Shown piece by piece: positions 1-64,000 of a stretch of 64,000 nucleotides of DNA. The translations under genes were made by a program, and so were the position numbers. The stretch is from Moniliella sp. 'wahieum' (Eukaryota). The DNA lies in the NCBI GenBank assembly GCA_003971905.1, contig RSEE01000164.1, positions 1 to 64,000 on the forward strand, written 5' to 3'. Positions within the stretch are counted from its first letter, which is position 1. Each line of letters starts with the position of its first letter. A model generated the notes under the pieces. The model was not told where the DNA came from, did no database searches, and saw only the letters and a program-made list of their open reading frames with translations.

Positions 1-3000
1 CAGCAACTGGACGCCTCTCCCTCGCGCAAATCTCCATCCTCGCCCTCTGGGATCCATGTTCTGTCGCGACCAGTTGAACCTGGGCTACCGACGCGGACGA
101 GTTCGTCGGATTCACATGCGACACTGCCGTCATCATCATCGTTCCCGACGATAGGCATAGCGCCGGTGTCCCCTCCTGCATCATCATCGGCAACAAATAC
201 CAGTGGCTTCCCCACTACTGGACGTTCCTCTTTCGCTGGGAGCGCACGATCCCCATTTCCATCCCTCCCGTCTGGACGAGGGGTTTGGCACCGGCGCCAC
301 GCCCACGAAAGCAGTCCAAAGTACAGCGGATGGCAGCTCAATTGGAGCAACGCAGCACTGATGCCCCCCCTCCCGCACCAGCTCCGCTCTGGAGCCGTGC
401 TGATGCTCCCCCTCCGATAGCAACCGCGCTCCAGAGCCAGACTCCCGCGAATGCTTCCGCACCAAGTTTGCCTAGTCCCTCAACTCCACGCGGGAAAAAA
501 GGATCCAAGTCCCTCCCCGACGGCGTTCGCCCCCGCCTCGTGGTCGGCCGCATTCTCCACTTCCATCCAAGCGTGCGCACGAACCTTTCCCCCGTTACCT
601 ACATCTCCTCCTGTATCTCCATCGAGCTTGCCCGATGCGGCCAGCAGCTACAGGCTCTGTCGCAAACGCCGGCTACCTCCCTTTCGCCAAAGGCTCATAA
701 TGCGGTGCTTGACAAGGAGAAATCTCAATCGCCGGTATTGGGGGAACCTTTCAGCTGGTCATCCGAGCCGCCCACTGTGCCAACTCCAACCCTGATGTTG
801 GTCAGGCACCTTTATCTCCGCCCACGGGTGATCCAGTTCAGCGAGCGCGAGAACGTGCACGCCGTTTGGCGGCGCTGTCTCGGGGGAGCGCAGGATCCCC
901 GTCTGACCATCCGAACGAGCCAGGAGATCTATTCTTGCCGCACCAAAGTCCTCCCGCCCAGTTGTCCGCAGCAGTTCAGCCACCGGCTCCTGCTGTCGTG
1001 CTAGAGCAAGACCATTCTGTTTCACCTGCAAGCCCCCTCCCAGTCGCGCCGCCAGCCCCTGCATTCGACCTCAGGCCGGCCTCTTCGGTGAAACAATCAT
1101 TCGAATACGAGCATGCTCTCCGCTCCTCGGAGGATTTGGTGCCCAATTTGGATTTGGCCTCACCTGCTGTGCCTGCAGCTCGTCCGTCAGAGGATAGCAT
1201 GTCACCCTTCGAATTTGGTTCCTCGGGCGTTTCCACGCAACGTTTGCCGGAAGACATTTTTGCTCTCCCTCTGCAGGATCATTCGCCATCGGGACAGAAG
1301 AGGTAAAGGACATGCCCGATGCCCATGCGCTGCCTCAATCTGTCCAGATCACTACACCGCCCGCCTCGTCTGCAACAGCGCCCCTATCTCCCCTTGACCA
1401 CCCATCAACAGTGATGGCCACCGAACCGTCGCCAGTCACAACCCGAGTCTTTGGGACTGGCCCCTGCTGTTTTGACCGCAGGCTATCGAGCACTTCCTCG
1501 GCCTCGCGGCGATCGGAGGTTCCTCCAACATTGCGCGGACTAGAGTTGTTGACCGCCATGATCCAATCAGACGATCCCATGGTAGGCCTTCGGATTTGGA
1601 TCGCCCTCCCTCTTCTTCGGGCCTTGATACATCGGAAAAGCCCAGTGAGGTGCCGGCTGTTGCAGTAGAATCGCCTCACACACCGCTCCCTACTGCTTCT
1701 TGGGGCCCTCCGGAGGCAGCGTCTCCCTCGCGTTCGCCGTATGCGACATCCACATCCCATTCATCCCACCTAGCCCCAATACAACATCGGATCATCCTAT
1801 TCGACTCAATTCCCTACCCCCGGCGAACCACGATGATCGGCTACCTCCGTCGCATGTTCCAAGCAGCAGCAACAAGAGCAGCCCTCTGCTTTCTCCTCCC
1901 ACGGCAAAAGCGTCTTCGACACCGAGTATATTGTTGGGGCGTCTTCGCCTGAAATTTCTGGTACATTGGTTCCCGCGCCCGAGATTCCCGGGACTCTGGT
2001 CCCAGCCCCTGAGGTGCCGGGCACTTTGGTTCCTGCCCCTCGTGCGGTGGAGGAAGATATGAAGTCATCACATTCCTCTCGCTCTTTACTCAACTCTCCT
2101 CGGCTGAGTATGGCGAGTCTGCGGAAGTCCCCCCATCCTCCTCTTGAGTCTCCGCCCGTCATGGCGCTACCTAAGATTTTAGGCTTGGGATCTTCGCCAA
2201 GCCAACCTGAGCTGCTCCCACCTTCATCGTTCCGCCGGCCAGCATCGCTGACACGACGAAAAAGCGAGCACGATACGTCCCGAATGAGCTCGGGCTCATC
2301 AGGGCTGACTGCGCCGTCTTCTTCGGGGCCGCGTCGCTCGCCATCAGGAAAAGGAATTGGGAAACTTCTCTCCCGATTCGGAAGCATTGGTCGTCGGGGG
2401 AAGGACGAGACGGCTCCCGCATCCTAGTACACCGGGCCTCACTCCAATCCATCCATCTCCCCGAGGTCGGCCTGAACCCCAGCCAGTACGCCAAATTGCC
2501 GACTTGAGCGAAGCATTCGCTTCATCTCCTCCCGGTACCGACACGTTCCCTCGTACAACCTTGTCTGAATCCTCCCCGTTGGTTGCCGAGAAGTCTGACC
2601 CAAGCACGCGGATCGAGGCAAACGATTCGTCTGCTCACAAGACGCCTTCTATTACATCTTCAGGCCGCAATTTCAATGCAAGGACTGATAGCGGGAGTAT
2701 ACCCGAACAGCCCCATGGGACCGAAAACGCGACCCTTCCTCAAGATTCTGCCCCATTGCAACAACCTTCTACCTCTCTCCCCCAAGAGCCCGAACTGCCA
2801 CCCCCCACATCTCCAACCGAGTCACAACACAAGCAGGAGTCGCGCAAAACGGGTCGGGAAGTGGTCCGTCGCACGCTGATCTTCATTGACGATGGGGATG
2901 AGAAACGCAAGTCGCTCTTGTCCCTCGCGGCCAAGCACAAATCACTCCGAAAGCCTGATGATACGGCCGAGGCGGAACTGATGGATCTGCTCAAACGCCA

Positions 3001-4174
3001 GTCCTACCATTCTTCATCTCAAGCTGCTGCCATGGCTAGTCTTGAAGGAAGAAAGGCCTCTACGGATTCCCGTCATTCGGAGGACAGCCAATCGGTCGAG
3101 CACCTCGCTTTCTCTCCCCCTCTGCCCCGGTCTTCCTTGCCGGACCACCATTCCCGCATCTCGAGCCGTTCCAGGAGGGCTCAAGTGCGAGTCGGGTCAC
3201 GGGAAGCTTGTACTCCAGTATGTTACTTGTCCTCTTTATATCGTTCCATCCCAAGTGATCCAATGACTAACTCTCCTTTTTCTTTTGTTACATCTAAGTG
3301 GATGACCATGTGCAGTTCGAAGCACGAGAGCATGAGATGCCTCCAATTCCTGCCGAGTACCGGGACATGGTCCGTGCTCGTCCCCTCCCAACGGTGCGGC
3401 CCTGTCCCCCTCAGTCAATGGTGCTGCCGCCTTTTCTCCCGCCTTGGCAATGGGGCGGATGGGATCGAGATTACGGAACATGCCGATGGAAGTGTGGTCT
3501 GGCAAGTGATCCGCGATCTGGCCAAGCGTCATTCGATGGTGTCGTCGACAGGGAGGGACAGTACGATTTATGGGGGTGACCGGATGAGTTACTTCCCAAG
3601 GGGGTTGCGCTCGCCCCGCTTCCGCGACTCGACCTATTCAGGGGACACAGACTCTGTATTTGAGTTTACACGCCTCTCCGAGTCATCTCCTCGACTTTCG
3701 GGCGCGTTCCCTCGACCCATGTCTGGGACCTCGGTTACCACTCCAGACGATTTGAGGAATTTCTTGACGTCCCATCGCATGGCCGTTCAGGCGGCACCGG
3801 ATACGGACGATTCGTACAATTTGCCACTGCCGGATTTACCTGCGCGCGAGGCTTTGGCGCACGCCCCTGAAGAAAGCGGGGACCAAGCAGCGACACATGT
3901 CATCTGGACTACGGACGATGACATTTCGGCTATGCTGGACTCGTTGTCTCGTGGAATCGACTCGGCCAAGTTCCAGATCAAGCTGGATGGAAATGATCCG
4001 GCAGCCTCTTCCTCGATTGCTGGGCCAAGCACCGGTCCGGGGGCTCATTGGGAAGAGGAGCATGCGCGCCGTCTCCGTGTTGAGGAGGAGATCTACAACC
4101 TCTTGGCTATGCATGGTTCCCCGCCGTCTGTACCTCCTCAATCGCCCCCGGGCCCGACGACGGGGCCCTTGTGA
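1..4174 (+). CDS. Large Pro/Ser-rich hypothetical protein, 5' partial, multiple frameshifts
   Basis: Chain of overlapping + ORFs running from the window start to TGA at 4174. Likely intron 3218-3298 (GTATGT, TGACTAAC, TAAG). Short ordered C-terminal segment (DGIEITEHADGSVVWQVIRDL). No domain recognised. Confidence 0.6.
1948..2040 (+). repeat. 30-bp coding tandem repeat x3 (PE[IV][SP]GTLVPA)
   Basis: Units at 1948, 1978 and 2008 translate as PEISGTLVPA, PEIPGTLVPA, PEVPGTLVPA, with mainly third-position differences. Confidence 0.9.
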
Positions 4175-4833
4175 ATTCATACCATGATGGCGAACCCATC
4201 CTCCCACCCTCACTTCCGTTTGGCTTGTCCATACCATTCTCTCTCTGTCCTTACCACTCCTTTGGACCATCTTGTGTGATCCTCACCATGCGCTGTCCCT
4301 GTGTGTATTTTGGTGCACGCGAATAATGGAGAGGGATAAACCGCATATCTCTGTCTTACCGGACCAACCATCTCATCTGTTTGCGGCCCAGAATCTTCTT
4401 GCCCCAGTTCCCCGGATCGCTTTGGCTCCATCTTTCTCTTATCCCGGATACCATATACTTGTGTTTTCCCACCATCTTTTTCCCCCACATAAGTGCAAGG
4501 ATTCCATGGACCAATTTAAACCCATAGCTGAGCTGGGGACGTGACTCGTGACGCGTGACTGGTGCGCAGTCGCCAAAAGTGGCGCCGGTAGGGATGCGAT
4601 CTGCAGACATCGAACATGAACGTTTCAAACGCGTATGGCTGGCATGTTCTGGCCTGGCATTGCGCTGCTTTCAACTCCATGGGACCACCGGTGGGCGCAG
4701 GCAGGCCAAGAGCGCAGGAACCCAGCGCCAGAACGCGCCTCCTTCTCCGCCGCCACCACCACCGCCTAGTCTGCTTCCTCCCCCTCCCCCCCTCTTCCTC
4801 CTCTTCTTCCTCTTGCGTCCCTCTCATTCCGCC

Positions 4834-5796
4834 ATGTCCAACGCTGTGGCACGCACGGCCTCAAAGCAGAGCGCCCCCTCTACCACCAGTGCCGACCTCG
4901 CTTCGATTGACTCTTCCACCCTACCGTCCGAGGCGCAGGAGAATATATTTCTCTTTGTACCCAACCTCATTGGCTACTCTCGCGTTTTCCTTGCCCTCGG
5001 AAGTCTTTTCTTCATGGACACGCACCCCAAGTACTGCACTGTACTGTACTGTGTCTCGTGCCTGCTCGATGCCTTCGACGGCATGGCTGCCCGCGCCCTC
5101 AACCAATCGACCAAGTTTGGCGCTGTACTCGACATGATCACCGACCGGTGCGTATCTCCCTTCACCTTTCTTTTCCTACGTCTGTTGCAGATACCGGCAG
5201 TGATTGACCATAAGACATGTCACAGGTGTACCACATCGTGTTTGCTGTGCTTCCTCACCGCGGCGTGGCCCAACTACAAAATCTTGTTCCAGTTGCTCAT
5301 TGCGCTCGACTTCAGTAGCCACTACATCCACATGTACGCGGCTGTTTCGGCAGGCTCCGCGTCACACAAGAAGGTGTCCAAGGAGACAAGCAAGTGGCTG
5401 TGGTATTACTACCACAACACAAATGTGCTTTTCAGCGTCTGTGCTGCCAACGAGCTATTCTTTGTCGCACTCTACCTCATGAAGTCTTACACCACACCAT
5501 TGGGAATCCAGCCCGCGTGTCTGCTCGCGCCCCTGTTTGGGTTTGATCGGGCGCGCTCTTCTATGTGGGTTGCCGCGGCTCTCAAGGGTTCTCAAGGGCC
5601 ATGCATCCAAACTCTCCTCCGCGTCACCGCTCAACTTACCTGGCCCCAACTCCTGGGCGCCCTCACGTTCCCTGTGTGTGCCCTCAAGCAGGTGATCAAC
5701 GTGATCCAAATCACCAAGGCTTCCTCGGCTTTGGCCCAGGCTGATCGGGTGGCACGGTATGAGGCCAAGGTGGCGGCCGAAGCCAAATCGCAATAA
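4834..5796 (+). CDS. PIS1: Phosphatidylinositol synthase (CDP-diacylglycerol--inositol 3-phosphatidyltransferase)
   Basis: ENIFLFVPNLIGYSR and CDP-alcohol phosphotransferase motif LLDAFDGMAARALNQSTKFGAVLDMITDR. Intron 5148-5225 (GTGCGT..CAG) restores TDRCTT. ATG in gccATG context. Confidence 0.95.
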   Translation: MSNAVARTASKQSAPSTTSADLASIDSSTLPSEAQENIFLFVPNLIGYSRVFLALGSLFFMDTHPKYCTVLYCVSCLLDAFDGMAARALNQSTKFGAVLDMITDRCVSPFTFLFLRLLQIPAVIDHKTCHRCTTSCLLCFLTAAWPNYKILFQLLIALDFSSHYIHMYAAVSAGSASHKKVSKETSKWLWYYYHNTNVLFSVCAANELFFVALYLMKSYTTPLGIQPACLLAPLFGFDRARSSMWVAAALKGSQGPCIQTLLRVTAQLTWPQLLGALTFPVCALKQVINVIQITKASSALAQADRVARYEAKVAAEAKSQ

Positions 5797-6570
5797 GGGC
5801 CCTCCGCCCCATCCCGCACAGTTTGAACCGAAGCAAGTTCTCGCATCCATTTCGGCTCTTTTGTCTTGGCAAGCGATTATCCATTCCACTCGTTCTTCTG
5901 ATATTCCCATTACGAGTCCCCTGGCACGAGCTACGAATCACTTCCTTGTGACCCTGCCTACGCCCGCGTTTCTTGTTTACTGGTCCTAAGGTCTCGCACA
6001 ACCTGACTGGTCCAACCGGAATGCACGTCTTCCTCCTCCCAGCCCCCACTTTTCCGCCTCATCCCTAGGGCAGCTGCCTTGGCAGTTGTTCTGGCTGCTT
6101 TATCAAGGTCTCCAGCCTCGGTTCATCCCGATACTAGTCCTAGCTTTTTGTGTAGAAAGAGCATCCACCACATACTACAGCACTTCGAAAAAATGTACAC
6201 CCACGTTGGTACCTGAGGAATCAGCCTGTTTCCTGATTCCTCGCTAGTAATAGTCTCCTAACTAGTATCCAGCACCCACGGAAACCCCGGGTGACCGCTT
6301 ACTGTTTGGAACAGAGCGGACCAAAGCAAGCTGCAGACACCATGATAGCATTACACCACTCCAGATCGCCAAAATTTTGGAGGGTATGGACCATGAAAAG
6401 GCCGCAAGACGGGCGGGCACAACCAAACGTCTCGACCCGCAGATGGAGACAGCTGGCAAGGGCGTGGACGCACGGGAGGGGGGGCTCTGAGGAGAAATGG
6501 CATATGAAGGGGGCGGGCAACAGGAAGGGCGGGTATGCAGGGCACGGATGTTTGTCAGAGCAAAATCCAT

Positions 6571-7018
6571 TTAGTGACCGGCACGGCGCTGCTCAGCGAT
6601 CACGTTCTGCAGGGCCTCGACCTTGGCCTTAGCGCGCTTGAGGGTACCAAGACGCTTCTTCATGAACTTGCGAGCGCGCTTGTCCTGCACCACACTCTCG
6701 AGTCAGTACAAACTCATTGCCAGGGCAGAATTGGGTCCAGGACCAGGATTCGCCAAGCACATGGATGAACGAGGGAGAAACACGAACCTTGGAGTTACGG
6801 AGGAGCTCCATGGCCCGGCGTTCGTAGGGGGCAAAGCCAGCAACCTCACGGATGACGGACTTGACAATCAAGTTCCGCTGCGACGTGTGGCCCTTCATCG
6901 CAGCCGGGCGAGCGGGAACCACGCGGCGCTCGGTCTTGTGGCCACGGGCAATGCCCCAAGCAAGGCCGGAGCGCTCAACGGTGGACTTGTGGATGGGGTT
7001 GGACGAGTTGCGGACCAT
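6571..7018 (-). CDS. RPL36: 60S ribosomal protein L36 (eL36)
   Basis: [26 protein letters not shown] joined to [25 protein letters not shown] across intron 6787-6685 (GTTCGT..CAG). Spliced CDS 345 nt ending TAA. Confidence 0.97.
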
Positions 7019-7230
7019 GATGAGGAGTACTGGGTGAAGGTGGCCTGCAACCGTTGCCATGCACTTCAAGCACAAGCACTAGACAGACAGGCGCACCCAA
7101 ACCCTACCGCCGACAGCTGCGGCAAGTTTTTTGTAGGGTTTTCCCTTTTTACCCTGGTAGTGTTGAGCTCAATTTGCACCGAACCGTGGAATTTGAAATT
7201 TTGAAGGAAACTACTACCGTGGGGTCACAA

Positions 7231-7410
7231 TGAGCGGTGACGCGGTGACGGTCACCTGACCTGACCAGCTTCCAGCTTCAAGCTTCAAGCTTCAAGCTTC
7301 ACTAGTGAGGCCCTCAGGCCTCGTTCCCATTCGCTGATTGGTGGCCTAGTGTTGTTGAGCATCAAACTTGAACATTGAATGTTGTCTGGGGGACCGGTGA
7401 CCTCACCGGT
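7231..7410. repeat. Palindrome-heptamer tract in the RPL36/SYG1 divergent promoter
   Basis: (AGCTTCA)x4 at 7274-7301 runs into TCACTAGTGA. GTGAC, CTCAG and CCGGTGA units nearby. Confidence 0.85.
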
Positions 7411-7602
7411 ACCAGAGCCGGTTCGCGGCCCGGGGTTACACCGGTGATGCAGGTGATGGATGATGCGTTGCGCGTTACAGTCGATTGACGATCCCATCCT
7501 GCTGGCGGCTGGGCCCTTGGGCCACACTCCTCCACTTCTCTGCTACCCTCCGCCCCACGGCGTGCCCCCGTGCTCGACAGTGCCCCGCACACCGCCTCCG
7601 GG

Positions 7603-10552
7603 ATGAAGTTTGGCCGCTACCTGGAGGACAATGCGCAGCCGGAGTGGCGCCGCGCCTACCTCGACTACAAGGGCCTCAAGAAGCTCATCAAGCAGGTCCA
7701 GGGCCGCCGCGCTCAGCGCATCGCTGGGCAGCGTAAGCTTGCTGCCATTTCCTCCTCGCCAGCTGCCCGCCGCTGGGGCAAAATCCGGGCCAGCTTGTTT
7801 CTTGCTGGCCGCACGTCATCCGGCGAGCACCAGCCGCTTCTGCCCAGCACACCGGCCTCAGGCGGACCTCAGAGTCCGAGCGCATCAGGCTACTTCTCTA
7901 GTGGTGCTCCCTCTCCACTCCTCTCCCCTACAGTAAACGTCCCTGCCGATCTTCCTTCCATCGATTTGGCCAAGACACGCATGACGATCAATGAGTCTGT
8001 CTGCTCTGTCCCGCTTCATCCTTCCTTTGCTCCACTTGACTCAGGCATGGGCCCCACCGCACGATTTGCTCCATCGCACAGCGGCCTATTTCATCCAACC
8101 GGTAGCTTGCGGAGAGGCCCCATCCGCCCGCCATGCCTTCAGTGACGGAGGTGGGCGCGTCGACCCCTGTACATTCCGACGAGGCTTCGTTTACCTCACC
8201 ATCCTCCGAGGTGGACCCCTTGGACAACGTTCAAAAGGCGGCCAATCGTACTTACCTCAGCTTGGTTGAAGCCCACTTTGACTATCCCGAGCGCATCTTC
8301 TTTGCCGGTCTCGATTCGGAACTGCACAAGATCAACACATTTTACCTTGAACGCGAGGCGGAGTTTGAGGCACGCTTCGCTATGATTGCCCGTCAGTTAC
8401 GCGAATTAGTCGATCATCGTCGTGCGTTCAAGCGCCATGCCAGCCAGCATAATGTCTTGGGCCATATGCGCCACTTTGTGGACCTAGTACCTGGACTACC
8501 GCACAGTTCCGCCCCAGAATCCTCGGGAGATCATCCTCCAGGTAAGCCCGGCCAAAACCCGTCTGGCCATACAACGCCCGGCCGCCAAACACGCCCCGAG
8601 AGTACGCGTAGGAGGGATAACCCTCCTCTCCGACGGGTCACCACTATCTACGATGAAGAGGAGCGGCGTTGGGTAGCCGCATTGGATCATGTACCTTCTG
8701 CGGTGGCGGAGCACATCATTGCCGATGATGAGCGGACAAGAAGCGATACTGCGGCTGCGGTTCAGAGCCGGGATCCTGAAGCGTACCTGGCCGCAGCCAA
8801 GAAACTCAAAAAAGCTATGATTGAACTGTACCGCGGTTTCTGCATCCTCAAAAACTACGCGATTCTCAACCGCACAGGCTTCGTCAAGATTCTCAAGAAG
8901 GCCAGCAAAGTATTTGGTATCCATGGCTTATCGGACGCTTACCTTGCAGCTCAGGCTAAGCCTTCGCCGCTTTACACCTCGCACACAATCGACGATCTTA
9001 TAAGTTCTGCTGAGGAGCTGTTTACGGCATACTTCGAGCAGGGTGATCGTAAGCGAGCGTTGACGCGCTTGAGAAGCGTAACTAGTGGGTTTGATTCGAC
9101 TGCTCGAACCCATTATGCCTCAGTCTTCCGGGCTGGCATGGCGACGGGCCTGGCGGCAACGATGACCTTGGATGCCGTGGGAAATGCGCTAGAGATTGAT
9201 CCCCTGGCTCGGGGACCAGAATGGGAGTTTTTGGCGTGTTTACACGGCATTTTACTTGCCCACTACCTTTGCGTTTCTTTTCGGCGTCTGCCGTTTGGCG
9301 TTCCAACACTACCGCATCAATGCACCCTTCATTTTTGAGTGGGATCCACGGTCCACATTAGACCCTCATCAATCATTTGAACTGCCGGCTTGGCTCTTGC
9401 TTTCACTTGCTTTGGCTGCACGACTCTCGTTTCCTGACCCGGATGAGCCTGGACCTCCACCTTCCATCCCCCCCACGGCGTGGCCTGCTATCTGGTTGGC
9501 TGCAACAATTTTTGTCCTTCTTGTTCCGATGCGCGTCTTATGGCCCGATACCCGTGGATGGCTGCGCGAGGCTGTTCTTCGCGTTCTGTCAGCTGGCTTA
9601 GTTCCTACGTCCAGATATGCAGTCCAGTTTTCTGACTTCATTCTGGGTGACGTTGGCACCAGCTTGACCTTCTCCTTATCCACTTTGTGGCTGATGCAAT
9701 GCCAGTATCAACGAGGGGGATGGACCTGGAGCCAAGCTGGGAACGGAACATGCGACCCCAACACAAGCCGCTGGACAGGAGGCTTGTCCATGCTACCCCC
9801 ACTGATTCGTTTAACCCAGTGTCTACGCCGTTGGGTCGATTCGAGGCAAACGGTGCACTTGGTCAACGGTGGTAAGTACACGGTCAGTATTCTCAACGCG
9901 TATGCATACGCCCGCTGGCGCTGGATGGGATCGGGTCCAAGTGGACTTGGCTTGTGGCTGTGCACCGCAACACTCAACTCGGCCTACTCGGGTTCATGGG
10001 ATGTGTTGTTGGATTGGTCCTTGGGCAAGACACGCCCCGGGCTGGGGCCTGATGGTCAACCCCATCGGCTCGGCAAGCGGTTCCACTTTTTGCTCCGGGC
10101 AGATCTGATGTACCATGAGCAATGGCCCGTGTACTACTGGGCAATGGCGAGTGACTTGGTTCTCCGTCTTTCTTGGCTTCTCTACCTCATCCCTCTCCCT
10201 GGTTCCTTGTCCAGTGGGCTGGCCCGAGCTTTACTGGTGGCTTGGCTCGAAATGTTCCGGCGATGGCAGTGGATGTTCCTACGTGTGGAGAACGAGCATT
10301 TGGGTAACGCGGATCGTTACCGTGCCACGGTTGACATGCCTCTACCGTACGATATGTCCTCCGCTCAAGAAGACGACAAGCACCGCTTCGGCCATTGCCC
10401 AGACACCCTCCGACGGATTTGGCACCGATGCTGACACCAATGCCCCCGAATCCGACGACGCTGATACGGGCGTCAGCGACGTCGAGGGGAACCGGCTCGG
10501 CAGCAGGATTCTTCTCGTTCAAGCCAATGAACTCTATACATTGTCGTTTTAA
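7603..10552 (+). CDS. SYG1: SPX-EXS domain phosphate exporter (Syg1/XPR1/PHO1 family), frameshifted
   Basis: SPX start MKFGRYLEDNAQPEWRRAYLDYKGLKKLIK, ELHKINTFY, LKNYAILNRTGFVKILKK. EXS motifs FSDFILGD, HLVNGGKY, EMFRRWQWMFLRVENEHLGN. Confidence 0.93.
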
Positions 10553-10948
10553 TCGCATCTTTCAGTGTTACACCCAAAGCCATCATGCAGTTCTATGTCT
10601 CCTTGTCCCTCTTCCGTGCTCATCCGTCGATTGGAGCTTGAGCGTACTATCTATGGTTTAAAAGCGGTCCTCCCTCCATTTTACTGTGCGTACTTAGTAT
10701 CTAGTCCATCTTAGAAACTTCTGGCGCCTATCGTAAGAGTGAGATCCGACCGATCACTACATCTGGGGCCCCCTAGATCGTCGTCCAAGGTCAGCGCGGT
10801 CAGCGTACTAGCTAGCATTCAAGAATTCAAGGATGACAGATGAGATCGACAGGACGTGCTCAGAACCCATCTGATCGAGCATTGCGAATCCCGTGAATTA
10901 CAAGCGAAAGGTCCAAAAAGATGTGATGGAGTGAGGGCATACTTGGAC

Positions 10949-13900
10949 TCACTCGCGCGTCGGCGCCGGTGGTGGAGGGCGACGTTGGCTCGTACCGGGC
11001 TGGGTAGATGAGGTAGGGGTGGTAGATGTGGGAGTGAGGGAAGCTGTGGATGATGCGGAAGGTAGAGTCGTTTTGGCGTCATCCCCCAACTGGGTAGGGA
11101 CGGACTTGGCCGGACGCGGAGGGGGTGGGGCCTTGCGCCGGGTGGGCGTGGCGCTGCCAGACACTGTCTGGCTGGATGCGTTCCGGGCCAAGGGAGCCGG
11201 GCGTACGGGGGCAAGTGATTTCGGCTTCGTCGTAGATTCCGAGCGGTTTCAGGCCACCAATGGTAACTATCTCCCGACGGGTATGGGAGCGAGTTGGGGT
11301 CGGGCCTCCCCGCACGAATTGCGGCAGCAACAGCAGCGTGGGACTGAGTCCCCAATGCTTGCTGAGATTTGAGGTAAGTCTCGTACTGTTTGGGGGCCAA
11401 TTGATGGAGAATGTCATGATACATCTTGCGGCGCTTGGCGTGATCAATGTCAGTGACCGATGCTTGGAAAAGAGAGTAGACCGGGCGATGGTCGGAGGAG
11501 CGAAGCTCAGAGCGGAAGTAGACAATTTGCTCCATCTGCTCAGGCGAGAAGAGGATGCGGTCGGTCCATGCAGGAGCACGTTGCTTCTCCGACGTGTCGT
11601 ACACATCCTGCCCCACGTCGTACTTGTACGTGGGCCGGAATCGGATCGGGCCTTCGTCTAAGCCAGGGAACACCAACCCCTGAGCCCGCGCCACCCTCAA
11701 TTGGTCATTGGCATAGAGAGTATCGTAGTCATCCTCTAGGGCCAGTTTACGGGCCACGTCGGCGGGAAGGTTAATGCGGTAGTTAAAGTCACCAAGCCAT
11801 ACGATGTTGTCGTGAGAGCTCACGATCTTGCCCCGACTAAATGTCAGAGATTGGTTGATAGTTTCGAAATCAGCGTTGCGTTCGTCCACTTGGGCCTGAC
11901 CGGCTGCCAGATGTGCAACGACAAAGCAAAAGCTCGAGTCGTAAAGGGTGAACCGAACCGCGACACCACCCTTGTTTCCGCTCATCCCCTTGAGCCCGGT
12001 CTTCTTTGTGTCCGTTTCGACAGCACGAATGTGAGGAAGAATGTCCTCGCGGACAATAACCAACTGAGCCGTGCCGACGAGTTGTTCGCTTCGTAAGACG
12101 ACATAATTACGCCCCTTCTCGGACCCATACGTGTTGCGTAGCGTGTCCAACAACAAATTCTCCCACCTCATCCTCTGGGTGGAGTCAGCCATCAATATTT
12201 GCTGCGCATTCAGTTCAACCACCTCCTCGAAGCCAACAACGAAGATCTCGGGCGTAATGTGGGGTGATGGTCTCAGCCAGGATTCCAAGGACTTGGCAGT
12301 GGAGAGTTTTCCTCCGACATTCCAAGTTCCAACGAACAGATAGACTTGTTTCTGGCTTGAGAATTCGTCCATACGCTCAAAGAGTTCGGCCTCGATTGCG
12401 TCATGGACGAGATCTAAGATCTGGACTGAGGCCTGGTTGGGCATTTGCCCTAACAAGAGGTCAATCATGCTCTGTCGATCCTTGTCCTGGAACGTGGTCA
12501 TGTACGTCCTCGAAACGGACTTGACTGCGTTGCTCAGGAAGCCACCGAGTGTCTTCTTTCCGCTCTTAGTGAACGAGGTATTGAGTGCACCCGTTCCCGC
12601 ATAAATGCGCGAGAGGGCGTCTCCATTTTGGCCCCAAAGGCGCATCAACGCCATCCACAAGGGTGCCCGGGTGAATTCACCGCGCTGAAGGCGACGTTGG
12701 CTTCTGCGGCACGGGAAAGGAAGAGTTGCAGAGAAAATTGGGAGAAATACTCCTGAACCACGTTAGTTCGGTCGAGGCAATCGAGGCAATTGGTGCGTAT
12801 CACGCCTTGTTGATGTACACGATACTTTCCATCGGCGTCCATGACCGAAAAGGCATACTGTTTAGTCTTGCCCATAGCCGCCGCATTGCGTCCAACCTCG
12901 TTGCGCATCTGCTCAATCCCACCCACTTGGCGCGAAATGTTGTGGAAATCGAACTGAGTAAGCTGTGGGCGTGCAAATATGTCGACCTGTTCCAACTCCG
13001 CCACCTCCCGCTTGGCTTCGGATGAGTTGGCAGCCAAGATAGCAGCAGCGGCCATGATATCTTCCTTCGTTGTCGCCTTTGCATGTTCGAGATAGGATGC
13101 CGAGAGACCCTGTTCCATACCTCGCTGACCCAAGAGGTTAAATCCGTGTACCAGCCCGTACCGCATCTCGAGCGCGGCCCAGTGTCGCTGGAAGACCCGC
13201 GTGGACGATTCAAAAGGGCGAGTGATCTGTACTTTGGTATTGAGCGGAGGAATTCCCGACTGTTCCCAGAACACTGGCACTGAGCCACGTAGCTGGACAT
13301 GGCTATAGCTAACACCGTCCATGTAAAAGATAACTTCGGACTGGACGACGTCAGCACAAATTCGGGCTCACACAAAGGGAGGAACATACCTCGACGAAGT
13401 TAGCTACATTTCCATCATCATCGATACCGCGTGTATTGATGCGCGTGCCAGCTCGCTTCCAGCTGAGGCGACTGATGAGCGAGATCGACGCAGGCCCAGC
13501 CTCAGGTACGGAAGGGGATCCGGGTAAAGTAGCAATGCCGACAAAACCACGAATGACACACATGAGGAAGCCACCACGGTCAAACTGGATGCGCTCCTGG
13601 TAATCAAGTTTGGTGCGGTAGGAGATGAGGGGTTCGAGCATATAGGTGTTCCAGACAAATTCGGGCTCAAACATGGCAATATCATGGGTGTGCTCCTGGG
13701 GTGCGGACGGGCAGCGGCGGTCGAGGCGGGATGATAGGTCAAATAGATTGTCAAAGGCATAGTAGAATGTTCCGTTGGCCAGAAGCCGGCGCACGCCGGC
13801 ACATGGATGTTCATAGACGCTGGGTTGCGTCTGATACTCATCGTAACCAGCTGAGGCGGACGAGTAAGTGGTAGGGTCGTTGGGATTCGTGATAACGGAG

Positions 13901-14340
13901 TCGTCCCAGGTAGCACGATTCAGACAAAAAAACTCGGTGCCAGTGATCTTCATCACGGGCTCGCCGGGTCGTAAATGGCCCTGTTCGACGGCGAAAGTGA
14001 CAACCGCAAGGAAGAGGTCGGAGCCAATGTTCATGAGACCGAGGCAGCCAGCGGCAGGTAGCGTGGGAGTGAGCCGGCGGAGGGAACGAAGGTCAATCTC
14101 CGAAAGGGGGACCATGTCGGCCTGGGCAGTGACAGCGTCGGTGCGGGCATGGGCGGTGTGGCCCTGGGCAAGGCCCCGGCGTGGGGCAGGGGCAAGGACG
14201 AAGGCAAGAGTGTCGGGATCGGCAGGGGGGTCACGCGCACCATCGCGCACTGCATAGCGGCTAGATGCTGGACCTGCAGGCGCACTGGGCACGAGCACGA
14301 GCGCGCGGGGCGCCTCGCGCAGATAGACATGGAGCGGCAT
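10949..14340 (-). CDS. Synaptojanin-like phosphoinositide phosphatase (Sac1 domain plus 5-phosphatase; Inp51/52/53 family)
   Basis: RAGTRINTRGIDDDGNVANFVE, QLRGSVPVFWEQ, RTNCLDCLDRTN (Sac1 CX5R). 5-phosphatase motifs GNKGGVA, WLGDFNYRI, PTYKYD, PAWTDRIL, SDHRPV. Intron 13389-13341. Pro-rich tail. Confidence 0.95.
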
Positions 14341-14544
14341 CGGCGGCCGGAGGTGGTGGGGGCGGGGCGGCTGTGCGCCGCCGGCTGTCCCACGTGCCGG
14401 CCTGGGCGGTATGGGCGGCGCAGGCGGCGCTGTGGATGAGCTGAGCTCCATTCCGCCTCGGGCCTGGCCGCCAATTCCGCGTCGTTGGAGGGGCCGAGGG
14501 GTGCACAGGAGGACAGACGGCCAAGCGCGGCCTGGTGCTGTAGA

Positions 14545-14670
14545 CTGATGATGCATGATGCATGATGCATGATGGTGCATCGGTGACCGGTGACTATGGC
14601 TGCTAGAAAAGTGCGACCGAGTGACTCACTGATGACGCGATGATCGATGATCGATGACGCTTGACGTCAA
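14545..14670. repeat. Palindrome-heptamer tract in the INP5x/Zn2Cys6 divergent promoter
   Basis: (TGATGCA)x3 at 14549-14569, TGACCGGTGA, (TGATCGA)x2 at 14641-14654, TTGACGTCAA. Confidence 0.85.
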
Positions 14671-14805
14671 CCTTGCCGCTTGCTGCGACGCTCGAGCATG
14701 CCAGGAAATGCCCGCAAGGCCGCAATGCCGCTAGGCCGGCCGACGCAGGCTCACGCGCTCACGCCTCCGCTGGCGGTGGCCTGGCCACCAACCACCATCT
14801 CCTCC

Positions 14806-17800
14806 ATGTCCTCGCCCCCTCCTCCCCCCTCGCCCCCCTGTCGGCTCCCGACGACCCTTCTGCCAAGCGCATCAAGCTTGAAGACGAAGAGAATAAGCCC
14901 ACCAGCCCCGCCTCCAGTGCCTCTCCGCCTGCCCACCGCCACGCTGCCCCTCCCGTCAAAGCGGCGTGCCTCTTCTGTCGTGCGCGCAAGTCCAAGTGCG
15001 ACGGCAAGCAGCCATGCAAGACGTGTATTGTGAAGCACCAGGAGTGCATCTACAAGGCCTCTCGCCGTGGTATCAAGCGCAAGCACTTGGAGCCCGCCCC
15101 CGTCCAGTCCCATCTCAATGATCTGCTGGGTCTTTCCAATCTCCCACACAGTGTCCGTGTTCCGGGGCTGGTCCCACAGCTGCGCTCATTCCAGCAGCCC
15201 GTTGATCTGAGCACCCTCAGCCCGTACGACCTTAACGCCCTGCAGTCCGCCCTCTTGGCCTCACAGGACGTCCAGAGCCAGGGACAAGGAAGTGCGTTAG
15301 ATCCTTCCGCATCCGCATCTCAACTCAACACCCCTGCTGCATTTCCCGCCACCAATCCTCTGGCCACAGCTTCCCCCCAAGCCAACCCGAACCAACCTGA
15401 CTACAATTCACTTCTTTCTGTTGCATTTGGGTAGCATGAACGTGGATAGTGGCAGGCGCAGCCCACTCTCGACACGACCGCCAGCACTGCCACCCAAACG
15501 GCACCAGAGCTACAACAGCAACAGCAGTTTCTTTCCTGGCTCATGGGTGCAACTACCCAGCCAACGGTGCTGAATGGTCAGCCGTTTGACAGTGAACCAA
15601 TGAACCCTACGGCCTCCACTGGCGGGGGAGGGCTATCGGCCCAGGTGGTGTCCCAGTTGACTGACCAGGTCAAGCAAGAGATCCCCTTTTCGGCTCCACC
15701 TGACTCGACCACTACCACGTCTGGTGGGACACGGATGGCAATCGGCCCACTGGCGCCCCTGGGTCACTACCCAACTTCTTCCGGGGGTGGACACTCAAGA
15801 GCTCCTGTGGGCGCCAGTGTACCAGACCCCAAGTCACGGGCGCGGCAGCTGTTGGTCGACTTTTATCTCAAACTATATGCCTTCATCCCCGTTCTACTAC
15901 CACCGGAGCACATTGAAACGTTTGTGGAGCTGTTTGGGTCTCATCGATCTGCCTTTTTGCTGGCGCTCGAGTGCATTCTTCCCCTCCTGGATGAAAAGGT
16001 TGAGCTTGAGCCGACGAGGGGCCCGATGCGTTCAACTCGCCGGCACGTCAGCTCAGGCGTCAAACGGCAGCGTACTATGCCCGACAGGCCAGAGACGCGA
16101 TTGATGAAGTGCTCGAGACAATCGAAGAGAAGGCGGATTGGGGATCTCTTCTTGAAGTGTTGCAGGCCCTTGGTGTTGGCCATCTATGTATGGTTCTGGG
16201 CGAGCGGTGAAGGCACGGCTTAAGGCGGACCAAGCCTTGGGTTGGCCATGTCCCATGGCCTCCACCGCCTCTCATCGCAAAAAGCGTTTGAGAGCCTGCT
16301 AGGTGCCCGCACGTCTCCGTCTGTGGGGAGAGACATTACGGAACACTTCTCGTCTGAGTGTCTATTCGAGATGTCCAAGCGCATCTGGTGGGTCACTTGG
16401 TCCCTCCTCATGTACGCCTCCTACAATACCGGGAAACTTTGACTATTCGTGCCGATGATCCGCGTGTCACCTCAGCCCTCCCATCGGGATCAGGCCAACA
16501 CAACGCTTGGGTGGGCAATGTTTTGACCCTTCAAACGCTTTTACAGGTTCAGGACCGAGTTCTGGCCTTGTCGCAGTCTACTGACATGGATGAGGCCCAG
16601 CAATCGTCTGACATATTTTCCCCATCTTGGTCTTTGGGTCCGACGAGAGTCACCTCCCTCGCAGCTGCCTCACGCATCGCCGGTTTGGCCAGATCCCATC
16701 CTTGATGCCTTCCTCAGACCCCACAAGTTGGGACGTCAAACCAAAGTGGCAGTCTTGTTCAACACACATCCGTCACTGCCACTCCCTCATCGCGCCGCCA
16801 AATCATCGAAAATATGGTCGCGATTGACAAAGCTTTGGCATGCCAAATTGAGCAACTGGAACAACAACCTCTCCCCTGGCTCCAGCCCGATTGGCCACAC
16901 AGCCGACAGACTTGTCGCAGGTCGAGGCGGGGTTAGTAGCATACCAACAACTCGGCACTGGCCTTCAGCTGTACACGGCCTGGCTTACACTCCACCTGTA
17001 CTCAGCATTCCACGGAGCCTCCCTGTTTGAGCGCAAGTTGTGCTTCCTTAGCTGTGTCAATGACGAGAACGCAAAATCGCCTGGCACCAGTGGTGCCACG
17101 GGTGGTACCTCGGGGCCTGGCATTTCCCGTTCTCTGTCCACAGGGGGAATTCGCTTTCACCTGTACCGATCCCTGACGCCTATTCAGCCATCTTTCCGAA
17201 CCAGTCAAGCCATGCCTCCAACCTGCCAACTGGAGGCGACAATAGACTGGCTTACGAGCAACATGGATCTGACCCAGGACTTTGCTGCGCCGACGACGTC
17301 GGCCGGGGAATGGTTACTCCATGTCGCTGGCTTGCCCACACTGGACCAAAGACCGGGCAGCTGCATTCCCTGGCTCTTCGCCCCGCCTTCCGGGACGGAT
17401 ATTACGGCGTTGCAGGCGGACACCAAGCCGCGCTCATCACCAGGGGTGTTTGATGCGCGATACTCGTTGGATCGGTGTGTATACGCGTCAAAGCGTTTAC
17501 TAGAGATCATGGTTCATGACGAGTTGAGAGCCAACCCATTCCCAGCATGCAGTGCCTTGCTCATCTCGTACACATTGTTGATGCAAGTCATGAGCGTGAG
17601 CAATGATTTGATTGCCGATCTCATGTCGAACTCCAGCTCGAATCCAACACACGACCTACTCCAGTCGGCCCAAGCATCCGCTGCGCTGCAACCCCAGCCC
17701 AACGATGCTTGTCCCATCCCTCGCAGCAGGATCGCTTGGCGGTCCTCGTCGATATTTGGGACAAGGTCCGTATGGCCCACGATACGCTCGTAAGGCTCGC

Positions 17801-17951
17801 TCAGCACTACGACATGGTGGTGCCCATGGCGCAAGAAGTGCAAGTTTGTTTGCAGACAAGCCAAATGTTGTTTGATCAAGATGCTGCTGATCATGGGCTT
17901 ACTGGTCCTGACATTGACGACAGCCTCCCATTATCAACAGCTGGCCATTAA
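14806..17951 (+). CDS. Zn(II)2Cys6 fungal transcription factor, frameshifted
   Basis: ACLFCRARKSKCDGKQPCKTCIVKHQECIY binuclear cluster. Middle-homology-like segments (LLVDFYLKLYAFIPVL, KRIWW). Start and end pieced together across frames. Confidence 0.85.
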
Positions 17952-18228
17952 CTTAATCATCGCCCGAGGGGAGGCGAGTCGCCTCTGATCTCCCCAAGAG
18001 ATCTTAGCCTATTCTCTCCGCGCCCTCGATGCCTGCCGAAGAATGGACTGGATTGGCCTCTAGGCCGTTACACTCTACCATAGTTTTGCTTTCTGTACGC
18101 CAAGGAACTAGGACGATTGCCACACTACAGACGTCCGAAATGCGTTGCTTTGAAGCGAATATATATCTTCGCCCTACTTGCAACCTACGGAGCCCCCCAG
18201 GTAGATGTGCTGCCATCCGAGAATTGGA

Positions 18229-18302
18229 TTGAACGTTTAGCGTTTATCTGAAGTTCAACGTTCAACGTTCAATTGGAGAGCATTGAGATATTGAGACCTC
18301 AG
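18229..18302. repeat. Palindrome-heptamer tract upstream of the MFS gene
   Basis: (TCAACGT)x2+TCA at 18255-18271, then ATATTGA and CTCAG units. Confidence 0.75.
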
Positions 18303-18554
18303 AGGTTGGACAGGGCGAGCTCGGAGGCAGTCCTCCCAAATCGGGCGACTTTGGCCTTGATTGGCACTGTCCCAGTGCTACATCGCACCCCCGCCCGCGC
18401 GTCTTACTCGCGAGCAAGTGTGGATCCTGTATTTTCCCTACAGGATCTTTGATCGCGCACAAAACGTTCGTTCCCGTGTCCACCACCACTGTTTTTTTTA
18501 CCCCCCCCCCCCTCTCCCCACTCTCTCTTGTTAATTGGTCGTCGTTCGACCGCG

Positions 18555-20503
18555 ATGGCTGACGACCAACCCCCCCAAGCCTGGGAGCCACACGCATCAT
18601 CCGGCCCCACCTCGTCTTGGGTCGCCTGCGACGCTACTCCTGTCCCCATGGCAAAAGGGATGCAGGCTCTTAGGAAACGAAAACAAATGATTTGGCTCTT
18701 CCCATGACGCCCTGGTCGCAAACTCCTTACTTGCATGGTTCTCCTATGGGATCAACTTCCTCACTGCTCCTCGTTCAAGGACAATTCGGTGTATGACATG
18801 TCAGATGTGGACTTGGGGCAGCAGAGCCTCAACAGCCCACTGCGCCAATGACCACCTCCACATCTGCCCCAACTCTGGAACAAGTTCATGGGCTTCGAGA
18901 AGTTATTTGTCTTTTGCGTTTGTCAAACACAGTTCATGTGCCAAGCAGGACTGTCGTCATGTCTGGCTCCACTTGACTTGCTGGTCAAAGAGTTCAATCT
19001 CAACCCTGGCCAATCGAGTTGGCTGATTGCGGGATTCTCCCTTACATGTGGTACACTCATCCTTGTGTCTGGTAGGATGGGCGACGTGTTAGTTGTTTGG
19101 TCATCGACGCATGGTCCTCTTCGGTTGGATTTGGTTTGCCATTTGGTCGGTCATTGCGGGCCTCTCAGTTTACTCGGGCTACATGTTGCTCGTAATTTCT
19201 CGAACCATGGCGGGGATCGGGCCTGCCATTCTACTTCCCAACGGTTTGGCCCTTTTGGGTGCCTATTATCCCCCAGGTAAACGCAAGACGCTCATGTTCT
19301 CCCTCTTTGGCATGTCTGCTCCAACAGGCGCTCTGATTGGGGGAATTGGCTCGGCAGCATTGTCTCAATACGTCTGGTGGCCTTGGGCCATGTGGGTCAA
19401 TGGGATATGGTGTGTTGTTCTGCTGGGCTTATCAGCTTGGGCTCTACCCCGCCCATTCACTCGGCCCCAGGTAAATAAGACCCTGACACATGTTATGAGC
19501 ATCCTCGATATGGGAGGATCGGCCTTGGGTGTCACCGCCTTAATTCTCATCAATGTCGCTTTCAACGAAGGCCCAACGGTCGGATGGGGTGTTGCATGGG
19601 TCATCGTCCTTCTCCTCCTCGGTGTGATTCTCATTGGTCTGTTTTTCTTCTTTGAGCTGAAAGTGGCTGAAAATCCTCTGCTGGCAAAGGAAGTGTTGAA
19701 CTCCACTGCTTACATGCTCGGTGCCATGGGGGCCGGTGGGCCGCTTTCACTGTGTGGTTGTACTATGGCCAATGGAGGATTTACTTCCTTCGTCACCAAA
19801 CACCAATCATTGCCGCTCTCCAATTCCTGCCCTGTCCCATTTTCGGCGCATGTGCAGCTCTCTCAATGGGCTGGTTATTGCCCGGATTGGGCCTGCCAGG
19901 ACTATGCTCATCTCGATGATTGCGTTTACCGTGGCACCACTCTTATCAGCACTCGCACCCCTTCATCAAACCTACTTCGCACTAACCATGGTTTCGGTCA
20001 TTGTCGCACCGTTTGGGATGGACCTGTCAATGCCCTCCGCCACCATACTGCTTTCCAACTCTGTTAGTCCAGATCAGCAAGGTGTTGTAGCCTCCCTTGT
20101 TTGTACCGTCATCAACTACACTGGTTCCCTGAGCCTAGGCTTGGCCACAACCATTGCCCAAAGTACTTCTACTGGCAACCTTGGGGATGAAATGATCCTT
20201 CAGGGATACCATAACGCTCTTTTCTTCGCTGTCGGACTCGGCGGACTCGGCGTCTTGATCGCGTTTTGTTTCATGTTGCGTTCGGACCATCATACCCGTC
20301 AGGCCAAGCGCAGCGAACCCGCGACACCTATGCATACAAGAGTCCACCGTACCACGACCTTGTCTACTGCACGCACCACCTCTGTTGACCTCTCCTCTCG
20401 TTTCTCTTCGTTTCCCATCAATGGGAGTTTGAATTCCGCCCAGTACACCCGCCCAAGCATACCCCCTTCTCGCGCCATGACTCCTTCGCCTAATCCTTTC
20501 TAA
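18555..20503 (+). CDS. MFS drug/H+ antiporter, DHA2 (Atr1-like) family, frameshifted
   Basis: SWLIAGFSLTCGTLILVSGRMGD..FGHRR motif A, GIGPAILLPNGLALLG motif C, DLSMPSATILLSNSV..QQGVVASLV, many hydrophobic helices. Confidence 0.9.
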
Positions 20504-20601
20504 CGTTTACTTCTACTGCCTCCCTTGCCACATATATCATCACTTACCCAACTCGGACCATGCCTTGCACGATTGAATCAATTTGATATGAAATGCGAAT
20601 C

Positions 20602-21362
20602 TTACTCTTCGTCCATTCTTGGAATTTTATGACCCTCATCCTCATCCGCTTCATCACTACGATTGCGTTTGAGGTGCGAGTCAGGGACATGGCCACGGGC
20701 CTGGGCATAGTCTTCATAGTACTCCCCCTCTGCACCGGATGGAATAACCCGTTGCTGGTCCCCTTCCGCGTGGGGCATTCCCTCGATCGTCGAGCGCCAT
20801 ACACAGCACGAATCTGTTCTTCGCGCCGCCTCCGATCCTCTTCCTCTTGAATCCGCGCATGACCCCAACCACCACGGCCGGCATCGTACTCTTGACGGTA
20901 CTCATCCCGGACTTGGCCTCCGCTGCGGCCACGTCCATACTGGCGGCCATCCCGGTATCCAGGATCCAGATCACATCGAATGAAGCGTTCGTCGAGTTTG
21001 GTGCCGCTAATGTAGCGCGTGCATGCGACAGCCTCCGAGTGCTTATAGTACTCAACAAAGCAAAACCCGCAAGGCGTTTTGGTGTTGCGGTCCAGCCCCA
21101 CGATAACACGCTTGATACCAAATCCTGGGGAAGAGCACTGGTTAAACAGCTCGTATATTTGTTCCTCGGTTGTATAGAACGAAAGATTGCCGATATACAG
21201 CGTCGCTGTCTTGGCAAGCTGGTCGTAGTATACGTCCATGCTGACATTGGACCGCGAATCGCGGTCTAAACAGGGTCAGCCGCACATGTATTGAAGTATC
21301 GTCAAGGGAGGGGGGAACTTACACGGAGAGACCTGGTCCAGAGGTTCAAGAACGTGGGCCAT
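20602..21362 (-). CDS. CBC2: Nuclear cap-binding protein subunit 2 (CBP20)
   Basis: [49 protein letters not shown]. Intron 21322-21266 (GTAAGT..TAG). One frameshift near the C-terminus. Confidence 0.96.
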
Positions 21363-21579
21363 GATGATGGAATGGAGGGTCAGGTGGTGATGGCACAGCA
21401 GAAGATACACATCCCCGATGGTGACACCCTGCCCTGCTGCCTGCCGAGCGTGTTTTGGTTGGTGTTGTTGTCGGGCGCTCGTATTCCGCCTTATTCCGCA
21501 CCTATATTTTCTAGCTGGATCGTGGTACTCTCTACTTCGGCCTACTCCACCGCCGGCAAGGCCGCCATTAATTGCCGCG

Positions 21580-23392
21580 ATGGACTTTGCCAAGCTCGAC
21601 ATTGGCAACGTGCAAGCCAAGGCGATCACTGCCAAGCAGGCGTCCAAGGCTGTTGCAAGCGCTGTCTCTAGTGAGACGGCGTACTGGCGCCGCTTCCGTG
21701 CTCCTGTCTTTCTTAAGGAGCATGCACCTATCACCTGCATCCACTATGTGCCCGCCTCCCCCTTCGCCACCACTGGTCCAGAGGCTCTGACTGGCGAGAG
21801 GGCAGTGGCCAACCCCCTGTTTGCCTCTGTTCCCGGCGCGCAGAGTGTCCCTGTCATCTCAGGCCATCCAACGCTATGCAGTTACAGCTGGGCCCCGTGT
21901 CCAACTTTTCTCGACGCGCACCGACAAGGTTGTCAAGACCGTCTCTCGCTTACCGATGTGGCCCGCTCCGGCCACATTCGTTCTGATGGTCGCCTGATGG
22001 TTGCTGGTGATGATTCAGGCCTGATCCAGGTATTTGACGTCAACTCCCGCGCCATCTTACGGACCTTTCGTGGTCACAAACAGTACGTCTCAGTCCTTCC
22101 TCTCCTCTATATTTGGATGATGCGGGTTGCTAACGCGATCCATCTCTAGTCCTGTTCATGTGACAAAGTTTTCCTCGAATCCCACTCAAGTTCTTTCTGC
22201 CTCGGACGACCAGACGGTGCGATTATGGGACATGCCTGACCAAAGCGCTGTTCGCGTTTTCGATCGACACACGGACTATGTTCGTACTGCAGCCGTCAGC
22301 CCCGACAACCCCTCTTCTTCTCAGTGGATCTTATGATGGTACTGTGAGGCTATGGGACGCACGCGTAGAGGAGAATGGGGGTGAGGTGATGCGGATGGAA
22401 CACCGCTCCCCCGGTCAACGATGTACCATCTACCCGACTGCTGGCGGAGGTGTGGCACTCAGTGTTGGCGGCCCAGTACTGCGAGCATGGGACCTGATGA
22501 TGGGTGGGCGCTGTCTCAGGCTGTGTCCAACCATCAAAAGGCAATCACCAGCTTGGCCATCACTATGGATAGCGACGTGGTAGGATCGTTCGATGAAGGG
22601 TCGCAAAGCTTGCGGATCTTGACGGGAGGTCTCGACCAATTGGTCAAGGTTCATGACCCTGCCCAAGATTTCCGTGGACCCACCACGATGCGCTACCCCG
22701 CGCCTATTCTTGCATGGCTCTTGCCCCAGACGAGGACAACTTGCTGTGGGGTATGTCTGATGGAACGATGTGCATCCGAAAACGGGATCTCAAGGCCTCC
22801 GAGGTTGTCCGACGGCAAGATAGGAGAGCGGCATTAGGGCGGAGGTTTGGAGCACCAGCTAGCCCGAAGCAGCAGCGCGTTGACGGGAGATGTTCCTGTG
22901 TTGGACGGCAGTGTGGCCGCTCAAGACGACTTGCGTGCCGATCGACCACGCTCGGCTCGTCTCAAACCGTACGACAAGTATCTCAAGTCGTTCAACTATC
23001 ATGGCGCCTTGGATGCTGTCTTGCGCAAGGGAGTTGCACCCGAAGTGACATTTGCGCTTCTCCTTGAGCTGATCCATCGCAGTCCAGTATCAACAGTCCA
23101 AACGGGCAGCTCGGAAGCCCTCCGGATTGCTGTGATGGACCGGGACGATGTAGGCCTTGAACCCTTACTACGGTTCCTTTTGCGCCACGCTGTTGACCCT
23201 GCCTACATTGACATTGTCGCTGATACCTTGGACGTGATCATTGATGTGTATTCGGGCATGCTGGGCCAGTCGCCCTTGGTCGACGAGACGTTTGGACGGA
23301 TTTGGAACAAAATTGATTCCGATCTCGACTCGCAACAAAGAATCATCCAGGTTAAGGGCGCGCTAGAGATGATCCTAGTGAGCTCGACGTGA
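21580..23392 (+). CDS. UTP15: U3 snoRNA-associated protein 15 (WD40 plus UTP15_C), frameshifted
   Basis: ETAYWRRFR, RSDGRLMVAGDDSGLIQVFDVNSRAILRTF, HTDYVR, LSGSYDGTVRLWD, LKPYDKYLKSFNYHGALD. Intron 22083-22149. Confidence 0.93.
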
Positions 23393-23475
23393 GCTCAGCC
23401 CTGGCATCGAGTGCTTCAGCTTGATTGAACGGGGATATTTCCTGTGCTATGCTTGTCCTGTACTTTTTATCATTC

Positions 23476-24084
23476 ATTGACAGAGCTTAAGGCTGGGACA
23501 GGGGGAACGCTACGTCTAAACCGAACCGCTCATCTTGCGGGGGTTGTTTGAAAAGCGCGATTAAGGTCAAGGAACCAAGGGGATCACTATAGGATATCAG
23601 GACCCTCCGGCTCTCGTCATCCGGTCCCGTACCCTAGGTAGCGCGTGTGGACACGGATGAACGTGGTTGACATCCGAGCGAGGAACCATTTCCACTGAGA
23701 CTTGGTAGCCAACTCCTTCCAATGCGCAAACAACTTGACGCCTTTGCCGCGTCGTAGTATCCCGCGTATCCTCGCGTCGTCAAAACCAGGGGGAAAAAAC
23801 GTCTCTTGAGTGCGTCCCTGGTACTTGACGTTCTTGTCGCATTCTGCTTGTTCAAGCAGCAGAAGCAGTTCCTTCTCCCGGCGGTTCCAGAGGCGACGCA
23901 GTGCTCTCATGTACCACCCGCCGGTACGTACGCGCTCTGCGCCTCATGCGTTCCCATGTCGCGCAGCGTGTGGTCGACCTCCATTCCGGTTCCTCCCAGT
24001 GCTCCAGGCCCCATCACGCGGTAGTCGGTGCGCTGTGCCCTCGGTCCGTGCCTCGTCCCATCCTCGCCTCCACCATAGGTTCGT
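23476..24084 (-). mobile_element. Dispersed repeat copy A, degenerate unclassified element with a minus-strand ORF remnant
   Basis: About 600 bp alignable by eye to 38902-39524. Shared terminus ATTGACAGAGCTTAAGG. Confidence 0.75.
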
Positions 24085-24459
24085 CATATATATTTTCTTC
24101 ATGGGAAAAATCGAGCTTCCTCCACACTCGGGTCGTGAGAATCTGGGTGTCCGGGATCTCTACTTTCTGCATCCATATCAATGCCATGCTCATGCAATGG
24201 TGGATGGATACTACTTACAATGTTGAGGTCTGAGAGATTCATTATGGCGATGCTCCACCGCGCATAAGGCCTGATATATGAGATCGCCGGCCCCGCAAGA
24301 AAACATCCAACATCAATTGTTCCGTTGGAGCCTCCGCGTGGGGGGGCATTATGCTTTTGCGGTTATCGATTACCCTCCTCCGATCCGCGGGGTATCTCAG
24401 CCAGTAGGGTAACATAGCAGATGGAGGGAGGAAACTGGGAAGACTCGTAAGATTTAAGA

Positions 24460-25720
24460 TCAGCCTTCAACTCGATGAAGCTTGAAGCTTGAAGCTTGAA
24501 GAAAGCAACGGAGAGATAGCAGCTGTTTTTTCATTTCAATCTCGAGAAGAGACGGCCAAGGGTCCCGGTCCTCTCAAGGTACTTGGAGGGTTAAGCTTAA
24601 GCTAGCTTTAAGCCGGTTATTAAACGTTAAGTACTCACTGTGTACTGAGTTCAGTATTGAATATTGAGTCTCAGTACAGAGTTACTGTGATGCATGATGT
24701 TACACATTGACGCAAAAATAATGGATCATCGATCAATATGACCAATGGCGTGCTCACATGTCACTCATACGGGAGCACTGTAGCATCGCTGATGCGCTAA
24801 TCTTGTTCGATGTAGGGAAATGAATCGGATAAACGTTTAAACGTTAGACGCTAGATCATCGATCATGCATCATGCATCATGCACAGTGTCGTGTCAGATC
24901 AGACTGAGAATCAGAGTACTGACTGACAGGGTACCTGATCGAGTCCCCTGAAGGCCTGGCTTGAGCACCTGAGGCCTGAGCCTTGAGTATTCGCATGTCA
25001 CAGTGACGTGTCGCATCATGCATCCTCGAATCATTTTCATCCGCGAATACCATCGACACCAAGCTCTTCAAGATCAATATTCATGGGTATATTGGGCAAT
25101 TAACAATTGGAGATGGGTGAACATGGACGTACTTAACAAGGAGGTCGGTGTATTCAGCGCAGTGTCTCTTTGTCCCAGCCGTAAGCGCGTACGCGCACAA
25201 GCTCTGTAAATGATAATAAGGCGCAATTTAACCTAAAAGCCCTAAGGCTTAAGGGCCTAAGGCCAACCAACAGAGGGGGGGGTATGTATACCACAGGACC
25301 GTGTTGTTTTCAGCCTGGCTCAGGCCTTCCTCAGGTACCGGAGAGGAACGGCTGCCACGTGGCTGCAAGTGGATAAGATACGGGCCCAAGTAAGTAACAA
25401 GATTTCTTGGTCTGTGCGTGGATGCAGCGATAGTCGATAGTCGATAGTCGATAGCACAACCAGTGTGGCTTCTGGCTCAGCGATAGGGAACGGTGAGTAG
25501 CCTCATCATGCAACATTCATCATGCATCATGCGTCATGCATCATGCACGTCATGTGGGATCTGAGACGCAGGACAGCAATGTGTCACAGGCTCACCGCTC
25601 ACTGAGACGCGTGACATGTAACCAAGTGACGGCCATGCATCATGCATCATGCACTCTCCTTCTATGGCTCCATGGAGCATAGGGAACCCTGAGGCTCAAG
25701 TCGGAAATCATCAACGTTCA
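24460..25720. repeat. Long mosaic palindrome-heptamer tract
   Basis: (TGAAGCT)x3 at 24476, TGAATATTGA at 24658, (TCATGCA)x3 at 24863, TGAGGCCTGA at 24970, GGCCTAA units near 25240-25264, (TCGATAG)x3 at 25434, further TCATGCA runs at 25500-25650. Confidence 0.9.
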
Positions 25721-26711
25721 ACAGCACCATGTCAAGTTCGTTCCACCGGAATTGTTTTGCCACCTGGTCATCCGGCCATTGCATGACGACACGCGGGTCC
25801 TATATACGCCACCAAAAGACGGTCAACAAAAGAGATAATGGAGTAACTCTGGCAAACCTTTACCGAAGACGATCTGAAGAGTCATTTTACGGAGGGAGTG
25901 TGGTTCATCGATTCATCGCTCGAACCGGCTAAACCACGCTCAATCTTTGAATCCATGGCGCGCCACACATCCTATGGAAGTGGGTGACGGGATAGAACCA
26001 TAGGGACCCGAGCTGTTGGCGACTTCACTAGGTCCCCTAATTTTGGCCTTGCACGAGCAAAAATGCAGCACATGCACGCCGAATGAGCAACCCCGGCCTG
26101 CTAAGCGCAGCGATTCTTTGTACATGCTATGATTTTTTATTGCATAGACAACGAAAATTTGATCGGGCGCAATGCTTTGTTTTGGGAGACGAGGAACGAG
26201 ATGCGATCGAGATAGGCAAGAGAAAGCAAAGAACAGAAGAGACAATGCTCGTAAGATTGAAGGCAAATGCAGTCGTACTCAGCCGGTGCCGCGTAAGTCG
26301 TGCCGCCTACGCAGCACAGCTTCATGAGCAACACGACCGAGAGTTGGGAGGCAAAAAGCGATAATGCAAGCCGAGACGAGGGGGAAGACCCACACCGAAG
26401 AGCAAGGAGCCACAGCGGTGGGGCCAAGACGAAAAGAAGAAACAATACAGTTGCGGACATCAAAATAAGCGTACAAGGCCAAGACCGCAGGCATAACAGA
26501 GGGTTTGGCAAGAATAGTGCCTCTGCTGTTACAGGCCGATGGAAAGGAACCGTGCTCGACAAAGAAAACTCGGTGAACACGGTAGAAAAGAACAATCCGT
26601 GGTTGATGAGAGATGAGAGATGAGATCCTCGATGAAGGGAAATGGAAATGACGAGCAGGCCAAACTGACCCTGACGGGCTCAGCCTGAGCCATGTTCAAC
26701 CTGATCCATCA

Positions 26712-29562
26712 TCAACGGCTCAGTCGAGGTGTTGGTGGGTGTGGAAAGGAGGGAGGTGGACAGGGACGGAGTGGCAGTCCATTCTCGGCTACTCGTTTCC
26801 GCCGACCTGAATTCCAGCAAAAGCGCTCGACAAGATCACTGAGGCTCAACGCACCGGTCGAGGCTAGCTTGGTGGCCGTGGCAGGACTAGGGGTAGGCGT
26901 AGTCGTGCGGGTCGTCGAGGTAGAGGCGGGATCGGAGGTGTTCGTGTCCGACGAACCGTCAACATCTGGAAGCGAGGCTGCTAACACGGGGGCCGGGGTA
27001 GGAGCCGCGACGGCCGCAGCACAGGGGGTAGGGACCGCCAAAGGCCTGTCGCCCGTCTCGGACTGGGTGGTCGGGGTGGCCGAAACGGTAGTCATACTGT
27101 CGGGCGAACTGGTCCGCGAACTTGTCCTACCGCGCGAGGGGAACATAGACTTTCCCAATGGTGGCATACCCAGCCCCAGCCCAAGTGGATCGGGCGCCGT
27201 AGACCAAGGGACCCGAGGCAGACTTGCTCCCATTTCACAGGGTGAAGTGTCCCGCGAAGAGAGGGAAGAGGTAAAGGAGTTGAAGCCGTTGAGCGAGAGG
27301 AGGCTATGCGACGGAGAGGCCGGTCCGACGACGGGCGAAGGGGACTCTCCTTCGCTGCTCTCTCCCGAAAGCATCGGGGTCGAGTCAGGTGACCCACTTC
27401 CGTCATGTAACATGAGAGTAACGGTAGCGGCTAGAGCCGGGGGCGAGGTGTGAATAGGGGGTGGAATGGGATCTTTGAGGCGAGACTGGCCCCCAACAGT
27501 TGCCTAGGCACACGCACCTCAGACGAGGAGGTTGTGGGCAAGTTCGTTGAGATGGGTGGGCATGGTGCAGGAGCGGAGAGGGAGGCAGATGGCAGAATAT
27601 CCGGAACAGACATGGAAGTCTTGTGATTCCAGACAACTGAGGACTGCATGCCAGGAGAGAGTCAATGATCCGTATGGACAATAGCATACATTTGAAAGAG
27701 GAAACGTACCACAGGCTTGCTAAAGCTTGAGTGCCGGGAACCCCAGCTGCGAACACTGTTGAATGAGGTGGGGATACTTTCCTTTTTGCCCCTAGCTTGC
27801 CAGGAGGAGCATCAACATCGGACCCCGACGGTGGAGACGAAGTCGGTACCGGGAGGGTACGCGGTTGAGTAGAGGCAGGGGCGGGAACAAGCATTGAGAG
27901 GGTATCCGAAGGACCCCGGGTTGAAGTGGGAGATATAGCCGGAGAGCTAGATGTAGGGAGGGGTGGCTCTGCAGCAGGGAAAAGTAATCGCCCACTTCGG
28001 GAGGGGAAGGGCTTGAAGTCTTGGTGGTAGTTCTTAGCGCATCGCCCAAATCGTACCTTGCACCCAGATGGCAGGCGAACTTGTCCCTTCCGAAATGCTG
28101 GACTAGCAGTGGTGCGGGTGGGCAGAGCTGAAAGGCGTGGGGCTGTAGCTGTGCTAGACCAAACAGCCTCAGCACGTTCCGCGGCTATTGCCGCCCTCTC
28201 TGCAGCGGTAAGACGGTGGGGGGGGGGAGATAGCCGGGAGCCGAGGGTGGGGGCGCACGTTTGCGGAAGTCAAGTTGATAGTTCTGCCCATTGTTGTTAT
28301 CCCAAAACTCTTGGTCCCCTGTGTTGTATCGCAAGCAGAGCGACATGGTCTTCGTGTCCGAGTTGGTTTGACTGGCAGGCCAGTCAAGCAGCTCATTGAG
28401 ACGGATGGAAAAGGTGAACCGGTCAGCTTGACCATTCTTGATCGTCTCTTGGTACGTTCCCCCCACTTCGTTGACGGTGACCCAGTTGTCTGTTGTGAAT
28501 CGGACAGCAACCCATTTTTCATATGAGAGATTCTTGACTTGGGCAGTACCCTTTATGCTTCGTAGATCGTCCGCGAGGACAATACGCTCAAGGAACACAG
28601 GTCGGTCGGCAGAAAGATGAGCCGACGAAGGGAAGTTGGGCAAACGGAGCAGGAGACCGTTTGCCCAAGCAGGCGGCACAGTGAGCGAACGCAGTTTGTT
28701 GGCCAACGCACGCCCACCACCATCGCGCAAGGGGTCCCCACTGCCTTGGGGCCCCCACGGACGGTTACCCAATCGAGCAGAAGGAAGCATGGCAAAGTAG
28801 GGATAGGCCACACCAGCTTCGGTCTCAGTCTCGGTTTCGGTCTCGGTGTGCTCAGGGCTTGCCGTAGCGCTTACTGCCGAGGGCCGAGAACGATGCCGGA
28901 AGACTTTCACCTGTTCCAAGTCGTGAAAGTGCACCGCTTTCACAGCTGGGCTGGATGGCATACTCTTGGTATAGCTCTCGGGGTGAGCGGGGCACGAAAA
29001 TCGGCCGCCGAAGCCCCCAGCACGAATGGAGGGATGTGCGCTTGCCGGGCGCCACTTGAGCGATGGCTTGACCACTTCGCCTGACTTTTGCGGATCGTAG
29101 TTCCAACGCCCGCAACTGGTTCACCATCCCGGTTCCAAGAGGAGACACCTTCAGCTGGGGGGAGGTTGTTGATGTCAAGCTGGAGAGCGCCAGAAGCGTC
29201 TCCCGGCGCAGTGGCCGCCTTGAGAGCAAGTACTTTGCGAGATGCGGCGTGGAGGGGGCCAGCGACGGTGTCATCAGGACTGGCAGTGCCACTGGTGGTA
29301 GGGAAGGTGACCGTGTTGGAACGAACACGGGTAATACTTGTGTTGGGAACAAAAGCACTAGCGTGGCCGGAATGGTGGCCATGAACGCGTCGCGGCAGCA
29401 AGGGAGTGAAGCTGGAAGGCATGGAAGGCGTGCGAGGAGAGGCGGATGGGGGCAAGGGAGGGGGTGGCAAGGGCGCATGCTGCGGACGATCCAGATGGTG
29501 GCTTGACGGCCGAAGGGGGCGCTCGAAGCGGTGATGCTGCTTGCAACAGGGCCGATATCCAT
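26712..29562 (-). CDS. PP1 (Glc7) glycogen-targeting regulatory subunit with CBM21 domain (Gac1/Pig-like), frameshifted
   Basis: RVxF motif KAVHF after VKPSLK. CBM21 segment IKGTAQVKNLSYEKWVAVRFTTDNW...DRFTFSI...LRYNTGDQEFWDNNNGQNYQLDF. Probable intron near 27636-27709. Confidence 0.88.
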
Positions 29563-30039
29563 GACAGAAGAATGTGCCGAGGATGGGGCAGAAGAAGAAG
29601 AAGAAGATGGAGGGGGGAGAGGTGGGGGGGGGGCGCGGGGAGGCGGACGATGGGAGGCAAGCCGTGCGCAGCTTGTCAGCGGTTTTATTGGCCACAGAGA
29701 GGGCTGGAAGATATGCGTTGCTAGGAGCACCCAGACGGCAGGGCTGTCTGGCAAATTGCTGGGGGGGGGGAGGCACGGCACCAGTGTGGGTGGGGTAGGG
29801 TGCAGCCAAGCGACCCTGCCTATTGCGTACCCGCTCTGGGGCATCAGCCGGGTGTTCCGCGGGACGGTGCGCGCTGTACGTAGTGCGCACGCATGTTCGG
29901 TGGCCAGCTGCCAGGTGCTAGCCGCCATTTGCCAGTGGCTGCAAGGCACCCAGCCGCAGCAGGCACCAGCGCAGCAGCGGGCGAGGATGTCTTGCTGTGC
30001 AGGCCGACCGCCACCGGTGTACGTGTACACAGCGGCTAG

Positions 30040-33020
30040 CTAATAGTGACTTACTATCTTCACTGGTCAGTACTCAGTGACTCGTGACGAATAATGACGA
30101 CTGGCGCTAGTGACATGGCCAGTGGAGCTAGTGGTTAGTGATTTTAGGGACTGCGACATGTCACTCTAGGAAGTGCTGAGCCGCAGGGGTTCTTCGACTC
30201 AGAGTACTCGGTCTGAGTTACTCTGGCCACAGGCCCCGGACTCTCAATTTCTCAAGCGCACTCTTCAGGGCCTCAGAAGGAGGCCCCAATATACTCACGC
30301 TTGAACGTTCTTCCACATTCAAGACTGAACTCATTTGCACTCAACGTCTCAACGTACTCAGTACTCAGTACTCAGTGAGTACTCCGTCCTGAGCCTCAGT
30401 ACTCGTATCGCAGTCACGAAGACGAGACTCGGTACTCCTACTCCGGGCTCAAAAGTACCCAACATACGCTCAAGGAACGTTCAACGTTCAACCCCGCATG
30501 CGCCTTCAAGCCGTGGGAAATGGGATGGATACACGTTGCATGCCCCAGCGCTTAGCGAGTACCAGCCCTTCAAGCGACGCAACACTCGGCTGACATTAAT
30601 GGCTGGCGCCGACATGTGCTGTGATATGCGGTACTCCAAGCTTCATACGCGCATAGGCTTCACAATGGCACATGTCACCGACTACGGCGTGGGGCCGCCT
30701 TCGGCTGCGTTCAAATTCCTGATTCCGATCTCAGATGTCTGGACTGCACTCTGGCCCCAGCTGGTGGCACTGCGCTGGTGCCAGGTATGCATGTGGCCAC
30801 AGAGGGCAGGGGACCCGTCCCAAACCCAAGGCGAAACACCAAGGGTCTGGAGTCTGGGGTCTGGGGACATGGGTGTCCGGGGTGGTCGTTGTGGTAGCTT
30901 GTGTGGTCTGCCGTCTGCCGCGGACGCTCGGGGCCGGCAGCCCGAAGGCTTAAACGCTTCGAGCTTCGGGACACAGCACCGCACCCTGAGGCCACTGGTC
31001 GCTGCTCACCGATCACCGGTCACCAGCCTCAGCCGGCGCCTCAGCTCAGCACTCCGCTCAGCAGCCCAGCACTCAAGGCGCTCAAGCTCAATGCTCCATA
31101 TCGATATTCAATGTTGGTACTTAGTGTACTTGGTTTTCCTACTTCGACAAACTAGTCACCGGTAGGTACGGTCATCCGGTCATCGATCATCGATCATCGA
31201 TCATCGAACAGGCCACAGGGTAGCTCTCTCATCGATGCTGCCTCTCAGGCTCATCGATTAGATCTTATAAGATTGGCGTCGAGTACACACTGAGGATCGA
31301 GGACTGTGTCTCAGTACCCTTGTCCTCCATATATCGATGGCGCAGCCAGGGGCACCGGCACCCGATCATCAATGAAATGTCAAATTCAAGCATTAATAGA
31401 TTGATTAATTGATTACTGGTCTAAACGTGATCCTGTACAGCCAGCATCATGGTATTTTGGGCAGCGAGCAAAGTAGGGGCAGAAGTGGTGGAACCGGGCC
31501 GCCATGCACAGGTATACCATCGTATGAAAGCGATATATGGTGTAGAGTTTCGGTCACAGTGTGTTCAAAAGTCATGATTATCTCGACGAGTTGCTCAGAT
31601 CTTCCCCTTGAGATCTGGCATTGGCATTGGACCAAAAGTCGTCTTCTTTTGCTCCTCCCCCACACGCGCCCTTCCCACGATCAGCCTATAGTCGGGATAA
31701 TCGATGGCCTCTTCGCACACAACCGTCCCATATACCACACCAGTGCTCCAAGCATTATGTGTTTAACGTTTACTGTGTGGCCTGCTTCCTATATGGTCTT
31801 ATATCTCTGTTGCCACCAGCCACCCAGCTCATCAATTTGTGGGGGGGAAGGATTGTGGGGTCCAGAAGCTGTGTGTGGTCCGAACTCCACGACAAGGGGC
31901 ACACGATAGTACACAAGTGAGCCACATGTGAGCGCAATCCTGTGGAAAATGCGTAATAATCGCGTAATCTCTGGGCGACACCTTGCTATCATTGAATCAT
32001 CCTGGTTCGCGATATTGGGCAGCCAACAATGCTTGTGAGGGGTCCACGGTACACCCTGTGTGTGGTACTCCCATTCCCGCCTTCCCTCGGAATATGCATT
32101 CCACACATGCCAAGCTCGCCTATGTTGCACGTTGCATGTCAAGATCAAGCAACAAAAGAGGTCGACTGCTGAGGCCAACACCCACAGTGTCTGGTCGGGA
32201 GCAGGTGGGAGTGGCTCTGACATGCTGGCCAAGCTATAAGCACTAGGCTTAGCGCCAAGCGCTAATGGCTAACGCTTTCGGCCTGGGCCAAGGCCTGCCA
32301 GAAGAAGGACTATTCTAAGACCAATCAAAGACCACCGCTCACCGCGCTCACCGGTCACCGGTCACCGTGTACTTTTTCGGATCGGCATGGGATATGGATC
32401 ACATAGATCATCGATCACACGTATCCGTTTTGCCTTCCATTAGCTTTTCTGGCAAAGGTCTCTTAAGTTCTGAAATCGGATTGTGCCAGGTTGGGCCAGT
32501 GTTGAATGTACGTAGGACGTTGAACGTTGACACGTTCTTAACGTTCAATGAGTCTGGTCCAGTAAAGTCAGCCAATAAATGTTGCGCCATAGAAGACGGT
32601 ACGCGTTAAGGGGCTTGTAACCGCACGCTACCGCACGTTGGCTACACGGAATACCCGGATCAGCCTCGCGTTCAGATCTCGGCAACATGTGAGCGCTGCG
32701 TCCTACTGCGCCTCAGGCCCTCCTCAGGCCTGAGCCTCACAGGCCTCAGCGACTGAAAGCTGAATCGCTGTGCCTGCGGCCATAATGTGTGGTGGTCGAT
32801 GGTCGGTGATCGATGAACGTGATGAACGTCTGAACGTTCTGAACGTTGAACTTCAACTATATGAACTGTTGAACGTTGCACGTTATCTGTGACATGTGAT
32901 ACGTGACAGGTGACATGCATGTGACAGGTGAGATACCTGTCACATGCACTCAGGCGTAGCGTGGCTGCGGAGTTTGTGACCATCTCGGTTCCATGGTGCA
33001 TGATGTGCGTGATGTATGAT
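30040..33020. repeat. Clustered palindrome-heptamer tracts upstream of the CBM21 gene
   Basis: (GTACTCA)x3 at 30354, AACGTTCAACGTTCAA at 30476, (TCATCGA)x4 at 31180, (TCACCGG)x2 at 32348, block mosaic at 32690-33020. Interrupted by non-repetitive stretches. Confidence 0.85.
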
Positions 33021-36000
33021 AGACTGCATTATATAGTGAGGAGGCGAAATATCTTGCCCCGAATCTGGTAGGCCCTGCCCTCCTTTTTGCTGTAGTCTCA
33101 TGAATTTCATGTTCTTTCGGCCATCACCTCGTAACTCCCGATTGGGATTACAGCTAGCCCTCTCTGGTTCCACCCCTGATCTGATCCCGACCCGATAGCA
33201 TATGATAGTTGAGCTAACATATACGTGCCCCTGTGGCCAATAATATAGTACGAGACAGGGAAGAAGTTGTATGAGATTTGATTCCCACTTGAACCATTTT
33301 CCAAATCTTTTTTCCTACTACGAGTAGCAGTCTATTTATGGCCCCCCTAGCCCTTCTGGCTATCGTGGCCAGCGAATAAATGCAAGAGAAATCGCCACAG
33401 ATATAGCGACACTCCTCTTCACTATAGCTTGAATCCTCAAGTCAGCATCTGATTTGAAAGGACACACGAAGCGAGGACTCCGGAGTCAAGCGGGAGTAAC
33501 AATGCGAAAATGACAGAAGAGAGTCAAAAGATCGTTCGCTTTTGATTGCAATCTCAACGCGCGATGAGATGGCTCATCAAATGGTCGCATGTCTTTACAG
33601 CCGAAGCTTGGGACTCCTCGATTCGTTAGTAGTGGCTTTTGTAAGGCTGAATGGCCGCGACCACATACGTTAAAAGCAATTATCGTTCATACATGATGCT
33701 CATTTTGGAAATGGTTCATCGCGTCCATGCCCTAGCCACGTCCAGAGTGGCGGTGGGAGAGAGCTGAGAGCTGATGAAGAGGTCGTCACTTTTGTGTGTA
33801 GGGGTGTATATAAACACTTTTGGACGGTCAGCGAGAGTCACGCATGGCATGTCCCCGGCTTCAGATTCAGTAACGAAACCAATCGGGTATAGAGAGGAAA
33901 AGAGACCCACTATTATAGATTGGGTGTGGTTTCCGGCGCGAAGCCCCTGCTCAGGCTGCTCAGGCTGAGCGCTGATCAGCAGAGTCTTCGGCGGCGGAGC
34001 CACGTGCGCATCCCCATCAGGTAAAACCAGATGAAAGGGTTCAGGAACTCGGAGGGAATGCTGCTGCTTGCCTTACCGTTACCACTCTCAACGCGGGACT
34101 ATGCGGATAGAAACCGAATCCTAAGTAACTGTGAAGGCCAAGAGCGCTCCCGGATGTATAACCAGACACGCATTGAACTGCAATTGCGACAACGTGAGGT
34201 AAATTCGTGAGCGTAAGCGCAGAAAAGCCAAGGGTGAAAGGTAAAAGTGGATGAACGACTAAGGTCTGTAAGCCAGGGTTGATTGGTAGAAACGCAGATG
34301 GTCGGTCGATGACAGGTTGTGGTCGGTAGGAAACAGATTGACCGATGAGAACCACATGACAGAGTTATGGACAAAACCCTACTGGATAGGGCTGCGAATA
34401 TACCGAAGAGATCAGGACAGGTATAAAAGCAGGACGTAGGAGCTCTACAGCGAGGTAACATCTAAGGCTCATCCCGTCCTTTCAACGGTGCAGACAATGC
34501 GCAGGGTCGGGTATAGCAGAAAAATGATTCTGCCAATACTGATGATATAGGGGCCACACGAGTATACTAATAAACATTGTATCTTCTATTTGCGACCATG
34601 GGCAGCCGTGGAGGATAGTATGGGTAGCATCGATAAGGTGCCCTCTGAATCTCTCTGACGCACTATTGTCTATAACGACTGATGGTGTGGATTGGGGTCA
34701 GATCGAGCTCTGCCAAACGTAGGACTCTTTATTGAGAGGTCCCTTATATATATCGTCTCTTTGTCCCGGCTCAATTAGAAAGAGTGTGGTATTCTTTCCC
34801 CAAAACCATGTCCTTATATATATGTTGTTCTACCAAAACCACGCCATGCTCTGCAAGTGGGTGCAGAGAGAAAGAGTCGAACAATCATTTCGCCGAGGAT
34901 GGTGGAAAGGGTTAAGATGTACTTCATACCCTTCTCCGGAAGCATTTTTGAGCAGCTGGAGTGTACGTTCCCGTCCAGAAGGAGGGAGATGCAATCTCCC
35001 CAGCGTCTCAGCTGGGTTCAACAACTTAACCCAAACTCATCTGCGGCGGAAGTGCAAAAACGCAGTTCCCAAAAAAAGAGGACAAGTGAACCCTATTTCC
35101 ATAGGGAACCGCCAAATCACAGCGTTCGGAACGGGCTGCAGGCGTTTTCATAGGAACAGCCACGAGGTGTGAACGCAGATATCCCGCCTGGGAGGCTGGA
35201 CTAACTCGGCTGTTGGGATTTGAAGTGTAGAAACGGTCCGGATTTGTGGAAAAAACATGACAAGTGTGCGTTCATAGTGAACGGCCGAATCTCAGCGTTC
35301 GCATCGAGCTGCAGGTGGTCGTAGCGACGGCGCCACGGACTGAAAACGCAAAGATTTCGTCTCTGACAGGAATACACTTCATGCATAGACACATGCAGCA
35401 TCTCATCTTCCTTGCGTCACAGCGCTCAGCCGCTCATCGCTGTTGGTCCGCACCACAGGCATAAAGCACACGCCTCATTCATGAGGCCTGAGGGAGCTAT
35501 CATGTTGAGGCGAACCGCATGACTTACTGCCAAGCAAATGAATATAGCTCCTCGCACATCCCATATGTCTCTATCGCACTCAGCGGACGTGCGCGGGGCC
35601 ACGGAGGTTCATTTGTATTACTAACAATTCGTGCTATGAGGGAAGCATTTTCTGCACGCCATAAAGGATGTCATCATCGATCATGCATTCCCCCCCGTGT
35701 CTATCAGATATTGTTTGTCACGGGGCGCCCCCCCCAGGGGGCTCGTCCGGGTTTATAGGGTACAATCCCTTCGGAGACGGTACGTCGCAAAGATTCCGGA
35801 TGCGTGGTGGCCTAGGCCATCCGACTTGGACTTGGTGGGGGGGGGGGGTCGACTATTGCCGGGGGGAAGCATGGCCACTCTGGCCACCGTACTTGATTTA
35901 CCCAACCATCATCACACTTGGCTGTACTTCGGAGCGCGCTCTACTGTGCATGTGCAGAGAAGGCGGGCCTTAGCTTGGCTCGGACCATCTCGGATCCAAC

Positions 36001-36156
36001 GCAGCCCGTAACTATAGGATACGAGAGAGCACTGGCCAAGAAACAGAGCAAAACGGCTATTCACACTGCAGGAAGCACACGAGCCCAAGTCAAAACTTGG
36101 TATGAACGCATATGGGGACGAGCGCGTGAAGAGGGGTAAAAGAGATGGAATGGATG

Positions 36157-36207
36157 TGAAATGAGATGAGATATGAGAAATTGAGATGAGATGAGATGAG
36201 ATGAGAT
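36157..36207. repeat. (TGAGA)n pentanucleotide microsatellite at the SIP5 3' end
   Basis: ttgagatgagatgagatgagatgagatt preceded by degenerate copies. Confidence 0.8.
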
Positions 36208-36220
36208 TCGTCGTGCCTCT

Positions 36221-37935
36221 TCAGTTGACAACGAGTGGAAGACCATGGACTTACGGTTCGGGCGCTTCTCTTTAGCTGCCCCAAGAACGGGAAATACCCT
36301 CGGCGACTGCAGTGTGAAAGCCGTGGGCGGCGAGGAAGACCCCCTCCCCCCCGTCCTAATAGGCGCCCACCTCAAATGTTAGAAATACAGGGTGCAAGAC
36401 GCGATGGAACAGACCAATAGCATCCTTGCCCTTTTGCCTATTGCCCATCTGTTGGGCCTGTAAACACGTGTGTTCCACCGTATGTTATACCTTCGATACA
36501 GGCGGCAGTTGAAGACTTGCGGTACTTGGAGAAGAGAGAGGGCAAGGTGGCGTTACACACACCGATAATACTCAACAGAGCTCGACGGAAGATACCCCCT
36601 CTGGCATGGTAAAAAGTCGGTGGAATGCGAGGAAGTGTCTCCACCGACGCCTCGTGAAGAGAAGTATCAATCACCTTCATTGAAGGGTCTTGTAGGAACG
36701 GTAAGGGAATGAGGTGGGTTGTGCAAATAACCACCCGTACCAGATAACTTGGAGCAGGCGAGGCTGAACCGACCCGCTCACATTCTCGCCAGAGCTCAGG
36801 AGGGCTAGGGGTGGAAAGAGACCTGCTCCACAGAAAAGCCTTCGTCCCGCGCGGTATTTTCCGTCGCAGTGGGCCTCGTACGTTCTCGATTTGCTCTCCA
36901 CCGTTCCTCCTCGTCGTGATCAACAAAGAACGCCGAATGGCCTCCAACAGCATCGTCTGCTCAGTTCATGCGCCAATGACGAACGTCCCCTAGTCAGATG
37001 GGAGCGTGGTCGACCATAAAGCCCTTGATCTGGCATCCGGTTGACTCCTCGGGTTATTTGGGAAATCCAGACTAGACGGAACAGAGGCGTTGACATGAGA
37101 TGCATGAGATGAGGTGACGCCGATGGGAGCCACGCGGCCCTCGACGTCCCCCATAATGATACGCTGGCTGGCCTTACGGGCTTGATCGGCTTTGGCACTC
37201 TCGAGCTGCGCTTCCCACATAGGGCGAATCTCGTCGACTGTCACCGCCTTCGGGTTGGAGGGGTCCAGTCCTCGTTCCACCTGGTCTGCATCGGTGTCGG
37301 GCACAGGCTCATTGATGCGATTGGCTGGTGGGCGGGCGTGAAGAGAGACATTGTCGAGCACAGCACGGGGTGGTCTGTATATGACGCCCAAGTTGGATGT
37401 CATGCAAAAGGCACAAGACGGGCTGGCTGGTAGGTGGGTTGAACTGGGATGGATCGGGCCGGCGAGCCTGGACGAAACACTCGGTGCAGATAGTTTGGCA
37501 CAGCAGCACGTGCGATTGAGAGGTGAAGGATAGACGAGCATGCAGATGGGGCACTCCGTCGGCACTACCCGTCCCGCAAAGCATCCAGCCAGATCCTCAG
37601 CCTCGTCGACACCGTGGTAAAATGGTGCAAGGCGACGAGAACAGATGAGCGTCTTGACAATGTCGTGACCATAGTCTTGGGGCTATGTGGGTATACACCC
37701 GTCGGAACAAGAAGACCCGAGTCGAATGTGGCAGGCCAGCCGGGCGCACACTTGAGTGTGTGTCGACTACTGCGTCGAGAAGAGAGGTAGGAAGGGGTGA
37801 AGGGGAAATGCAGTCGGTCTGGCCTAGGGCTAGAAGCGGAGAGGAGGTGAATGTGGTATAGCGACTGTTGAAATGGCGGCTGCGGCGCTTGTTGGGGGCA
37901 GCGGCAGTAGCTTCGCGACCGTTGGCCTGGCCCAT
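36221..37935 (-). CDS. SIP5: Sip5-like RING-related protein (Snf1 and Reg1-Glc7 interactor), frameshifted, 3' end uncertain
   Basis: MGQ start, DSGLLVPTGVY, RRLAPFY (pieced across frames), ECPICMLVYPSPLNRTCCC, ICTECFVQ, FCMTSNLGVIY, VTVDEIRPMWE, MLLEAIRRSL. Confidence 0.85.
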
Positions 37936-38059
37936 GATTGGATGGTGGTGGAGAGCTGAAGAGTGCGAAGAAGACTTGAAGATGGACAATTGGAAACAAT
38001 AAGGCTGAGGCACTGCTGCTGCTTATAGTTCCCTTTTGGGGAAGCTCACGCACTAAAGT

Positions 38060-38520
38060 CTCAACTGTCGAGAGGGAGGATGTCGAAATGAAGGGGAGCT
38101 GAGCTCAGCGCTCCGGCTGAGTGGCACCCTGATCTGGTGCTCAGCTTGCTTAGTGCTGGTTGTGGCCCGGCAATGTCAGCCAAGCGTGTCAGCTGACACA
38201 CTAAGGACTGAAGCTTGAAGCTCAGCCATGTCAACGTGTCCGCCGCACTCACCAAGGTGGGGGCGAGATCTCAGTCCGAGGCCTGAGCCTCAGGCCCCTC
38301 AGTGTGCTCAGCTGAGCCAACAGAGTGCGCTGAAGCTGAACAAATTCATTAAGCATTGAACGTTGAATATTGATGCGTGATTCAAGCGATTAATGATGAG
38401 ATCGATGATCGATGATCGATGATCAATGAAATTAATGATCGACTATTCCAGTTTCCAAATGCAATGTTCAATGCTCGAACACCGATCACCGATTGAATCA
38501 CCGGTCATCGAGGTCATCCC
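38060..38520. repeat. Palindrome-heptamer tract upstream of SIP5
   Basis: TGAAGCTTGAAGCT, GGCCTGA and CTCAG units, TGAACGTTGAATATTGA, (TCGATGA)x3 at 38402-38422, TCACCGGTCA. Confidence 0.88.
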
Positions 38521-38901
38521 TCTGCCACCTGCAATCGCAATTGATGCTCGCGACCATAACGAGTGTGATTCACACATCGCCACGTCTTCAAAAAGGCATC
38601 GATGCCGGTGCAGTGTTACACGGGACATCATACCATTCTTTGCAAAATATGAAGACAGGTAAGGAAACGCTCTCCGCCTACCGGGACCGCTCATCCCGTG
38701 TGCGCTACTCGCTCGAGCCAACCAAACCAGGAGCTCAATGGTTTCGCCCGCAGGTCAGGGGCGTGGAAGACGAAACAGGAAGTAGTTATTACGAAAAGCT
38801 GGCGTGTCAGCGTAATTTGCAATCACCCCAACAAGGGACTCTCCCCCATTCGCCTCCAAACTCCGGAGACGTATTCTAAGCTATACTGCATCCATAGTAT
38901 T

Positions 38902-39524
38902 ATTGACAGAGCTTAAGGCTGTTTTGGGATAGGGAAACGCTACGCTTAAACCGACCCGTTCTCATCTTACCTGTGTTGCTTGGTAGTGCCACACCCCTGT
39001 TAAGGAACCAGGGGAATCTCGCCAGAGGATATCAGGCCCCTCTGGTGTCCGCCATCTGGGGCCCATACCCAAGAAGCGCGTGTGGACACGGATGAACGTG
39101 GTAGACATCCCACTGAGCGAGGAACCATTTCCAACATTGAGAGTCAGTAGTCAAATCCTTCCAATGCGCAAGCATCGTTGCCCGCTGTCTTGGTGCCGTG
39201 GTATTAGTACTATCCCCGCCTCAGGGAAACGGCTCTTGAGTGCGTCCCTGCCAGTACTTGGCGTTCAATCTTGTCGCATTCGGTGCTTGTTCCAGCAGCC
39301 GATGAAGCAGCTCCTTCTCCCGGCGTTCCAAAGGCGTCGCGGTGCTCTCATGCACCACCCTGCGGTACGCGCTCTGCGCCTCCTGCGTTCCCGTGTCGTG
39401 CAGCGTGTGGTCCATCTCCATTCCAGATCCTCCGATTGCTCCCGGCCCCATCACGGGGGGTAGTCGGTGCGCAGTGCCCCCCTCCCGCGCCTCGACCCAT
39501 ACTCTTCCTCCACAGTAGGTTCGT
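38902..39524 (-). mobile_element. Dispersed repeat copy B (same family as 23476-24084)
   Basis: Same terminus and a homologous ORF remnant (VMGPGAIGGSGMEMDHTLHDTGTQEAQSAYRRVVHEST...MSTTFIRVHTR). Confidence 0.75.
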
Positions 39525-41632
39525 TGTGGCCGTGGGTGTGGATGGAGCGCACGAGCTGATGGAGAATGGGCTCCCACACTGCCTCATATGCAACGCACCA
39601 AACTTGGCCTGGGTGCGGGTAGAAGCCATGATGTGGGTTCTAGCGAGGACATGACGCCGCACTTGCACATGCTGCGCGTGGAGCGGCACAGCGTGTGGAG
39701 CTGGAGATCTATCTGAACCTGCTTGTCGGCGAGCCGGAGGCACGGGGCGGATGTAATGAGGAGAGCCAAGTGTGGGTCAAGTTGCTGTGCCCAACCACAC
39801 GGCGACTATCAGCATAATGCGCGTGGATATGGTATGACCGAGGATGATCATATATAAACTGAGAAACATATGGGGTGATCGAGAGATGAGAGCTTCATAC
39901 CAGACTCTTCAGCGAGACGTGCCAACAGTGCTCTCAAGCATCTTATACCGTTGGTGCGGTTGGTACTAGTGTTGATGCAACGTTGATGTGTGTCTTCTCA
40001 TCATATGATCATATCTGTTGGGGTTAAGATATAGAATGAAAAACGGCTCTTCAATCGGTGTATCCTTGGTGCTTTTTTGGCGCGCTCTTCTCGCATTCCC
40101 CTTGCCTATTCTCTTTTTCTCATGGTGTTCCGCAGATGTTATCGTCTCCTCTCTCGTGTTACCATCTTTCGGCACTCAATCTTGCCATCACTTGTATACA
40201 AGTCCTTCTGAGAATGAGGTCCATCTCCATCCCTATAGTCCTCCGTAGTCTTCTCCGAAAGCTCTTCGCCCCCATCATCTCTCAATAATCCACACATCTG
40301 GCCATCCGCGCCTCGTTGAGGTTCTTGAGCATAGCACCTGCCCATTCCCCTCTCCCACATCTCCCTATAGCGCTGGTGCTTCGTCTTTTAAACTCTCGCA
40401 TGCCGGCGTGTACCAGTCAAGGAGGGTATAACAAAAGTGATAATAAGGTAGTCGTTGTGGGCCTCATTGTAGAAGCATCAGCGCGCGTGTGAGGCGCACC
40501 TACTAAATAGCCGCTGCATCCTCCCAGTGGAAGGGTTACATGCGCTCATGAGCATGCCAAAGGGACCGTCCTTTCAATCGTCCCGTCCTCATTTTCCCAA
40601 CAAGGTCCGTTGAAACCATACTAGGCACACAGAGAATGAAAACGTCAGTAGTATTGACTAGCATAGCGACGACCATCCCCCTCCCAATTGTGTAAGGGTA
40701 ATGCCATCCAAAATGTTTGTCTTGTCGGCTGTTATTGGCGCACCCTTTGTCCGGAAAAGCCATGCCCGGCGGCAATTACCATGACGCACACTGTAATGAT
40801 GTCCCACTCAAACAAAGTACCCACACTGGACCACGGCCTTTTCGAATCCGGTCCCGCTCCTCTTCGAGCCTGGCCGCTCACCGTGACCGTCCTGACGCTG
40901 TAAGATTCGTACTACGGCCGACCGTCAAGCTTATTCAAGCTTCACGTATACATTTGAACGGGTCTACTCTTACGTGTTGCTTCCCTGGTATTTGACATTG
41001 TTACCACGTTGCGCTTTTCCCCTACCCGTAATAAAAACTCCAGGCTCGTCCACAGACGTTCGAAAGAAATCGAGGTTATCATCTCCTCACCACCAGCTTT
41101 CGTTACTCAAAACTTTTTTAGCGTCCTTTACTATACCTGAGTCACACCAGTTCCTATTCCACCTCACCATCATTGGTTGTCCAAACGGTCCTGGCCCCAC
41201 CATTCGACGCCTGGCTCTACCCCCAGTCGTGTTTCCTCTTCTTCTCGTCTACAAAAACCACAGCTAATATATAATCAAAAAGCAATGGGTGTCCCGGATG
41301 GAGGACAAGAGAAGCTTGAGTGTCGGGATCAGATCCACTTGATCACCGTTTGATCACCAAGTTGACTGGTCCCTGATTTGTTCTAGACCCGGTTTTCCCC
41401 TTCGATTATGCTCCCCTTCTTCCTCTGTGTGACTTGCCCGCATGTTCTCTTCTTCTTCGAAATATATACATCTTCGCCCTCTTTCCACTCGATGAATATG
41501 ATCCTGACCCTTTCTCCCATCTCTATCTCCTGTTAGATTTGATCCCACTCGGCTTCCTGGCTTTTTAGTCCACCCACGCATCCCATCTTGTTGGACATCT
41601 CTCTCCGTCCTACCTCACTCTCCTCCCGCCCC

Positions 41633-42667
41633 ATGTCCAACCACCGCGCTCTTTGAACCCAACGCGGTCGGTCCCGAGATGGACAATATTATCCCAACGG
41701 CAACGACTCGTCGTTGACCCCACCGCCCTCCGGCCATGGTGCCTCAAGCATCGCCCTCCCCCCGTGGCCACATCCCCTTCCCCCGCCCCTGGTCCCAACG
41801 TGCGATCCATTGCTGTTATCACTATCCAGGCCCCACTTCCCCGGCTACACACCTTGGTGGCCGAAGCCTGTGCGCCCGCTCCTACACCCGAACTCGCGCT
41901 CGAACACGAGACCGAAGCCGCGCCCGACCTGCACCTACTCCTTCATATGTCTCCTTAAGACATCCGGTCTGCCATATGCACTGTCTGCCGCGACCGCGGA
42001 ACTGAGCAATTGTCACGCAAGCCGACAAGTGGGCTGTCCGTGACTGGCTCCATCGTTCCGAATATGACATCGTCACCATTGCGCCCAACGCCCGTGTCTC
42101 AATGGCCCTGCTGCCACCGAGTACAACGCCCAACTGGACCTCGCTCTTTGGGACATTGTGTGGATGCTGGCCTCCCCTCCGACGGTCCTGCCCGCAGCGC
42201 CCTGCGCAACACCGCCACCCTCGCCTCGGCCATGTACAAAGTGCTGACCAAAGCCTTTGCCGCCGTGACCAGCCCCCGCGACGGTTTCAAAGCCCGATTC
42301 GACGCCCAGAACACCTACCGCGTTGCGCAGGCTCCAGGCCCCATCACTGCTCGTATTGAGGATCTACGCGGCCTGTTCAATGCCGTTTTCCCCAATTCTG
42401 ACGAGATATGGCCCTACAGCCTCATTCGAGCGAACCGAAACGACTCCTTTGCGCCTGTCTTGGGACGAAACGGTGGCAAGGGCATACGCCACTGAGTTGT
42501 CCGTCCAGCTCGACAGCCTCCCTGTATCCCTGATACCCGCACAGGCTGCTCCCTCCCCGCTGCCGGCGACTCCTCCCTTGCCCACTACCCGTGGCCCGAA
42601 CCGCGCCAACCATGTTGGTGTTATTGAGGGTTGGCTCCCGCACGGCCTCGTACAACGCCCCTGGTAG
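41633..42667 (+). pseudogene. Degenerate ORF, possibly a retroelement gag remnant
   Basis: Coding-like C-rich sequence broken by stops and frameshifts. Helical segment ASAMYKVLTKAFAAVTSPRDGFKARFDAQNTYRVAQAPGPITARIEDLRGLF loosely resembles gag. No pol seen. Confidence 0.3.
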
Positions 42668-43513
42668 ATTAGGATTTGCCAACACTGATAAGTGTGGCTC
42701 GGTACTAGTCAGTCCCCCTTTCAATCTCCTCCCAGCTTCTCTGCTCCATTTAAATCGTGCTCTCTGGACTACTCAATTTGTATAGATCGCTGTATCCCTT
42801 GACGCTTTCTTCTGCCACAGACCGTTCTCGTCTCCTGTCTGCGGTTGCCACGTATCATTACTGTGAACCAGAAATTGGATCTCAGCCTGAACTCGTATAT
42901 ACACGGTACGTGGCGTCAATAGGGTTCGACTGCTTGTTTCCCCCGTTTCGTCTTGGTAGTCCGCACAACCCCCCCCCCTTCCTGAGGGATCCCCCGCCCT
43001 CACCCATACGCTACGTTCCACTATCAATTTACTATCTGCAACATCTGGAAAACGATGGATGGAGCAATGAGTAATGTTGCTGGGTGCGGACAGACAAAAA
43101 AACAGACATCAAGTCGAAACGGGCTCGGTCGACAGAAATGACCTCAGTGCGCCTTTGTGTGTGTGCAACCGTTCCTTGCCCTCTTTCTCATCTTCACTTC
43201 CTCTTTGTCCCAGGCCCACGGGGTGATGGGCGTGATTTGCAGACAACTGAACTCTCAAACACGGAAGGTGGGCGAGAGCGAGGGGCGAGATGAGACGAGG
43301 CAAGGTCAGGTGAGGCGCAACAGGCGGTGTAGGTGAGGAGGAGCGTGGCAGAGGCGCATGAAACGAACACGGGCAGGGGCGAAAGTAGAGGCGAGAGCAG
43401 AGGCAGTAGAAGAAACAGGTGCAGAAGTATAGGGGAAGAAACTGGAGCAAGAGCACAAAGAGCATAAACAAAATGCAAATGCAAGTGCGAAAGCAGGAGC
43501 AAGAACAGGACCT

Positions 43514-45211
43514 TCAGGGGCTGTTACAAAATGTGACCACGGAAGCGAGTGGGGTCCGGGTTGAAGACTGCCGGACTGGCGATCGATGGGTCTTGAATCG
43601 GGGTTTGCGAATGTGCTGCGGGGGGGTTGAGGTCCCCGGAAGCGGGTAAGGGTGGTACACATGCCGATTAGGAACGGAGGACAAGATAGGGTGAGTTTGT
43701 ATGGAGTTGTGGAGGGCAAGTTGGTCTTGCAGGCTGAGACTGGGCAGACAGGGACAAGGATCGCCTTCGGGCGATTGGTGCCGATGCAAGGCATCGAGGC
43801 GAGCAAAGACCTTACCACAGAGGTGGCATGTGTGCGGACGAATTATAAGATGCAACTTTTCGTGCCGTCGTTTGTCGTGGGCACGGGCAAAGCTGCGTTC
43901 GCAAAACCGGCATGCGTAGGGTCGCTCGTGTGTGGGAGCGTAGGTGACCACGTAAATTGAGGGCACGGGTAAAAGATGATTCGCAGCCGGGCACGGGGCA
44001 CTTGAAGGGGGCAGCGCTCTTGCGCCGTGACACCGACGCGGCTTTGGTCTTGGCAGTGGTCACTTGCAGGTTCTGAATTGGCCGGGCTAGAAGGTCGCCT
44101 TCGACCACAGAGGAGCTGTCGGAGGAAAGGGAGACCGAACCGGTCCGAGAGAGCGAAGAGGAGGAGAACATGGGTCCTTCTGACTCCCCAGGACTGGGCG
44201 TGAGAGTGGTAGGGCTTGTAGAGATGGACCTACGATGTTCACGCGGAGAAATCTTAATCGACAACAACGGCGAGTCGTCAATCGCCGAACTAGGGACGCT
44301 GCTGCTGCCATTCAGTAGGCTGGGGGCACCCAGGGCGCTCTGCACGCTCCTTGGTGAGGTGTGTAACGAGGAATGGAGCACCGTATGTTGGGGTACATGA
44401 GGGCGCAGTTGGCTCTCGTACTGGTCTCGCGATGGTGACAAGGGGACAGGCGCGGCGGCCAGCGGCACCGGTACAACTCAGCCCCAGTAGGGTCAAAGTG
44501 AACCGTGAGTCGGTCCAAGGATTCGGGCGTTGCAACAGGTTCGATCTTGACTTGCGGGTGTGCATAGGTGCGAGTAGGCAGTGTTTGGGGAGACATGTCG
44601 GGGCGAGCATGAGGGTGTGTCTCCGTCGGCGCGGAAGCATGTGGCGCCAGAGATGGTGGCGCCATCTGCGACGGAGACGGTACGGGGACCGAATTAGCGA
44701 CGGGTTGGTTGATACCGAGAAATTGCTTGAAGTGGTCGTAGGAGGCGCTGCGGAGCTTGGGAGAGGGAGCAAGAGGAAGGAAAAAGTGGTCGTACTTGAC
44801 AAGCGGGGCTGAGTGGGGTTCTTCAAAACCAATGGATCTGGAGGCGGGGGTAGAGGTTGGCATGCTGGCAATGGTGCTGCAGGGCGTTGAATCGCTGGAG
44901 TCGGTGGGCGCTAAACCAAGACTTAGAGAGAGGCTTGACAGCTCACTGCTGGGAATCGCTGCGGGCATGACCATCGGCACCGTCCGAGAGGGCGGCAGCG
45001 GCTGAAGCGGAAGCGGTGCAGAAGCCGCTGGGCCATCGGTGGGGAGAAACCCGCACCCGTAGCGTTCGGGAAGCCGGGACTCCAGCTCGGGAACATGGTG
45101 GTCGAGAAGGGAAAGATGGGGCGGTGCGGCCACAGCAGGTTGAGTGAGGCACAACTGACAGGGGAGACCGGTGAGAAAGTCGGAGCCAGGGGGAGCAGAT
45201 GACTGTGTCAC
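43514..45211 (-). CDS. C2H2 zinc-finger transcription factor, Crz1-like finger array, frameshifted, termini uncertain
   Basis: FKCPVPGCESSFTRALNLRGHLRSH-THERP-YACRFCERSFARAHDKRRHEKLH-HTCHLCGKVFARLDALHRH. Ser-rich region upstream. Confidence 0.85.
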
Positions 45212-45389
45212 ATGACGCGTGACAGCAAGGCTTGGTATAAGACAGAAGAAGGAAGGAAAACAGGTATAGGGTCAAGACAGGGTTGATGGTACGTTGATGT
45301 GAGCCAGGTGAAACCAATGTGGTCCGCACGCCACTAGCCACTCTGCACCGTGTGGACCAGAGACCGGGGATAGAATATTGATGGTTTGC

Positions 45390-48300
45390 CATCATGCATC
45401 AGTCGACTAGCCAGTATCACTAATAGTCACTAGTCACTAGTCACTAGTCACTAGTCACTGTGACCAGGACCACTCCCTGTCACATGTAGTGCACTACTCG
45501 GGTGGCCCTGATACCTGAGACCGGACTGAGAGCTCAAGCTTTCAGGCTGAGCGGGCGCGCGGTCCCTGGTCTATCTGCTCGCGCTCCGCCGGCTGAGGGC
45601 GCTGAGGTCTGGCGCTCAGTCTGAGCGTTCATCGGCTCATCAACGTCATCAACCCATCCATGCATCATGCACATCATGGATCACCGATCATCGCGCTATC
45701 GCTCCCCGTTAAAACACGTTGTAACAAAATACGAACGTAAAACTAAACTAAACGTAAGGCGTAACATGCGTAGCGCGTAACGCGTAAATGTGGAAACGCC
45801 ATACATTCGTATTCATATCTAAGAGCTCAAATGCCACAGAAGTCACGAAGTCACCGGTCACATGTCGTAGGCATGCTGGCAGCTGGACGCTGGACGCTGG
45901 ACACTGGACGGGCTGGGCGAGAGCTTGACTAGTTGACTCGCGGTTGGTTAAACTCAGTTATTGGATCCTGGGTACTGCATTGCTAGGTCTGTGGGCGGTC
46001 GGGATATCTGCGTGTCAATGGCCAAGACCAATCGATGACCAGCACGGTGGCTGATGGCGCTGAGTGGCTGAGCGCTGAAGCTCTGGGTACCGATGTACTG
46101 ATGCATGATGACCAATGATTAATGATCTGGATAAATGTACAGAGTAAAACCGGTGCCCCAACCGGGCTGCTCCCAAGCTGAGCCAGCAGATGCAGAATGC
46201 CTCTTCCAGCTTGAAGCTTGAAGCTTGAAGCCTGAGGACTCGGTGCCCAATCGATGATCGATGAGCAATGGTCTAGATTCCATTTGGACCCTTGGATTGC
46301 AACAGCAAAAACGGTGGCTCCGAGGTACAACAGGGTGCAATGATCGGTGTTCAAATCGATCAGAGACGGTGGATACTTGAAGCTTTTGAATTGAATGGTT
46401 GAACGAGTTGAGCGTTTGAACCGGAGTCCGGCAGTGGGAGTCGACGGTGGCCGGTGGAAGCAGGTGGAGCGCGGAGCCCACATGGGGCTGGCAGAGGGTG
46501 AGCGTGAGCCTCAGCGCTGATGCGCTGACCAGGGCTTGAAGTGACGTTTGCCTTGCCTGCCGGTGCTGGCCCTCCCACACACGGGTGCCCAGCGCCCATC
46601 ACCGGCACCAAACGTCGAGCTGAGCGGCTCAGGGTGCGCACAAGCTGAGCTCAGCCTGAGCGCGTATCCACATCCGGCTTCCAGCATCCCGCGGATCCTA
46701 CGGCTAGGGAAGCCGGCAGGGCCGAGCAGAGAGGGAGTGCGGGGCAAGAGCAGGCTACAGTCTGCTATCACATGTGGCAAACAATGCAATCTCGGATGTG
46801 CCGGTGACGCGGTGACGTGACGCATGTGATCATGTGATATCGGTGCTGCTTCGGGCGGGGAACAAACAGATGCGAACAGCTGTGGGTAGTGCAGGGTAGT
46901 GGGTGGCGTCTGTGCACGCCAGTCCGGGCAGCGCCCACGGCCGCCAAGAAAGCCGCCTCCAAACCTCAAATCTGGATCGTCGCCCCCCGACCGGCCCGAC
47001 CCACGTCACCACGGCAATGAAGCAACAAGAGCCCGAGGCGCACAGCTATCGCGTATGTATATACGGTTGTCATTAATCATTTCTTCCTTCCACTTGTGGC
47101 GCCACACCGGTGTCTTCATGCGGTAGCCGGTAGCCCAAAAGGGCCCTTCCTTTTCCGGTGCATATTCCATCCTGTGGAGGCAGGAATATTCTCTAGCCTC
47201 TGTTGCTCATGTTCAATGCAATATACTGGCACCAACTGTCTGCTTTCCGCTTTTCTACACCCCACCATGCTACAACAGCAACTTCTATGAGCCACCAATA
47301 TCTTGGGTACAACATCAGGCGCTGAGTGGTAACGCGCGGTACGGGTCTTAGACCTGGTAACGCGCGGTAAGGGTCTTAGACCTGGTAACGCCGATGGGTA
47401 TAACCGGCGGTAAGGTCTCAGATTCAATATTCAATGGCCTCAAGGAAGAATTGCGTGGAGCGTAGAGCAAGTCATGTGGTGGTCATGGCACAGGAGAGAG
47501 AGAAGGATAGGAAGACTGGGAAGCAGCGAGAGAGCCTGGGTGCCCGCTTCCCAAAATGCCGCAGCAGAGGCCTGCCTGAGGCCAGTGAATGATGGCAAAG
47601 GCGTCTCTACGTCACGCGTCACGCGCGTCTGCGTCAGGCGTCATCACGTCATCGATCATCCGCATGCCATGCACGTCACGCGTCACAACGATTAATTACA
47701 TGTGACAGTGATGTGTACCGTTTGACGTGGTGTGGCGTTTGGTGCGTTGGGGATACGGGTAATTTGAAGACAAACTTTTATCTCAGAGCTTTTAGATACC
47801 AAGACAATAATTAATAATAGTGGATCATCGATCACCCATCATGCATCACGTTTCGTCCATGGCCTTACGGCCTTACCGGTTTGTGGCTCGCAGCCTTAGG
47901 TCTTAGATCTTACCGGTTACCGGTTACCGGTTACCCATTTCTGGTTTCCGGAGTATATCCAACGCTGTTGGTACTGTCACAGTCAACGTCAACGCGTCAA
48001 ACGGTTGCGTTGAACAGGAAGAGGCACCTGAAGGCACTAGCATGGAATACTGATCTATGTACTGGATATACCCTTTTAGCGGTCTGCTTGAGCGCTTAGC
48101 CTGAGCGCCCTGAGTGCATTCTTCTGGGCATACTCCTTCCTCTGGTTTGTACTTCGGGGTACAGTATAGTTGTCGGAGAGGCGAGCAAGGCAGGGGTCAT
48201 AATGGTGGTGATGCAATCAGAGGGAGGCCGACGCCCTGAGGCGCAAACAAGGAGGGATGGACCAGGCGAAATCATGTTCGTCGCGCGAGGACACCCGACT

Positions 48301-49700
48301 GGGGTAGCAGCTGTGCGTTCCGCGGCGGTCACGGTTCCCAGTTAGGCTATATAGTTAAGCCGGCTACGTCAAAACGTTAAACGTTAACAAAGCAGGTTCA
48401 ACGTTCAACGTGTTCGTCGTTTAACCTTCAGCACCTTATTGTAGAGCTCGCTGAACGCGCTGAGCGCGCTGAGCTGATCGATAAACTTTAGTCTTTGGTT
48501 ACCGGTTAGCGGTTAGCGGAGTTACCGCTGTTAGTGCCATGTTATGCATGGTGTCGGTTACCGTTTAATTACCCCTTAGCGCTTACCGTAAGCGCTTACC
48601 GCTTACCGCTTACCTATCACTTCTCGATAACAAACGGGAACGCAGGTGTGTACCAAAGACGTACACAACTGTGTGGCACAACTGTGACAGCACTCTCACT
48701 TAAGCCACCAGCAGCGCTCCAGCGTGGAACGGTGGCTGCGGTGGCGGCAGTGGTGGCGGTGGCCCAGCACAACAGGCTGGGGCGAAGCCCAGACCGGGCC
48801 GTAGCCCGATGGTCTCCTAGTAAACGCTAGTAACTAGTAACCGTGACTGGTCGGTCACTCGGTCAGCTCGGTCATCTCGGTCAGATCTCCGAAGTCAGAT
48901 CTCAGACTGAGAGGTCAGAGATCCCAGAACGTGAAGTACAGAGGCCTCAGAGGCCTGAGAGGCCTGAGGCCGTTGATGTTAAGACTTCGAGGTGTGACAT
49001 GTGAGGCGCGTGACGCGTGAATCTGAGAGGGCCTGAGGCTCAGCCGTCGCGCTCAGGTCGCGCTCAGAGCCTCAAGAGGAGCGCTGGCCATTAAATAGTT
49101 CGTCGAGCCCCTTCTCTGTGGGACAAAAAAATGAAAGGCTAGTGCATAGTGGATGGCATGATGCATGATTGCTGCCTTCCAGAGGTTTCTAGGATGTGGG
49201 CTGGGCTGGCGCGCTGCTGCGTGACGCGTGACGTTGAGACCCGACCGACCTCGGGCCGAGAGGTCCCTTCCGCCCCAGACATGTCGCACCTGTTTTTGTT
49301 TCCTCCGAGGCCCGAAGGGCTCGAAAAGGGACCCTCGCGTGCCTTGTCTTAGATCACTGTCCCGCTTACAGCCCGGCCGACCGGCTCCCCTTGGCGTGCC
49401 TGCACCCAACCGCGCCAGGCCACACCGCACTGCCACACCGTAACAACATCTGACGCGCTTTACGCTTCCACCAGCTAAATGATCCCATACACCACATGTC
49501 TCGCATGCGACACATATCAAGTTGCTCAATTTTTAGCGCATACTAGTTAGTTAGGTGTGACGTCACGCATCACGTTTGACGCGGTAACCGGTAACAGGTA
49601 ACCGTAAGCGCGCTAAGCGTTAAGCGTTAAACGTTAATCGTTTTATTAAGCAGTTGTCGTCATATGGCCCTTAGTCGTGAATCCGGTAATCGGCCTTCCT
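45390..49700. repeat. Very long mosaic palindrome-heptamer field upstream of the C2H2 gene
   Basis: (TAGTCAC)x5 at 45424, (CGCGTAA)x2 at 45774, (AGCTTGA)x3 at 46208, (TTACCGG)x3 at 47910, (ACGTTAA)x2 at 48374, (CTAGTAA)x2 at 48827, (CGCGTGA)x2 at 49007. Confidence 0.9.
47327..47391. repeat. 28-bp tandem repeat x2.3
   Basis: TGGTAACGCGCGGTA(C/A)GGGTCTTAGACC at 47327 and 47355, partial copy at 47383. Confidence 0.9.
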
Positions 49701-50972
49701 TGTCTCCTTCATAGCCATGTCTACTCTCTTCTGACAACGAAACCTTTGCCTGTTTGAGTACTTGGTTCTACTCGTCTTCCCCCAAATCTTACAGCAGCGT
49801 TAGTATACTGTGAAGAGGCTCAGTACTCGCATTTGATTAATCAGTGCTGTAGGTTCAACGTTCAACTGAACGTGCAGGTTCAAAACCTGTTCAACCCGTC
49901 CACCGTGCTCCACATTACGAGATACCTGGCCTTGTGAAGCAGGCTTGAGTTAAAGGAATTAGCATGACAGGAAACAATTGTCGCTGAGGGTACTCTCGCT
50001 TTTCGCTTCCGAACCGCCGATGTCTATTATAGCACGATCGGATACGGCTGAGCGTACTGGTTAACGTCCCGGGCGGACCCCAGCGTAGGCGTCAGCGCGG
50101 GGGGTTGAGATGCATGCGATCCCTGAAGGGTCGACTCAAGGGATGTTCGAGCGTGGGCTTATTGATGGATCTGAGCAGGGGAAGGGACAAGACGAGGCTT
50201 CTCGGCGCATTATAATAGCAAACACGGCTATTGGTGTGGCGAGGCTGCGTAAACACTACCGGCCGGTTGGGCAGTACAGGAACGTGTGTCTGCAGCGCGT
50301 TTTGTACTCTCGGGGACGAGAAAAGGCCCAGCGTGGGTCAACGCTGGCGCAAACGTTTTGAACTGGTCCGCCAACCGGATTGAAGTTGATTATAAAAGCT
50401 TTAATTGGACGGAAAGATGCTGGAACACTGAGCGCGACTGGCAATTTGGAGCTGTGGCAGGTGGCAAGGTGATAAGTGAAAAGGCCTAGAGGGATGAGGC
50501 AAGTATACAAGAATATGAGTTGCCTGTACCGTATGCACTGACGAAGATGGAAAGACCATCAATAGGGCGAAGACACGCCAATTGATTGTGGGGGAAAGGC
50601 ACGACCCATCAGTTGCTTACAGACGGTGACGGGGCCACACACATATAATACGCAACACCCGATGTGTGTATGACCCTGTTCTAGATCTTCTTTGATCTCT
50701 TTGTGTATACGTCTCTCTCACCACGCATCGTTTACCGTTCGATTGCTTTTTCCTACCTCTGGTATGTGAGAGGCACCGTTCCATGGAGCCTGAATGGATA
50801 CTATAGATATCCAAGCAATCCCCCCTTCACACGGGGGGGTAAAGAGGAAACGGAGAGACCGTACCAGATCGAGGAACAAAAAGGAAACAACGGATTTGCA
50901 GCGTTGGGTCCACGCTATGGACGAAACGTGATGCTGGGTATGAATAACATCTCTATTCTGTGTAACCATATA

Positions 50973-51035
50973 ATTGACAGAACTTAAGGTTAGGACAAAG
51001 AAACGCTGTGCCCTATATAAGCCAACCGTTCATCC
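50973..51035 (-). mobile_element. Dispersed repeat copy C (terminus only)
   Basis: ATTGACAGAACTTAAGG..GGACA..GAAACGCT..AACCGTTCATC matches the ends of copies A and B. Confidence 0.6.
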
Positions 51036-53321
51036 GGGCGTGTGCCGCTTGTTAGCACCAACCCGTTACGGTACCCCAGCACGTAAACCGATCCGTAGGC
51101 CCGGCGTCTCCTAGTAAAATAAACAGGCACAAACAGGCGACTGCCGTCGCCAACAAGATCCGTAAGTCTATGTCCGGTCTGACCATCGGACCTGTGTTTT
51201 TGACCGTTTCGCCTGTCAAGACTGGAGAAGCATGAGGTGTCATGGTTTGGCTGATCCTCGCTTCCATTCCCAAATAAAGAGGGGGGGGGGGCAAAAAGAA
51301 CCGCGGCACCGAGGATTCCCATGTGGTCCCCCCACCGTAGTACTGACTGGCGATACTGTGGTTAACTTCGCAGATCGGACGGGATGCGGTGCTTTACAGT
51401 TCTATGGCCGCGGATGCTCAAGGTGTTTGGAGAGGGGGGTATGGGGGGGGAGGGTGTATTGACGGGGGGATCCTGAGCGTCTCGCTTATTCCCTATTTCT
51501 TCCCACTTTGCACCATACTCTCTGCTCTTGCTTCTTTCCCCACGAACGATTGTTACAATCCCTTGACCTAGCCCCGATTCTGGTCTTCTTCGAATTGGCC
51601 CCGACTGTGACAGACATAGGGCTTTAAATTGGATGGAATCAGCTAAAAGCCACGTAACATTTGACAGGCATAAGTAATGAACGACGGATCATTTCCACAT
51701 TCATTAATGAGAGACTTTGTCAACCTTCTTCAATTCCAGTGCTCACACATCCATAATAGCCACTTGTTTTGTCATGACCAAAGGCGAAAGCCGGCTGCTA
51801 TTGGTGTGATCTGGGCTCTTGGTGCTCTTGTCGCATTCCGATTGGTACAACAATCGGGTGCCACTCATCCTCTCGGCCGTCCACACACGCATTTCCACCT
51901 CCTCGTGTATCGCCTTTCGTTACACGAGAAAGTTTGGCCTCCTTCGTACTACCCAAGTCTCTCACGGTGCGGTTCATCTTCATTTCTGATCCTCGGAATC
52001 CTCCTGTGTTCCCATCATTCTATAATCCGTGTACCTGACATTCTCTCTCTCTCCTCTCGTCTTCTTTCTCCACAGCCGCTGTTCATTGAGTGGGTGTCCT
52101 GGATCGAACGAAGAAAAGCATTTGAAAGCCGCCTCTCGTCCCACACCTCCTTGTGCAACGTGCCAAATGTTTGGATTGGTTGCGGGTGCAGACCAAGTTG
52201 TGTGCCCCCACGATTCTTGTAGCCTTCATCATATAGATCTAGGAGAGTCGCGATTAAAACGGGTCAGATAACATTGGGGAGAGTTACATAGATACCAGCG
52301 AAGTGTGAGGTGTGTGTTCAGGATCATGGATTAGGCACATGCGTTCTTCGATGAAGCGATCGCTACTTCATGCATCCTTAAGTTTCTGGCGAGTCGAGGG
52401 GCGGTAACCATTAGCCCACACGGGTTAGAAGCGATCCATTCGCTACTCTCGTCTCTCACGTACTAGTCACAACCGATAGTGAGGGTTGTGTGCGATGCCC
52501 TCACGCATAAGCTTTGGCTGCACTGGTTAAAAAGACGGGTACAAATTGGTCGTGTGTCGAAAAAAAGGGTAAAAGATCGAGTGAGGGAGACGAGGAGGGA
52601 GATTCAGCGCTCAGGCTTGAGTGGAGCTCCCAGGCGTTGGTTGATCGGTGGTGTTTGTCTTGGCTGAGCGTGAATTTTGCGCTGAATTTGCATGACTTTC
52701 TCGAGGGCCAGAGCGGGAAAGTATGGATACGGTGAGGTCTTGTTTGATGAGACATGGTCTCCGGATGGCCCTCTCGAGTGATGCAATCACACTCGGTGGT
52801 GACGGTTGTGGTCTAAGTGATACAACCAACAAAGCGCCTATAGAGAGGAACTCATCAGCAGTCAGTCACCACCAGGAGGGGCTATAGGGGCTATAGGCTG
52901 CGGAATACGGAAAACACAGAAGCGTAATAGTGGAAACAATGGAACTCTCCTCGGCCTGAGGGGAAAACTGGGACCTTTCCAAAACACGCGAGCAACCCGC
53001 GGGTGGCTCAACATTGTTGAGTTGGGTTGTGGATCGACACAATCTGCAATGTCACAACATGTCACTGTGACGACCGACAGCCTGTGAAGCGCGTGATGCT
53101 TGAAGCTGTGTTGGTGCACGTTGATGCTGCTTGATGAGCTTGAGGCCTGAGGGGCCTGAGACTTGAATTAAGTCAAGGCTCTGTGGATGGGACGTGTACT
53201 GCGATCAATACCTCATGCATCAGCGGCTCCCTACTAGGGGGTCGGAGACGAAGCAGTTTCCCTTTTTTGAAGCTTGCGACCTGAGATCTGCAGAGATGCA
53301 TGGTGAAGAAGAGATGGTGAG

Positions 53322-53885
53322 TGTAACGGTGTGGCCTCCCGGGCGATGACAACCTCGCCCGACGGGGGGCACAAAGGGGAGCCAGCCTCTGGCTCGTCAG
53401 GCAAAGCGACCAATCGTAATGTAACGGTGTGGCCTCCGGGCGATGACAACCTCGCCCGACGGGGGGGCACAAAGGGGAGCCAGCCCTCTGGCTCGTCAGG
53501 CAAGGGGACCAGTCGTAGGCCCGAAGCGCGCGAGCTTCGCACCAGAGAGACGTCCTCCCTACTGCCTTCCTAGCGATAGCGTTCCTAAGCTGAGTCCTGG
53601 AGAAGGCGGCGCTGAGGGTGGACGTAGGACAAGACGATTGGTCGCTTGCCTCCATGCATTCTTAGTACAGAGCGGGTCTTTATATAGGCAGGCAAAGGCC
53701 CGCAGGTTGTACAATAGGCAAGCGGCTAACTGGGTCTGTTGGAGACCACAGCGGCTGATAGCTCCGTCGATCCGCACGCGGTACTATCGGCGATCGAAAC
53801 CGATTAGAAGCCAAGAGCGAACGATAAGCAGCGGCGGCGCCAACGGAAATATTTCCGGTGGCTTGCTGCGCATCGCCCCGTGACA
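53322..53885 (-). mobile_element. Solo LTR (564 bp) with 5-bp TSD GTGAG and a duplicated 98-bp end
   Basis: TGTAACGG...CCGTGACA inverted ends. GTGAG at 53317-53321 and 53886-53890. TATATAAA on the minus strand at 53686-53679. Direct repeat at 53322-53419 and 53420-53517. Confidence 0.9.
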
Positions 53886-53890
53886 GTGAG

Positions 53891-54300
53891 ATCAGAGAGT
53901 GTTCAGTTGAACGTTGAGATCTGAGATCTGAGATCAGAGAGTTGAGATGTGCTATGCTGACATGGTGAGATATGGGTTTCTGATACCTGAGCTCTTGAGG
54001 GGCGGGAACAGAAAAGGCGCATGTCGATCATCGATCACATACATGTCACAGGGCAGGATAGGCACATGCAGGACACGCCCGCGTGATGGGGGGGGGGCAA
54101 ATATGGGCTGTCCAAGGCGGTGGGGATGGGCAATGCGGGGGGCGGAAGCCGAGGCGGAAGCATCACGGGCGATCGGCGTGAGGCGCTGGGCCTGCTGAGC
54201 TCAGCCTGTGATTAGGGTTACTTCTTACTCAGCCTCAGCGGCTCAGTGCTGCTCAGCTCAGCTGTCCCACACAGGGTGATCATCACGTGATCGGCTCAGG
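53891..54300. repeat. Palindrome-heptamer tract (continues left of the LTR at about 53050-53316)
   Basis: TGAACGTTGA, (TGAGATC)x3 at 53915-53935, TCGATCATCGATCA, CTGAG/CTCAG-rich run at 54195-54300. Confidence 0.85.
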
Positions 54301-54680
54301 GGGGCACTATGTAGCAACCTTCTTTGGCCGCACCGCCGCACCAGCACACTGCCGGCCGATCGGCATGCTGGGCACAGGCTTGCACACGCCGTGCGGCTGC
54401 TCCTGCCCGCACCGCCATGGGCCCCGGGGCAGTGTTCCCGCTGCGGCTGAGCCTGCGGGACGCGGGCACCAGCGCACCACACTGCATGCTCCCGGCCCCG
54501 TGGATCCCTCGCAGCTCCCGCACATGCTCCTGTGCGCACAACCCCGGTGTGTGGCTGTCCCACTGCCCCCGCCTGCCGCATCGCCCCGCACCACCACCAC
54601 CACCACACCACCCATCCCCATCCCCACCCCTCCCCCGCACCAGTGGCTTGATGCCGCCCCACCAGCGCCCCATCGCCGCC

Positions 54681-57600
54681 ATGGCCGCCGTCCTGGCCGG
54701 TGCGGCTGCCAGCGTGGGCCTGCCTCCTAGCGAGGCCGACCCGACACTACCCGACACCCCCACCCACATCAACACCAACACCAACACTGACACCGACACT
54801 GCATATGCTGATGATCCCTACGACCCTACCCCCCCCCCCAGTCTTTTGCCCCCTCACACAGCCGGCCTGTTGCAATTGACATCGGCCTCGGACGGCCCAC
54901 TTCAGACCCACATACCGACGCTGACTCCAGCAGCGGCAGATCTACCCACTCCCGCCCGTGTCCTTCGTTGGCGAGGCCCGACGTGTTCGACTACTAGACG
55001 GGGAGGAAGAGTATGAGTATGACGAGCTTGAGGACCATCTCGAAGATCCAGACGAAGAACCATGGCCTTACGTCCCCCCAGGCGTACGGCGCCACGGGGC
55101 CGGTACCTTACCCTGCTGAACACGGCGAGGCCCTTCTCGCCGATGCGCTGGTTGCTGGCTGGCCGCTGCCCGAAGGAATGACCGCCCCTGACCAATGGGC
55201 GCTGGGAGCGCCCGTCGTACCAGGAGTTACGCAGCTCAGTCTTCCTTGTGAGTTGGCTGCCGAAGCGTCGCTCGTCTTGCATAAGGCCCAAACCGAAGCA
55301 TTTGACAAATCGCGCCTGCAGGGCGCGCATCGTCATCATTTTTCCATCCCAGATGTTCTTGTCACCCCCGATCGGACGAAGGAGGAGATCCGATTGTAGA
55401 GGTCACCATTCCGCCCCAGAGACGCCGCTCGATGGTATTCGGTCAAGTACCCTCTACAGATGTAGCAAGCGGGCTTCCCTTTCCTGCCCCACCCGACTTG
55501 GGGAGGGCCTCTGTCCTAACTGCTCTTGCTCATGGCCGGGGACGCACGTCGGACTTGTGGAGGATGAGGAGGATGATCATGAGCCCCATTCAATGGCTCT
55601 TGCTTCCAATCCTACAGCTTTCGAGGGAGACTGGGACTCTACGCCGAACCAAAGCGTCGAGTCACTTCCTCACGAGTACGACCATTGGATCACTTCCCAC
55701 GCACTTCCTTCCATGGCAGGCGAGCATCCTCCCCTCGAAGAGCAACAAGATGAGGAGGAAGGTCAACGCACTCCGCGTCTGCAGGACTTTATGACCCCAG
55801 CTCTCTCCCGTGGAACCAGTCCGACTACTTTCTCAGCCGCTGCCGTGTTCGCGTCTTGGGCCCAATCCGAAGGGGATGTTCTCTCTGCTACACCGCCAAT
55901 GGATATTGCCCCGCCGCTCGTTCAGTCCAACCCACTTTGGGCGCCGAAAGAGCACATGGCTGACGATACGCCAACGGTCGACCTTGCTCTTGTCCCTTCT
56001 CGCCGTGCACCTCCGCCACCTTCACCACCTTCATCAACAGAAGAACATGGCACACCGCAGGACACTGCCCAATCATTCAACCCGGTCGAGCCGATTAAAC
56101 CGCCTACACCTTCAAACTTGGGATCTGATGCGTCCCACGCGGCATCCTTCAAGGGGGAAGAGCTCGCCTGTGACGCTCCACATAGGTATGATGCCACCGA
56201 GGCTCCTAGAGAGGAGTTGCCCGAACTCCAGCAGGACGCGAAGTTCGCTCCACTACTCAGCGAGGCCACGACCCAGCAAACTCCGGCCCAAGACGAGTCC
56301 CGTCCGATTTCATTTAGCTCTCTCAACGAAGTGTGGACCACTCCCCAGGCCACACCTCTTGCTTCCCCCCTGAATCGCCCGCCACCCATCCCGTTTTGTC
56401 AGATTGCGCTGCCCCCACATTCGACCTTGCGCCCTCCCTCCCCAACCCCCCCAGTGGCAGAGACGATCCAAACGCCCGCCCGTCCCAATTCAGAGCAGGT
56501 TCGTTGCCTCTTCCATCTAGAATCCACAACACTAACTCTCTCACAGGCAGATTTGTCGTTGTCTCCGATCAGCCACTCTACGGAGCCTAAATCACCATTA
56601 CCTTCTCGAGACATACAGGAACCTTCGCTTGCTACCCATTCTACCCCCCTTGATTCATCCGCAACTTCGGCGGGTGTTCCTTCAACGCGTACGGAACCGT
56701 ATGCCAAACCTACTTTGACTGGGGGGTATCGTTGGTATCCAATTCGTCGCAGGAGGTAGGCTCCAAGGTAGACTCTTCCTCCGAATCAACGCCAACCCCT
56801 TCCCCTGGATCGGCGTCCGTACCATTGGCCAACAACCCGAGCCTAATTCTACCGCCACACAAGCAGTGCCGGCACCGACTGGGTGCAATGACCCAGTCCC
56901 AGCTCTTGGTCCGGTTCCCGAGGTGAAACGGGCCGCTTCCGACCTCGCTACCACGGCTTCCCCGTCGCCTGCGACCCACTTGACAGAACAGATGGCCACG
57001 TCAGGCACCCCGGTCAGGACTGAGCAAGCGCGCTCCTTGGAACCAACGACACCGCGTCCTCGTCGCTCCAGCTGGACTTCATGGTTCAGCTTTCGGCGCA
57101 AGAAAGACGACTCGCCCTCGCCCTCGCCCGCACCACCATCACCGTCGCCAGCATCTTCACGGCATCTGCCGGGAACTCCATCGACACAACAGTTGCCGAT
57201 CCAGAATTCTACTGCCCCCTCTGTTTCAGGGCAGAAGGAGACTTGTTTCCCCGGCGCACCACCCTTGTCCCCGCTACCTAGGGCTCGGGTCCGCCGCGGG
57301 TCGATGACTCTGCATTCCCCGAGCGAGCAGGGGAGACCGACGCAAGCCTCGCTCCGCTCGCAGGGCCGAATCAAACGCAGCCGCCTCGATTGGGGGACGT
57401 GCCCTCGCCCAGCTCACCCGCGCTCAGTTTTACAGGAGATCTTTCCCCTTCGTCTGTCGTGGGCCGGTTGGGAAACCTTAGCTTCTCTACCGCTTCACTT
57501 GCTTCCCTTCCTGCCGTTGGTTCCCCACAGCGCACCCTCGATGCTTCCCTCTCGACCCAGCCCTTCTTCCGCCTCAGTCCTAGGTCTCGACGTGAATCTG

Positions 57601-59437
57601 GTCCCTCACACGCCTCAGTTACCGCCTCCTGCTGCCCGAAGCAGGCCGATGAACCCTCCTTTGGCTGCGCGTCCCGCAGCTGATTCTTCAACAAATGCGA
57701 CGTTGCGGTTGGACAAGGGGGACAAGGGGGACAAGGGGGACAAGGGGGACAGGGGGGACAAGGAGGACAAAAGGGACAACGACAGACCGTTGAGCTACAC
57801 AGTGGCCAATATAAGATCGGAGTTTCCTTGGGCCGTCTCAGCCCAGTTTGACTTGGGTTCTGACTCCACCGCTCGATCCGCCGCTGTCAGCCCTCTTCCA
57901 GAAGTAAACGTCAATAATGAAGGTACCTCTGCAAGCAGCAAGGGATCTCCGTCAGCACAGTCTGGCCCTGGATCGACGAGCGAGCCGGAACCTCGGGTGT
58001 GTTCGGCTGCCCAGCCGGACCGAGCTCCTGGGACGAACAAAGTAAGGAAGGACGTCAAAGACCAAGGTGCGCTCTCTTCTTCACCTTCCTCAGGGGGGAA
58101 GGCCGCTACCGCTTGTGCCCCAGAGGTAACCATCTCTCCTGCTACCCCCATCAAGGCTTGTGTCGCTCCGCGTAGTAGTGCAGACATGGTCCCTCTTCCT
58201 ACACCGACGTCTCCTCCTTCTGACTCAGACCCTTTGGTCAACCCAAGCCCCGATGGCAGAGGCGATGCGGGGACCCCCCAAATGAGCCGTCGGGCCGCGA
58301 AGGCAGCCGCCAAGCGAGCGGCCAAAGCCAAAAAGAGCCAAGCCAAGGCCGAGGCCGCAATGCTCAAACAACTCCATAAGGTGGACCGTATGGTCCGAGC
58401 ACACGATGCTAAGGCGGCCAAGAAGCAAGCCAAGTCGGCCAAATCGGCCCAGCGATCCAAGGCTCCTGCGACCGAGGGTATCACGGCGGCGCACAAACGG
58501 GCTGGAGAACCCAATCCTACCCTAAGTCTCGCCGTCGAACCGCTTTGGCCAAGCTACTCAAGATTCCTCTCAAAGACCATTCCAGTGCCCGGCCCAGCGT
58601 GCCCGCTAACCCTCCTCTTGCTGATGGGGAGAATCCTCTCCCCGGCAAATCTTCTCGGTCCCATCCCGTGATGGAACCAGGGATTGCTCAGCCGGGCCCC
58701 GGAAGATGGCGTCGGGTTGTCCCTCGGCGCGATCCCTGTCACGACGGGTTCCTAGTGCAGGGGAGGGACGGCGTTCCTTGCTCGTACCCACTCTTCTCGG
58801 TCCCGAAGTAGTATGCGTGGACGACCGTACCGCCGCCCTTCGGGACTAGCACCTTCTTTCTCTCTCATGGCCCCGCATCGCTCGCATGAAACAGAGGAGG
58901 ATGGATGGACGAATACCGACCCTTCGGACGCAGCCGACCAATCCACTTCTTCCGACCATCTGACTCTCTTCCCGGCTCGGCCGATTGGTCTTCCACCTCG
59001 GGGTTGGGACCCAGAAAAGCCCGAGCTACGCTAGGCATGTGGGCACGTCCCTTCCCCTTTCGACCGACGCTTTTGCCCCTTGCTCGTCCCCTTGCTGCTC
59101 TGACTCTGCACCGGAAGCAGCGTCTTCCGTAGTAGGACCGGCACTCGTCTCCGATCCAGGCTCCGACTCGCCCGCCCATACCCCCGCTGCCTCTCCTGTT
59201 GACTCGCACGAATCCCATCGGACCCTCGCTTCCACTGAGAGCAGCGCAACCAGCCTGTCTTCGCCCCCGTTGCACAGGGCCAGACGGCACCGTGCTCCCT
59301 GTCCGCTGCGCGACAGGAGGAGGACGATGTGCCTCGTTCCTCCCACCTCAACCTACACCACTCGACGCCGCACGCCGGCGCAAAAGGACCTTGATGCGTT
59401 TGTCTTCCCCCGTACCCGTACTTCCCTTACCTCGTGA
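54681..59437 (+). CDS. Large Pro/Ser-rich hypothetical protein, multiple frameshifts
   Basis: C-rich leader then gccATG at 54681. Chain of long + ORFs (503 and 601 aa pieces). Intron 56499-56546 (GTTCGT..ACTAAC..CAG). Lys/Ala-rich helix near 58280-58460. No domain recognised. Confidence 0.6.
57712..57780 (+). repeat. 9-bp coding repeat (GACAAGGGG)n encoding DKG
   Basis: DKGDKGDKGDKGDRGDKEDKRDN. Confidence 0.9.
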
Positions 59438-59670
59438 GGCCTGAAGCTGCGTGCTGCACACACCCTTCTGTGGATGTGGTATTGTTTCGACGCACCTTCG
59501 TTCCTCGACACAGTTTGCATGTGCATGCAGATGTACCGTCCCCACCCACTCGTTTGACATCCCCCCTCTCGTACCAAAGGACGAATCTGCTTCTCCGTTC
59601 GCCTGGGCCTCCTTGCTTGCATCCGCCATGGCAAGCCCCCTCTTGATAAAAAGCCTCCCGTTTCTCCCTT

Positions 59671-59721
59671 CCCAACTTCCCAACTTCCCAACTTCCCACT
59701 TTCTCAACTTTCCAACTTCCA
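59671..59721. repeat. 8-bp tandem repeat (CCCAACTT)n
   Basis: Three perfect and about three degenerate copies downstream of the large gene. Confidence 0.8.
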
Positions 59722-60488
59722 CCCCTGCATCGTTCCATCGTTCCCGTTCCCTAAACGTGCAAATAATGGCTTTGACATCTGCATTGTGGCCTCCCAACAA
59801 CACATGCCTGTTGTCTGTGCTCTGCTGTACTACTCGCGAGAGACCCCGGTTCCTTCGTTTCTCCAGCGCGGCCTTCTTCCTTCTTGTCTCCCATCCCCCC
59901 CACCACCCCCCTTGATCTTGTGCCCGTTTTGCTTCCTTACGAATCACACAAAGGGACTTTAGCTGCCTCTGGCCTCGGGCTTGGCTTCTGCTGCTGTTGG
60001 TGTCTCCGCCCCGCGGCCTCGCTGCGCCGCGCCAGCATGGAGCATGGAAGCGCTACAATCGAACGAACTGAATTCCAAGTCGCGTGTAAAAACTGTGTAG
60101 TTGAGGCTTCGCGTGCAGGTACGGTGTACGGGATACAGAGTCATGCAAGTCGTGCCGTTCAAGTAGCGGGGTTGTTGGCACGCAAGTCGGTCAGTAGGTA
60201 CATACATGGTCCAGCTGTCTGTAGTTTACCCCGGTGGGCGCCGTTTTTCGCGAGACGACGCACGCCATCGAATATTCAACGTTGAACGGCACTCCACTAT
60301 TAGGGGAGGGGTCGTGGGCGGAATGACACTGACAGGGCGGAACTGGCTGGTCGGATGCAATTTTTGGCAGAGGGAAGAGGGTGGAAAAAAAAGCCAACGG
60401 GTTAAGCCCAAAGTCAAACGCCAAACGCCAAACGCCAGTCAGTCCTCCGACCGTCGCCAGGCATCGCTTGTGCTCCTCCCTCATATCG

Positions 60489-63232
60489 ATGCCCAAGCAC
60501 ACCTTTCGTCCTGCTGCACGCAAAGCTCGCCGCACCAACCCTCTCGCTCGTCCCAGCGCGGAGGGTGGTGCGGCGGGGGCCGCGGCGGGCTCGGCGGTGC
60601 AGGCATCGGATGTGATCCCGCTGTTGGCCAAGCTCCCGCTCACTGCTCCCTCGGGTGCGGTCAAGCCGCTCAAAGACCGTTTATCCGAGCTGCAGGAACA
60701 GGCATGGGCGTTGGCTGCCATCAGCGGCTTTGCCGCTGACCCTGCCTTGCGGAAACAGCTGCTTCAGCCTCACCACAAGCTCGTCCAACGTATTCTCCGT
60801 GTCCTCTCTGCTCGCCCTCCCTCGCCCAGCGCGATTAAGGACGAGTCCCCCGCCGCCGCCGAGGCTTCGGCGGCTAAGCTCGCCGGCCCCCATGCCGAGG
60901 TTCAACAGGAAGCCACGAGTACACTTCGCAACTTGGCTGTTGACGCCTCGTACGACTCGGTCCGGCTGGAAATTGCCCGGCACGAAGGCATCCCCATCCT
61001 CCTTTCCCTCTTGGCCCGCTCTCACGAGGCCTTGGCAAGCCGGGTGGACCCAGCAGGCAGGCAAACGGCCCTCATCAGCCGTGGGAACCGCCCCCCTCTC
61101 CGTCGCATCCGGAAAGGAAGCCCTTCAAGCGCAGATTGCCCAGGAGCGGCAACGTCTCCAGGCTGACCTGCCCACTGCCGAGAGGCCGTTGGAAAGTATG
61201 AACAAAAAGCAACGGCGGCACGCGTTGAAAGCTCAGGCCATTCTTGCCGACCTGGAAGCCAAGGCGAAAGAGGTGTCTACCGAAACGGAGGAAACTCCCG
61301 CTGCTCCCAAGGGAGAGACGGAACTAGCTCGTCGAGCTACCGAGTCGTGTCTAAAGACGCAGAGGAGACGACCGAATTGTGCGAAATGGTGGAGAACCTT
61401 CTTACCCTGATCTGGCTTTTGGCCGAGGCCAGGACGCGCTGGCCTTCAGTTGGTGGAGGCGGCACCTGGCCTGCCTGGCATGCTGTGTGGCTACCTGCGC
61501 TGGGGGCTCCCAAACAACAGGTGGTATCCTCGAAGACTCACCGTACCAAGCCAAGCTCGCCCAAATCGCTCGTACCGCGGGGAACACGCTGCTGGTCTTG
61601 GCAGATGAAAACGCTGCGTTGTTCGGCTCTTGGCTGGGATCGAATACAGCAAAGAGGAGATCAAAGCACTTACCAAGGGGGCTCGTGGCCGGTTTGCCGG
61701 TGCATCTGTCAGTGCAGGCAGTGGTTCGGCCAAGGGGGCTGCTGCACCTCTGGTCCAGCGGCGAAGCAAAGCACGCCCAAGTCTTGGCTGCTCCTCATTA
61801 ATCGGGCCGAAGGCCAACGAAACCTAGGCGCCCTGTTGGCCTGCACGGCGCTTATTCCCTCTACGATGGTGAGTGGCGATCTGGAAATGGTCGGTGTCTT
61901 GTCCTCTGCATCCTACGAAGCGTCCTGGCTACCATCCCTGAGCCCGAATCGGTCCAAGCACCAACCCAAGGCTCAGGCACTGTAGGCCTGGTCGAATTTG
62001 AACAAAGTTCCATCCTCCTCGGCTTAGTACCCTGCTATCCAACGTCCAATGGACCAGGTGACCCAAGGTTCGGCCGACGCAGCCGAGCTCGTGCTGTTGG
62101 CTCTCGAGGTGGTGGCTGAGAGTCTGTGCGGCCTTGGCTCGTGTACTGGATGAGAAGGCTGAGAACGAGTGGGATGAGGCCATGGACGAAGATGATAGAT
62201 GGACGACACAGCGATGAAGATGAAGATGTGATTGAAGCGGATGTGTGGACGATTTGGGACCAGATTCGCTCGCTCGTCAATCCAAGGGCAACAAGGGGGA
62301 GGATGAAACCGAGTTCGCTTCCTCCTTCCTTGCTCAAGTTTTACCGGTCCCGTCCTCCTGCCCGCCTTGGTGCGTCTTGCCACACTTCCATTAGCGACTC
62401 GTTTGCCCCAATGCTGGCTTGCCCGGCTCCCACTCGCGCCGGGTCGCAGTCCACGCTCTGGCCGCACTCAACAATGTCCTCTTGGCATTGGCCGACCACA
62501 GTCCGCCTCCGCCCAGCCAACCGATCGACTACCTGAGCAAGCAGCTCACGTGGCCCAGGTAACGCTTGGGTCGCTTCGCCTTCCGCACAGGCACGAATCC
62601 AAGAAACTGTGGCAAGGTCTGTTTGGTACCGCGGCTCAAGTAGCCAGCGTGCCTTCGGTTGCATCCTCTGATGCGACCCCCACCAGCGCCGGACAGGACG
62701 GTCGGATCATGTTTGAGCACTGCCTTGGGTGCCTCTGGGCGCTGGCCCGCATTACGAGTGGAGACCTTCCTCTGCGCTTGACGACTGGGGAGAAAGGAGA
62801 AGTGGACGCTGGCACGGCGTTGCAGGCCGCGTACCACACGGCCGCCTCGGATGCGGTCGGTCAAGGCGGTGGGCACCATTGGATGTTTGGCGCGGGGGCC
62901 GCATGGACGGATGAGGAGACAACCTGGTCCTGGGGACGTTTTTGGTCAATGTGATCAGGCTGTTGGCGCCGGGCCGCACGCACCACGGCCGAGGCCTTGG
63001 TCGCGGCGATGAACGCAGTGATGGAGTGTATGCTGATTGAAACGCGTTCCTATGACCAGTCTACATCGACGCCAAATTCAACGGCGTGCTGCGCTCGACC
63101 TTTGCTCGTGTTCGCCAAGCGGCGCGGGCGATTGATAAGCGCGCCCATGCGTCGCTGCGGGCCACAGCCGACGAGGCAGTGGGCAACCTCATGGCGTTTG
63201 TGCAGTACCGCGATGGCCTGGCGCGCAAGTAA
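60489..63232 (+). CDS. SYO1: Symportin 1 / HEATR3-like ARM-HEAT import adaptor, frameshifted
   Basis: Basic N-terminus MPKHTFRPAARKARRTNPLA, VIPLLAKL, AWALAAIS, EATSTLRNLA, acidic loop near 62150-62240, C-terminal EAVGNLMAFVQYR. Confidence 0.75.
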
Positions 63233-63393
63233 AAGCGGCCACAATGCAATGCCCAATCACGATCTCTCCCACGCCCTTCTGGCGTCTGTATGTTGAGCCC
63301 ACGTAGGAGGAGCCTGTTGGGGGTGCGACACGTCTGAATCTGACCCGTAGGGGGGTGAATTTGAAACGGGCTCGGCAGGCACTCAAAAGAAAA

Positions 63394-63483
63394 TTCCCCG
63401 ACCGGGAGTCGAACCCGGGTCTTGACGGTTCCGAACCGTGTTCGTGAGAGCGCACACATCATAGCCGTTGGACCATCGGAGGA
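63394..63483 (-). tRNA. tRNA-Glu(CTC) with a 16-nt intron (63444-63429)
   Basis: A-box TGGTCCAACGG, anticodon loop CTCTCA, T-arm CCGGG-TTCGACT-CCCGG, downstream TTTTCTTTT terminator. Two extra T residues in stems. Confidence 0.85.
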
Positions 63484-63992
63484 TGTCGGAGAGGTATCTT
63501 AGGTCTTCAAGCTCACTTGTGGGTGCAGGGGGACTGCTAGGTTCGGGCATCTGCCGTCGGGTCAGTCGTCATTCTCGGTCGTCAGGCAGTGCTTTGCCAC
63601 CCGACGCATAGGCGCATGGGCTGTGTGGCGCGGCGGCACAGGGGCTGTGCACGTTCGGCGGGCGGCACAGCGCCCGTGTGCGCTGCCAGCTGGAGCATCG
63701 GCCGTCTTCGATGCAGCACGGGGGCAGTGCGGCTGGGGGCAAACTTTCAAGGCGCAGCGCGAGGGTGAAAATTTTAAAACGCGGCGGGTGCGCTGATTAA
63801 TGCATGATTCAAGCGTCTTTGAACAATCAGGCTCAGCCGCTCTGCCCGTCCCAGTCCAACCAACCTCAGCCGCCCCGACGCGTCGCCCGCGCCCACATCT
63901 CCTCTCTCCGGGCCGCTCCCCCCCTCCGCTCCATCGCCCCTCCCCTCGCCCCTCACATCGCCCCTCCGTCTCCGACGCACCCAGTCTCCGCC

Positions 63993-64000
63993 ATGGACAT
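63993..64000 (+). CDS. Probable start of the next gene (truncated by the window)
   Basis: C-rich leader ending in gccATG, as for other genes here. Short palindromic tract at about 63795-63840. Confidence 0.4.

Follow-up and report, generated by a model that had tools for sequence, protein, structure and literature searches.

We asked what process wrote the short repeats that punctuate a stretch of DNA from Moniliella sp. 'wahieum' (GCA_003971905.1, contig RSEE01000164.1, positions 1-64,000, forward strand; this 64-kb stretch is hereafter the window). The initial annotation had described intergenic heptamers, in tandem, that share a grammar (a 4-bp palindrome plus a T-N-A triplet) rather than a sequence, and this periodicity is real: among periods of 1-15, period 7 alone stood out, with 16 perfect tandem runs of at least 3 units compared to 0-3 at each other period, and TRF returned period-7 rows by the dozen. 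Exact period-7 runs of 5, 6 and 7 matches numbered 106, 47 and 13, respectively, compared to 40.5, 9.8 and 3.0 under a Markov-2 model. The lag-7 autocorrelation predicted for TGA was likewise evident, at 76 vs 17 (Markov-2), and the other triplets behaved similarly, at 72 vs 18 for TCA, 18 vs 2 for TAA and 22 vs 3 for TTA; the peaks predicted at lags 14 and 21 were seen as well, smaller than that at lag 7, and TGA and TCA displayed an extra peak at lag 9.

The grammar was equally apparent in the repeated units. A T-N-A triplet, a 4-bp palindrome and the same T-N-A followed one another 106 times, compared to ~3 expected. Palindromic N4 between identical triplets, the excess anticipated by the initial annotation, was found at 41 vs 1.0 (Markov-2) for TGA, 48 vs 1.45 for TCA, 8 vs 0.2 for TAA and 9 vs 0.25 for TTA. 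Among the 36 perfect period-7 runs of at least 15 nt, 28 contained a 4-bp palindrome within the unit and 8 contained none; the unit was a palindrome plus TCA or TGA in 20 runs and a palindrome plus TTA or TAA in 3, the rule thus being kept in 23/36. Two arrays used the triplet TAG. The arrays, none of which is assigned a strand, include the following (sources in brackets):

7265..7301: (AGCT-TCA)x4, with two AGCT-TCC units before it (TRF and perfect-run list)
14548..14574: (TGCA-TGA), 27 nt, perfect, between divergent synaptojanin-like and Zn2Cys6 genes
14638..14657: (TCGA-TGA), 20 nt (perfect-run list)
18253..18272: (ACGT-TCA), 20 nt (perfect-run list)
24476..24501: (AGCT-TGA), 26 nt (perfect-run list)
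24862..24883: (TGCA-TCA), 22 nt (perfect-run list)
25428..25454: TCGA-TAG x3.9, which keeps the 5+2 rule with the exception that the triplet is TAG, not T-N-A
25504..25547: imperfect CATCATG x6.3, 83% matches (TRF)
26605..26625: GATGAGA x3, T-N-A-centred with no palindromic junction, of the plain 7-bp duplication class
30354..30376: (GTAC-TCA), 23 nt (perfect-run list)
31180..31207: (TCGA-TCA)x4, 28 nt, the first 21 nt being the seed of the metagenome control
32348..32367: (CCGG-TCA), 20 nt (perfect-run list)
38400..38429: (TCGA-TGA) x4.3 (TRF and perfect-run list)
45424..45459: (CTAG-TCA) x5.1, 36 nt, the longest perfect array (TRF and perfect-run list)
45882..45902: non-conforming GCTGGAC x3, with neither T-N-A nor palindrome
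46208..46235: (AGCT-TGA) x4 (TRF and perfect-run list)
47910..47935: (CCGG-TTA), 26 nt, a T-W-A variant (perfect-run list)
53915..53948: (GATC-TGA) x4.9, 81% matches (TRF and perfect-run list)
60415-60437: non-conforming CAAACGC, of the same kind as GCTGGAC x3

All 14 palindromic cores that had been named, with their positions, were found; six of them proved to be single events of 12-14 nt rather than arrays (GGCC at 24970, CGCG at 49007, CATG at 48995, GCGC at 46069, ATAT at 24658 and TTAA at 46116). With single events included, 15 of the 16 possible palindromes are used, and only AATT is missing. The cores are not a code. Each is a copy of whichever two bases flank T-N-A, plus two inverted bases, and in single events it is the event itself that creates the palindrome, since the opposite flank of T-N-A mismatches. 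The model case, identified in the filler test, lies at 25711..25722 on the plus strand (TCAAC GT TCAAC); its ACGT palindrome must be event-made because the upstream flank is 'ca', not 'gt'.

Most loci are lone 7-nt insertions of this kind, with arrays in the minority. In 34 of the 106 five-match runs the 2-nt filler was reverse-complementary to the two bases next to it, compared to 3.6/39.9 expected, while four-match runs displayed no comparable excess (9/229 vs 4.4/150 expected). The starting triplet was T-N-A in 45 of 75 isolated events (TCA 22, TGA 16, TTA 4 and TAA 3), and N, scored among 79, was C in 42, G in 28, T in 6 and A in 3, and hence G or C in 70/79. An apparent extension of the target logo (A at -6 and T at +6, with T at -8 likewise enriched) was rejected as target recognition, for it is really the neighbouring unit in phase.

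We then tabulated junctions by two parameters, taking X as the 7-mer centred on T-N-A and comparing real counts with the Markov mean. X+2P+X[2:] occurred 120 times (0.6 expected), X+2P+X, in which both 7-mers are complete (+9), 12 times (0.00), X+2P+X[1:] 13 times (0.00), X+1P+X 10 times (0.05) and X+3P+X[2:] 5 times (0.15). Thus, what is duplicated is a 7-bp unit with N at its centre (nnTNAnn), and the commonest scar is the left copy, 2 palindromic nt and the right copy minus 2 nt, for a net gain of 7; this +7 class is dominant, and the minor +6, +8 and +9 classes all exceed expectation. Seven-nt repeats at period 9 were T-N-A-centred with P-type filler in 11/38 loci. These longer scars, with one compound patch that contains two of them, are:

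7443..7458, plus strand: +9 scar with two full 7-mers, GGTGATG CA GGTGATG (junction table)
10789..10805, plus strand: +9 scar, GGTCAGC GC GGTCAGC (junction table)
32812..32931, no strand: compound patch with the +9 events GATGAAC GT GATGAAC and TCTGAAC GT TCTGAAC, followed by imperfect TGAACGT and TGTGACA arrays
38503..38518, plus strand: +9 scar, GGTCATC GA GGTCATC (junction table)
45663..45678, plus strand: +9 scar, CATCATG CA CATCATG (junction table)
48456..48474, plus strand: iterated +9 scar, GCTGAGC GC GCTGAGC (TRF period-9 array, 48444-48474)

Plain 7-bp duplications lacking a palindrome occupied 4 positions, all within one array, and because they are this rare, simple fill-in of a staggered cut fails to explain the pattern. 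Duplication of 5 bp (TNAyz) with 2 P nucleotides was ruled out, as the +9 and +8 classes retain the whole 7-mer and the symmetry axis of T-N-A is N rather than the middle of the 5-mer; duplication of the 3-bp T-N-A would, on reasoning, be unable to yield the observed filler. Array excess was absent at periods 5, 6 and 8, and a fixed 7-bp duplication with compensating gain or loss at the joint therefore fits.

In all, the T-N-A-centred footprint classes comprise 92 event loci within 4540..63840 (no strand assigned), an overall density of ~1.4 loci per kb in the 64-kb window. They concentrate at 24.4-25.8 kb, 30-34 kb and 44-50 kb, with 33 within 46-50 kb. It had been claimed that none falls in recognised exons. 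The support for this claim is an ORF proxy, by which 80/92 loci lie outside stop-to-stop ORFs of at least 200 aa, these ORFs making up 48% of the window; most of the 12 loci inside them sit at the edge of the ORF or in an ORF lacking a Pfam match. The window also holds one paralogous pair (600 bp, ~76% identity) and one 98-bp tandem duplication.

We infer that the events are probably footprints left by the excision of cut-and-paste DNA transposons, of a family absent from the window, a reading to which we assign a probability of about 0.65. An element of this kind would insert at nnT-N-Ann (N mostly G or C), duplicating 7 bp centred on N. Upon excision, both flanks would be sealed as symmetric (even) hairpins, which host nucleases would open ~2 nt beyond the tip to give two 4-nt 3' overhangs. 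Direct ligation of one strand would leave the left copy, 2 inverted (P) nucleotides and the right copy minus 2 nt, a joint that would always be net +7 and read T-N-A y z z' y' T-N-A y z; joining the opposite strand instead would leave the mirror form. Fresh T-N-A sites on both strands of each scar would allow repeat visits to stack units in phase, perhaps with the aid of slippage, and selection would purge frameshifting scars from coding DNA. Features expected of excision footprints are present: two copies of the target duplication around the scar (the 12 full-7-mer pairs vs 0.00), filler composed of inverted flank bases, or P nucleotides (the 34/106 five-match runs vs 3.6/39.9), and joints of varied P length with small losses (+6, +8 and +9).

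Known systems resemble these scars in part. As in RAG V(D)J coding joints, Transib and Muta1, an inverted copy of the last flank bases stands at the joint, and the palindrome is even, as expected with a nick exactly at the element border. Artemis opens hairpins 2 nt from the tip, and the two P nucleotides here fit an Artemis-like opening at that distance. Target duplications are 5 bp in Transib and 8-10 bp in MULEs; in contrast, the duplication here is 7 bp, and the scars further differ from RAG, Transib and MULE products in their genome-scale density, in being stacked in arrays and in that no element was found in the window. hAT elements duplicate 8 bp, not the 7 bp seen here. Kyakuja/KDZ elements carry a KDZ transposase and 5'-CA..TG-3' termini, and the junction table agrees with their 7-bp duplication; no Kyakuja or hAT7 element or transposase was found in the window. 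The target triplet of PIF/Harbinger, which duplicates a 3-bp TWA, resembles T-N-A; we rejected this superfamily because the duplicated unit is 7 bp rather than 3 bp and N is mostly G or C (70/79). Galileo and other P-superfamily elements also make 7-bp duplications, as here, and have a palindromic target consensus, but they are insect elements, and P excision is not known to use flank hairpins. Taken together, geometry would lead one to expect the pattern from even-hairpin excision (of the RAG/Transib or MULE type), not from the odd hairpins of hAT.

Published footprints allow a closer comparison. hAT, Transib, MULE and RAG enzymes make flank hairpins that host enzymes open, and footprints remain (PMC5499845). 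The hairpin of Muta1, a MULE, is 43+43 nt, and its excision in yeast is >90% precise (PMC5499845). P nucleotides are present in yeast Ac/Ds footprints, and in C. albicans 28 different footprints were obtained among 128 Ac/Ds scars (PMC5873905). Ac/Ds and hAT scars, interpreted by the Coen hairpin model, are like those described here in that both copies of the duplication survive and the joint shows short palindromic additions and minor losses, but the joint here is far more uniform than in the experimental Ac/Ds scars (PMC5873905). Moreover, hAT palindromes centre on the complement of the element-adjacent base and are thus odd (PMC5873905), whereas those here are even: the dominant scars retain z and gain z', which by our reasoning would not be derivable from the hAT geometry. 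An odd-type class, inspected by eye, had 7 matches compared to 0.45 expected, 5 of which also fit mirror even events. Within basidiomycetes, Kyakuja and hAT7 DNA transposons make 7-bp duplications, as here, and the hAT7 group with this duplication occurs in rust fungi (PMC12730594); no report of the target motif, excision chemistry or footprints of either was found in the text searched. The Cryptococcus elements T1 (insertion sites without a motif; PMC9942834) and CNIRT6 (3 bp), CNEST (TA) and KDZ1-3 (4-8 bp; PMC12810828) do not fit by insertion motif or duplication length.

A search of the window for the element itself was negative. A scan of 109 of the 189 ORFs of at least 110 aa turned up no transposase domain; no TIR element with a 3-9-bp duplication was found; T-N-A-centred 7-mer pairs enclosing inverted ends gave 0 matches; and the candidate end motif CTCACTG was not enriched (10 vs 11.4 expected). 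Scanning metagenomes with the UTP15 C-terminus brought up no relative, the sequence index searched contained no look-alike stretch, and the article text searched offered no genome-wide description of such scars. The search for relatives in a protein collection did identify two proteins 82-85% identical. Against the footprint reading stand this negative search, the uniformity of the joint, array lengths that depart from pure iteration, the 8/36 perfect runs that are palindrome-free, the two arrays with TAG and the density of ~1.4 loci per kb, which demands very many insertion-excision cycles.

That no element was seen in 64 kb despite 92 event loci, together with the extreme uniformity of the joint and its strict dyad symmetry about N, lends some weight to a host nuclease or domesticated transposase acting with no mobile element, such that T-N-A breaks with a 7-nt stagger are capped as hairpins and end joining writes the unit. 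We nonetheless consider this unlikely. Two full 7-mers (12 vs 0.00) require either a duplication made by strand transfer or the filling-in of both ends; the latter by itself would leave plain duplications, which are rare; we know of no enzyme that both fills in and hairpins ends; and no candidate gene was seen among the scanned window ORFs. That a host or domesticated hairpin-forming enzyme repeatedly opens T-N-A in accessible non-coding DNA, writing 7-nt units with no mobile element, strikes us as likewise unlikely.

Array lengths raise the question of replication errors, with quasi-palindrome template switching making the unit and ordinary slippage expanding it. Of 20 perfect runs with at least 12 matched positions, only 2 match the 5+7k residue, none of them at 12, so that pure iteration is broken and slippage, mutation or other steps must contribute; slippage fits these lengths better than strict iteration, and near-self-complementary units could form hairpins in replication. 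However, the first event starts from only 5-7 nt, and 5 nt are too few to fold back on themselves, which rules out template switching as its origin, and slippage yields neither inverted filler nor a T-N-A requirement. Slippage should also be indifferent to unit symmetry and affect several periods, whereas enrichment is at period 7 only, 23/36 runs are rule-bound and single events far outnumber arrays. Finally, 119 metagenome loci (397,163 nt) bearing a (TCATCGA)3 array held 7 further events compared to 2.7 expected, while the same count gave 71 loci in the 64-kb window; DNA elsewhere that has this array lacks the grammar. We regard this explanation as improbable.

The initial annotation had offered two interpretations, fold-back synthesis or TGA/TCA half-sites for a polymerising DNA-binding protein. 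Its grammar holds and the former pointed the right way, since the opening of a DNA hairpin leaves just such inverted filler. The latter, a functional intergenic code of phased half-sites, is unsupported and in our estimation very improbable, regular 7-bp phasing and the position of events in non-coding DNA, some of it between divergent genes, notwithstanding: a protein-binding array should conserve a recognition core, but the core here is unselected, set by the flank in 15/16 forms; most loci hold a single unit; the +6, +8 and +9 joints break phase and make sense as repair variants, not binding sites; and, on ORF strands alone, the 24.4-25.8 kb patch apparently separates the 3' ends of a convergent gene pair. 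The Ustilago maydis heptamer arrays suggested as relatives returned nothing in a literature search. A sequencing or assembly artefact is scarcely credible, for the structure is templated by the flank, confined to non-ORF DNA and spread over many different sequences, and we know of no basecaller error that produces such flank-templated insertions.

If the footprint reading is true, the repair of hairpin breaks has left in this genome a natural record of a great many events, from which one could read the point of hairpin opening, the strand ligated and the frequency of base loss. Tandem repeats would be born from excision scars rather than slippage, and scars would attract scars because each makes new target sites. 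Standard microsatellite surveys stop at 6-nt units, and 7-nt units would escape them entirely. Smut-related fungi should, on this reading, harbour a highly active element that has so far escaped recognition, one with RAG/Transib-like even-hairpin chemistry and a 7-bp target centred on T-N-A. Much gene-adjacent non-coding DNA would then be recent transposon-written sequence, which bears on promoter evolution; were the host-enzyme version true instead, the fungus would possess a programmed, self-propagating activity that writes DNA, building new spacer and promoter sequence.

The period-7 pattern reported in the initial annotation holds. Dozens of period-7 rows appear in the TRF listing, and 16 perfect tandem runs of at least 3 units occur at period 7, compared to 0-3 at every other period from 1 to 15. 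As that annotation had anticipated, lag-7 autocorrelation is elevated relative to Markov sequence for both TGA (76 vs 17) and TCA (72 vs 18), and palindromic tetramers are in marked excess between them (41 vs 1.0 for TGA; 48 vs 1.45 for TCA). Tetramers flanked by identical copies of the target triplet, T-N-A, numbered 106 when palindromic, against ~3 in second-order Markov sequence, with the repeat extending on one or both sides in 87 of these 106. All 14 cores previously assigned coordinates were located, although six of them are single events rather than tandem arrays; if single events are included, 15 of the 16 possible palindromic cores are found between identical T-N-A copies. A 4-bp palindrome is present in 28 of the 36 perfect period-7 runs of at least 15 nt, combined with TCA/TGA in 20 and with TTA/TAA in 3.

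Single insertions, rather than arrays, are the basic events. At period 7, runs matched at exactly 5, 6 or 7 positions numbered 106, 47 and 13, respectively (40.5, 9.8 and 3.0 expected from Markov sequence), ratios that are consistent with a five-match event plus chance extension. In 34 of the 106 five-match runs (3.6 of 39.9 expected), the 2-nt filler reverse-complements the two bases next to it; four-match runs displayed no inverted-filler excess. Isolated events start at TCA, TGA, TTA or TAA in 45 of 75 cases. A model single event is the following:

25711-25722: atca TCAAC GT TCAAC agca

GT does not precede its first TCA, so the event itself created the ACGT core, using the AC already there. 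The palindrome is made from the local flank; nearly every core therefore occurs, and a 'code' is unneeded.

Junctions were counted as X, the inverted last dL bases of X, and X without its first dR bases, where X is the 7-mer pqTNAyz centred on N and dL and dR range from 0 to 4.

Junction classes (dL,dR): count in the window, Markov mean and net length change in nt
(2,2): 120; 0.6; +7
(2,0): 12; 0.00; +9
(2,1): 13; 0.00; +8
(1,0): 10; 0.05; +8
(3,2): 5; 0.15; +8
(3,1): 3; 0; +9

Both full 7-mers are retained around the filler in the (2,0) class (e.g. GGTGATG CA GGTGATG at 7443), of 38 loci that repeat 7 nt at period 9, 11 centre on T-N-A and have inverted filler of this type, and TGA and TCA each show a lag-9 autocorrelation peak. 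The duplicated unit is thus 7 bp centred on N, and the common '5+2' scar (5 repeated plus 2 inverted nt) is a left copy, two inverted bases and a right copy minus two bases. We rejected a model of 5 duplicated bp with two inverted bases, which would place T-N-A at one end of the duplication, an odd position for a symmetric enzyme. A (TGAGA)n microsatellite at 36154-36207 (period 5, ~10 units) inflates the count of T-N-A 5-bp duplications without filler. Because plain 7-bp duplication with no palindrome is rare (a single array contains all 4 positions), staggered-cut fill-in is insufficient and a hairpin-like step is needed. Across 79 loci, N was C in 42, G in 28, T in 6 and A in 3. The central base of the new palindrome (+3 from N) was G or C at 63 of the 79, compared to 46 at the mirror position, which suggests that the filler-donating flank, or the mode of its hairpin opening, depends on tip sequence.

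We interpret the scars as excision footprints of a cut-and-paste DNA transposon with a 7-bp target duplication and even hairpins, and put the probability of this reading at roughly 0.65. The element would insert, duplicating 7 bp; excision would turn both flanks into hairpins, and opening of both two bases past the tip would leave two opposed 4-nt 3' overhangs. Top-strand ligation would yield ...TNAyz z'y' TNAyz... and bottom-strand ligation ...pqTNA q'p' pqTNA... (primes denote complementary bases), both +7 and mirror images of one another; mirror-image forms were found when both strands were scanned, as the model has it. With T complementary to A, opening at 3 nt would lead to the identical product, while unequal opening would generate the +6, +8 and +9 classes. 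No enrichment was found at periods 5, 6 or 8, and the opening-and-ligation model explains why period 7 alone is enriched. Its symmetry also does away with the asymmetry of '5+2'.

The scar palindromes are even, with z and z' both present, and this speaks against hAT chemistry. The hAT footprints described in PMC5873905 have as their centre the complement of the base adjoining the element, an odd geometry that cannot give the observed product unless the flank is further constrained. One odd-type class examined by eye had 7 matches vs 0.45 expected, 5 of the 7 being also readable as mirror even events. Even hairpins are formed by RAG and Transib. An even hairpin of 43+43 nt is described for the MULE Muta1 (PMC5499845), and basidiomycete DNA transposons described with 7-bp duplications include Kyakuja in Laccaria and hAT7 in rusts (PMC12730594); our literature search found no report of footprints for Kyakuja or hAT7. 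Laboratory scars of Ac/Ds have much less uniform joints than those in the window.

Several observations count against the transposon reading, namely the palindrome missing from 8 of the 36 runs, TAG as the triplet in two arrays, and the uniformity of the joint. Moreover, no element or inverted-end pair with duplication was found within the 64-kb window, nor any transposase domain in the 109 ORFs scanned. A hairpin-forming enzyme, host-encoded or domesticated, that acts with no mobile element would make sense of the missing element and of the joint's uniformity; two full 7-mers would be harder to explain, and we consider it unlikely. Array lengths, too, depart from what iteration alone would give (among the 20 perfect runs matched at 12 or more positions, 2 show 5+7k matches and none shows 12), so slippage or decay must act as well; replication template switching with slippage as the entire explanation is nevertheless quite improbable, since it cannot begin from 5-7 nt and yields no inverted filler. 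The protein-binding code initially proposed, with a polymerising protein on the heptamers, is very doubtful, as cores are dictated by the flank and variant joints break phase. An artefact is scarcely credible given flank templating of the filler and avoidance of ORFs.

With ORFs of at least 200 aa (48% of the window) as a proxy for coding DNA, 80 of the 92 event loci fall outside this fraction and the other 12 are chiefly at the edges of ORFs or in ones that match no family; 3 of the 12 belong to in-frame classes (6621, 17589 and 37094; +6, +6 and +9, respectively), too few to test coding tolerance. Events cluster at 24.4-25.8, 30-34 and 44-50 kb (33 loci between 46 and 50 kb), and none was found in ORF-poor 40-44 and 50-52 kb. 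Other repeats in the window are as follows:

23476-24084 and 38902-39524: paralogous pair of ~600 bp, 76% identity, 15.4 kb apart, without Pfam match, probably two copies of one coding segment
47327-47391: 28-bp unit x2.3, 97% identity, in the densest scar field; unit contains GGTAAC/GGTAAG
53322-53517: tandem duplication of ~98 bp, 94% identity, in ORF-poor DNA
57711-57779: 9-nt array GGACAAGGG x7.7, within ORF-dense, G+C-rich sequence; no relation to the T-N-A rule
59668-59720: 8-nt array CTTCCCAA x6.6, within ORF-dense, G+C-rich sequence; no relation to the T-N-A rule

At ~56% G+C, the window is fungal and encodes a Zn2Cys6 factor, an SPX-EXS protein, a synaptojanin-like phosphatase, an MFS transporter, UTP15 and a CBM21 protein. 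Named proteins of Tilletiaria, Pseudozyma, Thecaphora, Moesziomyces, Ustilago and Testicularia share 56-60% identity with the UTP15 C-terminus, which places the organism in or near Ustilaginomycotina; the protein collection searched with this C-terminus contained no close named relative. The unnamed proteins P0008 and P0009, both from assemblies of public reads, are 82-85% identical to it, showing that close relatives have already been sequenced, whose DNA could polarise events. A metagenome scan with the UTP15 C-terminus and a search for look-alike stretches in the scan index found no related DNA.

No description of a genome-wide pattern of this kind was found in the text of the open-access literature. 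New here are a junction spectrum in two parameters, from which the duplication is set at 7 bp around N, a symmetric model of opening and ligation, the even-vs-odd test against hAT chemistry and an external control. For the latter, public metagenome contigs were scanned for a 21-nt array taken from the window, yielding 119 loci (397,163 nt). These contained 7 further events with other cores (2.7 expected), whereas the same counting gave 71 loci in the 64-kb window. The grammar is thus a trait of this genome and does not simply accompany arrays of this kind wherever they occur.
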